Positions 1 through 64,000 of a stretch of 64,000 nucleotides of DNA are shown one piece after another; within the stretch, counting starts at the first letter, position 1; every line of letters begins with the position of its first letter. Made by a program: the position numbers and the translations under genes. The stretch comes from an uncultured virus (IMG/VR IMGVR_UViG_3300032007_000033) (lineage: Duplodnaviria > Heunggongvirae > Uroviricota > Caudoviricetes): IMG/VR virus record IMGVR_UViG_3300032007_000033, positions 62,001 to 126,000 of that record, one strand, 5' to 3'. The notes under the pieces were generated by a model, which saw nothing but the letters and a program-made list of their open reading frames with translations, searched no databases and had not been told where the DNA came from.

Positions 1-151
1 TCGATTCAACCTTGAATGTGACGCAAGAATGAAAAGATTTTTGATATTCGTTTAAGGAATATAATTCTGCTATTTCGGTTTGATTTTTAATTTTTGTTTC
101 AACCGTCGGATAACTGCAAGAACAATCATCGTATTCCATAAAAATTCCTTC

Positions 152-379
152 TTAAATCTTATTTATTAAGTTTGTTATAATTTCTTCAAGTTCGTCTTTA
201 CTTACTTCATAATTTTTAGATTTTAGATATGCGATAAGAGTCATTAAAACACTTTTACATTTTGCATATTCTATAAAAGTATCCAATGTTCTTTCAAAAG
301 CACTGTCGTTGTCAAACAAATATTCAATCGATTTAATTCTATCCGCTGTCATATTATTCTCCTCCTTTTGCCAAATCAT
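152..379 (-). CDS. hypothetical protein
   Basis: ORF; GGAGG SD precedes the internal Met (MTADRIK). Confidence 0.5.
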   Translation of the reverse strand: MIWQKEENNMTADRIKSIEYLFDNDSAFERTLDTFIEYAKCKSVLMTLIAYLKSKNYEVSKDELEEIITNLINKI

Positions 380-470
380 GATAATAATCTGCTAATCCAC
401 TCTGTTTAAGAATGAATCCTAACACCCAAAAAATTCCTAAAATTATAAGAAAACTTTTCATATTTATCCC

Positions 471-1046
471 TTAAACTAATTTTCTGCCAAAATTACATTT
501 AATATCAGTTCGTCCTTTCATAAGTTCATTGGCAGTAATACCACGATTGTCAATGGCATATGGGTTAATATCTGCATAACCACAAAACTCATCCCAATCG
601 TCAAGGTTTCTAACGCTCTTATTCCATTTTACAAGCACCAAATCAAATCTTGTGCTTGTTTCATATTCGGTCTTTCTTAACGCATCAAAATTGTCATAAA
701 GGCTTTTGGCAATTTCGTAACATAAAATTTTCTTCTGCTCTTCTTCCCATATTTCAGTAGGAACCCTACTATAAGATTCGAGGTTTTTCGGAACCGCCAA
801 AGATAAAGTAATCAGTTCTTTATTACCGTCAAGAAATTCCTTTTTAAGTTGGTCAAAATACTTCTTTTTATATTCTTCTGTCTTTTCTTCTTGTTCTTCT
901 AGTTTCCTAGAACATTTTCGAAAATCAGATAATGCACTATAATACGCATTTGTACAACCACGAACTTCATTTTTAAGAGTGTTGATTTCTACATTTTTAG
1001 AAACGATTTCATTTCGATATTTATTTCGTTTTGCTTTTCTGTTCAT
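471..1046 (-). CDS. hypothetical coiled-coil protein
   Basis: 191-aa ORF co-oriented with and abutting rtcB. Confidence 0.6.
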   Translation of the reverse strand: MNRKAKRNKYRNEIVSKNVEINTLKNEVRGCTNAYYSALSDFRKCSRKLEEQEEKTEEYKKKYFDQLKKEFLDGNKELITLSLAVPKNLESYSRVPTEIWEEEQKKILCYEIAKSLYDNFDALRKTEYETSTRFDLVLVKWNKSVRNLDDWDEFCGYADINPYAIDNRGITANELMKGRTDIKCNFGRKLV

Positions 1047-1049
1047 ATA

Positions 1050-2300
1050 TTATTCTCCATCATTAGCCTTTACATTCCAAATAGGTTTTATGATTTTCAA
1101 AACTTCACAAGTATCATCTATAGTTTCAAGAATTTGTTGCATAGGTTTATAAGCCATTGGAGATTCGTCAATAGTTCCGACACAAACCGAAGTGGTGTAA
1201 ACTTCCTTCATAGATTTTTTAAAATCTTCCATTTTCAAAGATTCTTTAGCAACAGAACGACTCATTAAACGACCCGCACCATGAGGACCGCTACAATTCC
1301 TATCTTCATTCCCTTTGCCTTTTACAATTAATGAACCGTCCGCCATATTCATAGGAATGATTGCGATTTCATCTTTATAAAGAGAAATTGAACCTTTACG
1401 AATAATTTTATTTTTAATATCTACATAATTATGAATTGTACAGAATTCATCAATAATATGTTTCTTCTTAATATTCAATGCTTTACAAATTTCATCTTGC
1501 ATAGCCTTACGAGACCAATAAGCGAAATTCTGTGCAATTTCCATATCATGCAAATATCCTTTCAAATCTTCACCTTCAAGATATGCAAGTTCATTTGGAA
1601 CATTCGGCATTTCTTTTCTATGTTTATCAAGCAATTCTTCGTAATCTTTTTCACTTATCGCTTTATTCTGTTTCAAGACTGTAAGAAAACTTTTAGTACA
1701 TCGAATTGCTTTTTGATATTCAATTGCTTTATTCTGCCAATATTTACAAACTTCAATCCCTAAATGCCGAGAACCACTATGAATTACAAGATAATAATTC
1801 CCTTCTTCATCGATATCCAATTCACCGAAATGATTTCCACCACCCAAACTTCCTAGAGCAAGTAATTCTTTTTCTTTATTGATTGGTGTAATAAGATTGT
1901 CAAAATTTACATTTTCACAAAATTTATGTTTTGTAGTTCTATGTGTCATTCCCATAGGAATATTTGCTCTCCACACTTTATCTAAATTTTTTAAATCAAA
2001 ATGAAAATCTTTAGATATTTTAAGAACTTGCATTCCACAACCTATATCAACACCAACCAAATTAGGAACTACTTTATCAATGATAGTTTGTGTAAAACCA
2101 ATTACACAACCACTTCCTGCATGACAATCTTCCATAATTCTAATTTGAGAATTTTCTGAAAATTTTTGATTTAATAAATTTAAAATCTGCTTATAACATG
2201 CTTCTTCTAATTTATCATAATCATCTACGAAAACTTTAGCACTGTTATATTTTCCTTTAATTTCAATCATATTATTTTCCTCATTCTCCAATATCATCAA
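1050..2300 (-). CDS. rtcB: RtcB-family RNA ligase
   Basis: Motifs DCHAGSGCVIG, VGVDIGCGM, GSLGGGNHF, HSGSR, HNY, RKG, HGAGR, DESPMAYK. Confidence 0.95.
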   Translation of the reverse strand: MMILENEENNMIEIKGKYNSAKVFVDDYDKLEEACYKQILNLLNQKFSENSQIRIMEDCHAGSGCVIGFTQTIIDKVVPNLVGVDIGCGMQVLKISKDFHFDLKNLDKVWRANIPMGMTHRTTKHKFCENVNFDNLITPINKEKELLALGSLGGGNHFGELDIDEEGNYYLVIHSGSRHLGIEVCKYWQNKAIEYQKAIRCTKSFLTVLKQNKAISEKDYEELLDKHRKEMPNVPNELAYLEGEDLKGYLHDMEIAQNFAYWSRKAMQDEICKALNIKKKHIIDEFCTIHNYVDIKNKIIRKGSISLYKDEIAIIPMNMADGSLIVKGKGNEDRNCSGPHGAGRLMSRSVAKESLKMEDFKKSMKEVYTTSVCVGTIDESPMAYKPMQQILETIDDTCEVLKIIKPIWNVKANDGE

Positions 2301-2311
2301 TGTTTGCTATT

Positions 2312-3382
2312 TTACAAATCTGTTCCATTACTTTTCAGTCGAATAACTTCATTACAAATATCAAACACTTCATTTGATAAACTTACTGATTTTGCAAATT
2401 TTTCAAAAGTCGGTTTTTCCGATTTTTCTACATCATTAATTTCAACTTCTGTAACTCTCTGCTTGAGAACCTTGTTAGTATAGAATTCAAATCCCATTTC
2501 TTTTGCTTGCTTGGAATATTCTTCAAGAGCCGTATTTTTATCAAGAACACCCTTTACTGTGAATATTGCATATTTTGTTTCAATCTTTGGCAACGGATTG
2601 GGGTATTCTACAGTGTAGTATTCCATAAACTTTGGAATCTCTTTCAATTCATATTCTTTTGTTTCTCCATCAATAATTGCGAGGTATTTTGTATCATTGT
2701 GTTCAGATGATGAGTTCATGCAAGCACTTCCTAAGTATCTTCCACCTTTATGAAGATTGCATGTATGAATATGACCATGCAAAAAATGTTTTACTTTTAA
2801 TTGAGATAAATCACAATATTTTTTTGAGAAGTGATTTGTTTCATCTTCAACGTGACCCATACAATAATCAAATTCTACATCTTTAATTTCTTCATTTTCA
2901 TACAGATGTGAATATGTTTCTACCATTGATTTTTTGGAAGCAACCCCCTCATGATTATAAAAGGGGAGTGTGAGAATTTTAGTGTTATAAAAATCAATAA
3001 CTTTCCATTCTTGTATTACTTCCACATTTTTCAATGGCTTAAAAAGCGACAATACTGTAGACTGATTAATAGCATCATGATTTCCTTGAAGTAGAAATAT
3101 TTTTGAAAATTTAGACTTATTTACAAAAAAATCAACAAACACCTCGAAACATTCAAAACTAGAATTGATTTCCACAAGGTCTCCGAGAAATAAAATTTCA
3201 TTATTTTCATTATTTAAATTTTTATCATTAAAAATAAAATTTAATGTGTCAATTGCATTATCATACTTGGGATGTTTATCACAAAGATGAATATCACCTA
3301 CTACAACAAGTTTATGATTTGCATTTTCACTCATATTATTCCTCACATATAAAAAATCTTTGATGTTCAAATTATAAAACAT
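2312..3382 (-). CDS. Mre11/SbcD-like (gp47-like) metallophosphoesterase nuclease
   Basis: GDIH, LGD, GNHD, GHIH metallophosphoesterase motifs; length fits a recombination nuclease subunit. Confidence 0.75.
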   Translation of the reverse strand: MFYNLNIKDFLYVRNNMSENANHKLVVVGDIHLCDKHPKYDNAIDTLNFIFNDKNLNNENNEILFLGDLVEINSSFECFEVFVDFFVNKSKFSKIFLLQGNHDAINQSTVLSLFKPLKNVEVIQEWKVIDFYNTKILTLPFYNHEGVASKKSMVETYSHLYENEEIKDVEFDYCMGHVEDETNHFSKKYCDLSQLKVKHFLHGHIHTCNLHKGGRYLGSACMNSSSEHNDTKYLAIIDGETKEYELKEIPKFMEYYTVEYPNPLPKIETKYAIFTVKGVLDKNTALEEYSKQAKEMGFEFYTNKVLKQRVTEVEINDVEKSEKPTFEKFAKSVSLSNEVFDICNEVIRLKSNGTDL

Positions 3383-3549
3383 CAGAGATTTTATGTCAAG
3401 TAATTTTGTAAAATATTAAGTTAATTTTGCAAGAAACAATTAAAATTAAAAACTGTTACTCAAAAAAATATTAACTATTATAACTATATAAATAAAGGTT
3501 GGAATGTGACCTCCAACCTTAAAAATATCAAACAATAGGTAAGTATTGC

Positions 3550-4890
3550 ATGACAGATAAGATAGTTAATAGAGCGTTAAAAGTCAGATTATATCCTTCT
3601 CAAGAGCAAAAAGAATTCTTAAATAAATCTTTAGGAACATCTCGTTTCTTTTATAATTATCTGTTAAATGAAAAAATTGAATTTTATAAGAATGAAATTG
3701 AACCAATTAAAGAAGATGTCAAATTAAAATCAGAAAAATATAAAAGTTTTAAGGCGACCACCAAGAAACAATTCAAGGAAAAATTTGATTTTGCAAAGGA
3801 ATGTTCCGATGACTGTCTGAATTCGACAGAAAGAAATCTACAATCCGCTTTCAACAATTTTTTCAAAAGTCTGAACAAATCGAGAAAAGGGAAGATGGGT
3901 TTTCCAAAATTCCGTTCAAAGAAAGAGCACAAGGATTCTTACACGGAATGTCATGTTAAAAAGAACGCTTTTGACTTCCATAATAGAAAAATAAATATTT
4001 CAAAATGCACACCGATTTATTTCAAACATCGCGAAAAATTGCCAAAATGGTATAACAAGGAAACTTGTATATTAAAATCAATTACAATAAGCAAAAATTC
4101 ATGTGGGGAATATTGGGTAAGTTTATTATTTGAACTTCCTAATTTTAATTCCAATCAAAAACCAATTGACGAAAATCAAGCGATTGGCTTGGATTGGTCT
4201 CCGTCTGAATTTTACATAGACTCCGAGTGTCACTCGGCGAAAGATTATGGCTACGAACCGCAAAAGCAAAAACATGCAAAACAACTTGCGAAGTTGCAGA
4301 GAAGGTTGGCAAAGAAAACCAAAGGTTCAGTAAATTATGAAAAAGCAAGAATAAAACTTGCTAAATTAGAGAAACATATTGCAGATTCTCGCAAGTGGTG
4401 GATTGAGAATGAATCTTTAAGACTTACTAAAAATTATTCCACAATCGGAATTGAGGATTTGAATCTTCAAGGAATTGCCAAATTCCTACGAAACGCAAAG
4501 AATGTCAATGATTGTGCTTACGGAATTTTTACAACTCGTCTGATTCAAAAAGGCGAAGAATTAGGAACTTCTGTGATAAAAGTTGACAGATATTATCCTT
4601 CATCTCAATTATGCCACGTTTGCGGTTATCAAAACCATAATTTGAAACTTTCAGATAGAGAATGGGTTTGTCCTTCTTGTGGTGAACACCACATAAGGGA
4701 TTACAACGCAAGCATCAATCTGAAAAACGAAGCGATTAGATTATCTGTACCCATGAGACGTGGGGAATTTAGGTCTGCGGAGGGCGTTGAAAATGTAAAT
4801 TCGCTTGTTTTACAAGCGTTAAACATTGGAGCGTCCGTTGAAACAGAAAGAACTACTTGCGAAAGTGTTCAGAAAGCCTACAGTCTTTAG
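3550..4890 (+). CDS. tnpB: TnpB RNA-guided endonuclease (IS200/IS605 family), no adjacent tnpA
   Basis: N-terminal KVRLYPSQEQ; RuvC-I GLDW, RuvC-II IEDL, CHVCG..CPSCG zinc finger, RuvC-III RDYNA. Confidence 0.93.
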   Translation: MTDKIVNRALKVRLYPSQEQKEFLNKSLGTSRFFYNYLLNEKIEFYKNEIEPIKEDVKLKSEKYKSFKATTKKQFKEKFDFAKECSDDCLNSTERNLQSAFNNFFKSLNKSRKGKMGFPKFRSKKEHKDSYTECHVKKNAFDFHNRKINISKCTPIYFKHREKLPKWYNKETCILKSITISKNSCGEYWVSLLFELPNFNSNQKPIDENQAIGLDWSPSEFYIDSECHSAKDYGYEPQKQKHAKQLAKLQRRLAKKTKGSVNYEKARIKLAKLEKHIADSRKWWIENESLRLTKNYSTIGIEDLNLQGIAKFLRNAKNVNDCAYGIFTTRLIQKGEELGTSVIKVDRYYPSSQLCHVCGYQNHNLKLSDREWVCPSCGEHHIRDYNASINLKNEAIRLSVPMRRGEFRSAEGVENVNSLVLQALNIGASVETERTTCESVQKAYSL

Positions 4891-4906
4891 ACTATAGGTA
4901 GTTTAC
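4747..4906 (+). ncRNA. putative omegaRNA scaffold / IS605-type right end of tnpB-1
   Basis: Overlaps the tnpB 3' end; hairpin CCTACAGTC-TTTA-GACTATAGG then TAGTTTAC, parallel to the tnpB-2 end. Confidence 0.7.
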
Positions 4907-5214
4907 ATCTCCTTTATATCCTTCAATCTTTCGATTGTGATTTCATGATTTCTCTTTTTTGTGGCGAAATCCCAATCCACCTTAAAAGCGAGGAACTTTC
5001 CGTTATGCCATTTGTCTAAGACTTTGCCTTGAATGTTTTCGACCTTCGTTCCTTTTCCGCTAGACCGAACCAAATCGCCCACTTGAATCGGAGACTCTTC
5101 CTTGGGAAGTCTAGCCAATTCCTTTTCAGTTTTGGCAATGATTTTTCCACCCTCACTAACATCGCTCATGAAAGACGAATGATTATAAAATGTCTGAATG
5201 TTCAATCCGTTCAT
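4903..5214 (-). CDS. hypothetical protein (SH3/KOW-like C-terminus possible)
   Basis: ORF with IQVGDLVR; TTGACA-type promoter just upstream. Confidence 0.5.
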   Translation of the reverse strand: MNGLNIQTFYNHSSFMSDVSEGGKIIAKTEKELARLPKEESPIQVGDLVRSSGKGTKVENIQGKVLDKWHNGKFLAFKVDWDFATKKRNHEITIERLKDIKEM

Positions 5215-5307
5215 GGCTTAAATATAACGCAAGACGAAAGTTTTGTCAAGCAAAATTGTTGAAAAAAGCGGAAGATTTTTTAACCTTCCGCCAAACACAA
5301 AACCAAT

Positions 5308-5895
5308 TCAAACAAATGTCAATGGAATCAAAACAACTCCAAAGAAATACACGCAGTTGGATAAAGTTCTTATCGTCCGCTTGACGCATTCCTTGAATTC
5401 CAATCTGCTCACTATCAAACTCACATCTCCGAAAAACAACAAAAGGAATCCAATATTTCGGCAAGCGGAGAAAGCGTACAAGCAACTTCCCAATGTTCCG
5501 ACCGCGTAGACGCAAGCCAAGCATTTGGTCAACAAATCCACTTTCCAAAACGGAAGAATCGCTCCGCACAAGCACAAGGGAATCGCCAACGAAACGGTCA
5601 ATTTAATCCAATTGAACTCCCAAGTATGGTACGCCAACCAAGCGGTGAACGAATAGACAAACGCGAAAGCCAAAGCCCCCATTATGTCATTCTCATCAAT
5701 CAACACATTAGCCACCACACAACCAATCAACAGAACCGCACACCTAATGTCGAAAAAGAAAAACAACAAAAGGCAAGGGGACAAATCCACAAAGTCCTTG
5801 CACAACGACTTAATCAAGTCGTTTTTGACCAAGTCGTATTCCCAAACGCAATAAAACAAACACGCCAACAAAGCGAAAACAATCGAAACCGCCAT
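5308..5895 (-). CDS. polytopic membrane protein (possibly YhhN-like)
   Basis: Several hydrophobic segments; GFLLLFFGD resembles a YhhN-type motif. Confidence 0.5.
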   Translation of the reverse strand: MAVSIVFALLACLFYCVWEYDLVKNDLIKSLCKDFVDLSPCLLLFFFFDIRCAVLLIGCVVANVLIDENDIMGALAFAFVYSFTAWLAYHTWEFNWIKLTVSLAIPLCLCGAILPFWKVDLLTKCLACVYAVGTLGSCLYAFSACRNIGFLLLFFGDVSLIVSRLEFKECVKRTIRTLSNCVYFFGVVLIPLTFV

Positions 5896-5909
5896 AAAAT
5901 TCTCCTTTT

Positions 5910-6170
5910 TTAATTATGTCCGTTAATCAACTGTTCGACTCGTTGGCGAGAGATGTTGTAAGCCTTTCCGATTTCTCGATAGGTCTTTCCCTCGCTCCGC
6001 ATTTTGTTGATTTCAATTAAGCGCTTTTCGTCGCGCTCTTTCTTGGGTTTCAACCCTCTCATTCTCAAATGGCGGTAAACTGTGGAAACCGAAAGATTGA
6101 ACTTCTTCATGATTTCTTCAACCACCAAATTGTCCTTGTTGCTTTCAAGATAATCGCTCAAATAATCCAT
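5910..6170 (-). CDS. small HTH DNA-binding protein
   Basis: Two HTH-like segments (LSVSTVYRHL; TYREIGKAYNISRQRVEQL). Confidence 0.7.
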   Translation of the reverse strand: MDYLSDYLESNKDNLVVEEIMKKFNLSVSTVYRHLRMRGLKPKKERDEKRLIEINKMRSEGKTYREIGKAYNISRQRVEQLINGHN

Positions 6171-6205
6171 ATAAATCCTCCATGTTTTAGCGACTTTATT
6201 TTATC

Positions 6206-7087
6206 TCAACAGACTTCAAATTCCAAGTCCTTTTTCGTGTCAAAAATTCCTCGGACTTTGTGCTCCCTTGAGTCTGTCAACACAAATAAATTCTCTCCGT
6301 GACGAATGTTGTAGTATCCGTCCGTCGAAAAATATCCATCCATTATCTCAGTGTGTCCCACAACTTGCTTGCTCCAATAAGGTTCGGAAAGCAAAGAGGG
6401 AGGTCTAATCCATAAAATTCCTTGTTGAACTTCGTCACCTGTCGGACTGCATAGACCATGCCAATCAAGCAACTCATCGAACTCATACGAAAAATTCTCG
6501 TCGCCGTTAAAATGGGTCAGTCCGTGCCAAACCTCGTTCAACAAATCGACCGAGAATTCTTTCTCGTCCCAAAGTTTTGTAGTGGAGTTTATTTTGGCGA
6601 TGAATTCGTCGTATTCCTCCCTAGAGGCGAATTCCTTTCCGTCCAACGCTTCTTTCGGATACTCATCCAACAATCTATGAAGACAAGGCTTTAAATACGC
6701 GACCACCCAAGTCTTCGAGAAGCCTGCGTGGGAGAAAACCCAACCGTCATTCTCGAAAGCCAAGTCAATCAAGTCCAAGTTTGAGTTCAACAACCCTCGT
6801 ATCTCTCCGACTCTCTTATGTTGGTGTCCGCTACAGTTGGCTCCCTCGCGAGTTCCACTAATGTATGAGAAGTCATGATTTCCCAAGAGCAACCTCACCT
6901 TGTCCTTATTCGCTCGTTTGAATTCGCATATTCCCTTAAAGTTCTCTCCTTGGCTCGGCCACTTGTTTTCCCAAGAATCGAAGTAGTCGCCCATGAAAAC
7001 GACGAAATCGACTTCGCCTATTTTCTCCTTGGCGACAAGCCACTCGCGAGACCCATGAACATCGGGAACAATCAATATTTTAGACAA
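6206..7087 (-). CDS. calcineurin-like metallophosphoesterase
   Basis: PDVHG, GDYFD, GNHD, SHAG, VGHT; probable TTG start at 7087 behind a GAGGAGG SD. Confidence 0.85.
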   Translation of the reverse strand: MSKILIVPDVHGSREWLVAKEKIGEVDFVVFMGDYFDSWENKWPSQGENFKGICEFKRANKDKVRLLLGNHDFSYISGTREGANCSGHQHKRVGEIRGLLNSNLDLIDLAFENDGWVFSHAGFSKTWVVAYLKPCLHRLLDEYPKEALDGKEFASREEYDEFIAKINSTTKLWDEKEFSVDLLNEVWHGLTHFNGDENFSYEFDELLDWHGLCSPTGDEVQQGILWIRPPSLLSEPYWSKQVVGHTEIMDGYFSTDGYYNIRHGENLFVLTDSREHKVRGIFDTKKDLEFEVC

Positions 7088-7352
7088 TCGAAGCCTCCTC
7101 GTTGTATTCTTTCTCAAACTCGCTCGCGTCATGAAAAACGAACTTTCCGTCTTCCAAAACGACATAATCGCTTTCCTTGGCGATGTACTTGGCGTACATG
7201 AAATGGTCGCTATCATTCAACATCGGAAGAAGCAACTTTCCGTCATAATCCAACAAGGCCTCCTTGCAGAATTTCTTGATTTCGTCGAAGTTGTCTCCGT
7301 TCCATTGAAGAGCCTTCACTTGAATCGGCTTTCTAATATAGGTCTTTTCCAT
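7080..7352 (-). CDS. conserved phage hypothetical protein
   Basis: YIRKPIQVKALQWNGDN N-terminus; SD present. Confidence 0.6.
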   Translation of the reverse strand: MEKTYIRKPIQVKALQWNGDNFDEIKKFCKEALLDYDGKLLLPMLNDSDHFMYAKYIAKESDYVVLEDGKFVFHDASEFEKEYNEEASIV

Positions 7353-7361
7353 TCACTCTCC

Positions 7362-7652
7362 TTATTCCAATCCTCTGATTTCGTGTATAGCAAACTTTCT
7401 CATTTTCTCCGCCTTCTTGGGAGATTCGATTTTCTCGGAGTCATCCAAACACTTCAAGCAAACGCAATCCGCCCAAGTTCCGATTGAGCAAGAGCCAAAC
7501 CGCACCTCGAAATTGCTCACAGGACTGACACCTTGGTATCCGAAGCCCTTCTTGTGGAATTTCTTGTTGTGAGATTTCTGCCATTCGTACATTTTGTCAA
7601 CTTCCTTGTTGGTCAATGAGTAGCAGTAATAAAATTCATTTTCTTCGTTCAT
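7362..7652 (-). CDS. hypothetical protein
   Basis: ORF in a tightly packed operon. Confidence 0.55.
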   Translation of the reverse strand: MNEENEFYYCYSLTNKEVDKMYEWQKSHNKKFHKKGFGYQGVSPVSNFEVRFGSCSIGTWADCVCLKCLDDSEKIESPKKAEKMRKFAIHEIRGLE

Positions 7653-7915
7653 ATAATCTCCGTCTCCTCTATGAATTTCTTACTTATGTTCCGCACGAAT
7701 CCATCCTCCCATTTAATCTTGAAACGACAATCGTCCATGGAATAAAAAATATTTCCTATGTGCTCGTCAAACTTGATTTTGGAGTTGGACATCAATTCCT
7801 TTCCATTCTTGTCCTTTAATCCTAGGTTGTATAACTTGTCCTTTCTCAAAATCAATCCCCTCCGAAAATCCAATTCGGAGACTTTACGAATCCTTTCCCT
7901 AAAAGAAACCGCCAA
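7649..7915 (-). CDS. hypothetical protein (YopX-like fragment possible)
   Basis: GLKDKNGKE motif. Confidence 0.4.
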   Translation of the reverse strand: MAVSFRERIRKVSELDFRRGLILRKDKLYNLGLKDKNGKELMSNSKIKFDEHIGNIFYSMDDCRFKIKWEDGFVRNISKKFIEETEII

Positions 7916-8030
7916 AGACGCTCCCTCAAGGAAACCTTTATCTCGTCGTATTCCAATCCATTCAATAATTCTTCCATATATCGCATTTTACAACAAACGA
8001 ATTGAATTGTCAAGTCTTTTTGCAAAAAAA

Positions 8031-8053
8031 AAGACCCTCTCATCGAGGGTCTT
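8031..8053 (-). terminator. intrinsic terminator
   Basis: AAGACCCTC/GAGGGTCTT stem followed by a T-run on the minus strand. Confidence 0.7.
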
Positions 8054-8077
8054 ATATATATCTTCGGATTTGGAAAG

Positions 8078-8494
8078 TTATTTTCCAATCCGACCAAATT
8101 TATAATTGATGATTGAGTCCAACTCGGCATTGAAAGAATCAATTTCGCTCTCAACAAACCCTTCATATCCTTCCATCTTGTCGCCAAACTCAATGATTTT
8201 ATTTCCCTTTTCCTTTAATTCGCCAACAATGAAAGCGGTTTTGAAGTTTTCGCCTTCGACAGTCTTCCAATTAATTTCTTTTTCCAAAAGAATGTCAGTT
8301 GGATTGGGAACAACCTCTCCGTGAGCAATCGCCATCTCAGCGAACTTGTCATAATACTCAAAGCAAACTTCATACAAATCTTGCAATAGTTCGTGGATGC
8401 TCAAAAAGTTTTCACCCTCGGTATACAAATGCAAAAGCCTAGCGTCGTTTCCCAAAAGATAAGCATAACTTGAAAGTTCAGACAATGTACTCAT
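8078..8494 (-). CDS. Dps/ferritin-like protein
   Basis: LHLYTEGENFLSIHELLQDLYE...DKFAE matches the Dps ferroxidase pattern. Confidence 0.7.
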   Translation of the reverse strand: MSTLSELSSYAYLLGNDARLLHLYTEGENFLSIHELLQDLYEVCFEYYDKFAEMAIAHGEVVPNPTDILLEKEINWKTVEGENFKTAFIVGELKEKGNKIIEFGDKMEGYEGFVESEIDSFNAELDSIINYKFGRIGK

Positions 8495-8517
8495 AAAATC
8501 ACCTCTCCTTAATATAG

Positions 8518-9408
8518 TTATTTTTTCAATATATAGTTTATATAGTTATGCAATTCATAAAAATATCCGCACATGGCGAAATCGAAACGCATGTCGTCGC
8601 CCAACTTTCCATTGCGAAAGTTGCGGTAATTGCAATAATAAGAACTTATGGCCATATAAAGATGATACAACGACTTGCCTCCGTTCTTTATATAAATCTC
8701 CCTAATCCACTCCTTTTGTTCGGCCATGTGAAGGTTTACGCATTTCGATTTTTTCCAATCCAAATCAAACAATGGATTCAATGTTCCATTCAAGTCGATT
8801 TCCCTTTCATTCAACTCGTCTACGGTTTTTTGAGCGTATTTTATGTATTCCTCGACCTCTTTTTGAATCCGCTCAAACTTGGACTTTATGTCCATTCTCC
8901 CCATAGTCCATATTCGCTTATGGCGTTCGTCCGACAATTGAAAAACCGCGTGGTCTTTTTCTCTTATCAAAGTCAATGCGCAGTTCACAGCGTTCCTTCC
9001 GTCAAATCCGTTAGCCACGGTGATGTAAGTCAAAAAATCATCGTTCAACAACTTGGTTTTCTTCAACAACATTGTAATGTAGGATTTCTTTTTATTCAAT
9101 ATATCTCCACACGAAACGAACTTTGAACCCTCATACGCTTTTTTGAACAAGTCTGTTATTTGGAAGCATTCATCATTGTCCATGAGTTTATATTGCTTTT
9201 TGACGACATAAATAGGTTTCATATCGTCGCTTCTTGCAACAACTCTGTTTTGCGGAATTTCAATGTATTCCCCGTTTATGCAAGTGAAACACGGCAAAGA
9301 AACGACTTTCCATAAAAAATTCTTTTCTTTCATGAATTCACATGCACATTCTGTTTTGGAAGGCTCAACATCTAGTCTTTGCCACCAATAAGACAATTTA
9401 TTCATCAT
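8518..9408 (-). CDS. DUF932-like phage protein
   Basis: VVARSDD...YKLMDN, YITVANGFDG pattern. Confidence 0.5.
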   Translation of the reverse strand: MMNKLSYWWQRLDVEPSKTECACEFMKEKNFLWKVVSLPCFTCINGEYIEIPQNRVVARSDDMKPIYVVKKQYKLMDNDECFQITDLFKKAYEGSKFVSCGDILNKKKSYITMLLKKTKLLNDDFLTYITVANGFDGRNAVNCALTLIREKDHAVFQLSDERHKRIWTMGRMDIKSKFERIQKEVEEYIKYAQKTVDELNEREIDLNGTLNPLFDLDWKKSKCVNLHMAEQKEWIREIYIKNGGKSLYHLYMAISSYYCNYRNFRNGKLGDDMRFDFAMCGYFYELHNYINYILKK

Positions 9409-9892
9409 CGTTCAAATTCTTTTGGGCGGAGATTATTCTTGAAAGTTTCTCAATCGCTTGTCTTTGGGAAGGAGTCAAATCCACGCTTTCTTTTTCCTCG
9501 TCTTTTGTAGCGGGTGTGAGAATTGTGTTCGGTGTGGCTTGAGTCGGAGCAAACAATTTAAACAACGAGTCTATGTTCTTCGACTTTTCGGAAGAAATCG
9601 TTGCGTAGAATGCCCTCAACTCGTCATTGCTCAAATCATGGGCAAGAACTCTTTTGGCAATCTCAGCCTCAAGCAATCCTTTCAATGTGTTCTGATGCTC
9701 CAAGTTGCGCAACTGCGAAGAAACGAACAAGGACACATCGTTCCTTAAATCGTCTTGAGTCATAACTCGCTTGGCTCCGTTTTCGTCCAAATCATAAAGG
9801 CTTTTCAAGAGTTGTTTGCTTTCATCGACCAAAGAGTTCGCGTCTTGAATTGAAAGTTCCGTGCTTTCGCTTCCCTCATATTCATCAGACAT
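9398..9892 (-). CDS. hypothetical helical protein
   Basis: 164-aa ORF with SD and upstream YAACTAT motif. Confidence 0.55.
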   Translation of the reverse strand: MSDEYEGSESTELSIQDANSLVDESKQLLKSLYDLDENGAKRVMTQDDLRNDVSLFVSSQLRNLEHQNTLKGLLEAEIAKRVLAHDLSNDELRAFYATISSEKSKNIDSLFKLFAPTQATPNTILTPATKDEEKESVDLTPSQRQAIEKLSRIISAQKNLNDDE

Positions 9893-9915
9893 ATCGTATC
9901 CTCCAAATTCAAAAA

Positions 9916-9934
9916 TAACTATTTAAAATAGTTA
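9916..9934. promoter_or_regulatory. back-to-back TAACTATTT promoter-like motifs between divergent genes
   Basis: TAACTATTT (9916-9924, +) and AAATAGTTA (9926-9934, -). Confidence 0.6.
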
Positions 9935-10347
9935 TGAAGGAAGAAAACTCTCAAAACGAACTTCTTAATTCTGTGGAATTCCTCTTTGCCAAGCCTTGTT
10001 TTCAAGGACACTACATGTATGCTATGGACGATTTGGATTCCATGAGCGTCATAGACAAAGATTCTTTAAAAAATCTTTTAGTTCAATTGAAATGCTATGA
10101 TTTCGTTAAAACGAATTATTTGCTAGACAGAAACCTTCCATTGTTTTTCAACGCCAAAGAAAAAAAAATTGAAGAATTTCAAGACATCAATGAACTTGAC
10201 GAAAAGACGCTTAAAAAAATGTTGCATGATGAATTGAATTTAAATTCGAAACTGCAAGAAAAATCAATTTATGAAAAATTCTTTGGCAAGGACAGTGAAT
10301 TCTATAAAAATAAATTCGAGGAGATGTTGAATTATGAGCGTAATTAA
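9934..10347 (+). CDS. hypothetical protein
   Basis: 137-aa ORF. Confidence 0.55.
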   Translation: MKEENSQNELLNSVEFLFAKPCFQGHYMYAMDDLDSMSVIDKDSLKNLLVQLKCYDFVKTNYLLDRNLPLFFNAKEKKIEEFQDINELDEKTLKKMLHDELNLNSKLQEKSIYEKFFGKDSEFYKNKFEEMLNYERN

Positions 10348-10834
10348 CCAATACAAGGCGGTTTATCCGATTGAGAACACGAGATTTGAAAATGAAGATG
10401 TTTACATCAATGCCACATCGATGGAAAAGGCGGTGAACTTGATTTCAACCGAAAGGGGAGCGGAGCCTATCATAATTTCGAAAGTTCGAGATAATGTTCT
10501 CACAGAACCTACAGAAGAAACCATGGTGGAGTTTGAGATAAAGTCATATTACATTGATGAGGAAAGCGGAGAAGAAATCGAAGTTCCAAATTGCGTTGCA
10601 TACCCAACCTCCATTCCGAATTGCGCGAGGGGAAGTACCCTTTATATGCAGACTCCAAATTATTCGTTCGTCGAGGAAATCGAAGGCGAGGAAGTCACCG
10701 TGAATTACGCGTTTGAAAAATGGATTTATGGAGAAATTGAATACGCAAACAATCCGCAGATTTTCACAATTCCGTTGGATGAAGAAATAAGTTCGGTTAG
10801 CATAAAGGCCATTTATACTAGAACTACAAACTAA
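10334..10834 (+). CDS. acidic hypothetical protein, possible beta-sandwich/virion protein
   Basis: 166-aa ORF overlapping the previous stop; YAFEKW motif. Confidence 0.5.
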   Translation: MSVINQYKAVYPIENTRFENEDVYINATSMEKAVNLISTERGAEPIIISKVRDNVLTEPTEETMVEFEIKSYYIDEESGEEIEVPNCVAYPTSIPNCARGSTLYMQTPNYSFVEEIEGEEVTVNYAFEKWIYGEIEYANNPQIFTIPLDEEISSVSIKAIYTRTTN

Positions 10835-11600
10835 AAATGTCCTTTCGGTATTCTTCGATTCTCTTTTTTGCAATTTCGAAATAATTTTCGTCTTTCTCTA
10901 TTCCAATGAATTTTCGTTTCATTATGAGGGAGGCGACGCATGTGGAACCGCTTCCAAGACAGTTGTCCAAAACGACATCACCTTCCTTAGTGTAAAAGCC
11001 AATCAACTTTTTCAACAATTCTATCGGCTTTTGGGTCGGATGGAATTTTTCGGAATCCCTCTTGCATTTCAATATGTTGCTCGGAACATTGGAATGCGAC
11101 ACATATTCCTTATTGGAGTTCAACTTGTTGTTCAAACCGTCATACCCGCTATTCTTTCTAAATTTGGAGTTGGGATTGTTCCTTTTCATCTTTCCTTCTT
11201 CCCTTTCGATGAAAAATTTTATAGGATTCTTGCTCAAACTTCCGACAGTTGCCTTCGAGAACACGCAGATGTCCTCCGTTTTCTTCAAAGGGGCGTATGC
11301 GGAATTCAAGAATCCGTTGGCCGACTCCTTCTCCCATATCCAATTATATCGCCATTCCTCCAAATTTGAGCAAATCAAAGTCGAGGTGAACGGTTGGGTC
11401 GCAAACAAGACGACCACTCCATCATCCTTCACGATTCTATGATAATGTTCCCACAATTTATTATAAGGAATGATTGAATCCCATTTGTGGGCAGTGGTTC
11501 CAAAAGGCAAGTCGCACAAAACCAAGTCAACTGAACCGCTTTCAATTCCGTTCATCACTTCAAGGCAATCACCCTTGAATAATTCGAAGGGTTCGCTCAT
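10824..11600 (-). CDS. DNA methyltransferase (N6/N4, beta class)
   Basis: CDLPF, HPTQKP, VLDNCLGSGST, FIGIEKD. Confidence 0.9.
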   Translation of the reverse strand: MSEPFELFKGDCLEVMNGIESGSVDLVLCDLPFGTTAHKWDSIIPYNKLWEHYHRIVKDDGVVVLFATQPFTSTLICSNLEEWRYNWIWEKESANGFLNSAYAPLKKTEDICVFSKATVGSLSKNPIKFFIEREEGKMKRNNPNSKFRKNSGYDGLNNKLNSNKEYVSHSNVPSNILKCKRDSEKFHPTQKPIELLKKLIGFYTKEGDVVLDNCLGSGSTCVASLIMKRKFIGIEKDENYFEIAKKRIEEYRKDIFSL

Positions 11601-13045
11601 TGTCCGAACATCTCCTCATAAACGCTCTCAGAGTATTCATTATTTTTTACATAATTCAAACTTTCTTCAGTAGCGTGAATATCTTTCATTTGAATAGGTT
11701 TTGCTAACCCGAAATCCTTGATAGAACGGAATCTACTTAAAGCAACATACAAACCATTATCTGGAACCCAATTACCATAGTCTATATATGCTCTTGCAAG
11801 TGTAAGTCCCTGTGTCTTATGTATAGTAGACGCACTACAAACTTTAATCGGTATGTTATCATATGAACCTACAATCTTACTCTTTACAACCGTATGTCCA
11901 TTTTCTTCTACGAGTTCATATTCATAATTATTTATAACCGCCCTTTCAACTTTAACTTCTCTATCACCTAAATCGACAATAGCGTAATCATCGTTACAAG
12001 AAATCAGTGTTCCCATACTACCGTTATAATAATCACGAATTCCTTCTCCATTAATCGAAGCGTTTCTCGTTATCATTATCGGGCAACCAATCTTCACCCA
12101 AATCTTTTCAGCGTAAAATCCGTTCTTAAATTCAGCGGTTTCCCTAAATGTTCCTGTAATTTTTGCAGTTAAACAAATGAACTTTCCATCGATAGCGTCC
12201 AAAGCAATCTGATTATATTTCTGTACATCTTTATTAGTAGACACAATTCTCAAGAAAGATTCATTCTGCATAATATAATCTTCTTCACTCATGACACGCT
12301 GATTAAGCCAGTCCAAATCATCTTGAGTCTGTTCACATACACGAATTCTGTTCAAAACATCCTTAAATCTCTCATCGGTATCGTTCTGACGATATATTTT
12401 TGTAAGCAAGAATGTGGCAAATCCCATATCTCTAAATGCAAATGAAGAAAAGAATTCTACATTTCCATTGTAGTTTATCATATAATAATCTTTTACTTGT
12501 GGGTCGTCCATTTTTACAACACATTGAAGTTGCAAGCAGTCTCCGAACAAAATAACTCTTGTTGGTTTTCCTCTTCGACATACACGAATAATGGACATTA
12601 TATAATCGAACATATCACAACTGACCATAGAAACTTCATCAAAAATAAAGCAATCAATGTTTCCAATCAAATCTTTTTGTGAATAAGAAGAGTTTGTAAA
12701 TGCACCGAAAATGTCAGTTGGTTTTAATTTAAATAAACTGTGAATTGTAGTAGCACCAAGATTACTTCCGTTATTCAACAAAGCACTTGCGACACCTGTA
12801 GAAGAAGCAATTGCAACATTCATTCTCTTGTTTTCAACATCGTCAGAAAACATACAATTAATGATTTTAAGTAATGTACTTTTACCACTTCCTGCATTTC
12901 CTTGTATGCTTACTTTGGCATTATCATTTTCTCTTATATATTTCAGAATTTCCATGTATTTGTCTGAAAATTCAATACCGTCAAAATGTTCCTTCAATTC
13001 TTCGATAGATTTCATTTTGTTCTTCCATTTATAAAAAATCCGCAA
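11597..13045 (-). CDS. PIF1/RecD-like SF1B helicase
   Basis: GNAGSGKS, TIHSLF, DEVSM, GDCLQL, YRQ, TIHKTQGLT, YVALSR. Confidence 0.9.
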   Translation of the reverse strand: MRIFYKWKNKMKSIEELKEHFDGIEFSDKYMEILKYIRENDNAKVSIQGNAGSGKSTLLKIINCMFSDDVENKRMNVAIASSTGVASALLNNGSNLGATTIHSLFKLKPTDIFGAFTNSSYSQKDLIGNIDCFIFDEVSMVSCDMFDYIMSIIRVCRRGKPTRVILFGDCLQLQCVVKMDDPQVKDYYMINYNGNVEFFSSFAFRDMGFATFLLTKIYRQNDTDERFKDVLNRIRVCEQTQDDLDWLNQRVMSEEDYIMQNESFLRIVSTNKDVQKYNQIALDAIDGKFICLTAKITGTFRETAEFKNGFYAEKIWVKIGCPIMITRNASINGEGIRDYYNGSMGTLISCNDDYAIVDLGDREVKVERAVINNYEYELVEENGHTVVKSKIVGSYDNIPIKVCSASTIHKTQGLTLARAYIDYGNWVPDNGLYVALSRFRSIKDFGLAKPIQMKDIHATEESLNYVKNNEYSESVYEEMFGQ

Positions 13046-13103
13046 GAAAAACTCTCGCGGATTGTAGTTTACAGACTTTCGTTAGATTTGTCTAGCCTTT
13101 TTC

Positions 13104-13769
13104 TTAAAATTGTTCAGTTACTTCTCTAATAGCGTCTGTGATGAACTCTTCCAAATCATCGGCATCTTCCTGCAAAAGAACAGTATTAGACTTGTAATCT
13201 TTTACTAAAGCATGTCCATATTCATCTTGTACTGTCATAGAAACTGTAAGTTCAATTCCTTCATCAGTTTCCTCAAGTTCACAATAAACATCAGTGTACA
13301 AATCTGTTCCTTCCATATCCATTTCGTATTCTGAAAGTTCTTCGGCTAAATCACTTGCTCCCATATCATACAAATCATTATAATTCAACTTTTCATCATC
13401 TTTATCTGTAATTCCAAGTTCAATAAGTTCATCTTTGTTTTCATCCCAAAGTCTTTCTCTTGCCGATTCCATGTTCATATCAATAATATCATCGATGAGT
13501 TTTGCAGTCTTTTTATTACTTGGTCTTTCTCCACTAGACCAAAAATATGTAGGAAGTGTGATATAATCTATATCAACATTACCATTAGAAGTGATTCTTG
13601 CACGACCTTTGTTGTCATAAAGAATCATTCCATCACGCACATCAAACAAATCAGAATTATACGATTCAGGGTTTTCCAAGATACTCACGATTGTATCTCT
13701 TACCAACTGTTCAAATCCTACTGTACGATATTCTTTTAATGATTTTTTGCTTTCCATAATTTCCTCCAA
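13104..13769 (-). CDS. acidic protein, probable internal head protein
   Basis: N-terminal ESKKSLKE motif shared with other ORFs. Confidence 0.5.
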   Translation of the reverse strand: MEEIMESKKSLKEYRTVGFEQLVRDTIVSILENPESYNSDLFDVRDGMILYDNKGRARITSNGNVDIDYITLPTYFWSSGERPSNKKTAKLIDDIIDMNMESARERLWDENKDELIELGITDKDDEKLNYNDLYDMGASDLAEELSEYEMDMEGTDLYTDVYCELEETDEGIELTVSMTVQDEYGHALVKDYKSNTVLLQEDADDLEEFITDAIREVTEQF

Positions 13770-13770
13770 A

Positions 13771-15003
13771 TTACATTAAATCAAATCCTATTTCTTTGGC
13801 GTCCTCGAAAGAAACATCGTGAACTCCGACTTCATAAATGTGGGCGCTCAAACGAGCGTTGTAAAGGATAATTTCGTCTTTCTTCCAAGCCTCGATTTCG
13901 TCCTTTGTCGGCTCGTCGCCGTTCTTGTTCTGCATGCAATCAGATACTATTTCAGAATATCCGTTGTGGTCGCCGAACATATAGTCCTTGGGGTCATCGG
14001 AGAATCCGAAATAAGAGAATTCCTTCATCAATTCCTTGAGCGTGTACTTCTTGTTCATGCCCAAATCATAAGCGTTGACGAACTTTCCTTCGCCATCCTC
14101 ATAAGAATCCTCGTAAACGGAAATGTCGCCTTCAACCGCAAACAAAGTGTCCTTGTCCAAGGCTTCCTTCAATGATTTCTTGCCTTCATTGAGTTTTTCG
14201 TATCCGTCCTTTTTCAATATTTTTTCGAGTTCATAATCTCCCAAATGGGCGGTGTCTCCCTTTTTGCTTCCGAAAGCGTCGTCATCCAACAACTCAAACT
14301 CGATAGTTTCGTAAGTGTCTCCATCATATTTTTCTTTGCCGATGATTTTGATTCTTAATCCGTCTTTGTTGGCGAATACATCTCCGATTTTAAAAGACAT
14401 TTTCTTTTCCGTGATTTTCTTTCCTTCCTCGAACAAGTAATCCTTCCAATTCTCGTCGTTAAACAACACATAGTCAGGATTCGCGTCAATCACATCTTGG
14501 GTGAAGAAAACGGTGTCGCCGTAGTTCTCCTCCGCATAGTCCAACGCGTCTTCCATAGTGTCGAATTCTTCAAGCAACACATAAGGTTTTTTGAGTTCGT
14601 GTCCGCTGATAAACAACTCGTAGTAGCCAGCGTACAGATAATATTTCTTCAATTTCTTCGCCATAACTTTATTCTCCTTTTTAGATTCATTATAATCACT
14701 AGTGTTCGGAAACGAAATTGTTATCTGCTTCGCATTCCAATCAATCTTTGTTCCGAAATCCATGTTGTGGAACAACACTCCGTTTTCGCTAAAGAGATAG
14801 TCGTCCAAGTCTCCGCTCTTGACCTTCTTCAAGTCCTTTCCTTCGCATTGAAATGTGTATTTCACATCCAATCCCTTTCCGAGTCCGTTGTCCGTTATTT
14901 TGACATCAAATCCTTTTTCGTCAAAGAAAGACTCAATGTCTTTTTGAATCAAATCGGCGGTCAAAATGTCGTATTTTATGCCTTTTTCAACTAGTCTTTT
15001 CAT
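13771..15003 (-). CDS. multi-domain probable internal head (poly)protein
   Basis: Domains separated by NESKK/EEGKKITE/NEGKKSLKE linkers; upstream YAACTAT motif. Confidence 0.5.
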   Translation of the reverse strand: MKRLVEKGIKYDILTADLIQKDIESFFDEKGFDVKITDNGLGKGLDVKYTFQCEGKDLKKVKSGDLDDYLFSENGVLFHNMDFGTKIDWNAKQITISFPNTSDYNESKKENKVMAKKLKKYYLYAGYYELFISGHELKKPYVLLEEFDTMEDALDYAEENYGDTVFFTQDVIDANPDYVLFNDENWKDYLFEEGKKITEKKMSFKIGDVFANKDGLRIKIIGKEKYDGDTYETIEFELLDDDAFGSKKGDTAHLGDYELEKILKKDGYEKLNEGKKSLKEALDKDTLFAVEGDISVYEDSYEDGEGKFVNAYDLGMNKKYTLKELMKEFSYFGFSDDPKDYMFGDHNGYSEIVSDCMQNKNGDEPTKDEIEAWKKDEIILYNARLSAHIYEVGVHDVSFEDAKEIGFDLM

Positions 15004-15036
15004 AAAAACCTCAAAGAAATTATTTTTATAAAATAG

Positions 15037-15426
15037 TTAAATGTTTCCCTTTAAAATTTCGTTCATCGCTCTTTTCTTCAAGAATTCCTCATTTTGAATC
15101 TTCGTCAGTTCCGCTCGGTCTTTGGAATTCATGTCTGAAACGAAAAGCCAAGAGGCCTCCTCGTCGTAATGGACTTTCTTGTTGAAGTCGGACAAAAAGA
15201 CCTTGTGATTGTCCACTTCGTCCATTCTATCCTTCAAGCCCACGGAAACTTCTTCCTCGTACTTGAACAAAAAGTTGTTGAATTCTTGGATTAACGCGAA
15301 CAAAAGGGCGTAGTTCTCCAATTCCTTGCTTTTATCCTCGTTCTTGGCCTTCGAAACCGCGAAATTGAAGGCTTTTTCAAATTCTCGCTTCGCTCCGTAA
15401 AATGTTTTCGGCAATTCCTTTTCCAT
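15037..15426 (-). CDS. hypothetical protein
   Basis: ORF with GGAGG SD. Confidence 0.55.
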   Translation of the reverse strand: MEKELPKTFYGAKREFEKAFNFAVSKAKNEDKSKELENYALLFALIQEFNNFLFKYEEEVSVGLKDRMDEVDNHKVFLSDFNKKVHYDEEASWLFVSDMNSKDRAELTKIQNEEFLKKRAMNEILKGNI

Positions 15427-15476
15427 GTGATTCCTCCATATTAAAAATCCGCTCGCCTTTAGAGCGGATTAAAAAA

Positions 15477-15680
15477 TCATTTCTTTTCTTCCAAATTCTT
15501 TTGGATTTCATCGGTCTTGTTCTCGTTGGGAACGATTCCGAAGTCCGTTTCGTTCTGTGGTTCGCTCGGAGTTTCGTTCACAGTCTCTTTCTCTCCGTCA
15601 GAGGCGATTACCAACTCGGTTCCTTCCTCCAAGATTTGGCCTTCCAAAATATAGGGCTTCGTCAACTTTATAGTTTTCAT
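15477..15680 (-). CDS. small acidic protein with N-terminal motif shared with the scaffold-like protein
   Basis: MKTIKLTKPYILEGQILEEG; own promoter motif and terminator. Confidence 0.55.
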   Translation of the reverse strand: MKTIKLTKPYILEGQILEEGTELVIASDGEKETVNETPSEPQNETDFGIVPNENKTDEIQKNLEEKK

Positions 15681-15734
15681 CCTTTTCCTCCATAAATTAA
15701 AAAATCGTCCGTTTCAAGCGGACGATTAAAATAG

Positions 15735-16199
15735 TTAAGATTCCGTCTTTTTCTTCACGACAATCACTCGCTTTTTCTCTCCACTAGAAGAAATCGGTTG
15801 GGATTGACCTAGTGAATGCAATTTGTCCAATTGTTGTTGAAGTTGAACTGCCTTGCTTCCAAGTTCGGAGTTCTTCTCCCTAAACTTGTCCAACTTGGCG
15901 GATTGAATTTTAGCCTCTTCAAGCAATCTTTCGATTTCCTTGTCCTTTTCCTTGATTACCTTGTTCAAATGGGGAATTGAATTTTCAGCCTTGGTCGCCC
16001 TTTTTTTCAAAGCGTGAATATATTCCATTCCGTTTCTCTGCAAAATGACCCCAAGAAGAAACAACTTTTGCTCGTCGTTGAAGTTTTCCTCGGACACGAT
16101 TTTGTTGATTGATTCCATCACCTTTCTTGTGTCAATGATGTTTTCACCCAAGCATTCCAAATATTCATCGTATCGCTTTTGAATTTTCAAATCTCCCAT
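15735..16199 (-). CDS. coiled-coil hypothetical protein
   Basis: 154-aa ORF with SD. Confidence 0.55.
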   Translation of the reverse strand: MGDLKIQKRYDEYLECLGENIIDTRKVMESINKIVSEENFNDEQKLFLLGVILQRNGMEYIHALKKRATKAENSIPHLNKVIKEKDKEIERLLEEAKIQSAKLDKFREKNSELGSKAVQLQQQLDKLHSLGQSQPISSSGEKKRVIVVKKKTES

Positions 16200-16213
16200 T
16201 TCATCCTCCGAAT

Positions 16214-16576
16214 TTATCCGTTCTTGACCGCATTCTCAATCTTTTCAGAAAATTTGGTCAAGATTTTTTCAATTGACTTCAAGAATGTTTCATAGCCAAA
16301 CACTGAAAAACCGAAAAGGCTAGCCTCCACGAAAATCATCAAGAACCAATCGATTTTGAAGATGAATTTTAAGGCCACCGAAAATCCACAAGAAAAAAGG
16401 AACGGAAGCCAAACTTTGTAGCCCTTCAAGATATCCTTCTTATCGAACTTTTTCACGATTTCAGTGAACATTATTACGCATAAAATAGAAACGATGTAAA
16501 GAACCGAAAACAACTTTGCGTTTTGCATTAAATATTCCATAAATCCTCCGATAACACAAAACTCCCTCGATTGCAA
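16214..16576 (-). CDS. small 3-TM membrane protein (holin-like)
   Basis: Three hydrophobic segments and a charged C-terminus; probable start at the second Met. Confidence 0.45.
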   Translation of the reverse strand: MQSREFCVIGGFMEYLMQNAKLFSVLYIVSILCVIMFTEIVKKFDKKDILKGYKVWLPFLFSCGFSVALKFIFKIDWFLMIFVEASLFGFSVFGYETFLKSIEKILTKFSEKIENAVKNG

Positions 16577-16589
16577 AACCGAGGGAGTT
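16560..16589. terminator. hairpin / intrinsic terminator after the SSB-like gene
   Basis: AACTCCCTCG/CGAGGGAGTT inverted repeat. Confidence 0.55.
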
Positions 16590-16605
16590 AATGTTTAATT
16601 AAAAA

Positions 16606-17982
16606 TCAACCAAAAATGCTACCGCACTTGGGGCATGATGTGAAAGCGTCCGCTATAGTGCAAGAGCAAGGGCATTCTGCCAAATCAGTTCCTTCCTTGA
16701 AAGTCAATTCTTCTTTTTCGGAATCATACCCTGTAATTAAGGTTCTCTCTTCTTCCGTCAATTTGTCGATGTAAGGGAACACCGATTTCAACGCGAGGGC
16801 GTCAAACTTGGCGGTCTTCACAACCTTCTTCGCTACAGTGGGAGTTGGCTCTTCCACTTCACTAGGAAGTTCGCTAGACATTTCGCTCTCAACTTCAATT
16901 TGCTCTTCCGCAACTTCTTCCTTCGGCTCTTTAGCGACCGCAGTTTCGTTAGAAGCAGTCTCTCCGTTCTTCGCCTTGAGTTCGGCAAGTTCCTTTTCCT
17001 TCCATTCTACGAAAGCGTTGTAAAGGATAGGTTCTCCGTTGTTAAAGTCCATGTCTGTTTGTTTTATTAGGCGAGAAAATTTGCTCAAGAAGAATCCGCA
17101 ATTTGTTGCCCTAGAAATAAAAGGCAAGTCCTCCAACTTGTACATCTCGTAATTTTCCTCTTCGTCGGTCAAATACTCCATTGTGACTTTCGAGGGGTCA
17201 AGTCCAAGATTGCTAATGGCGGTCTTCTGCTCAGGCGTCAAAATGGTGAGGTAAGAGTCGCCCTTCTTTTCCTTCAATCGCATGGCAACGATGTCGAATT
17301 GGTCATACATTCTGTTCAATTCTGTGCACTTGATGTCGAACACTTCGTTATAGAAAGACGGTTTAACTCCGTATGTGAAGTATGTCCTCATCTCTCCGTC
17401 AACTTCCTTTGATGTGGAGTCCCAACACAAAATTTTCGTGTGTTTGTTTTCCTTGCACCAATCATCCGTCTTGTCGATGCAGTTGAACAAGTAGTATGTG
17501 TCAGGTTGCATTCCTTTCTCGATGGCCGTGCACTTTTCCTTCGGCTTTCCGTTTCTCATGAATCTCTCGAAAGACGGCTTGCCGACATTGTCGTAAGTGC
17601 GAGTCTTAGTTTCCTTGTCGTACTTGTATTTTCCGATGATTGTGCGGAACAGTCTGTTGATTGGATGCTCTCGGTCGTCGGACAAAATGACCGTAGCCCA
17701 ATGTCCTTCGTCGTCCACGCACATCGAGCGCTTGACGATGATTGGGTCTGTCGGTTTCTCTCTCATCAACGGTGAATTTCCCATAAGTCGAAGAATCTTT
17801 GGTTTGTCCTTATTTAGGACGCACGCCTTAAATTCAGGCAAGTCTTCTTTTGGGAACGAACTGTGCGAAGCCTTCTCCGCTTCAGCCTTTGCCTTCGCTT
17901 GTTGGAATTTCAACAAACGTTCCTTCGCTTTCTGCTCAGGTGACATCTCTTCCATAATCACTTCTCCTCGTCCGTTATTCAC
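16606..17982 (-). CDS. putative ssDNA-binding protein (gp32-like) with C-terminal zinc ribbon
   Basis: Size, acidic low-complexity region, CPC..CPKCG; replication context. Confidence 0.45.
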   Translation of the reverse strand: MNNGRGEVIMEEMSPEQKAKERLLKFQQAKAKAEAEKASHSSFPKEDLPEFKACVLNKDKPKILRLMGNSPLMREKPTDPIIVKRSMCVDDEGHWATVILSDDREHPINRLFRTIIGKYKYDKETKTRTYDNVGKPSFERFMRNGKPKEKCTAIEKGMQPDTYYLFNCIDKTDDWCKENKHTKILCWDSTSKEVDGEMRTYFTYGVKPSFYNEVFDIKCTELNRMYDQFDIVAMRLKEKKGDSYLTILTPEQKTAISNLGLDPSKVTMEYLTDEEENYEMYKLEDLPFISRATNCGFFLSKFSRLIKQTDMDFNNGEPILYNAFVEWKEKELAELKAKNGETASNETAVAKEPKEEVAEEQIEVESEMSSELPSEVEEPTPTVAKKVVKTAKFDALALKSVFPYIDKLTEEERTLITGYDSEKEELTFKEGTDLAECPCSCTIADAFTSCPKCGSIFG

Positions 17983-18089
17983 GGCACTATAAAAGGTAAT
18001 TTATTTTTCGCTCTACGAGCAAACTCTAATTAAAGAGTGTATAACATAGTTAAATATTTTTGTCAACAAAATTTGAAAAATATTTCAAA

Positions 18090-18518
18090 TTATTTCGACC
18101 CTGTGCTTCCACAACCCCCTCGATTTTCGTTACCCAAAACATCGACAGTTTCAAACTCAATCAGAGGCATTTTCTCCACCAACCTAAATTGGCAAATTCT
18201 GTCGTTTTTCTCAATCACTTCGTCTCTAGTTGCGTAAATCGGCATGAACCACCAGTCATCGTCGCCTTTATAACTTTCATCAATTACACCCATATGGTTG
18301 GTTTGGATTATTCCCCACTTCTTGAAAGTAGACGACCTAGGAACGACATGGGCTTCGTAGCCTTGGGGAAGTTCCATAGCCACTCCGAGAGGAATCAACT
18401 TGAAATCGCCCTTCTTCAACTCGACTCTTTCCGCGCTATGCAAGTCAATCCAGTCGCCTTTTTCTATCTTTTCAAGATGTGCGATTGAATCGTTAAGATA
18501 TTTAATTTTGATTTTCAT
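18090..18518 (-). CDS. dut: trimeric dUTPase
   Basis: [32 protein letters not shown]. Confidence 0.93.
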
Positions 18519-18534
18519 TCATTTCCTCCATATT

Positions 18535-18843
18535 TTATCCGCAATATTCGTTATCATACCATATCCCGTCACTCAATTCAAACAATCTAGCAATTTGAAC
18601 GCAATCGGAATTTCCGTAGCCTTTCTTCAACTCCGACAAAAATTCATCATATGAGATGTTCGGTTTGCCATAAATCTCTTCGTTTTTAATAAAATCGTTA
18701 TAAGCGGATTCATAGTCGTCCGCTATTTTCACGATTTCTTGATTTTCAATCATGCTCTCGAAGTCTTCGTCATATTCATAGCCTTTGAAAATCACCCTCA
18801 ATTTCGTCAAATCATTTTCGTTAAATTTCATAATCAACTCCAA
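18535..18843 (-). CDS. hypothetical acidic protein
   Basis: ORF in operon. Confidence 0.5.
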   Translation of the reverse strand: MELIMKFNENDLTKLRVIFKGYEYDEDFESMIENQEIVKIADDYESAYNDFIKNEEIYGKPNISYDEFLSELKKGYGNSDCVQIARLFELSDGIWYDNEYCG

Positions 18844-19612
18844 ATGTCAAAAGAATCATTCTCCTTGGCTTCGCTCGATTTCCCAATCACAAACAACTTT
18901 TCCACCGCAACATCCCCTTTCTCTCTGTCAGATTTTTGTAACACCATTCTTTCTTTGCTCCAAACACACTTGAAGTCGGAAGGCATGTAATATTCCGATA
19001 CGAACACCCAATTGTTCTTTCCTAACTCCTTGCACCAACGATAAAACTTTTCATAATCGAACTTGTTTTCATACTCTTTGGTGTTGTAATACGGAGGGTC
19101 GAGATAAAACAAAGCGTTTTTAAAATCATTCGGATTATAACTGTCAAACGATTTCGCGTCAAATTCTATTTCTTTTAAAAGTATGGCTTGCTCTTTGGCA
19201 TTTCTTAACCTTTCATTGTAAATACATCTTCCGCCTTTGGAATCTCGCCCATACCCGCCTTGGAAATACCTTCCACCAAAACTAGCGAAATAACCGATTC
19301 CGCTCGTATAAACCACAGAATACTTGTTCGTCTTGTTCTTTCTGTTTTCCCTCACATCGGAATAATGTTCAAAAGAACAATCTTGAGGAAAAATATCAAG
19401 ATTAGGATTATCTCTCATATATTTTAAGAGTTCAATCAATTCTGAATTTATATCTGAACCAATTCGATTCTTGCATCGAATATGGTCTATCATGTTGCCC
19501 CCCCCCCCACGAAAGGCTCGATATATGTTTTAACATGATTTTTGTCTATGCAATTCTGCAAAATCGGCAAAATCCATTTTCTCAACTTCGCCTTGCTTCC
19601 TTGGTACACCAT
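18834..19612 (-). CDS. Dam/D12-class adenine methyltransferase interrupted by a frameshift in a G11 tract
   Basis: N-terminus MVYQGSK...EPFVGGG from ATG 19612 (SD GGAGG) continues in another frame as MIDH...GSDIN...YLDPPY; C11 at 19498-19508. Confidence 0.85.
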
Positions 19613-19618
19613 ATATCG

Positions 19619-20452
19619 TTAGTCCTCCCAAATATTCTTCATTTTCTGCTCAATCTCTTCCTTAGTTATGTAGTTCGAGAACTTGTCCTTGAATTCAAAC
19701 ATTCCATATCGACACTCGCGCTCAAGCATATCACCGAACAACTCTCCGAACTTGCTAGCCTTTTGCCCCTCCATCGAGTCGTTGGAAATGAACCATGTGC
19801 TTTTGCGAACCACCTCTAGTCGGTCTTTTAGCCAAACAATCAAGAGCCTTTCCTTGTAACCGCTTGCCCACAAACAACATCTGTTTTCCTCGAATTCATC
19901 GATTACCAAAACATCAACATTTTTGATATAGTCCAACTTTTCCCTCAATTCGTCGTCTCGCTCCGAGTCGTGCAACAAAGAAATCAAGTCCTTGGCGAAG
20001 ATGTAATGAACGCTCTTCCCCTTACAAGCGAGTTTGGCAAGCATCCCTTTCAATGTGTACGATTTTTGAGTTCCTTGCCCTCCCCACACATAGCAGTGAA
20101 GGCGGTCGAATGGCTTATTTGGATTGTCGAACTCGTCCACATATTTGCGTAATTTTTTAATGTTTCCGCCTTCATCCTCGCCTCGATAGTCAGACCAATC
20201 GAAATCCATCAACTTTTTGAAGTCTTCGTAATTCGAGTTCTCGTCCAACAGGCCGCTCTTGCACAAGATGCCGCTAGCCTTGAGTTCGTACTCATATTTC
20301 TTTCTGCAATTGCATTTTGTGGCAATATTACTTGCTATAATAAATCCATTCGAGTCACAGTTATCACATTTATATAAATTAAATTCTCCTAATATTCCCA
20401 TATAATTCTCACATTTGTTAAAAAAATAAACCCTAGTACAAAATAATAGCAA
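19619..20452 (-). CDS. DnaC/IstB-like AAA+ ATPase (helicase loader)
   Basis: CxxC..CxC, degenerate Walker A GGQGTQKS, Walker B VLVIDE, FISN. Confidence 0.7.
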   Translation of the reverse strand: MLLFCTRVYFFNKCENYMGILGEFNLYKCDNCDSNGFIIASNIATKCNCRKKYEYELKASGILCKSGLLDENSNYEDFKKLMDFDWSDYRGEDEGGNIKKLRKYVDEFDNPNKPFDRLHCYVWGGQGTQKSYTLKGMLAKLACKGKSVHYIFAKDLISLLHDSERDDELREKLDYIKNVDVLVIDEFEENRCCLWASGYKERLLIVWLKDRLEVVRKSTWFISNDSMEGQKASKFGELFGDMLERECRYGMFEFKDKFSNYITKEEIEQKMKNIWED

Positions 20453-20478
20453 AATATTAAAAATCTGTCAAGCCTTTT

Positions 20479-21783
20479 TTATAAATTTTGAAAATATTTG
20501 CTTAATTCTTCAACCGCTTTAAGATTATTAACTCTCAATAAAATTATTCCGTTCTTTTTACAATAATCATTTTTGATTTTATCTCGGAATTGATTTGATT
20601 TTAAAAGTTTTTCCATTTCTTCATCAGTCATTTTTCCATTCCAATTTACTTTTTCAAAATGTGGAATACCGTCAGATTCTATACATAAATTATATTTTGG
20701 AATATAAAAATCAAATCTTAATTGTTGTTTATATTTACAACCTTCAAATTTTTTCTGTTCTTCAAATTCTATTTCTTTTTCATTTAAAAATTTCCTAATT
20801 GCTTCTTCGCCTTTATTTTTATTACATTTTCTACAACCTTCCCCAATTAAATGATTGGCAGGTTTTTGTGGAAAATCACCATGTTTCGGACAAGTTATAA
20901 TTACATCAATTCGATTCGTTATATAATTTACTTTAGAATAACCATAAGTTCCAACTCCATGAATTTCGTTCGCTTTTTCGATAAATTCTTCAGTTGTTAA
21001 TTTTTTAGTTCCGCCACAAATAGGACATCCGCTACCACCCAAATGATGAGATGGCGTTTGAGGGAATTCATAAAGAATGTTATGATTTGGGCAAATTATA
21101 ATTACTTCGGTTCTCATATCAATATAATTTACTTTAGAATAATCATAAGTTCCTTCTCCGTGAACTTCATTTGCTCGCTCTATAAATTCTTCAGTGTTAA
21201 ATTTAAGAAGTTCTGATAATTTTTTATATTGACATTTTCTACAACCTTCACCTTTCAAATGATTTAATGGGGTTTGAAGAAAATCACCATGTTTTAGGCA
21301 AATTATTATCACCTCAGTATTGATATTTATATATTTTACTTTTGAATAATCGTATCTTCCTATACCGTGAATTATATTTGCTCTTTCTATAAATTCTGTT
21401 GTCGTTAATTTTTTACTGCCTCCACAAATAGGACAACCTCGACCGATTAAATGTTTATTCGGTGTTTGTGGAAATGATTCGTGACCTTCAACTCTACAAA
21501 TGATTTCCACATGTTTTGATGATTTTATATAAACTACATTAGAATAATCATATCTATTACCATGTTTTCTTAAAGCCTTTCTGATAAAAGTTTTCGTCTT
21601 TTCGTCTTTGTTGGAATATCTTTCGGAAATTATCTTTTCGATTTCCTCCTCCGACAATTTTGAGTATTCAATAATTTGATTTTTCGATTCTACATTTTCG
21701 ATAGAAACGCAATTCTTACAATCACAATTTTCTTGTTTTGATTTGCCTTTGTCATACGACATAATGTGAGTTAATAAATTCAT
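20479..21783 (-). CDS. zinc-finger-repeat (x4) PD-(D/E)xK/Vsr-like endonuclease, copy 1
   Basis: Four YDYSxV..C..H..QxPxxHL..GCxxC repeats; C-terminal FDFYIP..LCIESDG..HF..RD..K. Confidence 0.8.
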   Translation of the reverse strand: MNLLTHIMSYDKGKSKQENCDCKNCVSIENVESKNQIIEYSKLSEEEIEKIISERYSNKDEKTKTFIRKALRKHGNRYDYSNVVYIKSSKHVEIICRVEGHESFPQTPNKHLIGRGCPICGGSKKLTTTEFIERANIIHGIGRYDYSKVKYININTEVIIICLKHGDFLQTPLNHLKGEGCRKCQYKKLSELLKFNTEEFIERANEVHGEGTYDYSKVNYIDMRTEVIIICPNHNILYEFPQTPSHHLGGSGCPICGGTKKLTTEEFIEKANEIHGVGTYGYSKVNYITNRIDVIITCPKHGDFPQKPANHLIGEGCRKCNKNKGEEAIRKFLNEKEIEFEEQKKFEGCKYKQQLRFDFYIPKYNLCIESDGIPHFEKVNWNGKMTDEEMEKLLKSNQFRDKIKNDYCKKNGIILLRVNNLKAVEELSKYFQNL

Positions 21784-21863
21784 AACTCGCCTCCTAATAA
21801 TTTTAGTTTTTAAGTCATTGCTAGTGACTGTGCATTAAATAGTTAATGCTCACGTAAATAGTT

Positions 21864-21939
21864 AAAAAAAGATTGAGAGGTTAGATAGAACTAGGAATAA
21901 TTCTACCAATAGGCTAGCAACCTACTGTCCCTTTCAATC
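21864..21939 (-). ncRNA. putative two-loop antisense sRNA cognate to nuclease copy 1
   Basis: Three-way junction; loop UUGCUAG matches leader loop CUAGCAA; loop AUUCCU(A) matches SD UAGGAG; U-tract after the closing stem. Confidence 0.7.
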
Positions 21940-22065
21940 AATGTGATTATACTAAATTTATTTTATTTTATCTAGCGTGGTTTTTGAATTTGGGATTGCA
22001 AACATCGTTGATTACATCCCAAGCACGTTTCATAATTTTCCTCTCTTAAAAATGTATTTATATAC

Positions 22066-22737
22066 TTATTTTTCGTGATTCTTGAACTTCTCGTCGAGCG
22101 TGTCGTACCAAAAGTTGATTCTGTCCCAAAATTCTTTGTCTTTAGTCTTTACCGAAATGTTGCCGTTCTTGGCGAACGAAACTTCAAGACCCTTCAACTC
22201 GTCAATCGGCCCACGATAATGGCCTTGTTCTCGCCAAGAATCTTGCACGAGGTACTTCTTTTTCATGTCATTGATGAATTCTGCGTCTTTATGATATTTT
22301 TCAAAAGTTCCGAAATATAAGGCCTCAAAAACTTTCGGTTGCTCAAATTCCGAATACGATTTCCATTTATGTTCGGTTGTCAAGAAGTATGGACTCATAC
22401 TCGTTTCAGAGAATGTATAACCCCATTCATTCTTCATCTTGTTGGTGTCCACTCCGTAAGGATTCTCCTTCGATGTTTCGCCCAAGGATTTTTCAATTAT
22501 TTTTAGAATGTTGTCGTAAGAAGTGCATTCCGTGGAAGGAATGGAAATGCCCAATTGCTCATTCACAATGTTGTAGTCAACCACTCTAAAATGAAGGTCT
22601 GTGTCTTTCTTTAGTTTTTCAACAATCATATATAGATAATCGCTCACTATATGGAGCGACCAATCGTCCACGATTCCACTATTCGCCAAATCCCAAAACA
22701 ATTTCTCATCAATGTCTTTAATTTCAAGCCTTGCCAT
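22066..22737 (-). CDS. hypothetical protein
   Basis: 223-aa ORF with SD. Confidence 0.6.
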   Translation of the reverse strand: MARLEIKDIDEKLFWDLANSGIVDDWSLHIVSDYLYMIVEKLKKDTDLHFRVVDYNIVNEQLGISIPSTECTSYDNILKIIEKSLGETSKENPYGVDTNKMKNEWGYTFSETSMSPYFLTTEHKWKSYSEFEQPKVFEALYFGTFEKYHKDAEFINDMKKKYLVQDSWREQGHYRGPIDELKGLEVSFAKNGNISVKTKDKEFWDRINFWYDTLDEKFKNHEK

Positions 22738-22749
22738 AATTTATTTCTC

Positions 22750-23160
22750 CTATTCAACAATCATCATCTGTAATCTGTTTTTCAATGTATTTAATTTATT
22801 GGTTGATTCAGACAACGCCATCAAAATCACATCTTTATTTTCATAATCATATTTTTTTATTTCAATGTAATCTTTCGCAACATCATTTAAACTAGCGTCA
22901 ATTTCTTCAAGAAGATTATCTCTGACTGTGGCGTTGAAATTGTAATCTAAATTAAGATTGATTCTATCCCAAGTTTTTTCGATTTTATCGATTCTATGAA
23001 GTGTATCGGAATTGTCTAAAACTTTTTCCACAACATGTTCTTGCAATTTTATTCCGCTTAAATGCAAACTGAATAAAGTCACTTCTTCGAGAAAAGCCAA
23101 AATATTGTTATAGTTTCGTTTATCCATAATTCCGTTCCTCCTACATATAATATAACACAA
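22750..23160 (-). CDS. hypothetical protein
   Basis: ORF; GGAGG SD before the internal Met; TTGACA/TATATT promoter upstream. Confidence 0.55.
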   Translation of the reverse strand: MCYIICRRNGIMDKRNYNNILAFLEEVTLFSLHLSGIKLQEHVVEKVLDNSDTLHRIDKIEKTWDRINLNLDYNFNATVRDNLLEEIDASLNDVAKDYIEIKKYDYENKDVILMALSESTNKLNTLKNRLQMMIVE

Positions 23161-23294
23161 TTATATGCGGATTGTCAAGTAAAATTATTAAAAAATGCGA
23201 GCGACAACATAAATGATTCTCGCGAGAAATTAACTTGAATTTCAATACAAACAGAGGTTGTCGCCGACAAAAATAGTTATAACTATTTACATTT

Positions 23295-24083
23295 ATGGAT
23301 ATAAATACAACATCTACGACAAATTCAAATCCTCATTTTATGACTAGAAGCCAACCGTTTTACTACGGAGAGCAGATGAAATCTTGGGCGAACACTCCGA
23401 TGTCCTACGCCATAGACATCGCCATAGAAAACCATTTGGGAAAAACCCTTGAATTTCCACTAGATAGAATAATATACGCCTCCAACGAATATTGCTTTAG
23501 GGAAAGGACTAGAAGAAACGAGGGGGAGTTGAACCTTCCTTTCTTGAATTATTACCGAGTGGGATTTGACGATGCGGACAGACCTTGGAAAAACGACTTT
23601 TCAAACAGATTCGGATTGATAGACCGCGAAAACAAATTCACATCGTTAATGGGCGGAAAGATGAGAATTTATCCCATAACCATAAGTTACGAGGCCACCG
23701 CCTTCTTTGGACAGAACAAGGACTGCGAATACGCCATGAATAAACTTTTATTCGACAGTTCCAACGAAACGATAATCAAGCCCCAAGTGGAAACCAATGA
23801 CGGAGACATTATTGAAAACGCAGGCGTCATGAATTTCGACATAGAGTACAACCCCAACTACCAAGAGAGTGATTGGCTTGAACAGAATAGAATATGGACA
23901 ATAGGTTTGGATTTCACTGTGACCACATATATGATTGGCAAGTTCGACCAAAATCCTGACGGACTGCATGTGGCGAAGAAAGTGCTTTTGGAGTTTTTCA
24001 CGGCCAAGAAACTCAACTATGAGAACTACAAGGAAAGTGAGAGAATGGAAATTCTTTTGTCCGAGTATTTCGGAACGAACTAG
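23295..24083 (+). CDS. putative tail terminator/sheath stabiliser (gp15-like)
   Basis: LPFLNYYRVGF..D..R and P.TI.YE patterns; directly upstream of the sheath gene. Confidence 0.5.
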   Translation: MDINTTSTTNSNPHFMTRSQPFYYGEQMKSWANTPMSYAIDIAIENHLGKTLEFPLDRIIYASNEYCFRERTRRNEGELNLPFLNYYRVGFDDADRPWKNDFSNRFGLIDRENKFTSLMGGKMRIYPITISYEATAFFGQNKDCEYAMNKLLFDSSNETIIKPQVETNDGDIIENAGVMNFDIEYNPNYQESDWLEQNRIWTIGLDFTVTTYMIGKFDQNPDGLHVAKKVLLEFFTAKKLNYENYKESERMEILLSEYFGTN

Positions 24084-24154
24084 TCTGAAAATTTTTAACT
24101 ATTTTAAGCATTGTGAACGCAAAAAATTTTAATTTTTTATAGGAGAATGAAGAT

Positions 24155-26017
24155 ATGGCTCAATCTTGGAGAATAAAGACTGTCGAAAAAGACAACACGG
24201 AAAAGGCTTTAACTAGCACTGCTACAATGGGCGCGACCGTAATCGTGGCTCCGAAAGGCCCAAAGGATTTTGTTAGGTTCAACAAGGGCGACACCCAAGG
24301 AATCTTGAATACATTCGGATATCCGTCAAAGGATTACCCTACAATCCAAGACGCTTTGGATGTAGTTCAAAAATGCACGATGTATGTGGCGAGTCCATAC
24401 AAAGGCGGAACTTATGGAGGAGCGTTCGTGACCAAAGATTTGGGAACGATACCGTTCAACCAAGGAGTGCAGACGAAGGAGATAAGTGATTACGCTTCGG
24501 TCGCTTTCGTGGAGCAAATCGGAATCGGAGACGGAACGACGATTTCTTACGCTTACACAATAAAGAACATCGCCAAATACAACTCGGAAAGTTTGACGCT
24601 ATCCATAGGGGGAGTCGACCATCCAATCACAATCACAAGTTCAGAAGGGATTGAAACCATAACGGACGACCCCACTGAAGGAATTTTGGACTCAGGTTCT
24701 TCTCTCAACACATCGAACGGAGAGTTGACATTGAAATTTAAAACTCCTTTGGTTAGCGGAACAACAATCTCCATCGGATATTCAATGGATTTGTCAGACA
24801 CATATTTCGTAATTTTCGACAAGAACATGCAAGAAGACGACCTTCAAGTGAAAGTCGTGGCCTCCGATGATGTGGAAGGCGCGTTCGAAATGACTGTCGA
24901 AAGATGGAATCCTGTTGATTTGGCTTACGAGGGGGTGAACGGAAGCCCATTCTTGTTCGGACTTTCGGAAACATCAAAAGACACCTACGGAGACAACATT
25001 TACATCGAGAATGTGTTCAACGACAAGCAACAGTTGTTCGATGTTCATGTGGTGAATTCAATCGTAAATACATTCGTCGACGACACCAACATGGTGAAAT
25101 TGAGCGGAGGGTCGAGAGGCGACGAGCCTAGCGGAGCGGACATAGCGTCAATCTACGACCAACTCCAAGACACGAACAAATATCAATTGAAGTTCTGCTT
25201 TGACGGAACTAACGAGAGCGAGGTAATCGCTAAATATGTGTCGTTGAGGAACAACTATCAAAAAAGATGTCGTTTTGTTTATTGCGCGGCTGATGTGGAC
25301 GGAGAGACGATTGTCAACGACCCCACTACATATAATTTCGGAGTGACCGCCAACAGAGGATTGTACCAATATTGCTTGAATTGGGGAATCCACATCGATA
25401 TCTACCAAGGAAACAACTTCAAGTGCTCCAACATGGGTTTGATAGCAGGAAGATTGGTTGACTACTTGGACAACGAGGCCAACACGACTTCCGCTCCCGC
25501 TTGGATTGATGAAAATGGTGTGGGCGGAATTCTTGGCTCTAGTATCACCAAACTTTCGCAAGAAGGAACCGCCGAGGACATCCTTCATCAGTTGGACGAC
25601 CTCAACTTCAACGCGATTGTGAACGACTTCAACTACGGTCCAATGATTGTAGGTTGGAGAACTCGCCAAGTGAAGAAGAGCGACTTCTCGAACATTCCGA
25701 TTTCTTCTCTCGCGGACACAATCATCGAGTTGATTGAGAAGAATGTCTTGCCTAGCAGAATCGGCAAGATGATTGACGAAGCCTCTTACTCCGTGGTGAG
25801 AAGCGGTTGCAACTCAATCTTGGGGACATACTCCAACCGCTTGGAGGACTACTACACTTGGTGCGACTCGGACAACAACACCGCCGAGACAAGAAACCAA
25901 GAGGAGTTGATTGTGGCGGTAGGAATTGTTCCGAAGAAGTTCGCTCGAACGATTTTGTTTGTGTTCAATTTGTTCAAGTCAGGCGATATCTCGGTTGAAG
26001 AAATGTTGAAAAAATAA
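24155..26017 (+). CDS. tail sheath protein
   Basis: APKGP...FGYP N-terminus, LSGGSRG, APAW, C-terminal CDSDNNTAETRNQEELIVAVGIVP. Confidence 0.9.
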   Translation: MAQSWRIKTVEKDNTEKALTSTATMGATVIVAPKGPKDFVRFNKGDTQGILNTFGYPSKDYPTIQDALDVVQKCTMYVASPYKGGTYGGAFVTKDLGTIPFNQGVQTKEISDYASVAFVEQIGIGDGTTISYAYTIKNIAKYNSESLTLSIGGVDHPITITSSEGIETITDDPTEGILDSGSSLNTSNGELTLKFKTPLVSGTTISIGYSMDLSDTYFVIFDKNMQEDDLQVKVVASDDVEGAFEMTVERWNPVDLAYEGVNGSPFLFGLSETSKDTYGDNIYIENVFNDKQQLFDVHVVNSIVNTFVDDTNMVKLSGGSRGDEPSGADIASIYDQLQDTNKYQLKFCFDGTNESEVIAKYVSLRNNYQKRCRFVYCAADVDGETIVNDPTTYNFGVTANRGLYQYCLNWGIHIDIYQGNNFKCSNMGLIAGRLVDYLDNEANTTSAPAWIDENGVGGILGSSITKLSQEGTAEDILHQLDDLNFNAIVNDFNYGPMIVGWRTRQVKKSDFSNIPISSLADTIIELIEKNVLPSRIGKMIDEASYSVVRSGCNSILGTYSNRLEDYYTWCDSDNNTAETRNQEELIVAVGIVPKKFARTILFVFNLFKSGDISVEEMLKK

Positions 26018-26036
26018 AAATTAAAAAAAAATAACG

Positions 26037-26069
26037 AAAGCGTCCGACAAAAAATCGGACGCTTTTTTT
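26037..26069 (+). terminator. intrinsic terminator of the sheath operon
   Basis: AAAGCGTCCGA/TCGGACGCTTT stem plus T-run. Confidence 0.8.
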
Positions 26070-26200
26070 ATTCATAAACAACCTTGATTGTTCCGCAATT
26101 CTATATATTTTGTTCTCTCTCATCATTTCTCGCTCTTGGATGAGTCGTAGAACCTCAATTCCCCTCGTTCGAAAGTTTTTTTAATGGAAATATAATCCAT
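26068..26200 (-). pseudogene. internally deleted remnant of a Hef-like endonuclease gene
   Basis: SD+ATG (MDYISIKK) joined to frameshifted GELRFYD..EMMRENKIYRI..CGTIKVVYE*, resembling the C-termini of 26368.. and 30716.. Confidence 0.7.
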
Positions 26201-26367
26201 TTCCTCCTACAGTACGCTAAGTTCCGCTAAGAAACGCACCATAGGTTTTAGCGGAACTTACGGATTATTTCTTATATATAATATAGTTGATTTTGATAAT
26301 TTTGTCAAGCGAAAATGTTTGGTAATTTTCCTTGACATTCCGTTGAAATCATGGCATAATCCAAGAC

Positions 26368-27990
26368 ATGAAAGAAACTGAAAGTAAGAAAAAGGAATTG
26401 TACTCGCTCAAGGAACTGCACAAGATGAAAGTGTATCCTACTCTCTTGGAATACCTTGGAATTGAAACTGTGAAGAAAGGCCGAGCGACATATATAACCC
26501 AAGAGTCCTTGGATAAAGCGTTAAAATTCAAGGAGGAGAATCCTAACACGAGAGTTTTGTTGCAAAAATTCGCCTTCATGAAAAAATACGGAGTCGAGAA
26601 CCCCCAACAAGCCAAAGAAATCCGAGAAAAGACGCTCTCCACAGTCAAGGAAAGGTACGGAGTCGAGAACACTTCGCAATCCCAAGAGGTCAAGGACAAG
26701 AAGGCTGACACTCTACGAAAGCGTTACGGAGAAAATGTGTCCAACCCCATGGATTGCGAGGAATTCGTTTTTAAAGTGAAGGAGAATTGGAAAAACAAGA
26801 GTCGAGAGGAGATGAATGCTCTGACCGAAAAGACGAAGAGGACATCGATGCTCAAATACGGTTTCGACAACGCTATGAAAAACAAAAATGTAGCAGACAA
26901 GTCGAAAAACAATAAAAAGGAAAACAAACTCAAGGAACTTGAAAAATACAAAGATTATGTTCCCATAAAAGAAATTTGCATGATTGTCTCAAGGTGTTAT
27001 GACAGAGTCTTGGATGTAATCAAACTTTTGGGATTGGAGATTATAGAAGTCAAGGATTCCCACTTAGTGAAAAAATCCGATTTAGATAAAATCAAAAAAT
27101 ATTTTGAAGTTGCGTCGGATTACGCTACTTCAAACGAAGAAAAAGAGTTGTTGGAATTCATCGAAACATTAACCGACGAAAAAATTATCTCCAACGATAA
27201 ATTGACGATAAATCCATACGAATTAGACATTTTCATTCCTTCAAAAAATTTGGCGTTCGAATTTGACGGAATTTACTACCACTCCAACCAATTCAAAGAC
27301 AAATTTTACCATTACGACAAAACCAAGTTGTGCGAGAAAAAAGGAATTAGATTAATTCATGTCTTTGAGGACGACTGGCGATTCAAGCGGAACATAGTGA
27401 AATCGATGATAAATGCTTCGTTGGGAATTTACGAACGGAAAATATTCGCTCGCGAATGTGAAGTCAAAAACATTTTCAATTTTGAATACCGAGATTTTAT
27501 GAACGAAAACCATCTGCAAGGATACGCTTCCGCTAGTCGTTATTTAGGATTGTATTATCGCGGAGAATTGGTTCAGTGCGTGGGAATAAAATATAACGGA
27601 ATCAACAAGACTTGGGAATTGAACCGCATGGCCACTAAACTCAACAATCAAGTCGTGGGAGGCTTTAGCAAACTATTGAAACACGCGATAGAGCGATTCA
27701 ACATCAAGGAAATGACTTCCTATGTCTTCAAGTCTTGGTTCGACGGAAAATCTTACGAGGCTTGCGGATTCAAATTCGACAAGGAATGCCCTCCGACTTA
27801 TTGGTATGTCGTGAATGGAATGAAAACAAACCGAATGAATTGGCAAAAGAAATTCATCAAGGAGAAATTCAACAAGGGTGAATTGAGGCATTACGACGAA
27901 TTAGAAAGCGAGTTTGACAACATGGCGAAAAACGGATTCAATTGGATTTGGGATAGCGGTAAAATAAGATTAAGGTATAAATCGGAATGA
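26368..27990 (+). CDS. free-standing Hef-like homing endonuclease (KYGVEN repeats, PD-(D/E)xK, GNAT-like C-terminus)
   Basis: KYGVENP repeats; ELDIFIP..AFEFDGIYYHS..KGIRLIHVFEDDW; TTGACA-N17-CATAAT promoter upstream. Confidence 0.75.
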   Translation: MKETESKKKELYSLKELHKMKVYPTLLEYLGIETVKKGRATYITQESLDKALKFKEENPNTRVLLQKFAFMKKYGVENPQQAKEIREKTLSTVKERYGVENTSQSQEVKDKKADTLRKRYGENVSNPMDCEEFVFKVKENWKNKSREEMNALTEKTKRTSMLKYGFDNAMKNKNVADKSKNNKKENKLKELEKYKDYVPIKEICMIVSRCYDRVLDVIKLLGLEIIEVKDSHLVKKSDLDKIKKYFEVASDYATSNEEKELLEFIETLTDEKIISNDKLTINPYELDIFIPSKNLAFEFDGIYYHSNQFKDKFYHYDKTKLCEKKGIRLIHVFEDDWRFKRNIVKSMINASLGIYERKIFARECEVKNIFNFEYRDFMNENHLQGYASASRYLGLYYRGELVQCVGIKYNGINKTWELNRMATKLNNQVVGGFSKLLKHAIERFNIKEMTSYVFKSWFDGKSYEACGFKFDKECPPTYWYVVNGMKTNRMNWQKKFIKEKFNKGELRHYDELESEFDNMAKNGFNWIWDSGKIRLRYKSE

Positions 27991-28020
27991 TGTAATTTTT
28001 CAAGAAATTGATTTCATAGA

Positions 28021-28050
28021 AAAAGACCCTAGATTTCTCTAGGGTCTTTT
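28021..28050. terminator. bidirectional terminator
   Basis: AAAAGACCCTAG/CTAGGGTCTTTT between convergent genes. Confidence 0.8.
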
Positions 28051-28086
28051 CATCTATTTATGTCTTGTTAGATTTCAAGTCGCCGA

Positions 28087-29640
28087 TTACGAGTTGCTAG
28101 AAAGGTTCTGCAATGTAACGACTGTGGCGAAGTGCTTGTTGTTAATCTTGCTGTCGGCATAAACACCCAAGCCCATCTGTGAGTTGAAGTTCTTCAATTC
28201 TACGGGGTTTGTGGTGATACCTGTTCCATAAGTTCCGACAGAAACAGGAGCGTCAACATTTTGAGCCTCTGTGCTCTTGCCGAACAAGTACAACTTGCCT
28301 TCGTTCTGAGCGGGGTTGATGATGCTCTTGGGAGCCATGTAAACTCCGCGTCCGTCCAACTCGCCTACCTTGAAGATTCCAACTCTGCTTGTCGGCTTTT
28401 CTCCAACAAACTTGTTGTGCTTCGTGAGGTAAGAGTATGAGGCCGAGTCGCACACGATGTTTGTCGTGTCGGCAAGACGGCCAATCGCGTCATACGGAAG
28501 GTTCTCGCCGTTGATGATGGCGGAAAGAACCGACTGCGCGTGGGCGTAAGAACTGTCCGCGCCAGCGGTGGCGAAGTCAGTGTCGAATGTAACAGGAGCG
28601 TGCCATGAAGCGGCCTTGATTCCCTTGGCAATGCATCGCTCGTCGAAAGCCTTGCGGAACTCGTCGCCAGCGCCAGCGATAAGCATATCTTTGGCAGAAA
28701 GTCCGAGTTTTGAGTTCATCAAATCCTCGGAGAAGCGAGTCCATTCAACTTCGAGCGGATACAAGATGGCAGAGAACTGATACTCAACCAAGTTCAAGAG
28801 AACTGAACCTGTGCGAGGGAACAAAGTGGGGTCTTCGAAGTCGTAGGCGTACTGAACGATTACTTCAGCGGAAGCGCCACCGCTAACGGCAGAGGCGAAT
28901 ACGACTGAAACCGCACCTGTCGTATAGTTGATTGTAGACGGTGTGGCGGGGTCGAGGTCGGCTCCGACGAGAACACCCGCTCCGTTGTCAACGGCAACTT
29001 GAGCGCCGTCGAGGAAAACGCTTACCTTGAAAGGAATCAAGGGTTTGTATGAAAGAGTGGCAGTCCAAGTAACGCCAGCGTCGCCGCTAATCAAGGCTTC
29101 TTGCTCGAATGTTGAAGGATAGCGTCCTTCGCCGTAGTTCTCGTAAACTACATCGCCAGCGGTGGCGCCGCGAGCGGTTGAGCCGTAAGTAGTCTCCAAC
29201 TTGTAGAGGCTGTCTTTCATTGAACTCATTCCCCATACATCGAATACATCTTGGGCGATTGAGTTAGAATAGCCGATGCGAGAAATCTTAACGATGTCTG
29301 TCGGCAACATAAGAGCCATGGCACCGCCACTCTGCATCGCTTCCGTCAACTGAGCGCCATTCATAGATTTGATGGCTTGCTCTTGAAGAACATTCTGAGC
29401 GATTGTCGGATTGCGACGAGCCTGAATTTCAGAGTTCTCAAGGAACAAGATGAGGTTTTCCGCCTTCTTCGCGTCCTTTTCGAACATCTCGTCAAGTTTG
29501 CCTTTTCCGAGAGCCAATCCCTTAGACTTGCTATACTTCTCCTTCAACTTGAGAACCTTGTTCTCGCGCTCGGAGAGTTTTTCATTGTAAATTGAACGAG
29601 CCTTGTCTTCGCTCATTCTCATAACTTTTCCGAAACCCAT
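28087..29640 (-). CDS. major capsid protein (T4 gp23-like)
   Basis: 517 aa; IAQDVFDVWGM, LEVEWT..SEDL, VGIFKVGELDGR; LTE possible maturation site; strongly biased codon use. Confidence 0.85.
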   Translation of the reverse strand: MGFGKVMRMSEDKARSIYNEKLSERENKVLKLKEKYSKSKGLALGKGKLDEMFEKDAKKAENLILFLENSEIQARRNPTIAQNVLQEQAIKSMNGAQLTEAMQSGGAMALMLPTDIVKISRIGYSNSIAQDVFDVWGMSSMKDSLYKLETTYGSTARGATAGDVVYENYGEGRYPSTFEQEALISGDAGVTWTATLSYKPLIPFKVSVFLDGAQVAVDNGAGVLVGADLDPATPSTINYTTGAVSVVFASAVSGGASAEVIVQYAYDFEDPTLFPRTGSVLLNLVEYQFSAILYPLEVEWTRFSEDLMNSKLGLSAKDMLIAGAGDEFRKAFDERCIAKGIKAASWHAPVTFDTDFATAGADSSYAHAQSVLSAIINGENLPYDAIGRLADTTNIVCDSASYSYLTKHNKFVGEKPTSRVGIFKVGELDGRGVYMAPKSIINPAQNEGKLYLFGKSTEAQNVDAPVSVGTYGTGITTNPVELKNFNSQMGLGVYADSKINNKHFATVVTLQNLSSNS

Positions 29641-29914
29641 AGTTTTTCACCTTTTGTTTCATCGATTGAGGTTTTTAGTTTGCTTTGCACGAAAGAATTA
29701 CTAAAATACCTATAAAATATATAGTTATCGGCATGAACAAAAGATTTTCCAAATTTCTTAAAATCTCGCGGACACATTTTTAAAAATCAAAGCATATGGT
29801 TTCGACTTCGTATCCAACCGCCATTCATATAACCCTAGGCGGTTTATCGCCAATTAAACTTTCACAATAAAATAGTTAATGTTTTTTACATCAACATCCA
29901 ACAGAATAAAATAG

Positions 29915-30223
29915 TTAATATTTTTTCACCTTCACATTTAAATTAGAACCATCTTTGATTAAATTTAAAATATATTGATAATCTTCATCAGTTCCATCGT
30001 CTATTTTAAATTCTATATAATCTTCGTTTTTATTTGATATTATAATCTCAACATCGTCTTCATAGCCATCAATAAAACCTATTTTAGAAAATGATAAAAA
30101 TTTATCTGCGATTTCCAATGTATCAAGAAGGGAATTTTCACCGAAAATTTCATAATTTTTTAAACCTTGCATAAAAGGTTCTAAACTTCGACCAAAACCC
30201 ACACTTGTTATTTTAAATCTCAT
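29915..30223 (-). CDS. hypothetical protein
   Basis: ORF with own YAACTAT motif and SD. Confidence 0.55.
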   Translation of the reverse strand: MRFKITSVGFGRSLEPFMQGLKNYEIFGENSLLDTLEIADKFLSFSKIGFIDGYEDDVEIIISNKNEDYIEFKIDDGTDEDYQYILNLIKDGSNLNVKVKKY

Positions 30224-30268
30224 AAATATACACCTCTCGTTTTAATAGTTATAAAAATCCACCCTCAA

Positions 30269-30640
30269 TTATAAACTAGATGTAATGTCGTCCAATTTAA
30301 CTTGCAGATTTTTTGACAAATAAAACGCTTTGGTGATGTCGTTGTAAAAATTTTCGTAATCCTCGACATCCAACGCTCCGAAACTTGTGGTTTGAACTGT
30401 AACTGTCACCACATTGATGTTTTTCAAAACTTCGTTGCTCACTCTGATGATGGGCGAATATTCCGACTTTGAAGATATTTCCTCGTCATTGAGAATCGCA
30501 CCTTTGCCGTAGTCTATGTAAAAGTCGCTTCTATATCCGTATTCGTCGCAAGCGTCGTTCAATTTATTCACTTTAAATTCCAAGTCTTTCAACGCTCGTT
30601 CGTCGTCCATGACTGCATCGCTTATCGTCAATTTAAACAT
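30269..30640 (-). CDS. hypothetical protein
   Basis: ORF with own YAACTAT motif and GGAGG SD. Confidence 0.55.
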   Translation of the reverse strand: MFKLTISDAVMDDERALKDLEFKVNKLNDACDEYGYRSDFYIDYGKGAILNDEEISSKSEYSPIIRVSNEVLKNINVVTVTVQTTSFGALDVEDYENFYNDITKAFYLSKNLQVKLDDITSSL

Positions 30641-30715
30641 AAATAATCCTCCTAAATGTTTATGATTAAGATAGTTAAAAAAAATAACCTAGGAAATCTC
30701 CTAGGTCTTTAATTT

Positions 30716-32275
30716 TTAATCCGATTCATATCTTACTTTAATCGTTCCGCAATCATATATCCTATAATATCCCAATTTTTCCATATTTCGCTCTTCAGTC
30801 AAAGATTCGTCGAATTCCTTTGGAAACTTTTTAGCGATATTCTTCTTGGTGAAATTCATTCTATAAAACCTTTCAAACTTTTTTGTATAATAATAATTCG
30901 GTTTGTTTGCCGATATTTTTTTAAATCCGCTAGACAAATAGCCATCGCCGTTGAACAACCGTCTATCGACATAAGAAATGCAATCTTTGCCATAATGTTT
31001 CATCAATTTACTAAATCCGCCGACAACTTGAGTGTTTAATTTCGTGACCATTCTAATTAACTCGTTTTCATTTTTAGTAAATCTCGACTTTCCGAAACCA
31101 ACGCATTGAACCAATTCTCCTTCATAAAACAATCCCAATCTTTCAGAAGAATTACACTCTCCTTGAATATGATTTTCGTCACAGAAGTTTCTAAATTCAC
31201 GGTCGCCAATTTCTTTCACCTCGCATTTTCTAGCGAATATTTTCCGCTCGTAAATTCCCAATGACGAACTTATTATCGATTTGACGATATTTTGCTTGCA
31301 TTTCCATTCGTCCTCAAATACATGAATCAATCTTATTCCTTTTTTCTCACACATGATTGTTTTGTCGAGATGATAATTTTTATTTTTCTGATGTTCCGTG
31401 GAGTGCCAATATAATCCGTCAAATTCTATGGCGACCTTTTTATTAGGAATATAAACATCCAATTCTTTCGGAAAAATCGTTTTTCTGTCGTTTTCTATAA
31501 TTTCGTCACAATAAATGGATTTTACAAATTTTACCAAATCTCGCTCGTCTTTTGAACTGTGCGAATAATTTTTACCGATTTTATCCAATTGTTCATTTAT
31601 TAAAGAAATGTCGCGATTTTTAATATATGGAACATTTTCAAACATAAGCAATTTTACATTCGTTTGTTCCAAACAATAATTCAATGTGCTCGCGGAATGC
31701 TTTACGCTCGGTTCAAATATTTCCGAAAACATGGAACAATCGTTTTCTTCGCAAAATTTTTCGGAAGCGTTTTTAAATCTTTCCTTCCTTCGCCTTCCCA
31801 TTTCCACATTATAATCTTCTATGCTCTTGTATCTTTCGACGATTGTTTCCTTCGCCTTGTCGGAATTTATGAAATCGCAAGTTCCGTAGCGCTTCATGTT
31901 GGTTTTGTTTCTTTTCTCAATCCGTTCCGCAGAATTTGCCTTGCTCGTCTCCGACAATTTCTTTCTAATTTCTTCAAGTTGGGATTTGTTTTCCACTCCG
32001 TATTTTAATAACGAGATTGCCTTTGATTTCTCGGCTTTGGACAAGTTCGCGTATTTCACGATTTTATCCGCCGTTTCTTGGGAGTACATTGCGACTTCTT
32101 TTTTCGCCTTGGGATGGTAGGCTTTCTTCGATTCCAAAAAAGCGGAGTATTTCCTTATGGACTTAATTTGCGAGCGAGGAATGTTGTTATCGCCTAATAT
32201 TTCATTGAGAGTTTCATAGTTTTGAGAAATTAAATTGTCATATTTTTCCGATTTATTGTTTTCCATAAGAAGCAC
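30716..32275 (-). CDS. free-standing Hef-like homing endonuclease, paralog of 26368..27990
   Basis: KYGVENKSQ; ELDVYIP..AIEFDGLYWHS..KGIRLIHVFEDEW; ELIRMVTKLNTQVVGGFSKL. Confidence 0.75.
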   Translation of the reverse strand: MLLMENNKSEKYDNLISQNYETLNEILGDNNIPRSQIKSIRKYSAFLESKKAYHPKAKKEVAMYSQETADKIVKYANLSKAEKSKAISLLKYGVENKSQLEEIRKKLSETSKANSAERIEKRNKTNMKRYGTCDFINSDKAKETIVERYKSIEDYNVEMGRRRKERFKNASEKFCEENDCSMFSEIFEPSVKHSASTLNYCLEQTNVKLLMFENVPYIKNRDISLINEQLDKIGKNYSHSSKDERDLVKFVKSIYCDEIIENDRKTIFPKELDVYIPNKKVAIEFDGLYWHSTEHQKNKNYHLDKTIMCEKKGIRLIHVFEDEWKCKQNIVKSIISSSLGIYERKIFARKCEVKEIGDREFRNFCDENHIQGECNSSERLGLFYEGELVQCVGFGKSRFTKNENELIRMVTKLNTQVVGGFSKLMKHYGKDCISYVDRRLFNGDGYLSSGFKKISANKPNYYYTKKFERFYRMNFTKKNIAKKFPKEFDESLTEERNMEKLGYYRIYDCGTIKVRYESD

Positions 32276-32535
32276 CCCTTTAAATAAAAAAAGAGGAGCA
32301 AGTGTGGACTTCCATTATTTTAAAAGTTTGTATCTCTGTACAACTTGGCCACTCTCCGATGATGTAATAACGACATTGTAAATAGTTAAATCATTCGTTT
32401 AATATTTTAAAACAAATGTCGTAATTTGTCAATCATTTTTCGAGAAAAAATTAACCATTTTATAAAATTAATGGAAGGATAATATGTTTTATAAAATAAT
32501 TAATTGTCAACCGTTCTTTAACTCACACCTCTCTA

Positions 32536-32823
32536 TTAATTTTCAACTGTGAACGAAACCTCAAACTTGGACAAATCGTAGCCGAAAGCGTAGTCGGAGT
32601 AATTCAACCAAACATAGTCGTCGCCGACCGTGACCTTGGGAGTTTCCTCCGTCCATTCTGAAACGATGTCCAACAGTTCCCAAAGAGAGTCGCAAGAAAG
32701 CAACTCGTCCTTTATCTCCAAGCCGACCTCGCTCCAATCCTCGACCTCATGCAAGCGAGCGTCCAAGATTTCGCGGATTTTAATGTGACCGAATATCTCG
32801 GTTTTGTTCAAGTTGAATTTCAT
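32536..32823 (-). CDS. hypothetical acidic protein
   Basis: ORF with GAGGTG SD and YAACTAT motif. Confidence 0.55.
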   Translation of the reverse strand: MKFNLNKTEIFGHIKIREILDARLHEVEDWSEVGLEIKDELLSCDSLWELLDIVSEWTEETPKVTVGDDYVWLNYSDYAFGYDLSKFEVSFTVEN

Positions 32824-32863
32824 GTTTCACCTCAATGACAATCGATATATAATAGTTAAAAAT

Positions 32864-33688
32864 TTATTGGTATTTCTCCACCCATTTTCTCAATATTTCG
32901 GTCTTGGACAAACTTCTCGCTCCCACAACATTGTCGAAATCAAATTTCAAAGCCAAATATTTTTCTTTCGCATAATCGTCGTTCCATTTTACAAAATAAT
33001 GCGAGGATTCGGAAACATTCAAGCCTTCAATTCGTCCGCTATAAAAGCCGACTCGCCTTATCGAACAGTCCGCAGCTTCCCTTTTCACGAACGAAAAATC
33101 ATCGACTTTGGGAATCGGAATTTTCTTTCTAAGTTCGTTTTTCATTTCAAAGACAAAAAATGAGCAAGGAATTTCCGTTTTCATTCCGCATTCGATGAAT
33201 TCACAAGACGGCAGTTCATAGACTTCATTTATCCAAAGAAATGGATTCAATTTATTTTGAACGCTTTCCTTCTTGAACGATTTTGGCAAAATAAACGCCA
33301 CGGTGTCCGCGAATTCGGAGCATTTGTTCACAAATTTTATCGCCAAGCAAGACTGTCGTCCAAAGGGAGGATTGCCTACCGCCAAAACCTTATTTCCTTT
33401 CAATTTGGAGCAATTCAATTTTAAAAAATCCGCCTTTTTCACGCTTGAAGATTGAGGCTCTATGTCGAAAGCCAAACACCCATCAATCAAGTCGGAAAAC
33501 GAACCGTTGCCTGCGGAAGGCTCCACAATCAAATCGAAAGAATTCAAGTTCAATTTCGACAAGCAGAATTCCGCGTTTTCTTTAGTCGTGTAGAATTGTT
33601 CCAAGCCGACATTTCGTTTCATTTTCATCTCCAAAAAAAATCCAATGAATAACAATACCTCAATTTCGTCTTTTCGACAACACCACAA
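32864..33688 (-). CDS. DNA adenine methyltransferase (gamma class)
   Basis: EQFYT, EPSAGNGSF, AFDIEP, DFL, GNPPFG; true start probably the internal Met (MKMKRN). Confidence 0.85.
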   Translation of the reverse strand: MWCCRKDEIEVLLFIGFFLEMKMKRNVGLEQFYTTKENAEFCLSKLNLNSFDLIVEPSAGNGSFSDLIDGCLAFDIEPQSSSVKKADFLKLNCSKLKGNKVLAVGNPPFGRQSCLAIKFVNKCSEFADTVAFILPKSFKKESVQNKLNPFLWINEVYELPSCEFIECGMKTEIPCSFFVFEMKNELRKKIPIPKVDDFSFVKREAADCSIRRVGFYSGRIEGLNVSESSHYFVKWNDDYAKEKYLALKFDFDNVVGARSLSKTEILRKWVEKYQ

Positions 33689-33689
33689 T

Positions 33690-34094
33690 TCAAGCGGTTT
33701 CGTATTTTGAAAAATCCAATGTTCTATGATTGTCGCTCGAATCGTTGATGTATGCGGTTATGGCCTTGTTTCCCCTAACCACCAAGCAAATATCCTCCAA
33801 CTCGTTCATTTTGGCTCGAACCACATACTTAGCGACCTTCTCCTTTCCGTTGATTTCCTTGGTTTCCACCTCGAAGGGAGCGACGGGCTTTTTCTTCAAT
33901 CCATCTAACACTTTCCATACATTCTCGGCGGTCACGGAGTTGTGCGACCTATCCTTGCATTCTATTCTCTCAATCAAGTGCTTGGTAAAGATGTAGTTCT
34001 TCACCGTTCTTTGTTGTTCGATGGCTTGTTCGATTAGTTCTTGCGGAAGGAAGATGTCCTTGTGGTACAGTTTAATGTTTTTTAATTCGTTCAT
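33690..34094 (-). CDS. hypothetical protein (possible RelE/DUF4258-like fold)
   Basis: FTKHLIER..AITAYIN; probable leaderless ATG 5 nt after CAACTATTT. Confidence 0.45.
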   Translation of the reverse strand: MNELKNIKLYHKDIFLPQELIEQAIEQQRTVKNYIFTKHLIERIECKDRSHNSVTAENVWKVLDGLKKKPVAPFEVETKEINGKEKVAKYVVRAKMNELEDICLVVRGNKAITAYINDSSDNHRTLDFSKYETA

Positions 34095-34120
34095 GGAAAA
34101 AATAGTTGGGAAAAATAAAA

Positions 34121-34153
34121 AAAAAGACCTAGAAACAAATCTAGGTCTTTTTT
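34121..34153. terminator. intrinsic terminator
   Basis: AAGACCTAGA/TCTAGGTCTT with flanking A and T runs. Confidence 0.75.
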
Positions 34154-34173
34154 CAGTCAAAGACTATCGTGAA

Positions 34174-34818
34174 TTAGCGAGAGCACTTCTCCGCGCAAAT
34201 TCCGTCGTCGTCGCCTTCGTCCTCTTCTTCAACAGTCTCTTCCTCGGCTTTCTTGGCCATGCGAGCCTTCAAAGCGCGGAGTCTGCGGATTTTGGCTAGG
34301 CGAGATTTCTCGGCGATTTCGTCTTCCTTGTCGAGTTCGTCCTCTTCCGTAACTTCCTCTTCACCTTCGGCCTTCTTGGCGTTCTTCAAGGCGCGGAGTT
34401 TGCGGATGCGAGCCAAGCGAGCGCGACGAAGAGCGTCTTTCTTCTCGTCCTCTTCCTCAACGACTTCTTCCTCTTCTGTGGCTTCGTCTTCGGCTTTCTT
34501 GGCATTCTTCAAAGCCTTGATTCTAGCGATGCGAGCCTTGCGGAGGGCTTGGATTTCGTCTGCGGGGAACTCGGCAGGTTCGTCGTTCTCGTCGGCAGTC
34601 ACAGTCTCGGCTTCCACCTTCTTGATGGCGCGAAGTTTGCGGATTTTGGCAAGGCGCTTGGCCTTCTCAATGTCGTACTCAACTGTGTCTTCGATGGGAG
34701 TCGTGTCCACAACTCCTACATCCTCAACATCGTCCGCCTCAACCAAGATTTTGGCTCCCTTGGAAATAATCTTTCCTTCGACCATAATCGACTTCTTCAA
34801 AAAAATTGACTTCTTCAT
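34174..34818 (-). CDS. prohead scaffold/core-like protein
   Basis: Alternating acidic blocks and four basic RLA(K/R)IR(K/R)LRA(L/I)K-like repeats. Confidence 0.55.
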   Translation of the reverse strand: MKKSIFLKKSIMVEGKIISKGAKILVEADDVEDVGVVDTTPIEDTVEYDIEKAKRLAKIRKLRAIKKVEAETVTADENDEPAEFPADEIQALRKARIARIKALKNAKKAEDEATEEEEVVEEEDEKKDALRRARLARIRKLRALKNAKKAEGEEEVTEEDELDKEDEIAEKSRLAKIRRLRALKARMAKKAEEETVEEEDEGDDDGICAEKCSR

Positions 34819-34903
34819 TTCTTCTTTCTCCTATATAGGTTTTTTTGAAACAATATTGTTTAAGGATAAACTATCCTTCAATCAACTAAAAATAGTTACT
34901 TTT

Positions 34904-35467
34904 TCACACGCTCGGATATATGATATTGAAGCAGTTCAAAGTAACATCCACACTCAAAGGGTCTCCGCTCTCTTCGTCGAACTCCAATCCGCTCAATGTG
35001 GTTGGGAAGCAACCTTGGCATATCCAAATAGAGTTGGGAGTACCTGCGATGTTGTTGTCGTCCAAATTGTCAATCGCCCAAATCTCGATGGGTGCTCGGA
35101 ACAAACTCGCTCCGCCTTCTCCGCTAGGGCCACTGTCGGAGGCCATGAACATCGTCTCGTTGTTCTGAATGTATGACATCCAATTGGACAAAGCCTTGTA
35201 TGTGAGCAACTTCTTGTCAGGTCTGAAACTGAACGAAATCTCTCTGCTCTGCTCGCTCATTCCGTTGGGACGGTCAAACTGACGGCCTCGTTTGGTAATC
35301 GTGTAAGTTCCTATCGTTTTGTCTGGAATCGACACATTCGTGATGCGGAATGTGAGTTGGTCATTAACGCCTGCCAATTGCGACACTGTCGTCGGCAAAA
35401 TTATCGAGTACTTGTTTGCTAGGGCATCTTCGCCAAGTGAACTTAACACATCTAAAATATGAGCCAT
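34904..35467 (-). CDS. tail tube protein (gp19-like)
   Basis: NKYSI..ITNVSIPDKTIG..KRGR..WICQGCFPTTLSGLEFD..VTL. Confidence 0.75.
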   Translation of the reverse strand: MAHILDVLSSLGEDALANKYSIILPTTVSQLAGVNDQLTFRITNVSIPDKTIGTYTITKRGRQFDRPNGMSEQSREISFSFRPDKKLLTYKALSNWMSYIQNNETMFMASDSGPSGEGGASLFRAPIEIWAIDNLDDNNIAGTPNSIWICQGCFPTTLSGLEFDEESGDPLSVDVTLNCFNIIYPSV

Positions 35468-35674
35468 ATGTATCTTCTCCTATCTAAATAAAATAGTTAA
35501 TAAAATTTCTTTTATCAATATAGTTAAGATAGTTATTATTTGTGAAAAAGTGGTTTTGATAGGTATAACCACATTCATATTATCATTGTCATTTTGAATA
35601 TGCATAACTATTTGCATAAATGAATAAAGTTTTATGCGGATGCGGTATATGATGAAAAATCCTAGCGTAAGGAG

Positions 35675-37765
35675 GTGAAAAATATGAATCCGTCGGATTT
35701 TAACAGTTTAAAAGACATGGAAAACGATATACTTCGACACCCAGAAAACGATTTATCGTACTTAGATAATATTCTTAATTCTAATCTATTTACTCAAGCC
35801 GAAGTTGAAGATATTAATTCAGCGTTAGGTTTAATTTTGCACGATGAACGATTATCTGAAAGAGAAAAGGGTAATTTGCTTGATAACAGTTGGAAAATAA
35901 ATCATAAATTTAGACCGCCAACTCCTGAAGAATTTTTAACAGAAACTTGGATAGGTGGGCAAGCAAAAGACATATATCCTCATTGCAAAAAAGTATTTCT
36001 TGATTATTTTAATCCATTAATTAATCGTAATACATGTATTTTATATGCCCCTATCGGTTATGGTAAAACAACTTTAGTTGCTCTAATGAATCTATATCGA
36101 ATTATTGTTACATTATCTTATCGTAATATAAATAAACAATTCAAATTGGCGGAATCTACTCGTTTGTGTGATATCAGTGTTAGTTTTTCAAAACAAGTTA
36201 GTTACGATATGATTGTGAAACCAATGACAACTCTTATGGAAATTTCTTCTAAATTTGAAAGAGTTAGATATGAACGAGATATGACAGACCCTTCTAAAAA
36301 TGAAGAAGGTAAAATCTTATTCTGTAATACAAGTAAAGGTAACGCCATCATTCGCATTGGTGATGTATACATGGAATGTGCAAGTTCTCCTAGCGACCTT
36401 GTAGGTAGGACAGCTTGCATCATAAATTTAAATGAACTAGCAAATTTAAGTAAAGTTATGCCTGAAGATAGAATTATGGAAATGCTTGAAGAATCTCAAA
36501 ACCGTATTATTTCTCGTTTCGGTAAAAATAGTCCAAACGCATCTCTCATAATAGATACCTCACCAAACTCACTTGAAAGTAGAATAGACCAATGGATTGA
36601 TAAACATAAAACTGATGATGATGTTTTATATATAAACTGCAAAAAATGGGATGTGCAAGAACATGTCTTTCCCATATGGCAAAAAGACCACAGTAAAGTA
36701 TTCCCTATTTTTAAAGGTACTTCTACTCAACCGACAAAAATTATCACAGAAGAAGAACGTAAAAATTACGACCCTAACGATATTGTTGATTTCCCTATCG
36801 ACTTATATACTGTAGCCAAAGATAATGTCGCTAAATGTATGCGTGATTTCGGTGCAATACCAACCGCAGGTTCTGATACAAAACTCTTCACTAATCATCA
36901 ACTTATAGACCAATGTTTCGTGCCAAATCTTAAAAACTTTTATATGTTTGAATATGCAAGTTATTTATTGGCGCCTGAAACACTATTGTGGGATAAAGTC
37001 AGACCTTTATTCTATGTCTACACAGGAAAACAAAATTCTTTCAGATTAAAACGCTATCCTTCCGCTGAACGATTTGTTCATATAGATATGGCGGAAAAGA
37101 AAGATATGGCTGGCGTCTCTATGGTACACCTTGAAACCGATAAAATCGGAAGAAAGATGTATGTTGCTGATTTTACTTTACCAATTATGAGTAAAAAAGA
37201 CGATAAAATAAACTTGGATAGTTTCAAATATTTAGTTTATTGCATGAAGATTTATGGAAATACAAATATTAAAAAAGCAACATACGATGGTTTTGAATCA
37301 AAAAGTTCTATTCAATTTTTAGAAAGAAATGGTATTGAATGTGAAAGATTGTCGTTGGATTCTACACCTGATTATTATCTTTCATTTGCTTCTTGGGTCA
37401 TGCAAGGTAGAGTAAAAATCGGTAAAAACTTGGTTATGAAAAACAACATGAAATCTTTAATCACTACTAACGAAGGACATAATGGAAAAGAGAGCAAAAG
37501 CGGAAAACTCATTGTAGACCATGTTCAAGGAGATTGGATTGATTTAGAAAATTCTGATTGGGAAAAATCGAAATGTGGATATTTTGGAAAAGATTTGTCT
37601 GACTCATTCGTTGGTGCTTGTACAAACGCTGATAAAAGTAATGTAAATTACGCGTCATTCTTATATGACGACACCGATGAAAAAGAGGATTGCTCGCAAA
37701 AAAATGAAAAAAAACTTCAAGACGAATTGTATGAAAAATTCGGCTTAAAGTTTAAAAAGAAATAA
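35675..37765 (+). CDS. terminase large subunit
   Basis: PPTPEEFL, Walker A APIGYGKT, NLNE, IIDTSP, RNase H-like HIDMA..D, YDGFES, KDLSDS. Confidence 0.85.
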   Translation: MKNMNPSDFNSLKDMENDILRHPENDLSYLDNILNSNLFTQAEVEDINSALGLILHDERLSEREKGNLLDNSWKINHKFRPPTPEEFLTETWIGGQAKDIYPHCKKVFLDYFNPLINRNTCILYAPIGYGKTTLVALMNLYRIIVTLSYRNINKQFKLAESTRLCDISVSFSKQVSYDMIVKPMTTLMEISSKFERVRYERDMTDPSKNEEGKILFCNTSKGNAIIRIGDVYMECASSPSDLVGRTACIINLNELANLSKVMPEDRIMEMLEESQNRIISRFGKNSPNASLIIDTSPNSLESRIDQWIDKHKTDDDVLYINCKKWDVQEHVFPIWQKDHSKVFPIFKGTSTQPTKIITEEERKNYDPNDIVDFPIDLYTVAKDNVAKCMRDFGAIPTAGSDTKLFTNHQLIDQCFVPNLKNFYMFEYASYLLAPETLLWDKVRPLFYVYTGKQNSFRLKRYPSAERFVHIDMAEKKDMAGVSMVHLETDKIGRKMYVADFTLPIMSKKDDKINLDSFKYLVYCMKIYGNTNIKKATYDGFESKSSIQFLERNGIECERLSLDSTPDYYLSFASWVMQGRVKIGKNLVMKNNMKSLITTNEGHNGKESKSGKLIVDHVQGDWIDLENSDWEKSKCGYFGKDLSDSFVGACTNADKSNVNYASFLYDDTDEKEDCSQKNEKKLQDELYEKFGLKFKKK

Positions 37766-37776
37766 TTCAAAAAATT

Positions 37777-38082
37777 TTAATCAACCCAAAGTTTAAATTC
37801 TTTGAGTGCATCGTTAAGTTTGTTATAAAATTTGCACGCATAAAATCTATCGGACACATTAAAGAAAAATACTTGATAACAATCATAATGTTCATCTCCG
37901 ATATTTCCCTCGCCTACACTAAGCACAAGGTTTCTCGCTTGTCCTAAATATACATATTCTATTGTACTAACATGTTTTTTATTAGAATATTCGTCATAAA
38001 AATAAACATCATATCCCACTTCATATTTTTCAACTTCTGCTGAAATAATTTCATCAACAGATTTATCGTTGTCTACATTCAT
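37777..38082 (-). CDS. hypothetical protein
   Basis: ORF with SD and YAACTAT motif. Confidence 0.5.
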   Translation of the reverse strand: MNVDNDKSVDEIISAEVEKYEVGYDVYFYDEYSNKKHVSTIEYVYLGQARNLVLSVGEGNIGDEHYDCYQVFFFNVSDRFYACKFYNKLNDALKEFKLWVD

Positions 38083-38121
38083 AATACACTCCTAAAAAAT
38101 TTATATTTATTAATAATATAG

Positions 38122-38862
38122 TTATAAATCAAACAAATCTGCATTACTTTCCTCTATCCTTTTCTTGGCGATTTCAAAATAATTTTCATCAAGTTCAATG
38201 CCTATAAAATTTCTTTTTGTGGCACAACAAGCGACTCCACAACTGCCACTTCCCATGCAATTGTCCAAAACCCATTCACCCTCGCTAGTATAGGTCTTAA
38301 TTAAATATTGTAAAAGAGCAATTGGTTTTTGAGTAGGATGTAATGAAGAATTTTGCGTGTCAGTTGAAAACACTTGAATACTTCTTGGATAACGGTCTGT
38401 GGAATCATACAAGTTTTCTCCGCAACTACCATAAACTTCACCTTGTTGATTATCTGTCCTATAAGAAACTTTTCTCTTATGCCCATGAGTCATTTGAGGA
38501 TTATATTTACATTGTTGCTTATAGAACACGCTTATTAATTCATGATTTCTCATAGGTTGTTTCTTTGCGTTGAGAAATCCCACACCTTTTACCTTATCCC
38601 AAATCCAATCGTACTTATATTCCTTTATGTTGCTCAATCTTAAATAAGATGAAAAGGGTTCTTGTCCAAACAAAACAATCGCTCCGTTATCTTTAATCAC
38701 TCTATGATATTGTTCCCATAATGGTTCAAACGGAATTACCGTATCAAAACTCGCTTGGGTAGTTCCGTAAGGTAAATCAGCCAAAATCATATCGATTGAT
38801 TTATCTGCAATTTTATTCATTTCTACAAGACAATCGCCTTTATATAAAGTAACATCTGACAT
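38122..38862 (-). CDS. DNA methyltransferase (N6/N4, beta class)
   Basis: ADLPYG, HPTQKP, VLDNCMGSGS, FIGIELD. Confidence 0.9.
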   Translation of the reverse strand: MSDVTLYKGDCLVEMNKIADKSIDMILADLPYGTTQASFDTVIPFEPLWEQYHRVIKDNGAIVLFGQEPFSSYLRLSNIKEYKYDWIWDKVKGVGFLNAKKQPMRNHELISVFYKQQCKYNPQMTHGHKRKVSYRTDNQQGEVYGSCGENLYDSTDRYPRSIQVFSTDTQNSSLHPTQKPIALLQYLIKTYTSEGEWVLDNCMGSGSCGVACCATKRNFIGIELDENYFEIAKKRIEESNADLFDL

Positions 38863-39108
38863 TTATTCCTCCTTTTCTTCTTTTACCGAACGGTAATAAT
38901 TTGTACAATTTGAGTTAATTTCGTACTCAATTTTACCGATAGGTAAAACATGAGTTATATGACAAGCATAGTTTTCTTCATAATAATTTAATTTTTTCAA
39001 AAGTTCTTGAATTACATTCCAATAAATATCCGTCATACTGTTCATGTTACACCTCAAAATTGTATTATCATTATAATTTAATATTTATTGAAAAAAATCA
39101 ATAGAATT

Positions 39109-40254
39109 CTATAAAATTCCGTATTCTTGAAAGTATTTTGTTAATTCTTTTTCGACCGTTTTAAGATTATTAAGTCTTATTAGGATAATTCCATTATTTT
39201 TACAATAATCATTTTTAATTTGGTCTCGAAATTGAATTTGCTTAAAATTTTCCATCAATTGTTCTTCTGTCAAATTAGCACCAAAACTGCAAGGAGAAAA
39301 ATGTTGTCCACCATCAAATTCAATACAAATATTAAATTTTGGAAGATAAAAATCAAATGGAAGTGAATGTATATTTACACAATCTTTAAATTTCTTTTCT
39401 CTTTCAAAATTTATATGATTGTTCATTAAAAAGTTATATACTTCTATTTCACCTTTTGATTCATCACAAATAGGACATCCTTGACCATTTGAATGATTAT
39501 TTGGTGTTTGTTGGAATCCGCCGTGTTTTGGACAAATAATAATCACTTTCGTATGTGCATTAATATAATTAACTTTAGAATAATCATATTTTCCAAGACC
39601 TTGGACTTTGTTTGCTTTTTCTATAAATTCTGCTAATGTCATCCTGCGTTTATTTGCTCGTTTTTCAATTCCACATAAACGACATCCTTTACCTCTTAAA
39701 TGATGATTTGGAGTTTGTTCAAATTCATAAGGTCTATTTTTATTTTTACAAGTTTTACAAATAATAAGAATTTTAGTTGCATCATTCACATAAACAACTT
39801 TAGAATAATCATATAAATCTCCATAAATCAATTTCGCATTTTCTATAAATTCTTCTAAAGTTGATTTTTGTTTTTCATGACCTTGTATATTCCCACAAAC
39901 TTTACAACCTTGTCCTCGTAAATGATTGTTAGGTGTTTGTGGAAAAGGTTTATGTCCTTTAATTCTGCAAATAATTTCAACTTTTACATCATTTTTCACA
40001 TAAACTACATTTGAATAATCATATCTATCTCCATGTCTTCTTAAAGCCTTTCTGATAAAAGTTTTAGTTTTCTCGTCTTTATTAAAATATCTTTCGTTAA
40101 TAATCCGTTCAATTTCTTCTTCAGATAATTTTGGATATTCAACCGTTTGATTTTCCGATTTTGGAGTGTCAACGGAAACACATTCTTTACAGTTACAATT
40201 TTCTTGATTAATTTTTGTCTTATCATAAGACATCATTCGATTTAATACATTCAT
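39109..40254 (-). CDS. zinc-finger-repeat (x3) PD-(D/E)xK endonuclease, copy 2
   Basis: Same N-terminus as copies 1 and 3; three repeats; FDFYLP..ICIEFDGGQHF. Confidence 0.8.
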   Translation of the reverse strand: MNVLNRMMSYDKTKINQENCNCKECVSVDTPKSENQTVEYPKLSEEEIERIINERYFNKDEKTKTFIRKALRRHGDRYDYSNVVYVKNDVKVEIICRIKGHKPFPQTPNNHLRGQGCKVCGNIQGHEKQKSTLEEFIENAKLIYGDLYDYSKVVYVNDATKILIICKTCKNKNRPYEFEQTPNHHLRGKGCRLCGIEKRANKRRMTLAEFIEKANKVQGLGKYDYSKVNYINAHTKVIIICPKHGGFQQTPNNHSNGQGCPICDESKGEIEVYNFLMNNHINFEREKKFKDCVNIHSLPFDFYLPKFNICIEFDGGQHFSPCSFGANLTEEQLMENFKQIQFRDQIKNDYCKNNGIILIRLNNLKTVEKELTKYFQEYGIL

Positions 40255-40336
40255 AAATCTAATCTCCTATAAAAATTATTTTTACGTTGTTAGTACCAAC
40301 ATCACATTAAATAGTTAATGCTAAAAATAGATTGTT

Positions 40337-40416
40337 AAAAAAATTAAAGAGGTGTGGTTGAACGAGATTAGGAATTCAACCAATGTATAAGGTACTAACT
40401 TACACTCACCTCTTTA
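40337..40416 (-). ncRNA. putative two-loop antisense sRNA cognate to nuclease copy 2
   Basis: Closing stem UAAAGAGGUG/CACCUCUUUA; loop UUAGUAC matches leader loop GUACUAA; loop CUAAUCUC matches GAGAUUAG at the RBS; own TAACTATTT at 40425-40433. Confidence 0.75.
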
Positions 40417-40456
40417 TAAATAATAAATAGTTAATAATTAATTTTCAATCCTAATT

Positions 40457-41473
40457 TTATGTCCAAAAAATATCATCTTCATTTTCACCACTTAATATTC
40501 TTTCTGCTTTTTCTGCAGACATTGTATGCTCAAGATAAAACTTTATTTCATCTAAAGAACAGTCATTCATATCAAATCCTTTCATTTCGTTGTTTTTCTT
40601 ATATTGTTTTGGACAGAATGTTACTCTCAAATTACCTTCATATTCTTCATGAAGTTTTCTCACCATAGTTAATCCACCCATGTCAAAGTCAGCAAAAAGA
40701 ATTAGATTTTTTACTTTTTGTAACATCTCTAATTTTTTATTAGTAATTTGATTTCCAAACGATGATATTATATTTTTATTTACACTCCAACCATGACCCA
40801 AATTTTTTATAGATTCTGTAAGTACGACAGGTTTTTCTAAATCAACATTTTCAAAATTATAAAGAAAATTTGAACTACAAGACTTCACATATTTAACTTT
40901 CGGAAACTCATTATTGAATGTTCGACATTCATAGTTCACAAGTTTTCCGTCTTTATAAATCGGTATGCAAATTCTGTTCTCCATAACTGTCGGCTTTTCA
41001 TCAGTGTTGTTCGCAATATTTTCTCCAATCATCTCGCAATATCGACAATATTTTACACCCTTTTCTTCAATAAACTCATTAGACCAACCGATTCCATGCA
41101 AGAAATCCATAACTTTATTGTCATAAAAAGGGTTGTAAAGTTTTCCATAAACAATCGGTTTAGTATATACAACTTCTTCTTTCTTTGGTTTCAACGATTT
41201 AGCAAACTCATAATTTACATCACCCCTATATTCCAACTTTTCGCCAAGTAATTTATTGAATGAAAAAATATTTACGGAACATCCGCATGCAAAACAATGA
41301 CCCACACCTTTAATCGTATCAAAAGAAAATGAACCTATATGTCTATCATCATGAGAAGGATTTGGACACAAACATTTTATAATATTCCCCTTTTTTTGAT
41401 ATTTTATACCGTGGGTTAGTAATAACTGTTCGACATCTTGAATCATAAAAAATCCTTGCTTTGTAGTCTGCAA
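40457..41473 (-). CDS. DNA primase (zinc-binding plus TOPRIM)
   Basis: CPNPSHDD..HCFACG, RICIPI, KY, VLTES, FADFD. Confidence 0.85.
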   Translation of the reverse strand: MQTTKQGFFMIQDVEQLLLTHGIKYQKKGNIIKCLCPNPSHDDRHIGSFSFDTIKGVGHCFACGCSVNIFSFNKLLGEKLEYRGDVNYEFAKSLKPKKEEVVYTKPIVYGKLYNPFYDNKVMDFLHGIGWSNEFIEEKGVKYCRYCEMIGENIANNTDEKPTVMENRICIPIYKDGKLVNYECRTFNNEFPKVKYVKSCSSNFLYNFENVDLEKPVVLTESIKNLGHGWSVNKNIISSFGNQITNKKLEMLQKVKNLILFADFDMGGLTMVRKLHEEYEGNLRVTFCPKQYKKNNEMKGFDMNDCSLDEIKFYLEHTMSAEKAERILSGENEDDIFWT

Positions 41474-41711
41474 GGATTTTAGCGCTTTTTTAAATGAATT
41501 TCAACAAATTTCCCAACTTTTTTCTTATATTTCGAAAATTTTTCCCTTGTATGTCGAATTGTAAGGAAGTTGGCTAGCCATTCCAAGGCCTCCTTGAATC
41601 TTCTTGACTTTGGACTTGGATTCTATAGCGTCGATTTCATCGCAGACTTCCAAAATTTCTTCGTCGGTCAAAAAGTCAGAGCAAAGGTTGAACACTCTCT
41701 CCAAACTTCCG

Positions 41712-41996
41712 CTATTCATTGAACTCGCTTCCCATGTCGATTGTTCCTTCGCTTTCGACGACCTCGACATTGGACTCCGCCACATCGGACTTCACGACAA
41801 GGAGGTTCTGCAAAGAAATAATCTTGGCGAACTGCTCCGCGCTCTCGATGATTGTATCCTTATATGTGCAGATTTCGATATCGTTGACTACAACCTTGTT
41901 TCTGTTCATCGGATTGGGTTTTGCCAATCTAACCTTTATAGGATAAACCCTTTTGTCTTGGCTTTTGCTAACGATTGTCTTGCTTTTCTTTCCCAT
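41712..41996 (-). CDS. hypothetical protein
   Basis: ORF with SD. Confidence 0.5.
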   Translation of the reverse strand: MGKKSKTIVSKSQDKRVYPIKVRLAKPNPMNRNKVVVNDIEICTYKDTIIESAEQFAKIISLQNLLVVKSDVAESNVEVVESEGTIDMGSEFNE

Positions 41997-42008
41997 GATA
42001 GCCTCTCC

Positions 42009-43661
42009 TTATTCCTCGTCTTTCTTGTCCTTGCTTTTGTCGTCGCCCTTGGCTTTACCCTTCGTGTAAGGCTTGCAAAGTTTGTCGAAGACTTCCCAAA
42101 ACTTGTTGGCCTTCTTGTTGAACTTCGCGTCGCTCGCGTTGCACCAATCAACCCAAGCGTTCAAAAGTTCATCGTCTCCGCTAGCGATGTCAAGAATTTT
42201 ATCGAAGTTCTTGGGGTCAATCTTGTCCTCAGACTTCAATGTTTCCTCAATCATGTCCAACATGTCGCCCAAACCTTCCACGGATTCCTTCAAAGACTCT
42301 TGAATTCCGTTGTCCTCCAAAATGTCCTTGAAAGCGTAATAAACGACATCTTTCTTGAAAGACACATCGTATTCCAACAAACCACCCTCGCCTTTAAGAA
42401 CATCGGTAACGACATAAGCCCATTCTTTTGACGGAAGTTGGCCGAAAATGAAAGTCTTGTCCTTTCCGTTATTTTTGATGATTAAATTCTTGCTAAACTC
42501 ATGCTCGATGAAGCCGTATTTGGTGTTGTATCCAAAATGAAGATTATCCACATTCACATAAGGCTCGTATTCTTCATTGTCTTCCTTCAAGGATTCGTTC
42601 AAATCCTTCTTATATTTGTCCAAGAAAGCCTTGATTTCCTCGTCGGTGCTATCGTCTCCGATTTTCTTCAATTCCGCCTTCACATATTCGAATCTTTCGG
42701 ACTCGTCCATGTCTTTTGCCACATTCCAAATGTCAGTCGGCAAAAATTCAAGTTTTTCCTTCAACTGAACCACTGTTCCTTTAGGAACGACCTCTCCTTC
42801 AATCAAATAATTTTTCGTCAAAGTTATCTTTTTCATTCCTTTATAATTAGATTTGACTCCCAATTCGTCATTCATGTTGTATTCGAGGCCTTTTCCATCA
42901 ACATCCAACTGATGTAATAAAATCAAGTCTCCGTTTTTATCCAAGTACATCGCATCCGTTGCATTGTCAAAAATATACTGTTGATTGAACTTGTTTCCCT
43001 TAAAAGTCATTACTTTGTTTTTTATCTCAAGTTCAATTCCAGCCAATTTAGCCAACTCAACACAATCTTCCTCGTTGTCATAAGGGTCGATTGCATCATA
43101 CCTACTGTTCGGTGTCTTTTTCATTCCTTTCTTCTCCTTAATATCCATAAATTCGAAATTGTTTTTATATCCGCAAGCGTTCAATATTTTCACGCCTTCA
43201 TTGTATGTATAAGGATATATGTTGTTCACCCAAAGAATGTCGAGTTTTTCCTCCAAGTCCTTCAATTGCTCTTTTGTCAAAGAACCCCCTTTCTCTTCAT
43301 ACACTCCGATATAGAACTCAACATCGTCGCAAACCCTATCCAACCTAACATAATCCGCATAACTTCTTTCCATCAATCTTCTAAATTCGTCCGCGCTATG
43401 CGGAACCTTGCTTTTCCATACATTTATCTTGTGGGCTTCGTTGTCTTCGTCCGAAACCATTGACAAATATGTGCCGACTTTAGACGAACGACATTTTCCA
43501 TGACCTTCTCCGTCCTTAGCCTTAATTCGTCTGCAAGCCTTCTTAATGGCCTCAATGTCGCCCTTCACATTGTAGGACTCTCCGCCTTCAATCGAAATTA
43601 TCCAATTGTCTCCGTCAAGATGCTTTATCGACATTGGGATTAATCGTCTGTTATCTTCCAT
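42009..43661 (-). CDS. multi-domain probable internal head (poly)protein
   Basis: Start at 43661 (SD GGAG); internal NESLKE/QESLKES linkers and MKKITLTKNYLIEG motif. Confidence 0.55.
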   Translation of the reverse strand: MEDNRRLIPMSIKHLDGDNWIISIEGGESYNVKGDIEAIKKACRRIKAKDGEGHGKCRSSKVGTYLSMVSDEDNEAHKINVWKSKVPHSADEFRRLMERSYADYVRLDRVCDDVEFYIGVYEEKGGSLTKEQLKDLEEKLDILWVNNIYPYTYNEGVKILNACGYKNNFEFMDIKEKKGMKKTPNSRYDAIDPYDNEEDCVELAKLAGIELEIKNKVMTFKGNKFNQQYIFDNATDAMYLDKNGDLILLHQLDVDGKGLEYNMNDELGVKSNYKGMKKITLTKNYLIEGEVVPKGTVVQLKEKLEFLPTDIWNVAKDMDESERFEYVKAELKKIGDDSTDEEIKAFLDKYKKDLNESLKEDNEEYEPYVNVDNLHFGYNTKYGFIEHEFSKNLIIKNNGKDKTFIFGQLPSKEWAYVVTDVLKGEGGLLEYDVSFKKDVVYYAFKDILEDNGIQESLKESVEGLGDMLDMIEETLKSEDKIDPKNFDKILDIASGDDELLNAWVDWCNASDAKFNKKANKFWEVFDKLCKPYTKGKAKGDDKSKDKKDEE

Positions 43662-43707
43662 AATATTTTCTCCGAACAAATTGAGTTTGCTTAAAATAGT
43701 TAAAGTT

Positions 43708-43986
43708 TCAAGCGGACTTCGCCAACTCCTTGAATTTGTCGAAATCTTCCTTCGAAATCTCAACTCCATCTATCTCCATTCCATCGAAGGAGTCGTCCAA
43801 TTCAACGGTGTATTCATCGAAAGTCTCCATGTCTATGCCGTCTATTGTGAACTTTTGGGTTCTTTTGTCATACAACATCGATATGTTGTCCGAAATCTCC
43901 CATTCCACCACATCGCTTTCCTCGCACAAAATGTTCGGAAACTCCATCTTCTTGAAATCCACATTAGGGTCGGCTCTCATAGGCAA
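43708..43986 (-). CDS. hypothetical acidic protein
   Basis: ORF with GGAGG SD. Confidence 0.5.
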   Translation of the reverse strand: MPMRADPNVDFKKMEFPNILCEESDVVEWEISDNISMLYDKRTQKFTIDGIDMETFDEYTVELDDSFDGMEIDGVEISKEDFDKFKELAKSA

Positions 43987-44046
43987 AAATTCCTCCGAAT
44001 TTTTTTATTTGACTTATATTATCTTATTTCAATCCGCAATTCAAGT

Positions 44047-44775
44047 TCAATATTTCAATATACCCATTTTCATGAGATAAGAAATTAGATTCAACATGTG
44101 TTTGTCGAAGAATGGGAATTGAATCTCGTCGTTCGGAACATCCCAATGAAGTTTGCCGTACAAACAAGAAAACTTCTTCATCACATAAAAATCCCTAAAA
44201 TAAGCGTCAAGCATTATTCCTAATTCTCTACTGCAATAGTCTCCGACATCAAGGTATGTCGCACGTTTTTTTATCTTCTCAATTTCTTTTTTAATCATCT
44301 CCGCCTTTTGCTTTTGTGGAAGTTTGGTGTATTTCTTTTCCAATCTTTCCCTAGTGGATTTGAATATCGTCTTGACTTTGCTTTGCGGAACAACCTTCGG
44401 ATATTTCTTTTGGCTTCCGATTCTCCAAACTATAGGAGAAGTCCAATAATTGTATTCTCCATTCTCATCCTTTCCTATGCAACAAATTATGTCGTATTGG
44501 TGTCTAATCTTTCTTTGCTTTTTGGCGTTTCTACTTTTCACATTAATATATGGGGGATAATTTGGAAACGATTCAGTCCTAATATACAGACGCTCGGTGG
44601 GAGTCATTGTGGAATTTTCTTTATTGCGCTTGTACACGACGCGTCTTTCGATTTTCACTTTAGTTTTCAAAACATCGCGCTCCATATTCTCAAACCTACT
44701 TCTAGTATGTGGATTGGAATATGTGTATTGATAAATTTGAGAAATCGATGGTGTTCTTTCTGTAAACTCGACCAT
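44047..44775 (-). CDS. basic hypothetical protein
   Basis: ORF; probable leaderless ATG 5 nt after CAACTATTT. Confidence 0.55.
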   Translation of the reverse strand: MVEFTERTPSISQIYQYTYSNPHTRSRFENMERDVLKTKVKIERRVVYKRNKENSTMTPTERLYIRTESFPNYPPYINVKSRNAKKQRKIRHQYDIICCIGKDENGEYNYWTSPIVWRIGSQKKYPKVVPQSKVKTIFKSTRERLEKKYTKLPQKQKAEMIKKEIEKIKKRATYLDVGDYCSRELGIMLDAYFRDFYVMKKFSCLYGKLHWDVPNDEIQFPFFDKHMLNLISYLMKMGILKY

Positions 44776-45109
44776 AATCAAAATAGTTGAAAAATAAAAA
44801 GCGTCCGCGAATCAGACGGACGCTCCTTAAAAAAATAAAAAATCTAGCGGACTACTTGGAAGTCTTTCCGAACTTCACTCCGCGCATGAAAATCTCGTAA
44901 GCCTTCTTCTTTCCGCAAGAGCGGACGGCTCCCTTGTACTCGTCCTTCGACACGAACTTCTCGAACGCGCTTTGCGAAGGCGACATCACGGCTTTTTTCA
45001 CTTGGGTTTTCTTTCCCAATCCAACGCTTTTCTTCATGTTTGTCTTCATGTTTTCTCCTTGGCTCATTTCCGAGCCTTAATAGAACAATACAACATTTAT
45101 GCAAAAATG

Positions 45110-45745
45110 TCAAGTCTCTTTGCTATTTTTCTTGGCCTTCCATTCCTCCCTCGTCTTTTTAGCCCACTCTCTCTGCTTCCGTTTCCTTTCCTCAATCTCG
45201 TCTTTATGCTCTTCCTTCCATCTCTCCCTATTTTCCTTGGCTCTTTGCTTTTCCATTTCCTTTCTCTCCGATTGGGTCATATAACGATTAACGGTGTTAG
45301 GCAAAGAATTTTCCTCAACCAACCGACCCAACTCCTTCACTTCCTCCAACGAATACGACTCGATTGGCCGACTGTAGTCGCCGACCAACACGAAGAAGGC
45401 GTTCCTAGCGTCGACCGCCCATTCGGTGTTTCGCAGAGCCATCCCCAAATAATAATGAGCCAAAACATGGTATAAGATTCGAAGTTTGCACACATTGTCT
45501 AAAGGCGAGTATTTTTCGTCCAACTTGTCTATGGTGTGGTAACGGTTTTTCTTCTCTATGGAATCGTCAACTGTCTTGTACAGAAAGGAGCAGAAAAAAT
45601 GATGGTAATTGAATTTGTCGCTTTTCGTGGGATTTAAGAAACTCTGTTTATAAATGTTTGTATAAGCATCGAACCAAACCTTGGAATTCTCGTCGTTCGG
45701 AACGATTCCTTTGAATATTTCCCCTATTCGCTCGTCTGAATACAT
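45110..45745 (-). CDS. degenerate HNH-type endonuclease-like protein
   Basis: YHHF...DNVCKLRILYHVLAHYYL resembles the HNH HH..NL..L...H..AH pattern. Confidence 0.5.
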   Translation of the reverse strand: MYSDERIGEIFKGIVPNDENSKVWFDAYTNIYKQSFLNPTKSDKFNYHHFFCSFLYKTVDDSIEKKNRYHTIDKLDEKYSPLDNVCKLRILYHVLAHYYLGMALRNTEWAVDARNAFFVLVGDYSRPIESYSLEEVKELGRLVEENSLPNTVNRYMTQSERKEMEKQRAKENRERWKEEHKDEIEERKRKQREWAKKTREEWKAKKNSKET

Positions 45746-45809
45746 CTCGTCTCCTTAAAAGAAAAATCGCCCACATAGTAGGCGATTTCTCAGATAAATT
45801 CAATAAGAA

Positions 45810-46199
45810 TTAATCAGATTCCGCGTTTTTATTTCTCCAATCATAATCAAAATTTATGATTGGAAAACCTTTTCGTCTGCTGAAACACCAATTGAAAACT
45901 CTATCAAGCAATAAGCCGTCTTCGTAATCTCCGTAAATCGTGTCAAATCTAAAGCCGTCAAAATATGCTTGCACTTCATCCCAATATTTTTCATTGGATT
46001 TGTCAAAAAATTCAGACACTTCCATATCATATGTATCTTGGGTGAAATTGTTCGCGGTGAAATAAACAAATGACACGCTTAAATAATTGAAACCGTTATT
46101 AAAATGAATGCATAATCCATTCAATCCACCGTACTGTTTCCAATGAGCATTTGTCTTTTCCGCAATTTTAACAATATCTTTAACTTTAATATCCGCCAT
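45810..46199 (-). CDS. hypothetical protein
   Basis: ORF with SD and downstream terminator. Confidence 0.55.
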   Translation of the reverse strand: MADIKVKDIVKIAEKTNAHWKQYGGLNGLCIHFNNGFNYLSVSFVYFTANNFTQDTYDMEVSEFFDKSNEKYWDEVQAYFDGFRFDTIYGDYEDGLLLDRVFNWCFSRRKGFPIINFDYDWRNKNAESD

Positions 46200-46341
46200 A
46201 TCTCAATCACCTCTCTATTGAATCATTCCGTAAATGATGTTTATTACCCATTGGTACTCACATGTCAATCCATTGGGACAACTCCGCCTCACCCTCGTCA
46301 ACGAAAAATCGCTCTCTCTCCCATTCTTCGTCTGTGCACAA

Positions 46342-47325
46342 TCAAAGTTCTCCAAAAACAAAATCGCAACTGCCATACATAGGCTCGGCATACCAACCAT
46401 TCTTTTTGGCCAACTTGTCAATCGCTTGTTTGCCCAACGAATAATCGTCGAACATGTCGAGAACACCTTGATTGTCATAAACCACGATTGTTCCGTCATC
46501 CTCAACCCTATATTTGAATGAGAACAAAGGACCATACTTTTTATAAAAAGAATAATCGTTCATGTCGATGTTCTCATGGCAATAGTCGTTCAACTCATTC
46601 ACAAACTTGGCCACATTCTTTTCGTTGATTGGTTTCACGGATTCTTTCAGACTTTTTCTTGATGGTTTTCTTTTAGATTCCGCCAAATAAATTGTTTTCT
46701 TCTTGCCGTTAGTTACATCGATGATTTTATAAACATTTGCGTCATTTTCCAAATCAACAATATCATTTCTTGTAACATCATCAAGATAATCCGTAGGAGT
46801 GTCGTCCCAATATACAATTTTTACATCAATGCCTTCTTTCAGACTTTTTCTAGTAGATTTCTTTTTAGATTCCGCCAATGAAAAATCCATAGGATGAGTA
46901 TCGCAAGTCAAATAAATGGCGAATCCAAAATTCCACATTTCATCTTGTTCATAAACATCGCCGTTAATTCTAATCACACACTCATTGTTAGACAAACTTT
47001 CAACATCGCCCATTAATCCGCCAATATTAAAAACAAGGTCGATTCTATTTCCTACAGAATTGTGAGCGATATGAATGGCGTTGCCGTCGAGAACTCCCAA
47101 CTTTGACAAGCGAACCGCTTTTTTAATCTCATCTTCAACTGTATCAACATCGGTGTCGTATCCTTCGGATTCAAACAAAGAATTGAGCGTTTTCTCGTCC
47201 ACAATCTTTCCATTGAAAAAATATTCAATGTGATGCACATTTTTCACCACCCATTTACCCCAAGTAGTCCTATCAATTTCTTCTTTAATTGCGTCATTAA
47301 AATTACTATTAACATATTTTGCCAT
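46342..47325 (-). CDS. multi-domain probable internal head protein
   Basis: Duplicated linker LAESK(K/R)K(ST/PS)RKSLKE. Confidence 0.55.
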   Translation of the reverse strand: MAKYVNSNFNDAIKEEIDRTTWGKWVVKNVHHIEYFFNGKIVDEKTLNSLFESEGYDTDVDTVEDEIKKAVRLSKLGVLDGNAIHIAHNSVGNRIDLVFNIGGLMGDVESLSNNECVIRINGDVYEQDEMWNFGFAIYLTCDTHPMDFSLAESKKKSTRKSLKEGIDVKIVYWDDTPTDYLDDVTRNDIVDLENDANVYKIIDVTNGKKKTIYLAESKRKPSRKSLKESVKPINEKNVAKFVNELNDYCHENIDMNDYSFYKKYGPLFSFKYRVEDDGTIVVYDNQGVLDMFDDYSLGKQAIDKLAKKNGWYAEPMYGSCDFVFGEL

Positions 47326-47357
47326 AATTTTATTCTCCTCTTATAGGTTTTCTTCAA

Positions 47358-47690
47358 TTACGAAATGTTGGCGTAAACTATATCAAATCCGAAAGTATAT
47401 TCTCCGTTTAATCTATTTGGACAACTCCAAGCAAATATAATTTCATTATCCTTTAATTCCAAAGAATAAGGAACATAAGGAGGGATTCCTTTTACAAATT
47501 CAGCAAGAGTATCTGATTTATAAATCTTGTCCAACCAAGACTTAGTCCATTCATTTGCTTTTTTCCAAGTTTCGTCTGTAATTTTCTTTGATTTCCATGA
47601 TTCAACTCCATCTTCATCATAAAAACCTCTAAACCCATGTGAAGCACCAGCATAAATTTGAACATCTCTGAAATCCACATTAAATGTCAT
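47358..47690 (-). CDS. hypothetical protein
   Basis: ORF with GGAGG SD and YAACTAT motif. Confidence 0.55.
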   Translation of the reverse strand: MTFNVDFRDVQIYAGASHGFRGFYDEDGVESWKSKKITDETWKKANEWTKSWLDKIYKSDTLAEFVKGIPPYVPYSLELKDNEIIFAWSCPNRLNGEYTFGFDIVYANIS

Positions 47691-47739
47691 AATTTTATTT
47701 CCTCCTACTGTTAAACCGTTTCCTTGATGAATAAAATAG

Positions 47740-48048
47740 TTAAATCAACTTATCGCTCCAATCGTTCCGTCGTTCGTAACTATCAAGTCCTTTGTCGAAA
47801 ATTTCCTTAATCATTCCAACCCATTCGTCCACGGAATAATCGGAGAATTTTCTAGTTTCAATCGAATTGTCCGTGTAATGAAGAATGGTGTCCGTCAAGT
47901 CGTCCTCCGACCACACCTCGACAAACCCTTGGTCAAAGTTGAGCACCACATCCTTAATTCCAAGTTTATCTAATTTATTTCGCAACTGCTTGTTTCTAAT
48001 ATCTTTCATAAAATTATCTCCTATAATCAAGATAGTTATATGATACAA
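47740..48048 (-). CDS. hypothetical protein
   Basis: ORF; SD before the internal Met (MKDIRN). Confidence 0.5.
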   Translation of the reverse strand: MYHITILIIGDNFMKDIRNKQLRNKLDKLGIKDVVLNFDQGFVEVWSEDDLTDTILHYTDNSIETRKFSDYSVDEWVGMIKEIFDKGLDSYERRNDWSDKLI

Positions 48049-48105
48049 TAAATTAATTTATTTGTCAAGGAAAATTATCAACAATTTTTTATAACTATTT
48101 GTCTT

Positions 48106-48294
48106 ATGAAGAGATTAAAAGAAAAAGCGCAGTTGGAATTCAATTGCAAAACAATAAACCAACTCATTGATGTTCTTGAAGATATTAGAACCGTCATGGG
48201 CGGAAACACGAAGGTTGGGAGAACCAACAATTTGAAACCCAACATAGATGTTCAATTGTTCAACTATGGCGACGGAATAGTGATTTTGAATTAG
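48106..48294 (+). CDS. small protein, probably leaderless
   Basis: ATG 5 nt after TAACTATTT; MKRLKE N-terminus. Confidence 0.5.
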   Translation: MKRLKEKAQLEFNCKTINQLIDVLEDIRTVMGGNTKVGRTNNLKPNIDVQLFNYGDGIVILN

Positions 48295-48296
48295 AT

Positions 48297-48983
48297 ATGA
48301 TTTGCTTTGATGATAAAGAATTGCAAGATTTTACCCTTTCTCTTTATAATAAATATTTTTATGATTTACCTTTTAATCTTAAAAATATAAAATTCGCTCA
48401 TATGAAAGAAGATTCTGTATTGGGATACACTCATTCTGAATCAAAGAAAGGAAAACAACTTATTAATGATATTGATAATGAAATTACAAGCAATATATTT
48501 ATTTCAAAAGGATACATTGGAATAGATTGTACTTCTACGGTATTACATGAGATGTGCCATGCTTATGTCGATACTAATTTTTTTGATATTGAATGGGAAA
48601 ATAATGCAAATCATAAAGGCTTATGGGTTGAAATAACAGAACTAATTTCTAAAAGAAGTGGAATTAATTGTTTTTGGTCTGCGGATATTGATACAAGAAA
48701 AGTAACTGCAAAAGATGTCGTTGAAAAAACTATGGAAAAATCAAAACAACTGTATAATTTTTTCAACAAAATAGACGATATTCATTGTCAACATGATATA
48801 AAAACAATGATGAAATATGAAGATACGAAAGAATTCCTCCAACTTTTAATGGAAGAAAAAGATTCTGATTGGAAAAAATATTGGAACAGATTAAAAGAAT
48901 GGGAGAACGCTGATTTTGAATATTGGAAGAATAGCAAAGAAGGCGTTTCTTGGCTATTCTATATTGCTTTTGGCGATTTATAA
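48297..48983 (+). CDS. SprT-like zinc metalloprotease
   Basis: TVLHEMCHAY (HExxH) plus downstream HKGLW. Confidence 0.75.
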   Translation: MICFDDKELQDFTLSLYNKYFYDLPFNLKNIKFAHMKEDSVLGYTHSESKKGKQLINDIDNEITSNIFISKGYIGIDCTSTVLHEMCHAYVDTNFFDIEWENNANHKGLWVEITELISKRSGINCFWSADIDTRKVTAKDVVEKTMEKSKQLYNFFNKIDDIHCQHDIKTMMKYEDTKEFLQLLMEEKDSDWKKYWNRLKEWENADFEYWKNSKEGVSWLFYIAFGDL

Positions 48984-49709
48984 TCCAAAAATATCTTCTT
49001 TAAAATTATCTACATAATTTCCATTATGTTCTATTCTGTTCTTCGCTATCTCAAAATACTTTGGGTCTATCTCGCAACCTATAAAATTTCTATTCAACAT
49101 CTTGCTTGCTATTCCGCAACTTCCAATTCCCATAAATGGGTCGATTACGGTGTCGCCTTCATTCGTTGAATTTTCCACAAGAATCTTCATCAATTCAATC
49201 GGCTTTTCGGTGTCGTGCAAATTGTGACCGTCCTTGTCCTTCAATTTCTTGATTGGAATCGAAAGGATGTCGGAAGTTCCGCAATTGTTTATGGGTCGGT
49301 CGCCTCCCTTGCGGAACAAACAGATGTACTCGAATTGGTTCATATAATAGCGACCGCAAATCTTGGATTGCTTATCCCAAATCAAGCACTTCACGAAATG
49401 GAAACCGACCTTTTCCGCCTCGTTCAACATCTCTCGAAGATTGATGTTGTTTATCATTATGTAGCAATGGGTTCTTTCCTTCAAAATGCGATAAAAATGC
49501 GGAAGGTAGTCGCTAGGCTTGAGTGAATTGTTTTCGAATATTTTTCCTTTCCTAGCGATATCGGATTTCCAATATCCGCTCATCGTGCCACATCCTCCGC
49601 GAGAAGTAACGGGATAAGCGACATCGGAGCAAACTAAGTCTACCGAATTATCGGCCACCTCCCCCATCACCTTCAAACAATCTTCGTTGAACAATTTTAT
49701 TTCAGACAT
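48978..49709 (-). CDS. DNA methyltransferase (N6/N4, beta class)
   Basis: SDVAY (variant motif IV), HDTEKP, VIDPFMGIGS, FIGCEID. Confidence 0.85.
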   Translation of the reverse strand: MSEIKLFNEDCLKVMGEVADNSVDLVCSDVAYPVTSRGGCGTMSGYWKSDIARKGKIFENNSLKPSDYLPHFYRILKERTHCYIMINNINLREMLNEAEKVGFHFVKCLIWDKQSKICGRYYMNQFEYICLFRKGGDRPINNCGTSDILSIPIKKLKDKDGHNLHDTEKPIELMKILVENSTNEGDTVIDPFMGIGSCGIASKMLNRNFIGCEIDPKYFEIAKNRIEHNGNYVDNFKEDIFGL

Positions 49710-50718
49710 TTCCTTCCTCTCTGTACCCAATTTCATAAATCCTCTTCGACTTCAACCCTTCCGCGTAATCCTTCATGCTCTCCACCTCATCTGCGTTTAT
49801 TCCGCAAGCGTTGGAGTGTCCACTCGCGTGGTTTAAATTCAACAAGTCGAACTCTCTGCTACGAAGGCTTATCTTCGGCTCGTCTTGGTCGTAGTCGTTC
49901 ACAATCACGCAGTAGTCGAGTTTCTTGTATTTCTCCAAAATCCTAGACGCTATCGCGCTCACCTTGCTCTTGCAAGAGAAGACGCAAAAGTACCTTCCTT
50001 GTGAGTCTTTTCTCGTGCTAATTTCCTTGGACGCGTTTCTTATCAAGTTCTCGAATATCTCGTTCTCTTTGTTGATGTCGCCTTGTATCTTCTCCGTCTC
50101 CCAAGCCACGAACTTGAAGTCGTTCATGTTCTGCGTTTTCCAAACCATCGAGTTTATGAATGTCTCGTAGGCGGATATTCTGTCGGTAGGATTGGACTTC
50201 AAAATGTACCACTTTGCGGACGAGTAGAGCAACCGATTAAGTTTATCGGCTTCGGAAAACAAAGGCGACCCTTTCTTGTATAAGTCGTATGTATCGGTCA
50301 ACTCGACGATATAATCCGACACCTTGTTTCCTTCATAGCCTTGCGACTTTAGCCACTCATAGTACAACTTCGTTCCGCACTTCTCGTTGTCAAATATGTA
50401 CTCCGCGTTGGGATAGGACTTCGTGAATTCCTCCATCGGCTCCTTGACGCTTTCGTGGTGGTCTATGACAAGGCACTTGATTCCTTTTTCCTTGATGATT
50501 TCCTTCGCCCTATCGTTGGGGCTAAAGTCCGTGTACACCACAGTTTCGTACAGTCCGCTAGACAAGTCGGAATTCTCTAATTCCTCTCCATAGTTGGTCA
50601 TGATTTCCTTGGAATAGTTTATCTGAAAAAATCTGTTGAGGGCGATGGGGATGCTGCCGTCGCAATCTATGTGGCTTATGAATAACGCTTTGTCTAAATT
50701 AATTTCATTCAACTTCAT
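49702..50718 (-). CDS. DHH-family phosphoesterase
   Basis: SHIDCDG, YTDFS, IDHH, SLRS, SGHSNACG. Confidence 0.85.
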   Translation of the reverse strand: MKLNEINLDKALFISHIDCDGSIPIALNRFFQINYSKEIMTNYGEELENSDLSSGLYETVVYTDFSPNDRAKEIIKEKGIKCLVIDHHESVKEPMEEFTKSYPNAEYIFDNEKCGTKLYYEWLKSQGYEGNKVSDYIVELTDTYDLYKKGSPLFSEADKLNRLLYSSAKWYILKSNPTDRISAYETFINSMVWKTQNMNDFKFVAWETEKIQGDINKENEIFENLIRNASKEISTRKDSQGRYFCVFSCKSKVSAIASRILEKYKKLDYCVIVNDYDQDEPKISLRSREFDLLNLNHASGHSNACGINADEVESMKDYAEGLKSKRIYEIGYREEGNV

Positions 50719-50789
50719 ATAAAAATATCCTTGCAGTTTGTTTCAAGGCAAGGATAGCACAATGAAAATTATTTTTCAAGCGTTTTGGA

Positions 50790-51263
50790 TTATTTTTCTT
50801 CCAATTCTTTTATTCTCTTGTCGCAAATTTCAATAATTTGTTCATAATCAGAAACACGGTCTTTTACATTCGGATAAAGAATTCTTGTCAGAATAACAAC
50901 ATCATCGGAAGTCAAATCATAATCTTCAAGCATTTCGCCCAAAGTAACGTCTTTTGGTTCAAGATTTTCAATAGGAAAAACATTCTCGTTATTCTGAAAT
51001 TGTCTAATACGCTCAAGAGCAATATGCTTCATTTTTTTATAATCTAGAATTCTTGGGTCAGTTTGTTTAGTTCTTAAAGTTCTTTTTACCAAATCACAAT
51101 CAAATCCATTGTTAATTCTAAACTTTATCCATATATCCCATATTTGATAACGATGTTTATTGTAGTCACTACTTCCTTCGACAATATTTCTAACTTCATT
51201 TACATCAATCATATTTATATCTCCATTAAAATTTAATATAAAAATTTTATAAATTAAAGTCAA
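50790..51263 (-). CDS. hypothetical protein
   Basis: ORF; SD before the internal Met. Confidence 0.5.
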   Translation of the reverse strand: MTLIYKIFILNFNGDINMIDVNEVRNIVEGSSDYNKHRYQIWDIWIKFRINNGFDCDLVKRTLRTKQTDPRILDYKKMKHIALERIRQFQNNENVFPIENLEPKDVTLGEMLEDYDLTSDDVVILTRILYPNVKDRVSDYEQIIEICDKRIKELEEK

Positions 51264-52810
51264 TACAAATTTTCAAAATAATTCATAAGTTTTTCTTCTA
51301 CATTTTCATCATAACGAATTCGTAAAAGATTCATTCCTTTATCTTTACAATAATTATTTTTAATTTGGTCATGTTTTTGAATATATTCAAAACTTTTTAA
51401 TGTTTCCTCTTTTGTTGATTTTTTAAAACTAGTAGGAATAAAATGTTGTATTCCATCATATTCAATACATAAATTATACATTGGTACATAAAAATCAAAC
51501 GGAAGAGAGTTTGAATCTTTACAATCTTTAAATTTCATCTGTTCTTCAAATTTAATACCATGTTCCGTTAAGAAATTTCTAACTTTAATTTCACCAATAT
51601 AATTTCTACATTTAGGACATCCACAATCTAATAAGTGGTCGTTTGGTCTTTGTGGAAAAGGTCCGTGTTTCGGACAAATTATAATAACTTCAGTTTGATA
51701 ATTCACATATTTCACTTGAGAATAATCATAAGTTCCAACTCCATGAAGTTTATTTGCTCTTTCTATAAATTCTTCCAAAGTCAATTTTCTATCATTTGCT
51801 AATTTTTCATATGCACAGTCTAAACAACCTTTACCACTTAAATGATTAGATGGTGCTTGTGGAAAATCACCATGAATTGGGCAAGTTATAATTACATCTG
51901 TACTATTATTTATATAATTTACTTTAGAATAATCATATTTATTTCCGTGAATTTTTCTTGAGCGTTCTATAAATTCTTCCAATGTTAATCTTCGTTTATC
52001 TGCTCGATTTTTAATTCCACAAAGTTTACAACCGTTACCTGATAAATGATGAGATGGAGTCTGTGGAAATTCATAAGGTGTTTCGTGATTATGACAAATT
52101 ATAATTACTTCAGTTTGATTATTTACATAATTGACTTTTGAGTAATCATATCTTCCGATTCCATGCACTTCATTCGCTTCTTCTATAAATTCTTCTACTG
52201 TCTTTCTTCTTTTATCCGCCCTTGTTTTCATTGCACACAAATCACACCCATGTCCTTGTAAATGAAGAAATGGTGCTTGAGGAAATTCATAAGGAACATC
52301 ATGGTTATGACAAATTATATTCACATCAGTATAACAATCAACATATTTAACTTTAGAATAATCATATTTTCCCACTCCATGTTTTTTATTCGCTTTTTCT
52401 ATAAATTTTTCAGTTGTTAATTTTCGTTTATTGCTTCGTCTTTCAATGGCACAAATTTTACAACCTTTACCTTGTAAGTGATTTGAGGGTGTTTGTGGAA
52501 ATGGTTTATGACCTTCAACTCGACAAATAATTTCTATATTTACGCTATCCTTTATATAAATCACATTAGAATAATCATATCTATCACCATGTTTTCTCAA
52601 CGCTTTCCGAATAAAAGTTTTTGTCTTTTCATCTTTATTAAAATATCTTTCGTTAATAATCCGTTCAATTTCTTCTTCAGATAATTTTGGATATTCAATA
52701 ATTTGATTATCTGATTTTACATTTTCGGCAGAAACGCATTCTTCACAATTACAATTTTCTTGATTAATTTTTGTCTTATCATAAGACAAAATACGAGTTA
52801 ATGAATTCAT
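51260..52810 (-). CDS. zinc-finger-repeat (x5) PD-(D/E)xK endonuclease, copy 3
   Basis: Same N-terminus; five repeats; FDFYVP..LCIEYDGIQHF..LLRIRY. Confidence 0.8.
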   Translation of the reverse strand: MNSLTRILSYDKTKINQENCNCEECVSAENVKSDNQIIEYPKLSEEEIERIINERYFNKDEKTKTFIRKALRKHGDRYDYSNVIYIKDSVNIEIICRVEGHKPFPQTPSNHLQGKGCKICAIERRSNKRKLTTEKFIEKANKKHGVGKYDYSKVKYVDCYTDVNIICHNHDVPYEFPQAPFLHLQGHGCDLCAMKTRADKRRKTVEEFIEEANEVHGIGRYDYSKVNYVNNQTEVIIICHNHETPYEFPQTPSHHLSGNGCKLCGIKNRADKRRLTLEEFIERSRKIHGNKYDYSKVNYINNSTDVIITCPIHGDFPQAPSNHLSGKGCLDCAYEKLANDRKLTLEEFIERANKLHGVGTYDYSQVKYVNYQTEVIIICPKHGPFPQRPNDHLLDCGCPKCRNYIGEIKVRNFLTEHGIKFEEQMKFKDCKDSNSLPFDFYVPMYNLCIEYDGIQHFIPTSFKKSTKEETLKSFEYIQKHDQIKNNYCKDKGMNLLRIRYDENVEEKLMNYFENLY

Positions 52811-52880
52811 AATAATTCTCCTATAATTTTAATTTTTTAGTCCATGCCAAGACTTTTACATAATAAATAGTTAAATTATT

Positions 52881-52944
52881 TTAAAAGAGTTAGAGGTTCA
52901 ACGGAGAAGTTGAACCTCAATAGGTGGCATCCTACTGTCCTCTT
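52881..52944 (-). ncRNA. putative two-loop antisense sRNA cognate to nuclease copy 3
   Basis: Loop AUGCCA matches leader loop UGGCAU; 10-bp hairpin GAGGUUCAAC/GUUGAACCUC with loop UUCUCC matches SD GGAGAA. Confidence 0.75.
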
Positions 52945-53214
52945 AATATAATAGTTTAATATTATATTTAATTTTTCAAATCAATTGTACATTCTATATA
53001 ATTAGGTTCATCTATTTCAATTCCCATTCCCTTAGCAAGCATTTTATTTTCTTCCCAATTTTCAGCGGTTACATCAATTCTGATGATTCTATTTTCTTTA
53101 TCTTCTTTTGTTGTCACATCCTCATATTTCATATTCTTTTTTTTTCCTTCTCAATCTCATTTTAGTCCATAATTCATTTCAACTCAAGCGTTTTCAACAA
53201 ATCGCAGAAAAATT

Positions 53215-54027
53215 CTACAAATCAAAAATGTCGGAAACGGAAAAATCTATTCTTTCTTTGGCCAAATTGTAGTATTTCTCAACTTTCTCTATTCCTATGA
53301 AATTTCTATTGTTCAATAACGCCATTTTTCCGACTGTTCCGCTTCCGCAAAAAGGGTCTAGCACAACATCGCCTTCGTTGCTCCAAGAAATGATATGGTC
53401 TTTGGCCAACGATTGCGGAAAACTAGCAGGATGCTTTCTTTGAAACTCATCCATGTCGTTGCCTTGGTCGTATTTCCAAATATTGAACCGCCTTCCGTAT
53501 TCCTTCGAAACATATTCCCTTCTGATTCTTCCGTTGTCTGCGGTAAACTTGTTCCGACCTGTTCCACTATCAGTCAATCCCGCTTTATGGACATTCTTTC
53601 TGTCATAAATCAAATTGTGCGTTTTCAAGTCGCCTTTCGTAAACACGAACATATACTCAAAATTTTGAAGATAGAAATTGTTGCTTCCACAAGCCCCAAT
53701 CCCTTGCTTTTCATAAATCATTGTATCGCCCAACTTGAATCCTATCTCCTTGAAACGCAACGCTTGCTTGAAAGATGTTCCGCTTTCGTCTCCGTCCTTG
53801 GCGGAATCTCCGACAACCCAAACAATCGCCCCCCCCCATTTCAAAACGCGCCACAGTTGGTTGACTACGCCCTCAAACACATCGAAATTCCAAACGCAAG
53901 TGTCATTGTATGTCCGTAAATCGTCATATGGAGGAGATGTGACCACCAAATCGACGGATTCGTCCTTGATGTTTTTCTTCATGACCTCCACATTGTCTCC
54001 GAAATACAAATCATAATCTTTAATCAT
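53215..54027 (-). CDS. DNA methyltransferase (N4-C/N6-A, beta class) with an in-frame G9 tract
   Basis: TSPPY, HPASFP, VLDPFCGSGT; C9 at 53829-53837. Confidence 0.9.
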   Translation of the reverse strand: MIKDYDLYFGDNVEVMKKNIKDESVDLVVTSPPYDDLRTYNDTCVWNFDVFEGVVNQLWRVLKWGGAIVWVVGDSAKDGDESGTSFKQALRFKEIGFKLGDTMIYEKQGIGACGSNNFYLQNFEYMFVFTKGDLKTHNLIYDRKNVHKAGLTDSGTGRNKFTADNGRIRREYVSKEYGRRFNIWKYDQGNDMDEFQRKHPASFPQSLAKDHIISWSNEGDVVLDPFCGSGTVGKMALLNNRNFIGIEKVEKYYNLAKERIDFSVSDIFDL

Positions 54028-54841
54028 TGAACAAACCTCCTTCAATCCCATAATTGTACCACAAGCATTCAACTCTGTCGCTATTGGAATTGGGGGAATT
54101 GTATTTATACAAATTCCAACCGTTTTTCACTAGATTGTCATAAATCGGATGTTCGTAACCGCTAATCAAAAACTTGCCTTTTCCGTTCAAAACCGCGTCC
54201 ACGAACTTCTCATGCTCACTGTCAGACATTTCACATTCGTATTCAGTTCCGCTACTCCTAGTGTCGTGGACATAAGGAGGGTCGAGATAAAAGAAAGCGT
54301 TTTCATTGTCATATTTCTCAATCAAGTCGAAAATATCGCGATTCTCTATTATCACGGAACTCAACCGATTGTGTATTTCAAACAATCCGTCAATGGAGGA
54401 AAGATAATCCGAAACCGATTTGCTCATGTTCCTTCTGACAATCAATGTCGTGGAGAATCCGCCGACTCCATTAAAAGACGAACGATTCACATAAAAATAT
54501 TTATAGGCTCTATCTAATAAAGACAACTTGTTTTCGTTTAATTCTTCAATGAATTCTTTTCTTATGTCGGCGGAGTAATATGTCAAATCCAACTTTTCCT
54601 TCATCCGTTCAAAAAGTTCTTTGTCGGAAAGAACCTTAAACAACGAATGAACATTCTTGCCCAAGTCGTTGTAGATTTCCAACTTGTCCTTTTCTTTGGC
54701 GAACAACACGGAAGCCCCTCCGCCAAAACCCTCGATGTAAACAGAATAGTCTTTTGGAAAATGCGAAACAATAATATCTGTCATATAGGATTTACCACCA
54801 TAGTATTTTATTGGACTATTCAACTTTAATTTCTCCCACAA
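54020..54841 (-). CDS. Dam/D12-class adenine methyltransferase
   Basis: YYGGKS, EGFGGGASV, YND, YLDPPY. Confidence 0.9.
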   Translation of the reverse strand: MWEKLKLNSPIKYYGGKSYMTDIIVSHFPKDYSVYIEGFGGGASVLFAKEKDKLEIYNDLGKNVHSLFKVLSDKELFERMKEKLDLTYYSADIRKEFIEELNENKLSLLDRAYKYFYVNRSSFNGVGGFSTTLIVRRNMSKSVSDYLSSIDGLFEIHNRLSSVIIENRDIFDLIEKYDNENAFFYLDPPYVHDTRSSGTEYECEMSDSEHEKFVDAVLNGKGKFLISGYEHPIYDNLVKNGWNLYKYNSPNSNSDRVECLWYNYGIEGGLFND

Positions 54842-55166
54842 TGTTTATATATTTTAATGAACCAATCGGATTTTCACCATCTTCCAAATAAGGCAAATGT
54901 TTTTCTATAGTATGTAAAATTGCATACATTAAATTTTCACAAATATATTCATAACGCAAACTTTCCATAAATCGATATATTTCATCTACACTTTCTTTAG
55001 GAAATCTTGGTTTTTTAATTAATCTTCCATCTATATACCAATTCGCATAAATACAATAATCTGCAGAATAAACTCTAACTTCTTTATTTTCATATTTAGC
55101 AGAATAAATATTTTTTTCTCGTTTTGTAGAAACGATATGTTCTTGAATCCAATGTTTGTAATACAT
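54816..55166 (-). CDS. hypothetical protein
   Basis: ORF in operon. Confidence 0.5.
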   Translation of the reverse strand: MYYKHWIQEHIVSTKREKNIYSAKYENKEVRVYSADYCIYANWYIDGRLIKKPRFPKESVDEIYRFMESLRYEYICENLMYAILHTIEKHLPYLEDGENPIGSLKYINIVGEIKVE

Positions 55167-55587
55167 TCATTATCTCCAATAATTGAAATACAAAGGCAAA
55201 AAAATCATAGCACCAAAAATTAAATTAGATATTACTTTTGAAATCAAGACACAAATTATAGCAGTTTTTCCTTCTACCTTAAAATTAATGTTCAAAATGA
55301 TACAAATAAATCCTATGACAACACAAGCAATTTCTAATTTATTCATTTTATACCTCTTTCATATATTTTATTTTCCATAAATATGAATACTCAAAATATT
55401 TCTTTCTTCATATTCATAAATTTCAAAATAAGTAACTTTAACATTACCAAAATCATAGACACACCATTTGCTAACTTCACCATCAACTATATCATATTCG
55501 TAATTCGTTCCTTCCTCAATATCAAAAATTTCAACTTCATCTATATCGGAAAAATCAGTCATATCTAAAAATTCTTTTACTGTTTTA

Positions 55588-56205
55588 TTACTCATATGTA
55601 ATTTCTCTTTCCTTACACCAATCTTCAAGGTTATTTTCTACCCACTGAATCAATTCACAAGCGTATACATAATTTGGAGAAATTGATTTCGCATTGTCAA
55701 TAATATTAGAAACTGTTTCGTGCAAATTTGAACTATCAAATTCTTCCTTCAAAAATTCATATATTTCATCAAATGCACGATATTCATTTGGCTCTATTCC
55801 AAATCGAAATTTATCATCAATTACCTCTTTAATTTCTTCATCAAGTTCATCATAATTTTCAACTCTATACAAATCACACACATATTCTTTTACCAACTCT
55901 TCGAGTTTTTCTTCATCCACTTCATTAGGATAAATAGGATAAGAACTTGCTTCACACTTTCCACTCCAATAACTAGTATTTATATAATCACCTTTAAAGA
56001 AAGTGAAGATGTGGCATATATCTCTACCGAAAACATAAGTTCCCATATCTCCACTGTAAAATAATTTGTTGTCCGCATAAATTAAACGAACAAAATATGT
56101 TTTATCATCACGATTTTCGTTTACATACAATCTAACAACAAGAATGTTTCCTTGTTTCTCAATATCAATTATTTTATATCTTTCAACAAGTTCTTCCTTA
56201 GTCAT
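55588..56205 (-). CDS. conserved phage hypothetical protein
   Basis: LFYSGDMGTYVF..YWSGK pattern. Confidence 0.55.
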   Translation of the reverse strand: MTKEELVERYKIIDIEKQGNILVVRLYVNENRDDKTYFVRLIYADNKLFYSGDMGTYVFGRDICHIFTFFKGDYINTSYWSGKCEASSYPIYPNEVDEEKLEELVKEYVCDLYRVENYDELDEEIKEVIDDKFRFGIEPNEYRAFDEIYEFLKEEFDSSNLHETVSNIIDNAKSISPNYVYACELIQWVENNLEDWCKEREITYE

Positions 56206-56582
56206 TTTTCTAACTCCTTCAAAAAATCTTCTGCTTGTTTATAAACTTTCTTTGAATTTATAGACCTATTTTCTTCAGGTATTCCTATAGTTGTATAATC
56301 CTTACAAAACCACATAAGTTCTTTTATGATTTTCTTTGTTTTATCTTTTAATTCTTTAATCTCGTTATTTTTGAAATTTTCAAGTTCATAATATTCCATT
56401 TTTTCATCTTCAAGAAATCCCTCTAGTTTACCGTTTTCTTTATTCAATTGTTCATTTTCATCATTCATAATTTCCCATACTTGTTGAATAAGATGTACTC
56501 TACTCGGTGGATTAGGCAAATCTTTCATTTTTTCTGTAAGTTCCTCTCTAGTCATTTTCATCAAACTCCTTTTCATACTCAT
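56202..56582 (-). CDS. coiled-coil hypothetical protein
   Basis: ORF; TTGACA-type promoter upstream. Confidence 0.5.
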   Translation of the reverse strand: MSMKRSLMKMTREELTEKMKDLPNPPSRVHLIQQVWEIMNDENEQLNKENGKLEGFLEDEKMEYYELENFKNNEIKELKDKTKKIIKELMWFCKDYTTIGIPEENRSINSKKVYKQAEDFLKELEK

Positions 56583-56646
56583 TTTTTAATAATATTTAAT
56601 TTCATAATTTCTCCTTACATCTCCATCTATGATTATATAATAAGTG

Positions 56647-56733
56647 ATTTATTTTGTCAATAAAAATTATCAATAATTTTATAAGTATTTGGAAAAATAT
56701 CGGAACAGATTAAAAGAATGGGAGAATAGCAAA
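56647..56733 (+). pseudogene. deleted duplicate of the 48057-48930 promoter/SprT cassette
   Basis: Matches 48057-48100, then 48870-48907 and 48922-48928. Confidence 0.65.
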
Positions 56734-56736
56734 AAA

Positions 56737-56762
56737 AAAGGCTCGGAAACAACCGAGCCTTT
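56737..56762. terminator. intrinsic terminator
   Basis: AAAGGCTCGG/CCGAGCCTTT. Confidence 0.75.
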
Positions 56763-56778
56763 CCAACTTAAATCGGAA

Positions 56779-57120
56779 CTACGCTTTTTTGGCGACAAAA
56801 ACTCCGAAGATGATTGAGATGAGAGCCACGACCGCGCCTGTGATTGCCTCGAATACATTGGACTGCAATCCGCCGAGAGCGCAAAGGGCGCCGCCTGCGA
56901 CAGCGAGAACGATAATTACGACGGTCTTCCAAGTGAAGGTTCCTTCTTCCTTAGCCTTCTTGATTGTGGCCACGATTACAGCCGCCAATCCGAAAGCGGC
57001 CAAAGCGATTTCAACAATCGTCGCACCAGCGAAGTTGGCGAAACATCCGATTCCCACGGCAACGGCAAACAACACCGCGCCCACGATTCCTAGAACTTTG
57101 TTCATAAGTTCCTCCTTCAA
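56779..57120 (-). CDS. small 4-TM membrane protein with internal duplication
   Basis: Four Gly/Ala-rich hydrophobic helices. Confidence 0.65.
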   Translation of the reverse strand: MKEELMNKVLGIVGAVLFAVAVGIGCFANFAGATIVEIALAAFGLAAVIVATIKKAKEEGTFTWKTVVIIVLAVAGGALCALGGLQSNVFEAITGAVVALISIIFGVFVAKKA

Positions 57121-57190
57121 TATTGAAAATTTAACTCAACATTAAAGATAGTTGTGAAAAATGTCAATACCGAAGTTGAATTTCGAACGG

Positions 57191-57478
57191 TTATTTGATT
57201 TTTCCATTCATATAATCGTCATACAGATTCACAAAAGTCAAATCTCTTTCCGTGAATTCTCCGTCAGAATCTAGATAATCAGGTGTATGCAAAGACTTAA
57301 TAATATAAAATTCTCCGCTAATAGGTTCAAGTTTGATGTACAAATCTCCAATATTCACATCGTTGGCGTGGGAGTCGTATGTTTCAAAATTTTCAATATA
57401 GAAAACCCAATATAAATGCCCTTGCTTAATCGCTTTAATACAATCATCTTCAGTTTCACACCACATGGGATAAATCAC
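57191..57478 (-). CDS. hypothetical protein
   Basis: ORF. Confidence 0.4.
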   Translation of the reverse strand: MIYPMWCETEDDCIKAIKQGHLYWVFYIENFETYDSHANDVNIGDLYIKLEPISGEFYIIKSLHTPDYLDSDGEFTERDLTFVNLYDDYMNGKIK

Positions 57479-57711
57479 ATCGATAAAATTCTTGAACCTT
57501 ATTTCAGAAATGATGTTGTGCTTAATTACCTTTTCGGAGAGTTCGCGACCTGTTTTGTTGAAAAATTCGTTTTTTGAATGTGTAGTTCTTTCCGCCTTCT
57601 TCCCATTCGCAATCTTGCAGTTTGGGATTTTGTCTTATGAAATCCTCAATCATGGATAAAACTTCGTCTTTCACGACAGTTCTAGCGACCTTATGTTCGT
57701 TCAATTCCATA

Positions 57712-58020
57712 TTAAAATCTCCTATCAAATATGCAATTTAAATTTTTATGATAAACATCATAATATTCAACTGAATCTCCGTCCTCTATTTTTCCAAAAT
57801 CATACTTCATGTCTGAGCATGGTTCGTGTTTAAGCCAATATTCTTTATCGTTTGATTTCGCATAAACTTTGTCATGCGACAACATGTCCCTAGCGGTTTC
57901 CAAATCGTCGATTTCTCCGATAAATTTCCATTTGACGCTCTTTGATTTATCATTGAATATTCCTTTCACCTCGTAAGGAAGTTGAGACTCTTTGCTTGAC
58001 AATACATAAATCCTGCACAT
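57712..58020 (-). CDS. hypothetical protein
   Basis: ORF with GGAGG SD and CAACTATTT motif. Confidence 0.5.
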   Translation of the reverse strand: MCRIYVLSSKESQLPYEVKGIFNDKSKSVKWKFIGEIDDLETARDMLSHDKVYAKSNDKEYWLKHEPCSDMKYDFGKIEDGDSVEYYDVYHKNLNCIFDRRF

Positions 58021-58441
58021 ATCGCCCTCCTAAAATAGTTGGCTCTTAACTTAAATAATAACACATTTCTCGCATTTTGTCAAGTAAAATTATCACACCT
58101 CTAAATACTTTTGGATGTCCAAAATCTCCATTGTGGGCTTTCCTTCGTATTTCATGTCCCAATGAAACCAAGCGGTCACCAAGCAACCGCACTTGAACTT
58201 CATTTCGTCCTCATCGAACTTGTCGTAGGCAATTTGTCTGTCAAAAATATAAACTGTCTTGAGATGATTCCACAATTCATTCCTATATCTATTGTACGCA
58301 CCGAAATAATTTGTACGACCAATTACAATTCATGATTTTCAATTTTTTTCATAATTATATATTGTATTTCTACTTAAATTTTTTTACAAAAATTCGACAA
58401 GAAAATGCCACCCTTTATGGTGGTTATATGAATTGCCGTAA

Positions 58442-58852
58442 TCATCCTTGATTTTCAATGCAATGTTTCAAAGTGGTCTCCGACACACAACCAATTGAAG
58501 TGCAAAAATAACCTCTTGTCCATAAATTATGTTTACCGCTCCAATAAAAGTTTATTAAATAATCGTTGTGATTTTTCCAAGCATAAAATGTAGAAATTTG
58601 TTTCAAATTATGAATTATATCAGAAATTTGACAAGTCGGAGTAGCATTAATCATTAAATGAATATGGTCGGCTTTAGTTAAATCAATTTCCATAGTTTCT
58701 ATTTTCCATTTATTTTGTTTGGATTCGGCAATTTTCATATATGATTTTATATCTTCCGAGATATCTTTCAGACATTTCTTTTTATATTTTGTTGAAAAAA
58801 TCATATGATACTTGATTTTATATTTTTCATGATTAAAATGTTCGTAATCCAT
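58442..58852 (-). CDS. tnpA: IS200 Y1 transposase TnpA, catalytic Tyr apparently replaced by Cys
   Basis: YHMIFSTKY, HUH DHIHL, LWTRGYF, C-terminal KHCIENQ where YIxxQ is expected. Confidence 0.88.
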   Translation of the reverse strand: MDYEHFNHEKYKIKYHMIFSTKYKKKCLKDISEDIKSYMKIAESKQNKWKIETMEIDLTKADHIHLMINATPTCQISDIIHNLKQISTFYAWKNHNDYLINFYWSGKHNLWTRGYFCTSIGCVSETTLKHCIENQG

Positions 58853-58932
58853 AAATACTCCTATGTAAAATTTAACTATTTTATATAGTTAAATTATTAA
58901 CTATTTTACATAGAGGATTAACTATTTATTGT

Positions 58933-60228
58933 ATGACAGAATCGGAAAGATTACTGAAAAACAACAAGATTTCTCAAACAAAACATGAAACTATTTCACG
59001 ACATGAAAAGATGAATTGTCGTACATATACTTTTAAAATACAAGAAAATTCATTAAACAATCAACAAAAAGAATTTCTTAAAATGATTTTCATTGAACAA
59101 AAATGGTTGAAAAATTATATTCTAAATTGGTGCGAGCAAGACAAAGAAAATAAATTGACCAAATTTGACACCAAAATTACAAAAATAACACATAAAGATA
59201 AAGTTATGAATGATGTTGAGGTAGAATTAAAATATCTATCCGCGCAATCAAAACAATGCCTTGTATCAAGAATGTATTCAAACATCAAAACTTTGCATAC
59301 CTTAAAATCTAAAGGATTACAAAAATGTGGAAAATTAAAATATTCAAAAGAAGAAAAAATAATTGATTTGAAACAATACGGATGTTCGCATAAAATTATT
59401 TCAAAAAATAGATTCAAAATAAGCGGATGTAAAAAACCATTCAAAGTAAATGGTATGAATCAATTTATAGAGATTCCAAACATAGAGTACGCCAACGCTA
59501 GATTGTTAAACCGAGCAGACGGATGTTATGTTCAATTAGTCTGTTACATTCCTAAAGAAAATAAAATTAAAAACGAAAAAATAAATAAAACCATAGGTAT
59601 TGATTTTGGTTGTTCTACATCTTTCACAACAAGTGAAGGTGAGAAAATTAATGTGTCAATTCAAGAAAGCGAGCGATTGAAGCGTTTGCAAAGGAAATTC
59701 GCTAGACAAACAAAAGGCTCAAAGAATTGGCACAAAACATTAGAATTAATCAAAAAAGAATACCAAAAACAAACCAATCGAAAAGATGATATTTCCAACA
59801 AAATTATTCACAAATTTTCACAATATAAAACGATTGTGATTCAAGACGAGCAATTAAAAAATTGGTCAAAAAATCATCATGGGAAGGCAATTCAACATTC
59901 AATTTTGGGAAGAGTGAAATCAAAATTAAAGACCAAAGAAAATGTCGTGATTTTGAGCAAAACTGTTCCCACCACAAAACTATGCACGAATTGTGGAGTT
60001 TATCACGATGAATTGAAAGTTTGGGATAGAACTTTCAAATGTGAATGTGGTGTTGAAATGGACAGAGATGTTCACGCTTCAAAAAACATGGTTTGGTTTT
60101 ATGAAAATAATGTAGGTGTGGAACGCACCAATATTAAGCGTGTGGAGATGGAAGCACTAGTTCTTGGGGTTATTCGTAACTCAAAGAACCAACTTGTGTC
60201 GAAGAAGCACGAAGCCTACTCCCTTTAG
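58933..60228 (+). CDS. tnpB: TnpB RNA-guided endonuclease
   Basis: GIDFG, LQRKFARQTKGSKNW, VIQDE, CTNCG..CECG, DRDVHA. Confidence 0.88.
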   Translation: MTESERLLKNNKISQTKHETISRHEKMNCRTYTFKIQENSLNNQQKEFLKMIFIEQKWLKNYILNWCEQDKENKLTKFDTKITKITHKDKVMNDVEVELKYLSAQSKQCLVSRMYSNIKTLHTLKSKGLQKCGKLKYSKEEKIIDLKQYGCSHKIISKNRFKISGCKKPFKVNGMNQFIEIPNIEYANARLLNRADGCYVQLVCYIPKENKIKNEKINKTIGIDFGCSTSFTTSEGEKINVSIQESERLKRLQRKFARQTKGSKNWHKTLELIKKEYQKQTNRKDDISNKIIHKFSQYKTIVIQDEQLKNWSKNHHGKAIQHSILGRVKSKLKTKENVVILSKTVPTTKLCTNCGVYHDELKVWDRTFKCECGVEMDRDVHASKNMVWFYENNVGVERTNIKRVEMEALVLGVIRNSKNQLVSKKHEAYSL

Positions 60229-60240
60229 GGAGTAGGTAGT

Positions 60241-60708
60241 TCACATCTCCAATCTTTCTTGCAAGTTTCTTCCCAACGCCTCCGCGCATTGGTAGAAGTC
60301 AAATGTCTGCGGTTGGCAAAATTTCAAATCTTCCTCCAAATCAAGAATCCCTTTTCTTCCAACCTTAACCTCCGCAATTTCCTTATCCAACTTGGAGCAG
60401 AACCATCGAGTATTGTCATAGGCTTTCTGCAAGGATTCGACCGCGTTGTTGATTTTGTTCTCATACGAGGCTTTCATCTCGTTAAACTTTTTCTCCGCTT
60501 GGAGCATGTCCTCGTTGTTCAACAAGTTGATTTCCGAAAGAAGGCTTTTTCCAACCTTGGGACAACAGTCCAACACCAACTCTCTAACCGCGTCAATTTC
60601 ATTGTTGAATGCAATCAAAGGAAACACGCCTTTAATTTCCGTAGTTTCCCTTCGTTTCTTGTCCTTTATTTTTTCTTCGCACCAAGCGATTATTTCCTCA
60701 TAACTCAT
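60241..60708 (-). CDS. hypothetical protein
   Basis: ORF with GGAGG SD; stop codon lies inside the IS right end. Confidence 0.55.
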   Translation of the reverse strand: MSYEEIIAWCEEKIKDKKRRETTEIKGVFPLIAFNNEIDAVRELVLDCCPKVGKSLLSEINLLNNEDMLQAEKKFNEMKASYENKINNAVESLQKAYDNTRWFCSKLDKEIAEVKVGRKGILDLEEDLKFCQPQTFDFYQCAEALGRNLQERLEM

Positions 60709-60946
60709 ATGTTTTCCTCCATAAATCGTTTCTCTTCATTTTTCGCTCGTCGCCACGCAAGCGACATCTCCATGCTCTTTCTTCAAAGACTCAATTTCCT
60801 TGATTATGGTGGGAATCCTTCTCCTAACGAATGTTCCGAGAAATCCGTCATCAAAGCGGACACCGCAAGAACAGACAACTTTTCCCTCGGCCTTTTCAAG
60901 CCATTCATCATATGAATATTTGGCGACTCTTCCCATTCAACAACTC

Positions 60947-61864
60947 CTAGAAATCGAACAATTCCTTTTTAGTCTGACTGTCCGCGACCTTTACGCAAGC
61001 GCAACCTCTTTTCTTGAATTCCTCTAAAAAGGACTTCCTCTTATCGTCATAAAAGTAGACGATTTCCGCCCCTTCCATTCCATCGAATGTTCCGTCGAGA
61101 ATGTAGCGAACATGCAGAAAGTTCTTGTAGTCGAACGGATAGGATTGAATCCCCAAATCGTGGCAACCAAAACACATGTCGTCCTCGTTTCTAGTTCCTC
61201 CGCATATCGCCTCGATGTAGAATTTATCCTTGTCGATGTAGGGCTTCAACGCGTCAATAATTCCCTTTCTGTCCAACTCGGACTCCACGACCAATATTCT
61301 GTGCGGTTTCTCGATGCAGTCCTTTCCCAAGTACCTAGCGGAAATCAATGAGCGGTTTATCCATTTGGATATGTTCTTTCCGTTGCTTCCGTCGCGAGAG
61401 TCGTAAATCTTGAACGGATATGACACCGAGTAAGGGTCTACTCCTTTCGGCAAATTCGTCTTCAAACACTCGCAACCCTTGGTGTATTTCTTCATCTCCT
61501 CTTTCATGACTTTCCATGTCGGACGACTCTTGTAGTAGTTCTTCAACTTGAAGTGGGCGGTCTTACAGTAATATTTTTGTCCGTCGTTCAACATGACTTC
61601 TCCGCAGAAATCGTTGAGGTGGACGCCTATTCCCATTCCTTGGTAGTCAGGCAACACGACAAGCCTATGACCCATGTAAAAATCACGAATGTCTCCGTTC
61701 GGCAAGAGCAACATCGCCCTAAAACCGACCAATATATCGCCCCAATAGCATATGAACACTCGGCAAGGAGCCAAATTCGCCTCTTGGGTCAAATAATGAT
61801 ATTGCCTAAATATTTTCCAAAGGCCTTCCTTCTTTGAGTTGTCCGCGACCTCGTAGACGGACAA
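60947..61864 (-). CDS. GNAT-family acetyltransferase (probable C-terminal half of an ABC-ATPase-GNAT fusion)
   Basis: WKIFRQYHYL, HRLVVLPDYQGMGIG acetyl-CoA-binding motif. Confidence 0.85.
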   Translation of the reverse strand: MSVYEVADNSKKEGLWKIFRQYHYLTQEANLAPCRVFICYWGDILVGFRAMLLLPNGDIRDFYMGHRLVVLPDYQGMGIGVHLNDFCGEVMLNDGQKYYCKTAHFKLKNYYKSRPTWKVMKEEMKKYTKGCECLKTNLPKGVDPYSVSYPFKIYDSRDGSNGKNISKWINRSLISARYLGKDCIEKPHRILVVESELDRKGIIDALKPYIDKDKFYIEAICGGTRNEDDMCFGCHDLGIQSYPFDYKNFLHVRYILDGTFDGMEGAEIVYFYDDKRKSFLEEFKKRGCACVKVADSQTKKELFDF

Positions 61865-62523
61865 CTCAATTCTTTTTTTAGTTCAACTCCTCGGCAATCA
61901 TAAACCTTCTCGTCGTCCAAGTCCACCACAATATCAGGTTCCATATAGTCTATATAATCCTTGTGGCAAGAGCAGAAAACGACCTTCTTCAAATTGTGCT
62001 TGACGATATACTTCTTCACTCCGATTACTGTGGAAATCGCCACATTTCTGTCTACGGTTGATGTGAACTCATCGAAACACATCTCCGACTGAATGTTCAA
62101 GGCCAAGTCCGCCCTAAAGCCCTCGCCCACAGAGAGCACATTTCTAGGACGGCACCAAGTAGGGACGGTGGACAATCCGACCGAAGCCAATCTGTCCATG
62201 CAATCCTCCTTGTCAGTGAAGTCGAAGTTGGAAATCACGGACTTGGAGCAATCATATTTCTTGATTTTCTTCTCGAAGAAAGGAAATTCCTTGAGAAGTT
62301 GGGATTTTCCCGCTCCGCTTCGACCGCAAATCACGCAAGTGCGATAGTCAATCTCGTTCAAAACCTTCGGCAGTCTATAAGGATAGAATTTACTCTCTCC
62401 CACGAATTCATAGTCAAAATAAGATTGTGCCAACTGAGTGTATTCATCGCACGGAATCTTTGAAACCAAAGGCTCGTCCTTGCGTTGCAGAGAGCACAAA
62501 ACTTTGCAATCTTGATAGTTCAT
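61789..62523 (-). CDS. ABC-type ATPase
   Basis: GRSGAGKS, LSVGEGFRA, FDEFTSTVDR, CSCH. Confidence 0.9.
   Translation of the reverse strand: MNYQDCKVLCSLQRKDEPLVSKIPCDEYTQLAQSYFDYEFVGESKFYPYRLPKVLNEIDYRTCVICGRSGAGKSQLLKEFPFFEKKIKKYDCSKSVISNFDFTDKEDCMDRLASVGLSTVPTWCRPRNVLSVGEGFRADLALNIQSEMCFDEFTSTVDRNVAISTVIGVKKYIVKHNLKKVVFCSCHKDYIDYMEPDIVVDLDDEKVYDCRGVELKKELSCPSTRSRTTQRRKAFGKYLGNIII
61834..61879 (-). promoter_or_regulatory. putative -1 ribosomal frameshift signal
   Basis: A AAA AAA G followed by a perfect 12-bp stem TTGAGTTGTCCG/CGGACAACTCAA. Confidence 0.7.
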
Positions 62524-62876
62524 TCAATTTTCTCCTTGAATGAAAGGAGTTTATCACATTGATTTGGTTTTTGTCAAGGAAAAATTGCAAAAAAAAGACG
62601 GCCACCCAAGACCGCCTTTCCGCGAATTCGAGAAAAGTTATTCCTCGTCTTTAACTTCTTCCGAAGTTTCGGTCTGTTCCTCAACCTTTTCTTCGATTAC
62701 AGTTTCCTTCGTCTCAACCTTTTCTTCCTTTTTAGGCTCAACAATCGGAGTTTCCGCAACTTCCTCTTTTTCCACGATGGGAAGGGTGCTTGAGAAACTT
62801 ACAACCTCTCCGTCCAAAGAAACTTTGTTGGTGTTCTTCATGAAATCATTAACCATTTTCCATTCCTCCTTAAAAA

Positions 62877-63338
62877 TTAATCTATATATCCAAAAGCCTT
62901 CATTCGACTCTCGACTTCCGCGGAATTCGAGCACATCACGACGAAATCGCTCAAGCCTCCGTCCGAAAAATAAACTCCTTCGTCTCCAAAATATACTTCC
63001 TCGAACGATTCCGCAGAATACAAGACGAACTCGTTGTCTCCGTCGTTGAACGAAATGCTCTCCCCCTCAAACCCTTCGACCGCTTCCACTGTCGGCGACC
63101 ATATGTTGGTTATGTTGCTCGATTCGTCGACATAGGAAACTCCGTCAACCTCGATTCCGTCGAATAAACTCAAAAACTCGCAATTTGTCATGTGTTTCGT
63201 GATTCTTTCGCTCATTTTGAATTCCCCAATCAATCGATGAATTTCTTTCCGCCTTCCCAATAGTCGGAGGAAACCATCACTCCCACGGTGAACCTTCCTT
63301 CGAAATTGAGGGAAACTTGCTTGGCAACTTTGGCGCAC
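62877..63338 (-). CDS. hypothetical acidic protein
   Basis: ORF; probable start MSERITKH. Confidence 0.45.
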   Translation of the reverse strand: MRQSCQASFPQFRRKVHRGSDGFLRLLGRRKEIHRLIGEFKMSERITKHMTNCEFLSLFDGIEVDGVSYVDESSNITNIWSPTVEAVEGFEGESISFNDGDNEFVLYSAESFEEVYFGDEGVYFSDGGLSDFVVMCSNSAEVESRMKAFGYID

Positions 63339-63706
63339 TTGGAGTAACTTTCGAATTCATTGATTTGTCCGCACATCTCGTCGCCGACTTGAACGCCTTC
63401 GTCCAAGTCCATCACATAAAACATCGCTCCGACGGAAGCGGATTCCTTGATTTCCTCGCCTTTGAACAACTTTGTTTCCACTTCATCTATAAATTTGTAT
63501 AGAGTTTCCCTCATCTCGTCGTCCAACGGCAAGGTCTCCACTATGTCGTCCGCCACAGACTCGATTTCGTCGAAGGGGTATTGGGGCTTCGTTCCTTTCT
63601 TCAAGTTCTTCGCCACCTCCTCAAGAATTTGGCAGTCCACTATCACAAAGTCTTCGTCCGTGTGGCTATAGGCGAAATCAATCACTTCCTTGATTCCCAT
63701 AATCAA
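63230..63706 (-). CDS. hypothetical acidic protein
   Basis: ORF; internal IKES linker. Confidence 0.5.
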   Translation of the reverse strand: MIMGIKEVIDFAYSHTDEDFVIVDCQILEEVAKNLKKGTKPQYPFDEIESVADDIVETLPLDDEMRETLYKFIDEVETKLFKGEEIKESASVGAMFYVMDLDEGVQVGDEMCGQINEFESYSKCAKVAKQVSLNFEGRFTVGVMVSSDYWEGGKKFID

Positions 63707-63982
63707 CTACCTCGCGAGATAAAAGCCTAGAACATCGGCTCTGAACGAATATGTGGCCTTGAGTTGCAAAATGTTGTCGTTAGCCAAACAAACTTCAATC
63801 AAGCCGTCGTAAGCCCAAACATGTTGAACCTCCAACTTGGCCACAGAAACAATGTCCTCTATGAGGTTTTCCAAATCATTGATGTATTTTATCTTTTTAA
63901 AATCCGACTCCAAATCCGCCAAATTCTCGTCGTAACATTTGAAATCTTCAAATTTAATGTCTTGATTGTAAAGTTTCATCAC
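63707..63982 (-). CDS. hypothetical protein
   Basis: ORF with AGGAGG SD. Confidence 0.5.
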   Translation of the reverse strand: MMKLYNQDIKFEDFKCYDENLADLESDFKKIKYINDLENLIEDIVSVAKLEVQHVWAYDGLIEVCLANDNILQLKATYSFRADVLGFYLAR

Positions 63983-64000
63983 GCTCTATCCCTCCTTAAA

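Follow-up and report, generated by a model that had tools for sequence, protein, structure and literature searches.

Fully complementary hairpin loops of 6-9 nt nucleate RNA-RNA recognition in OxyS-fhlA, ColE1 RNAI/RNAII and R1 CopA/CopT, which are trans-acting or antisense-encoded systems of bacteria and plasmids; OxyS-fhlA has two such sites, one of them over the ribosome-binding site (RBS). To our knowledge, none of these serves homing endonuclease genes as a leader. The PeSLs of T4-like phages comprise a simple stem-loop and an early promoter, and we know of no loop-to-loop or anti-SD code described for them. In C4 of P1/P7, as presented in PMC5320573, the b' loop occludes the RBS, and specificity is conferred by the a' loop, acting at a site further upstream. 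For homing endonuclease genes of T4, PMC2988022 describes an RBS-sequestering structure that late transcripts escape owing to the position of a late promoter.

The window analyzed here is a 64,000-nt stretch of the uncultured virus IMGVR_UViG_3300032007_000033 (record positions 62,001 to 126,000). The part examined (positions 20,479 to 52,944 of the window) contains three nuclease cassettes, c1, c2 and c3 (Table 1). A preliminary description had claimed a common order of elements upstream of all three nuclease genes, and this order was found in 3/3 cases, always on the minus strand: three-way junction (3WJ), U-rich tract, TAACTATTT, leader hairpin, Shine-Dalgarno (SD) sequence and ATG. The claimed junctions are real, since each of the three is the MFE fold, and for each of c1, c2 and c3 none of the shuffles (0/200) folded as well. 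The leader regions by themselves are of unremarkable stability (z -1.0 to -1.7), with no local structure around the RBS; the distant 3WJ would reach the RBS via its two loops. The loop coordinates and sequences given earlier were correct: in 3/3 cassettes, the loop of hairpin 1 (HP1) and that of the cassette's own leader hairpin are exact reverse complements. GGACAGUAGG..CCUAUUG, reported as common to c1 and c3, was present in both.

Table 1. Predicted elements of cassettes c1-c3 (window positions).
Feature	Position	Strand	Basis
c1 three-way junction and closing stem	21871..21939	minus	fold z -4.16; covariance model R1 73.7 bits, E 4.6e-18
c1 HP1	21907-21927, loop UUGCUAG 21914-21920	minus	fold
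c1 HP2	21885-21906, anti-SD UUCCUA 21892-21897	minus	fold
c1 sigma-70-like promoter match TAGATA-17-TATAAT	21946..21974	minus	consensus scan, pattern match only
c1 linker	21836..21870	minus	sequence; motif enrichment
c1 U7 tract in linker	21864-21870	minus	sequence
c1 two TAACTATTTA motifs in linker	21855-21864, 21836-21845	minus	sequence; motif enrichment
c1 leader hairpin	21813..21829, loop CUAGCAA 21818-21824	minus	reverse complement of HP1 loop
c1 SD (UAGGAGG) and ATG	21781..21796	minus	sequence; duplex energies
Nuclease 1, 434 aa	20479..21783	minus	Pfam DUF4379; PHROGs 559/681/9084/7140; predicted fold
c2 three-way junction	40346..40415	minus	fold z -5.08; R1 match 55.1 bits
c2 HP1	40385-40405, loop UUAGUAC 40392-40398	minus	fold
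c2 HP2	40355-40382, CUAAUCUC at 40364-40371	minus	fold
c2 sigma-70-like match TTGAAA-17-TATTAT	40420..40448	minus	pattern match
c2 linker	40305..40343	minus	U7 tract 40337-40343; TAACTATTTA 40308-40317
c2 leader hairpin	40284..40302, loop GUACUAA 40290-40296	minus	reverse complement of HP1 loop
c2 SD and ATG	40252..40267	minus	GAGAUUAG 40259-40266 complementary to HP2 loop, -11.3 kcal/mol
Nuclease 2, 381 aa	39109..40254	minus	Pfam and PHROGs profile matches
c3 three-way junction	52885..52944	minus	fold z -4.41; R1 match 60.9 bits
c3 HP1	52918-52937, loop AUGCCA 52925-52930	minus	fold
c3 HP2	52894-52917, loop UUCUCC 52903-52908	minus	fold
c3 TAACTATTTA motif in linker	52864..52873	minus	sequence; motif enrichment
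c3 leader hairpin	52839..52854, loop UGGCAU 52844-52849	minus	reverse complement of HP1 loop
c3 SD GGAGAA (52816-52821) and ATG	52808..52821	minus	sequence; duplex energies
Nuclease 3, 516 aa	51260..52810	minus	Pfam and PHROGs profile matches

Relatives of the leader were found in other phage records using a covariance model (R1) and pattern scans. An exact complement of the HP1 loop was present within 130 nt downstream in 20/23 family instances, as compared with 0.26 expected from shuffles, and a chance origin of the complementarity was therefore rejected. In all of the matched instances (20/20) the complement makes up the whole of a hairpin loop, closed by a stem of 5-9 bp. With 21 distinct HP1 loop sequences among the family instances, the loop-target covariation claimed earlier held when put to the test in further homologs, including five of the six model-found instances outside the training set. 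Close relatives differ by stepwise compensatory change (UCGUCAC/GUGACGA vs UCGUCAU/AUGACGA), and a second such change was observed (UUGCUAG/CUAGCAA vs UUGCGAG/CUCGCAA). Exact HP1 matches were absent from non-cognate combinations, save between near-identical copies. The specificity of HP1 for its own cassette was also upheld by duplex energies: -7.4, -5.5 and -6.9 kcal/mol for the cognate loops of c1, c2 and c3, respectively, and -0.3 to -5.1 kcal/mol for non-cognate ones.

Of the 19 pairs in the consensus 3WJ (16 sequences), 16 show compensatory changes. At one HP1 position G-U pairs occur in 13/16 sequences, which fits an RNA of the gene's strand. The 6-7-nt loop complementarity is an inverted repeat in DNA too, palindromes surround the internal motif in c1 (GCATTAA-CTAT-TTAATGC, 21832-21849, enclosing the second TAACTATTTA) and in c2 (CATTAA-CTAT-TTAATG, enclosing the linker TAACTATTTA), and I-TevI of T4 is described as binding an operator over its own promoter (PMC2988022). 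These repeats and stems might be read as DNA, for instance as a site for nuclease action or recombination, or as an operator. We regard this as highly improbable, since the stem G-U pairs are tolerated on this strand only, the anti-SD/SD relation is meaningful in RNA only, and the leader is common to unrelated nuclease families, making a protein-specific DNA site unlikely.

The second contact involves the loop of hairpin 2 (HP2) and the RBS. The complementarity claimed for c1-c3 was confirmed (UUCCUA/UAGGAG in c1, with one G-U; CUAAUCUC/GAGAUUAG in c2; UUCUCC/GGAGAA in c3). Mean HP2/RBS duplex energies were -6.6 kcal/mol for cognate pairs, -4.65 kcal/mol for non-cognate pairs and -3.8 kcal/mol for shuffled loops, and 0/20000 permutations matched the cognate mean. 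The orthogonality also claimed for this contact was not borne out, as for 11/15 HP2 loops one or more non-cognate RBSs gave a better energy. HP2/RBS pairing is real, weaker than the HP1 kiss, modest in specificity and not orthogonal.

The RNA had been considered tied to one nuclease family, but this leader is also found ahead of GIY-YIG, NUMOD and Vsr-fold nucleases in other phage records. The Rfam search proposed earlier gave no match to the junctions with any model, C4 included, even at E up to 10, and no published account of this leader design was found in the literature searched. The design is widespread and represents a family without an Rfam entry. A junction-leader-nuclease block present in a syntenic relative, where the insertion begins ~8 nt before the junction, is missing from the orthologous site here. 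The cassette is bordered on both sides by copies of AACTATTT, with indel junctions falling at these motifs, and syntenic phages differ in whether they carry a given cassette. It is proposed that leader and nuclease gene travel as one mobile cassette.

These borders are also compatible with a PeSL-like boundary, a concept known in T4-type phages (PMC4122927), in which junction and U-tract would form a terminator and the next motif a promoter. Such a module would shield a selfish gene and supply the homology through which cassettes are exchanged; pairing of the loops would be secondary (e.g. mRNA stabilization or backup silencing). Two intact junctions lack a partner hairpin (a fourth, orphan copy in this genome, and L082), as does a degenerate third instance (L096); the orphan junctions are located in ordinary intergenic regions, with a promoter motif after them. 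HP2 of c3 was marked as terminator-like by the terminator scan. A role as insulator is nevertheless unlikely: a pure terminator/promoter leaves 20/23 exact kisses, 21 loop sequences and the anti-SD loops unexplained, and the junction, as detected by the covariance model, occurs almost solely ahead of nuclease genes (besides the three window genes, 10/16 ORFs downstream of model matches have nuclease or NUMOD domains).

AACTAT or TATAAATA is present in 18/22 linkers between junction and hairpin. The promoter-like motif is TAACTATTT in this phage clade; two other contigs have TATAAATA. Base composition predicts 14.6 copies of TAACTATT in this genome; there are 38, of which 21 are placed 15-75 nt upstream of SD+ATG+ORF, compared with 6.7% for random positions. 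One TAACTATT copy precedes the tail-sheath gene. Genome-wide enrichment of TTAACTAT was absent in 3/5 other records carrying the leader, and so the promoter reading is unproven there. Linkers of 3, 6, 11 and 18 nt (4/22 members) have no promoter-like motif; the mRNA of those members must therefore carry the junction.

In c1, c2, c3 and the orphan copy, sigma-70-like or phage-type promoter motifs also precede the junction, at a distance of 5-10 nt; those of c2, c3 and the orphan copy are of the same kind as the leader-internal motif. The sigma-70-like match of c1 ends 7 nt before the junction, and that of c2, directly upstream of it, overlaps a TAACTATTTA motif (40424-40433); both are placed for transcription to start at the junction's first base. 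In c1 and c2, a U7 tract directly follows the closing stem. Such an arrangement could specify a discrete trans-acting sRNA of ~70 nt, with its own promoter and an end at the U-tract, binding a separate mRNA by two loops; it would titrate nuclease translation, with its own address for each cassette. The second promoter-like motif would yield an mRNA keeping both target sites, and intact orphan junctions persist. The loops differ among all copies of each genome, and fully complementary 6-7-nt loops are a hallmark of antisense kissing, the mode of action described for C4 (PMC5320573). We consider a trans-acting sRNA possible, though doubtful. In all 20 matched cases the junction is immediately upstream of its target gene, on the same strand, the linkers of 4/22 members are too short for a separate mRNA start, and a promoter-like motif was found within 40 nt upstream of the junction in only 7/22 members. 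The branched closing stem is atypical of an intrinsic terminator, none being flagged by the scan at the closing stems of c1-c3, and no target for the orphan-copy loop was found across 160 kb. A cis-acting long-range switch, the second option of the preliminary description, fits at least as well; the mRNA of the short-linker members must include the junction.

Judging from the conserved pairing, the two loop contacts very probably repress nuclease translation. The cassette leader would open with a three-way junction of ~60-70 nt, whose arm-1 loop would form a 6-7-bp kissing complex with the small hairpin that lies 25-49 nt ahead of the start codon. Specificity would reside in this contact, which would also keep the pyrimidine-rich arm-2 loop on the SD region, thereby blocking 30S binding. 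The clamp would form on transcripts entering the cassette from upstream, whether these read through from the preceding gene or start at a promoter immediately ahead of the junction, while the promoter-like motif between junction and hairpin would give rise to a shorter, junction-free, translatable mRNA. Whether repression works chiefly in cis, together with an internal transcript that is free of the lock, seems to us evenly balanced. The complete model (a two-point clamp in cis plus a junction-free mRNA, with the timing logic of T4 homing endonuclease genes built from P1/P7 C4-like long-range loop contacts) is slightly favored. A junction freed by U-tract termination or processing could also act in trans.

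Several observations run counter to parts of this model. Two promoters of the same class, before the junction and inside the leader, would fire together, which weakens the timing model; the internal transcript would retain both target sites and be open to trans repression. The start-positioned sigma-70-like matches and U7 tracts of c1 and c2 fit a discrete sRNA gene. Also on this side are four members with weak HP2/RBS pairing (-2.3 to -4.7 kcal/mol), the HP2 loops with a better non-cognate RBS and the junctions without a partner hairpin. The immunity or addiction role suggested earlier has no support.

Nuclease 1 is predicted to combine tandem treble-clef zinc fingers with a Vsr-fold C-terminal domain (pLDDT 87.9). 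The predicted domain resembles Vsr endonuclease (1cw0; TM 0.69 on query, probability 1.00, Foldseek E 3e-3) and I-Bth0305I (EDxHD, 3r3p; TM 0.55-0.67, probability 0.98, Foldseek E 0.1), with weak E-values and 12-14% identity in both cases. In contrast to these two proteins, 3-5 treble-clef zinc-finger repeats in tandem (Pfam DUF4379) make up the N-terminal part.

Like the PeSLs of T4-like phages (PMC4122927), the leader combines a structured element and a promoter motif at indel borders. The genes that it precedes are of the same class as the T-even I-TevI, I-TevII, I-TevIII, segB and Aeh1 mobE, for which PMC2988022 describes long transcripts with a masked RBS and a short transcript without the inhibitory part. 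The promoter-like motif of 18/22 linkers corresponds to the embedded late/middle promoters of that system. However, the T-even structures are simple local hairpins containing the RBS, whereas here a distant 3WJ would make two loop contacts, within a conserved, transferable RNA family common to several nuclease families. The claimed resemblance in logic to P1/P7 C4, with its b' loop on the RBS and its a' loop as specificity element, holds (PMC5320573). Both RNAs have a closing stem and two hairpins (C4 ~77 nt, here 60-70 nt), are encoded just upstream of their target in one transcription unit, direct one loop at the RBS and the other at an upstream site, and show compensatory differences between relatives at the specificity contact (PMC5320573). 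They differ in that the junctions described here do not match the Rfam C4 model, that the upstream target here lies in a hairpin loop, giving a loop-loop kiss, and that C4 regulates an antirepressor/immunity operon, whereas the genes controlled here would be nucleases of the homing endonuclease type.

The virus record to which the window belongs is 135 kb long, and the tail sheath of this phage shares only ~25% identity with that of any cultured phage. The paralogs encoded by its three nuclease cassettes (c1, c2 and c3) show 58–61% pairwise identity and contain 3–5 treble-clef zinc-finger repeats each (Pfam DUF4379). All of them have PHROG matches to families annotated as HNH, homing or intron-encoded endonuclease; a PDB sequence search and NCBIfam gave no match. 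The predicted fold of the C-terminal 120 residues (pLDDT 87.9) resembles both Vsr (1cw0, TM 0.69) and the homing endonuclease domain of I-Bth0305I (3r3p, TM 0.55–0.67), i.e. the window nucleases would share the Vsr-like catalytic fold of the Vsr-fold/EDxHD homing endonucleases. The candidate motif residues E51, D53 and H57 (I-E-x-D-G-x-x-H-F pattern) are invariant across 4 sequences. Judged from sequence and predicted structure, the three are free-standing homing-endonuclease-type genes.

The window contains two more homing endonuclease genes, neither of which is preceded by the junction leader; one TAACTATTTA motif is located upstream of the minus-strand copy. Several of the six DNA methyltransferase genes adjoin nuclease cassettes. 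Four tightly grouped TAACTATTT-like motifs lie ahead of one of two TnpB/IS605-type transposase-like genes, and a gene for an RtcB-type RNA ligase was also identified (see table).

Features of the nuclease cassettes, related junctions and neighboring genes (window positions unless stated otherwise; HP1, hairpin 1)
Feature	Positions	Strand	HP1 loop/leader-hairpin loop	Remarks
Nuclease paralog 1 (c1)	20479–21783	-	UUGCUAG/CUAGCAA	
Nuclease paralog 2 (c2)	39109–40254	-	UUAGUAC/GUACUAA	
Nuclease paralog 3 (c3)	51260–52810	-	AUGCCA/UGGCAU	
Fourth junction (L075/L009)	contig of this genome (G000), 18696–18760, outside the window	-	UCGUUAC/	R1 48.6 bits, intact
Leader L003, another contig			UCGUCAC/GUGACGA	
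Leader L006, another contig			UCGUCAU/AUGACGA	
Leader L010, another contig			UUGCGAG/CUCGCAA	
GAC and UAA joining strands (example)	21928–21930, 21881–21884			c1/c3 type
Palindrome (G)CATTAA-CTAT-TTAATG(C), c1 and c2	21832–21849, 40305–40320	-		
Empty site (approximate)	43658–43696			occupied in G002
Homing endonuclease gene	26368–27990	+		phrog_3339
Homing endonuclease gene	30716–32275	-		phrog_3339
DNA methyltransferase genes	10824–11600, 18834–19493, 38122–38862, 48978–49736, 53215–54072, 54020–54841	-		
TnpB/IS605-type genes	3550–4890, 58933–60228	+		
TAACTATTT-like motifs, four	58873–58928	both		ahead of 58933–60228
RtcB-type RNA ligase gene	1050–2300	-		phrog_1075, E 1e-127; no tRNA gene in the window

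The preliminary description had placed a three-way junction, composed of a closing stem and two hairpins, upstream of each nuclease paralog. This structure proved to be the MFE fold in c1, c2 and c3 (z-scores of -4.16, -5.08 and -4.41, respectively; 0 of 200 shuffles as stable). The loop sequences and coordinates reported for the three cassettes were correct: in all of them the loop of hairpin 1 (HP1) and that of the leader hairpin are exact reverse complements, a U-rich tract and the TAACTATTT motif separate the junction from the leader hairpin (3/3 copies), and the loop of hairpin 2 (HP2) can pair with the SD region. The HP1 target constitutes the entire loop of the leader hairpin, which has a 5–6-bp stem and is located 39–42 nt upstream of the ATG. 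In c1 and c3 (GGACAG-type junctions) the strands between the helices are GAC and UAA, which resemble the UAA/GAN junction motif; c2-type junctions lack these joining strands.

The proposed check by means of a covariance model was carried out with R1, a model of the junction, and further homologs with preserved loop pairing were found. The same leader, with different loop pairs, precedes relatives of the nuclease found in other contigs (L003, L006 and L010 in the table). When the conserved HP1 stem was used as a search pattern, 17 loci were identified, comprising 14 full leaders, two identical chance matches in coding regions and one degenerate copy. The leader had been linked to a single nuclease family, which did not hold, as Pfam domains of the GIY-YIG type were detected in 5 of the ORFs downstream of the scan loci and NUMOD1/3 without GIY-YIG in 4. 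Alignment of 16 junctions (56–70 nt) yielded a consensus three-way junction of 19 pairs, 16 of which show compensatory changes. R1 detected exactly four copies in this genome, i.e. those of the three nuclease cassettes and one outside the window, and six junctions absent from the training set in eight further virus records.

Since whole-leader alignment with MAFFT put the loops out of register, the number of exact matches was used as the statistic for loop–loop (kissing) pairing: the HP1 loop was bounded by six closing pairs and its exact reverse complement was sought within the next 130 nt. Such a complement was present in 20 of 23 instances, compared to 0.26 expected (2000 shuffles each), and in all 20 cases it occupies the entire loop of a hairpin closed by 5–9 flanking pairs. 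The complement is missing in L082, in the fourth copy of this genome and in the degenerate L096. Among the six non-training junctions, the pairing was found in L083, L084, L086, L089 and L094, and failed in L082. The 23 instances contain 21 distinct HP1 loop sequences; cross-combined loops matched exactly only between near-identical copies, and the loop pairs of close relatives are separated by single compensatory steps. The leader offers a clean natural example in which a predicted tertiary contact of RNA covaries very strongly, and in which short loop–loop pairing evolving through compensatory changes would serve as a specificity code. Identical loop codes (UUCCAG/CUGGAA in L092 and L017, CUACUAA/UUAGUAG in L090 and L086) precede different nuclease genes of different records, and for this reason the leader module seems, from these sequences, to have been exchanged between genes. 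In one record (L091 of G008) a leader stands ahead of an ORF of only 17 codons, followed by a TnpB-like gene (Cas12f1-like TNB and OrfB_IS605 domains).

In the three window copies the cognate HP1/leader loop duplexes have energies of -7.4, -5.5 and -6.9 kcal/mol, and the non-cognate ones range from -0.3 to -5.1 kcal/mol, the last value resulting from the c1 loop paired with the target of c3; orthogonality is, for this reason, good but imperfect. The HP2 loops are pyrimidine-rich and fit their own SD (UUCUCC/GGAGAA, CUAAUCUC/GAGAUUAG, AACUCC/GGAGUU, ACCUC/GAGGU). For 15 members, some of them closely related and one (L010) with an HP2 whose borders the script set incorrectly, the mean HP2/RBS duplex energy was -6.6 kcal/mol for cognate pairs, compared to -4.65 for non-cognate pairs and -3.8 for shuffled loops, and the cognate mean was reached in 0 of 20000 permutations. 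The pairing is weak in four members, and for 11 of the 15 HP2 loops at least one non-cognate RBS is energetically better than their own. Since many HP2 loops do better on some non-cognate RBS, the predicted duplexes place pairing specificity in hairpin 1. The earlier claim that each RNA is specific to its own cassette can thus be retained for HP1, with the reservation made above, but not for HP2.

Homologs were also sought outside the virus records. No megablast match to 4 kb of this phage was obtained among cultured phages, and sensitive blastn, run with three leader regions, yielded nothing beyond short chance matches; one of these, in Enterococcus phage SAP6, was dropped, as it coincides with the end of the DNA polymerase gene. 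Relaxing the DNA pattern by omission of its GGAC prefix retrieved 43 loci with no new instance among them. In 151 genomes from the family of the single bacterial MAG bearing a copy, only that MAG matched; among the genomes searched, the element thus did not turn up as a feature of prophages.

Comparison with the syntenic relative G002 (71.6 kb) was used to define the cassette borders. A junction-leader-nuclease block of ~1.5 kb in G002 is absent at the orthologous site of this phage, which contains no more than a stop codon, a TTTAACTATTTTAAG motif, an SD and the ATG that follows. The inserted segment starts ~8 nt upstream of the junction, and AACTATTT motifs are present at both flanks. At the c1 site, G002 has retained the orthologous junction (L082), without leader hairpin or nuclease. 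Because the insertion begins just before the junction and L082 stands alone, the junction is the leading element of the mobile unit and can outlive the nuclease; marking the 5′ border, it helps to delimit such elements in metagenomes. G002 also lacks the c2 block together with the methyltransferase gene adjoining it, and owing to this joint absence the two genes may move or be selected together. A U-tract, a TAACTATTT motif and an SD, homologous to c2, accompany the fourth junction of this genome, which lacks both leader hairpin and nuclease. Neither the 135-kb nor the 160-kb record contains a partner (GTAACGA) hairpin for it, and the 198-aa ORF downstream has no Pfam or NCBIfam match.

The linker between junction and leader hairpin contains a promoter-like motif in 18 of 22 family members. 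In this phage, TAACTATT occurs 38 times (14.6 expected from base composition), and 21 of these copies are located 15–75 nt upstream of an SD, ATG and ORF, compared to 6.7% of random positions. The 10-mer motif, with one mismatch allowed, was found 31 times (8.0 expected), and one motif copy precedes the tail-sheath gene. By this distribution, TAACTATT is promoter-like in this phage. In two contigs the linker carries TATAAATA, which is the T4 late-promoter consensus; TAACTATT and TATAAATA alike end ~8–10 nt upstream of the leader hairpin. In c1 and c2 the internal motif lies inside an extended palindrome, for which an extra hairpin is predicted in the leader fold. It could represent an operator or, in read-through RNA, fold into this additional hairpin; an operator over its own late promoter is described for I-TevI in a section of PMC2988022.

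Four members have linkers of 3–18 nt without a promoter-like motif, so that their mRNA has to include the junction. This and the T4-like linker motif favor action in cis, and we lean slightly towards a cis lock with an internal promoter: long transcripts would be masked by the junction, and a promoter within the leader would yield unmasked mRNA, an arrangement that a section of PMC2988022 describes for T4. That the junction acts mainly in trans, as a separate sRNA, we consider unlikely: it would suit the sigma-70-like matches of c1 and c2, positioned such that transcripts would begin with the junction's first base, the phage motif at the same pre-junction position in c2, c3 and the fourth copy, the U7 tracts right after the closing stem, and the retention of both target sites in an internal transcript, but not the short-linker members. 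The cis lock and trans action are mutually compatible. More doubtful still is a free-standing riboregulator that acts both in trans and in cis and whose specificity is set by its loops, each cassette having its own 6–7-nt address (at least 21 seen so far). If it exists, the leaders would amount to a naturally occurring collection of kissing-loop repressors orthogonal to one another and, in mixed infections, could silence the same cassette on arrival, providing an RNA-based homing immunity.

Homing endonuclease genes need to be expressed, but barely and at the right time, and the only solutions known to us for such control are one-off local hairpins of T-even phages. The leader described here would be one transferable RNA module, used in many uncultured phages for no fewer than three unrelated nuclease families. 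It is a candidate for a new Rfam family and would provide a ready set of orthogonal RNA-RNA pairs for studying translational control by kissing loops. A search of the 64-kb window against Rfam 15 gave no match at the gathering score; a permissive scan (E up to 10) of the three regions returned 2, 7 and 8 matches, all with E ≥ 1.9. C4, c4-2 and CI, which the preliminary description had proposed to check, were not among these matches, nor was c4-a1b1. A tRNA-like reading of HP1 was rejected (ARAGORN, 0 tRNA genes). No published description of such a leader was found in full-text searches of the main text of freely accessible papers. The element is, on its predicted pairings, an RNA family absent from Rfam in which the known principles of RBS masking, kissing loops and an embedded promoter would be newly combined.

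Type I toxin-antitoxin systems consist of a small toxic peptide gene and an overlapping or divergent antisense RNA. The suggested likeness to them was not borne out, as the targets here are nucleases of 381–516 aa and the RNA lies upstream of them in the same orientation. The immunity or addiction-like role proposed earlier for the cassettes gained no support from the analysis. PeSL composite terminator/promoter elements likewise occur with a promoter motif at indel borders between related phages, as does the AACTATTT-flanked cassette, but they are simple stem-loop terminators, whereas the present junction is branched; a terminator scan of c1–c3 called none at the closing stems. The translational hairpins of T-even phages also occupy leaders of homing-endonuclease-type genes. 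Their RBS lies within a stable local hairpin, whereas here it is outside, in an A-rich stretch 15–30 nt downstream of the leader hairpin, with the distant HP2 loop as partner, and the leader regions alone are not unusually stable (z from -1.0 to -1.7). In Aeromonas phage 25, the seg43(25) hairpin adjoins the RBS without covering it, according to a section of PMC2988022; R1 gave no match on the record of this phage. A close parallel in plan is the C4 antisense RNA (~77 nt), with its closing stem and two hairpins. As had been suggested, its two-loop logic recurs in the predicted contacts: one loop faces the RBS and the other an upstream site of the co-oriented downstream target, specificity residing in the a′ loop of C4 and in hairpin 1 here. 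C4 is described in parts of PMC5320573 as processed by RNase P from a precursor, excised from the same transcript that bears its targets and active in trans. C4 controls an antirepressor/immunity operon, whereas the present leader precedes nuclease genes.
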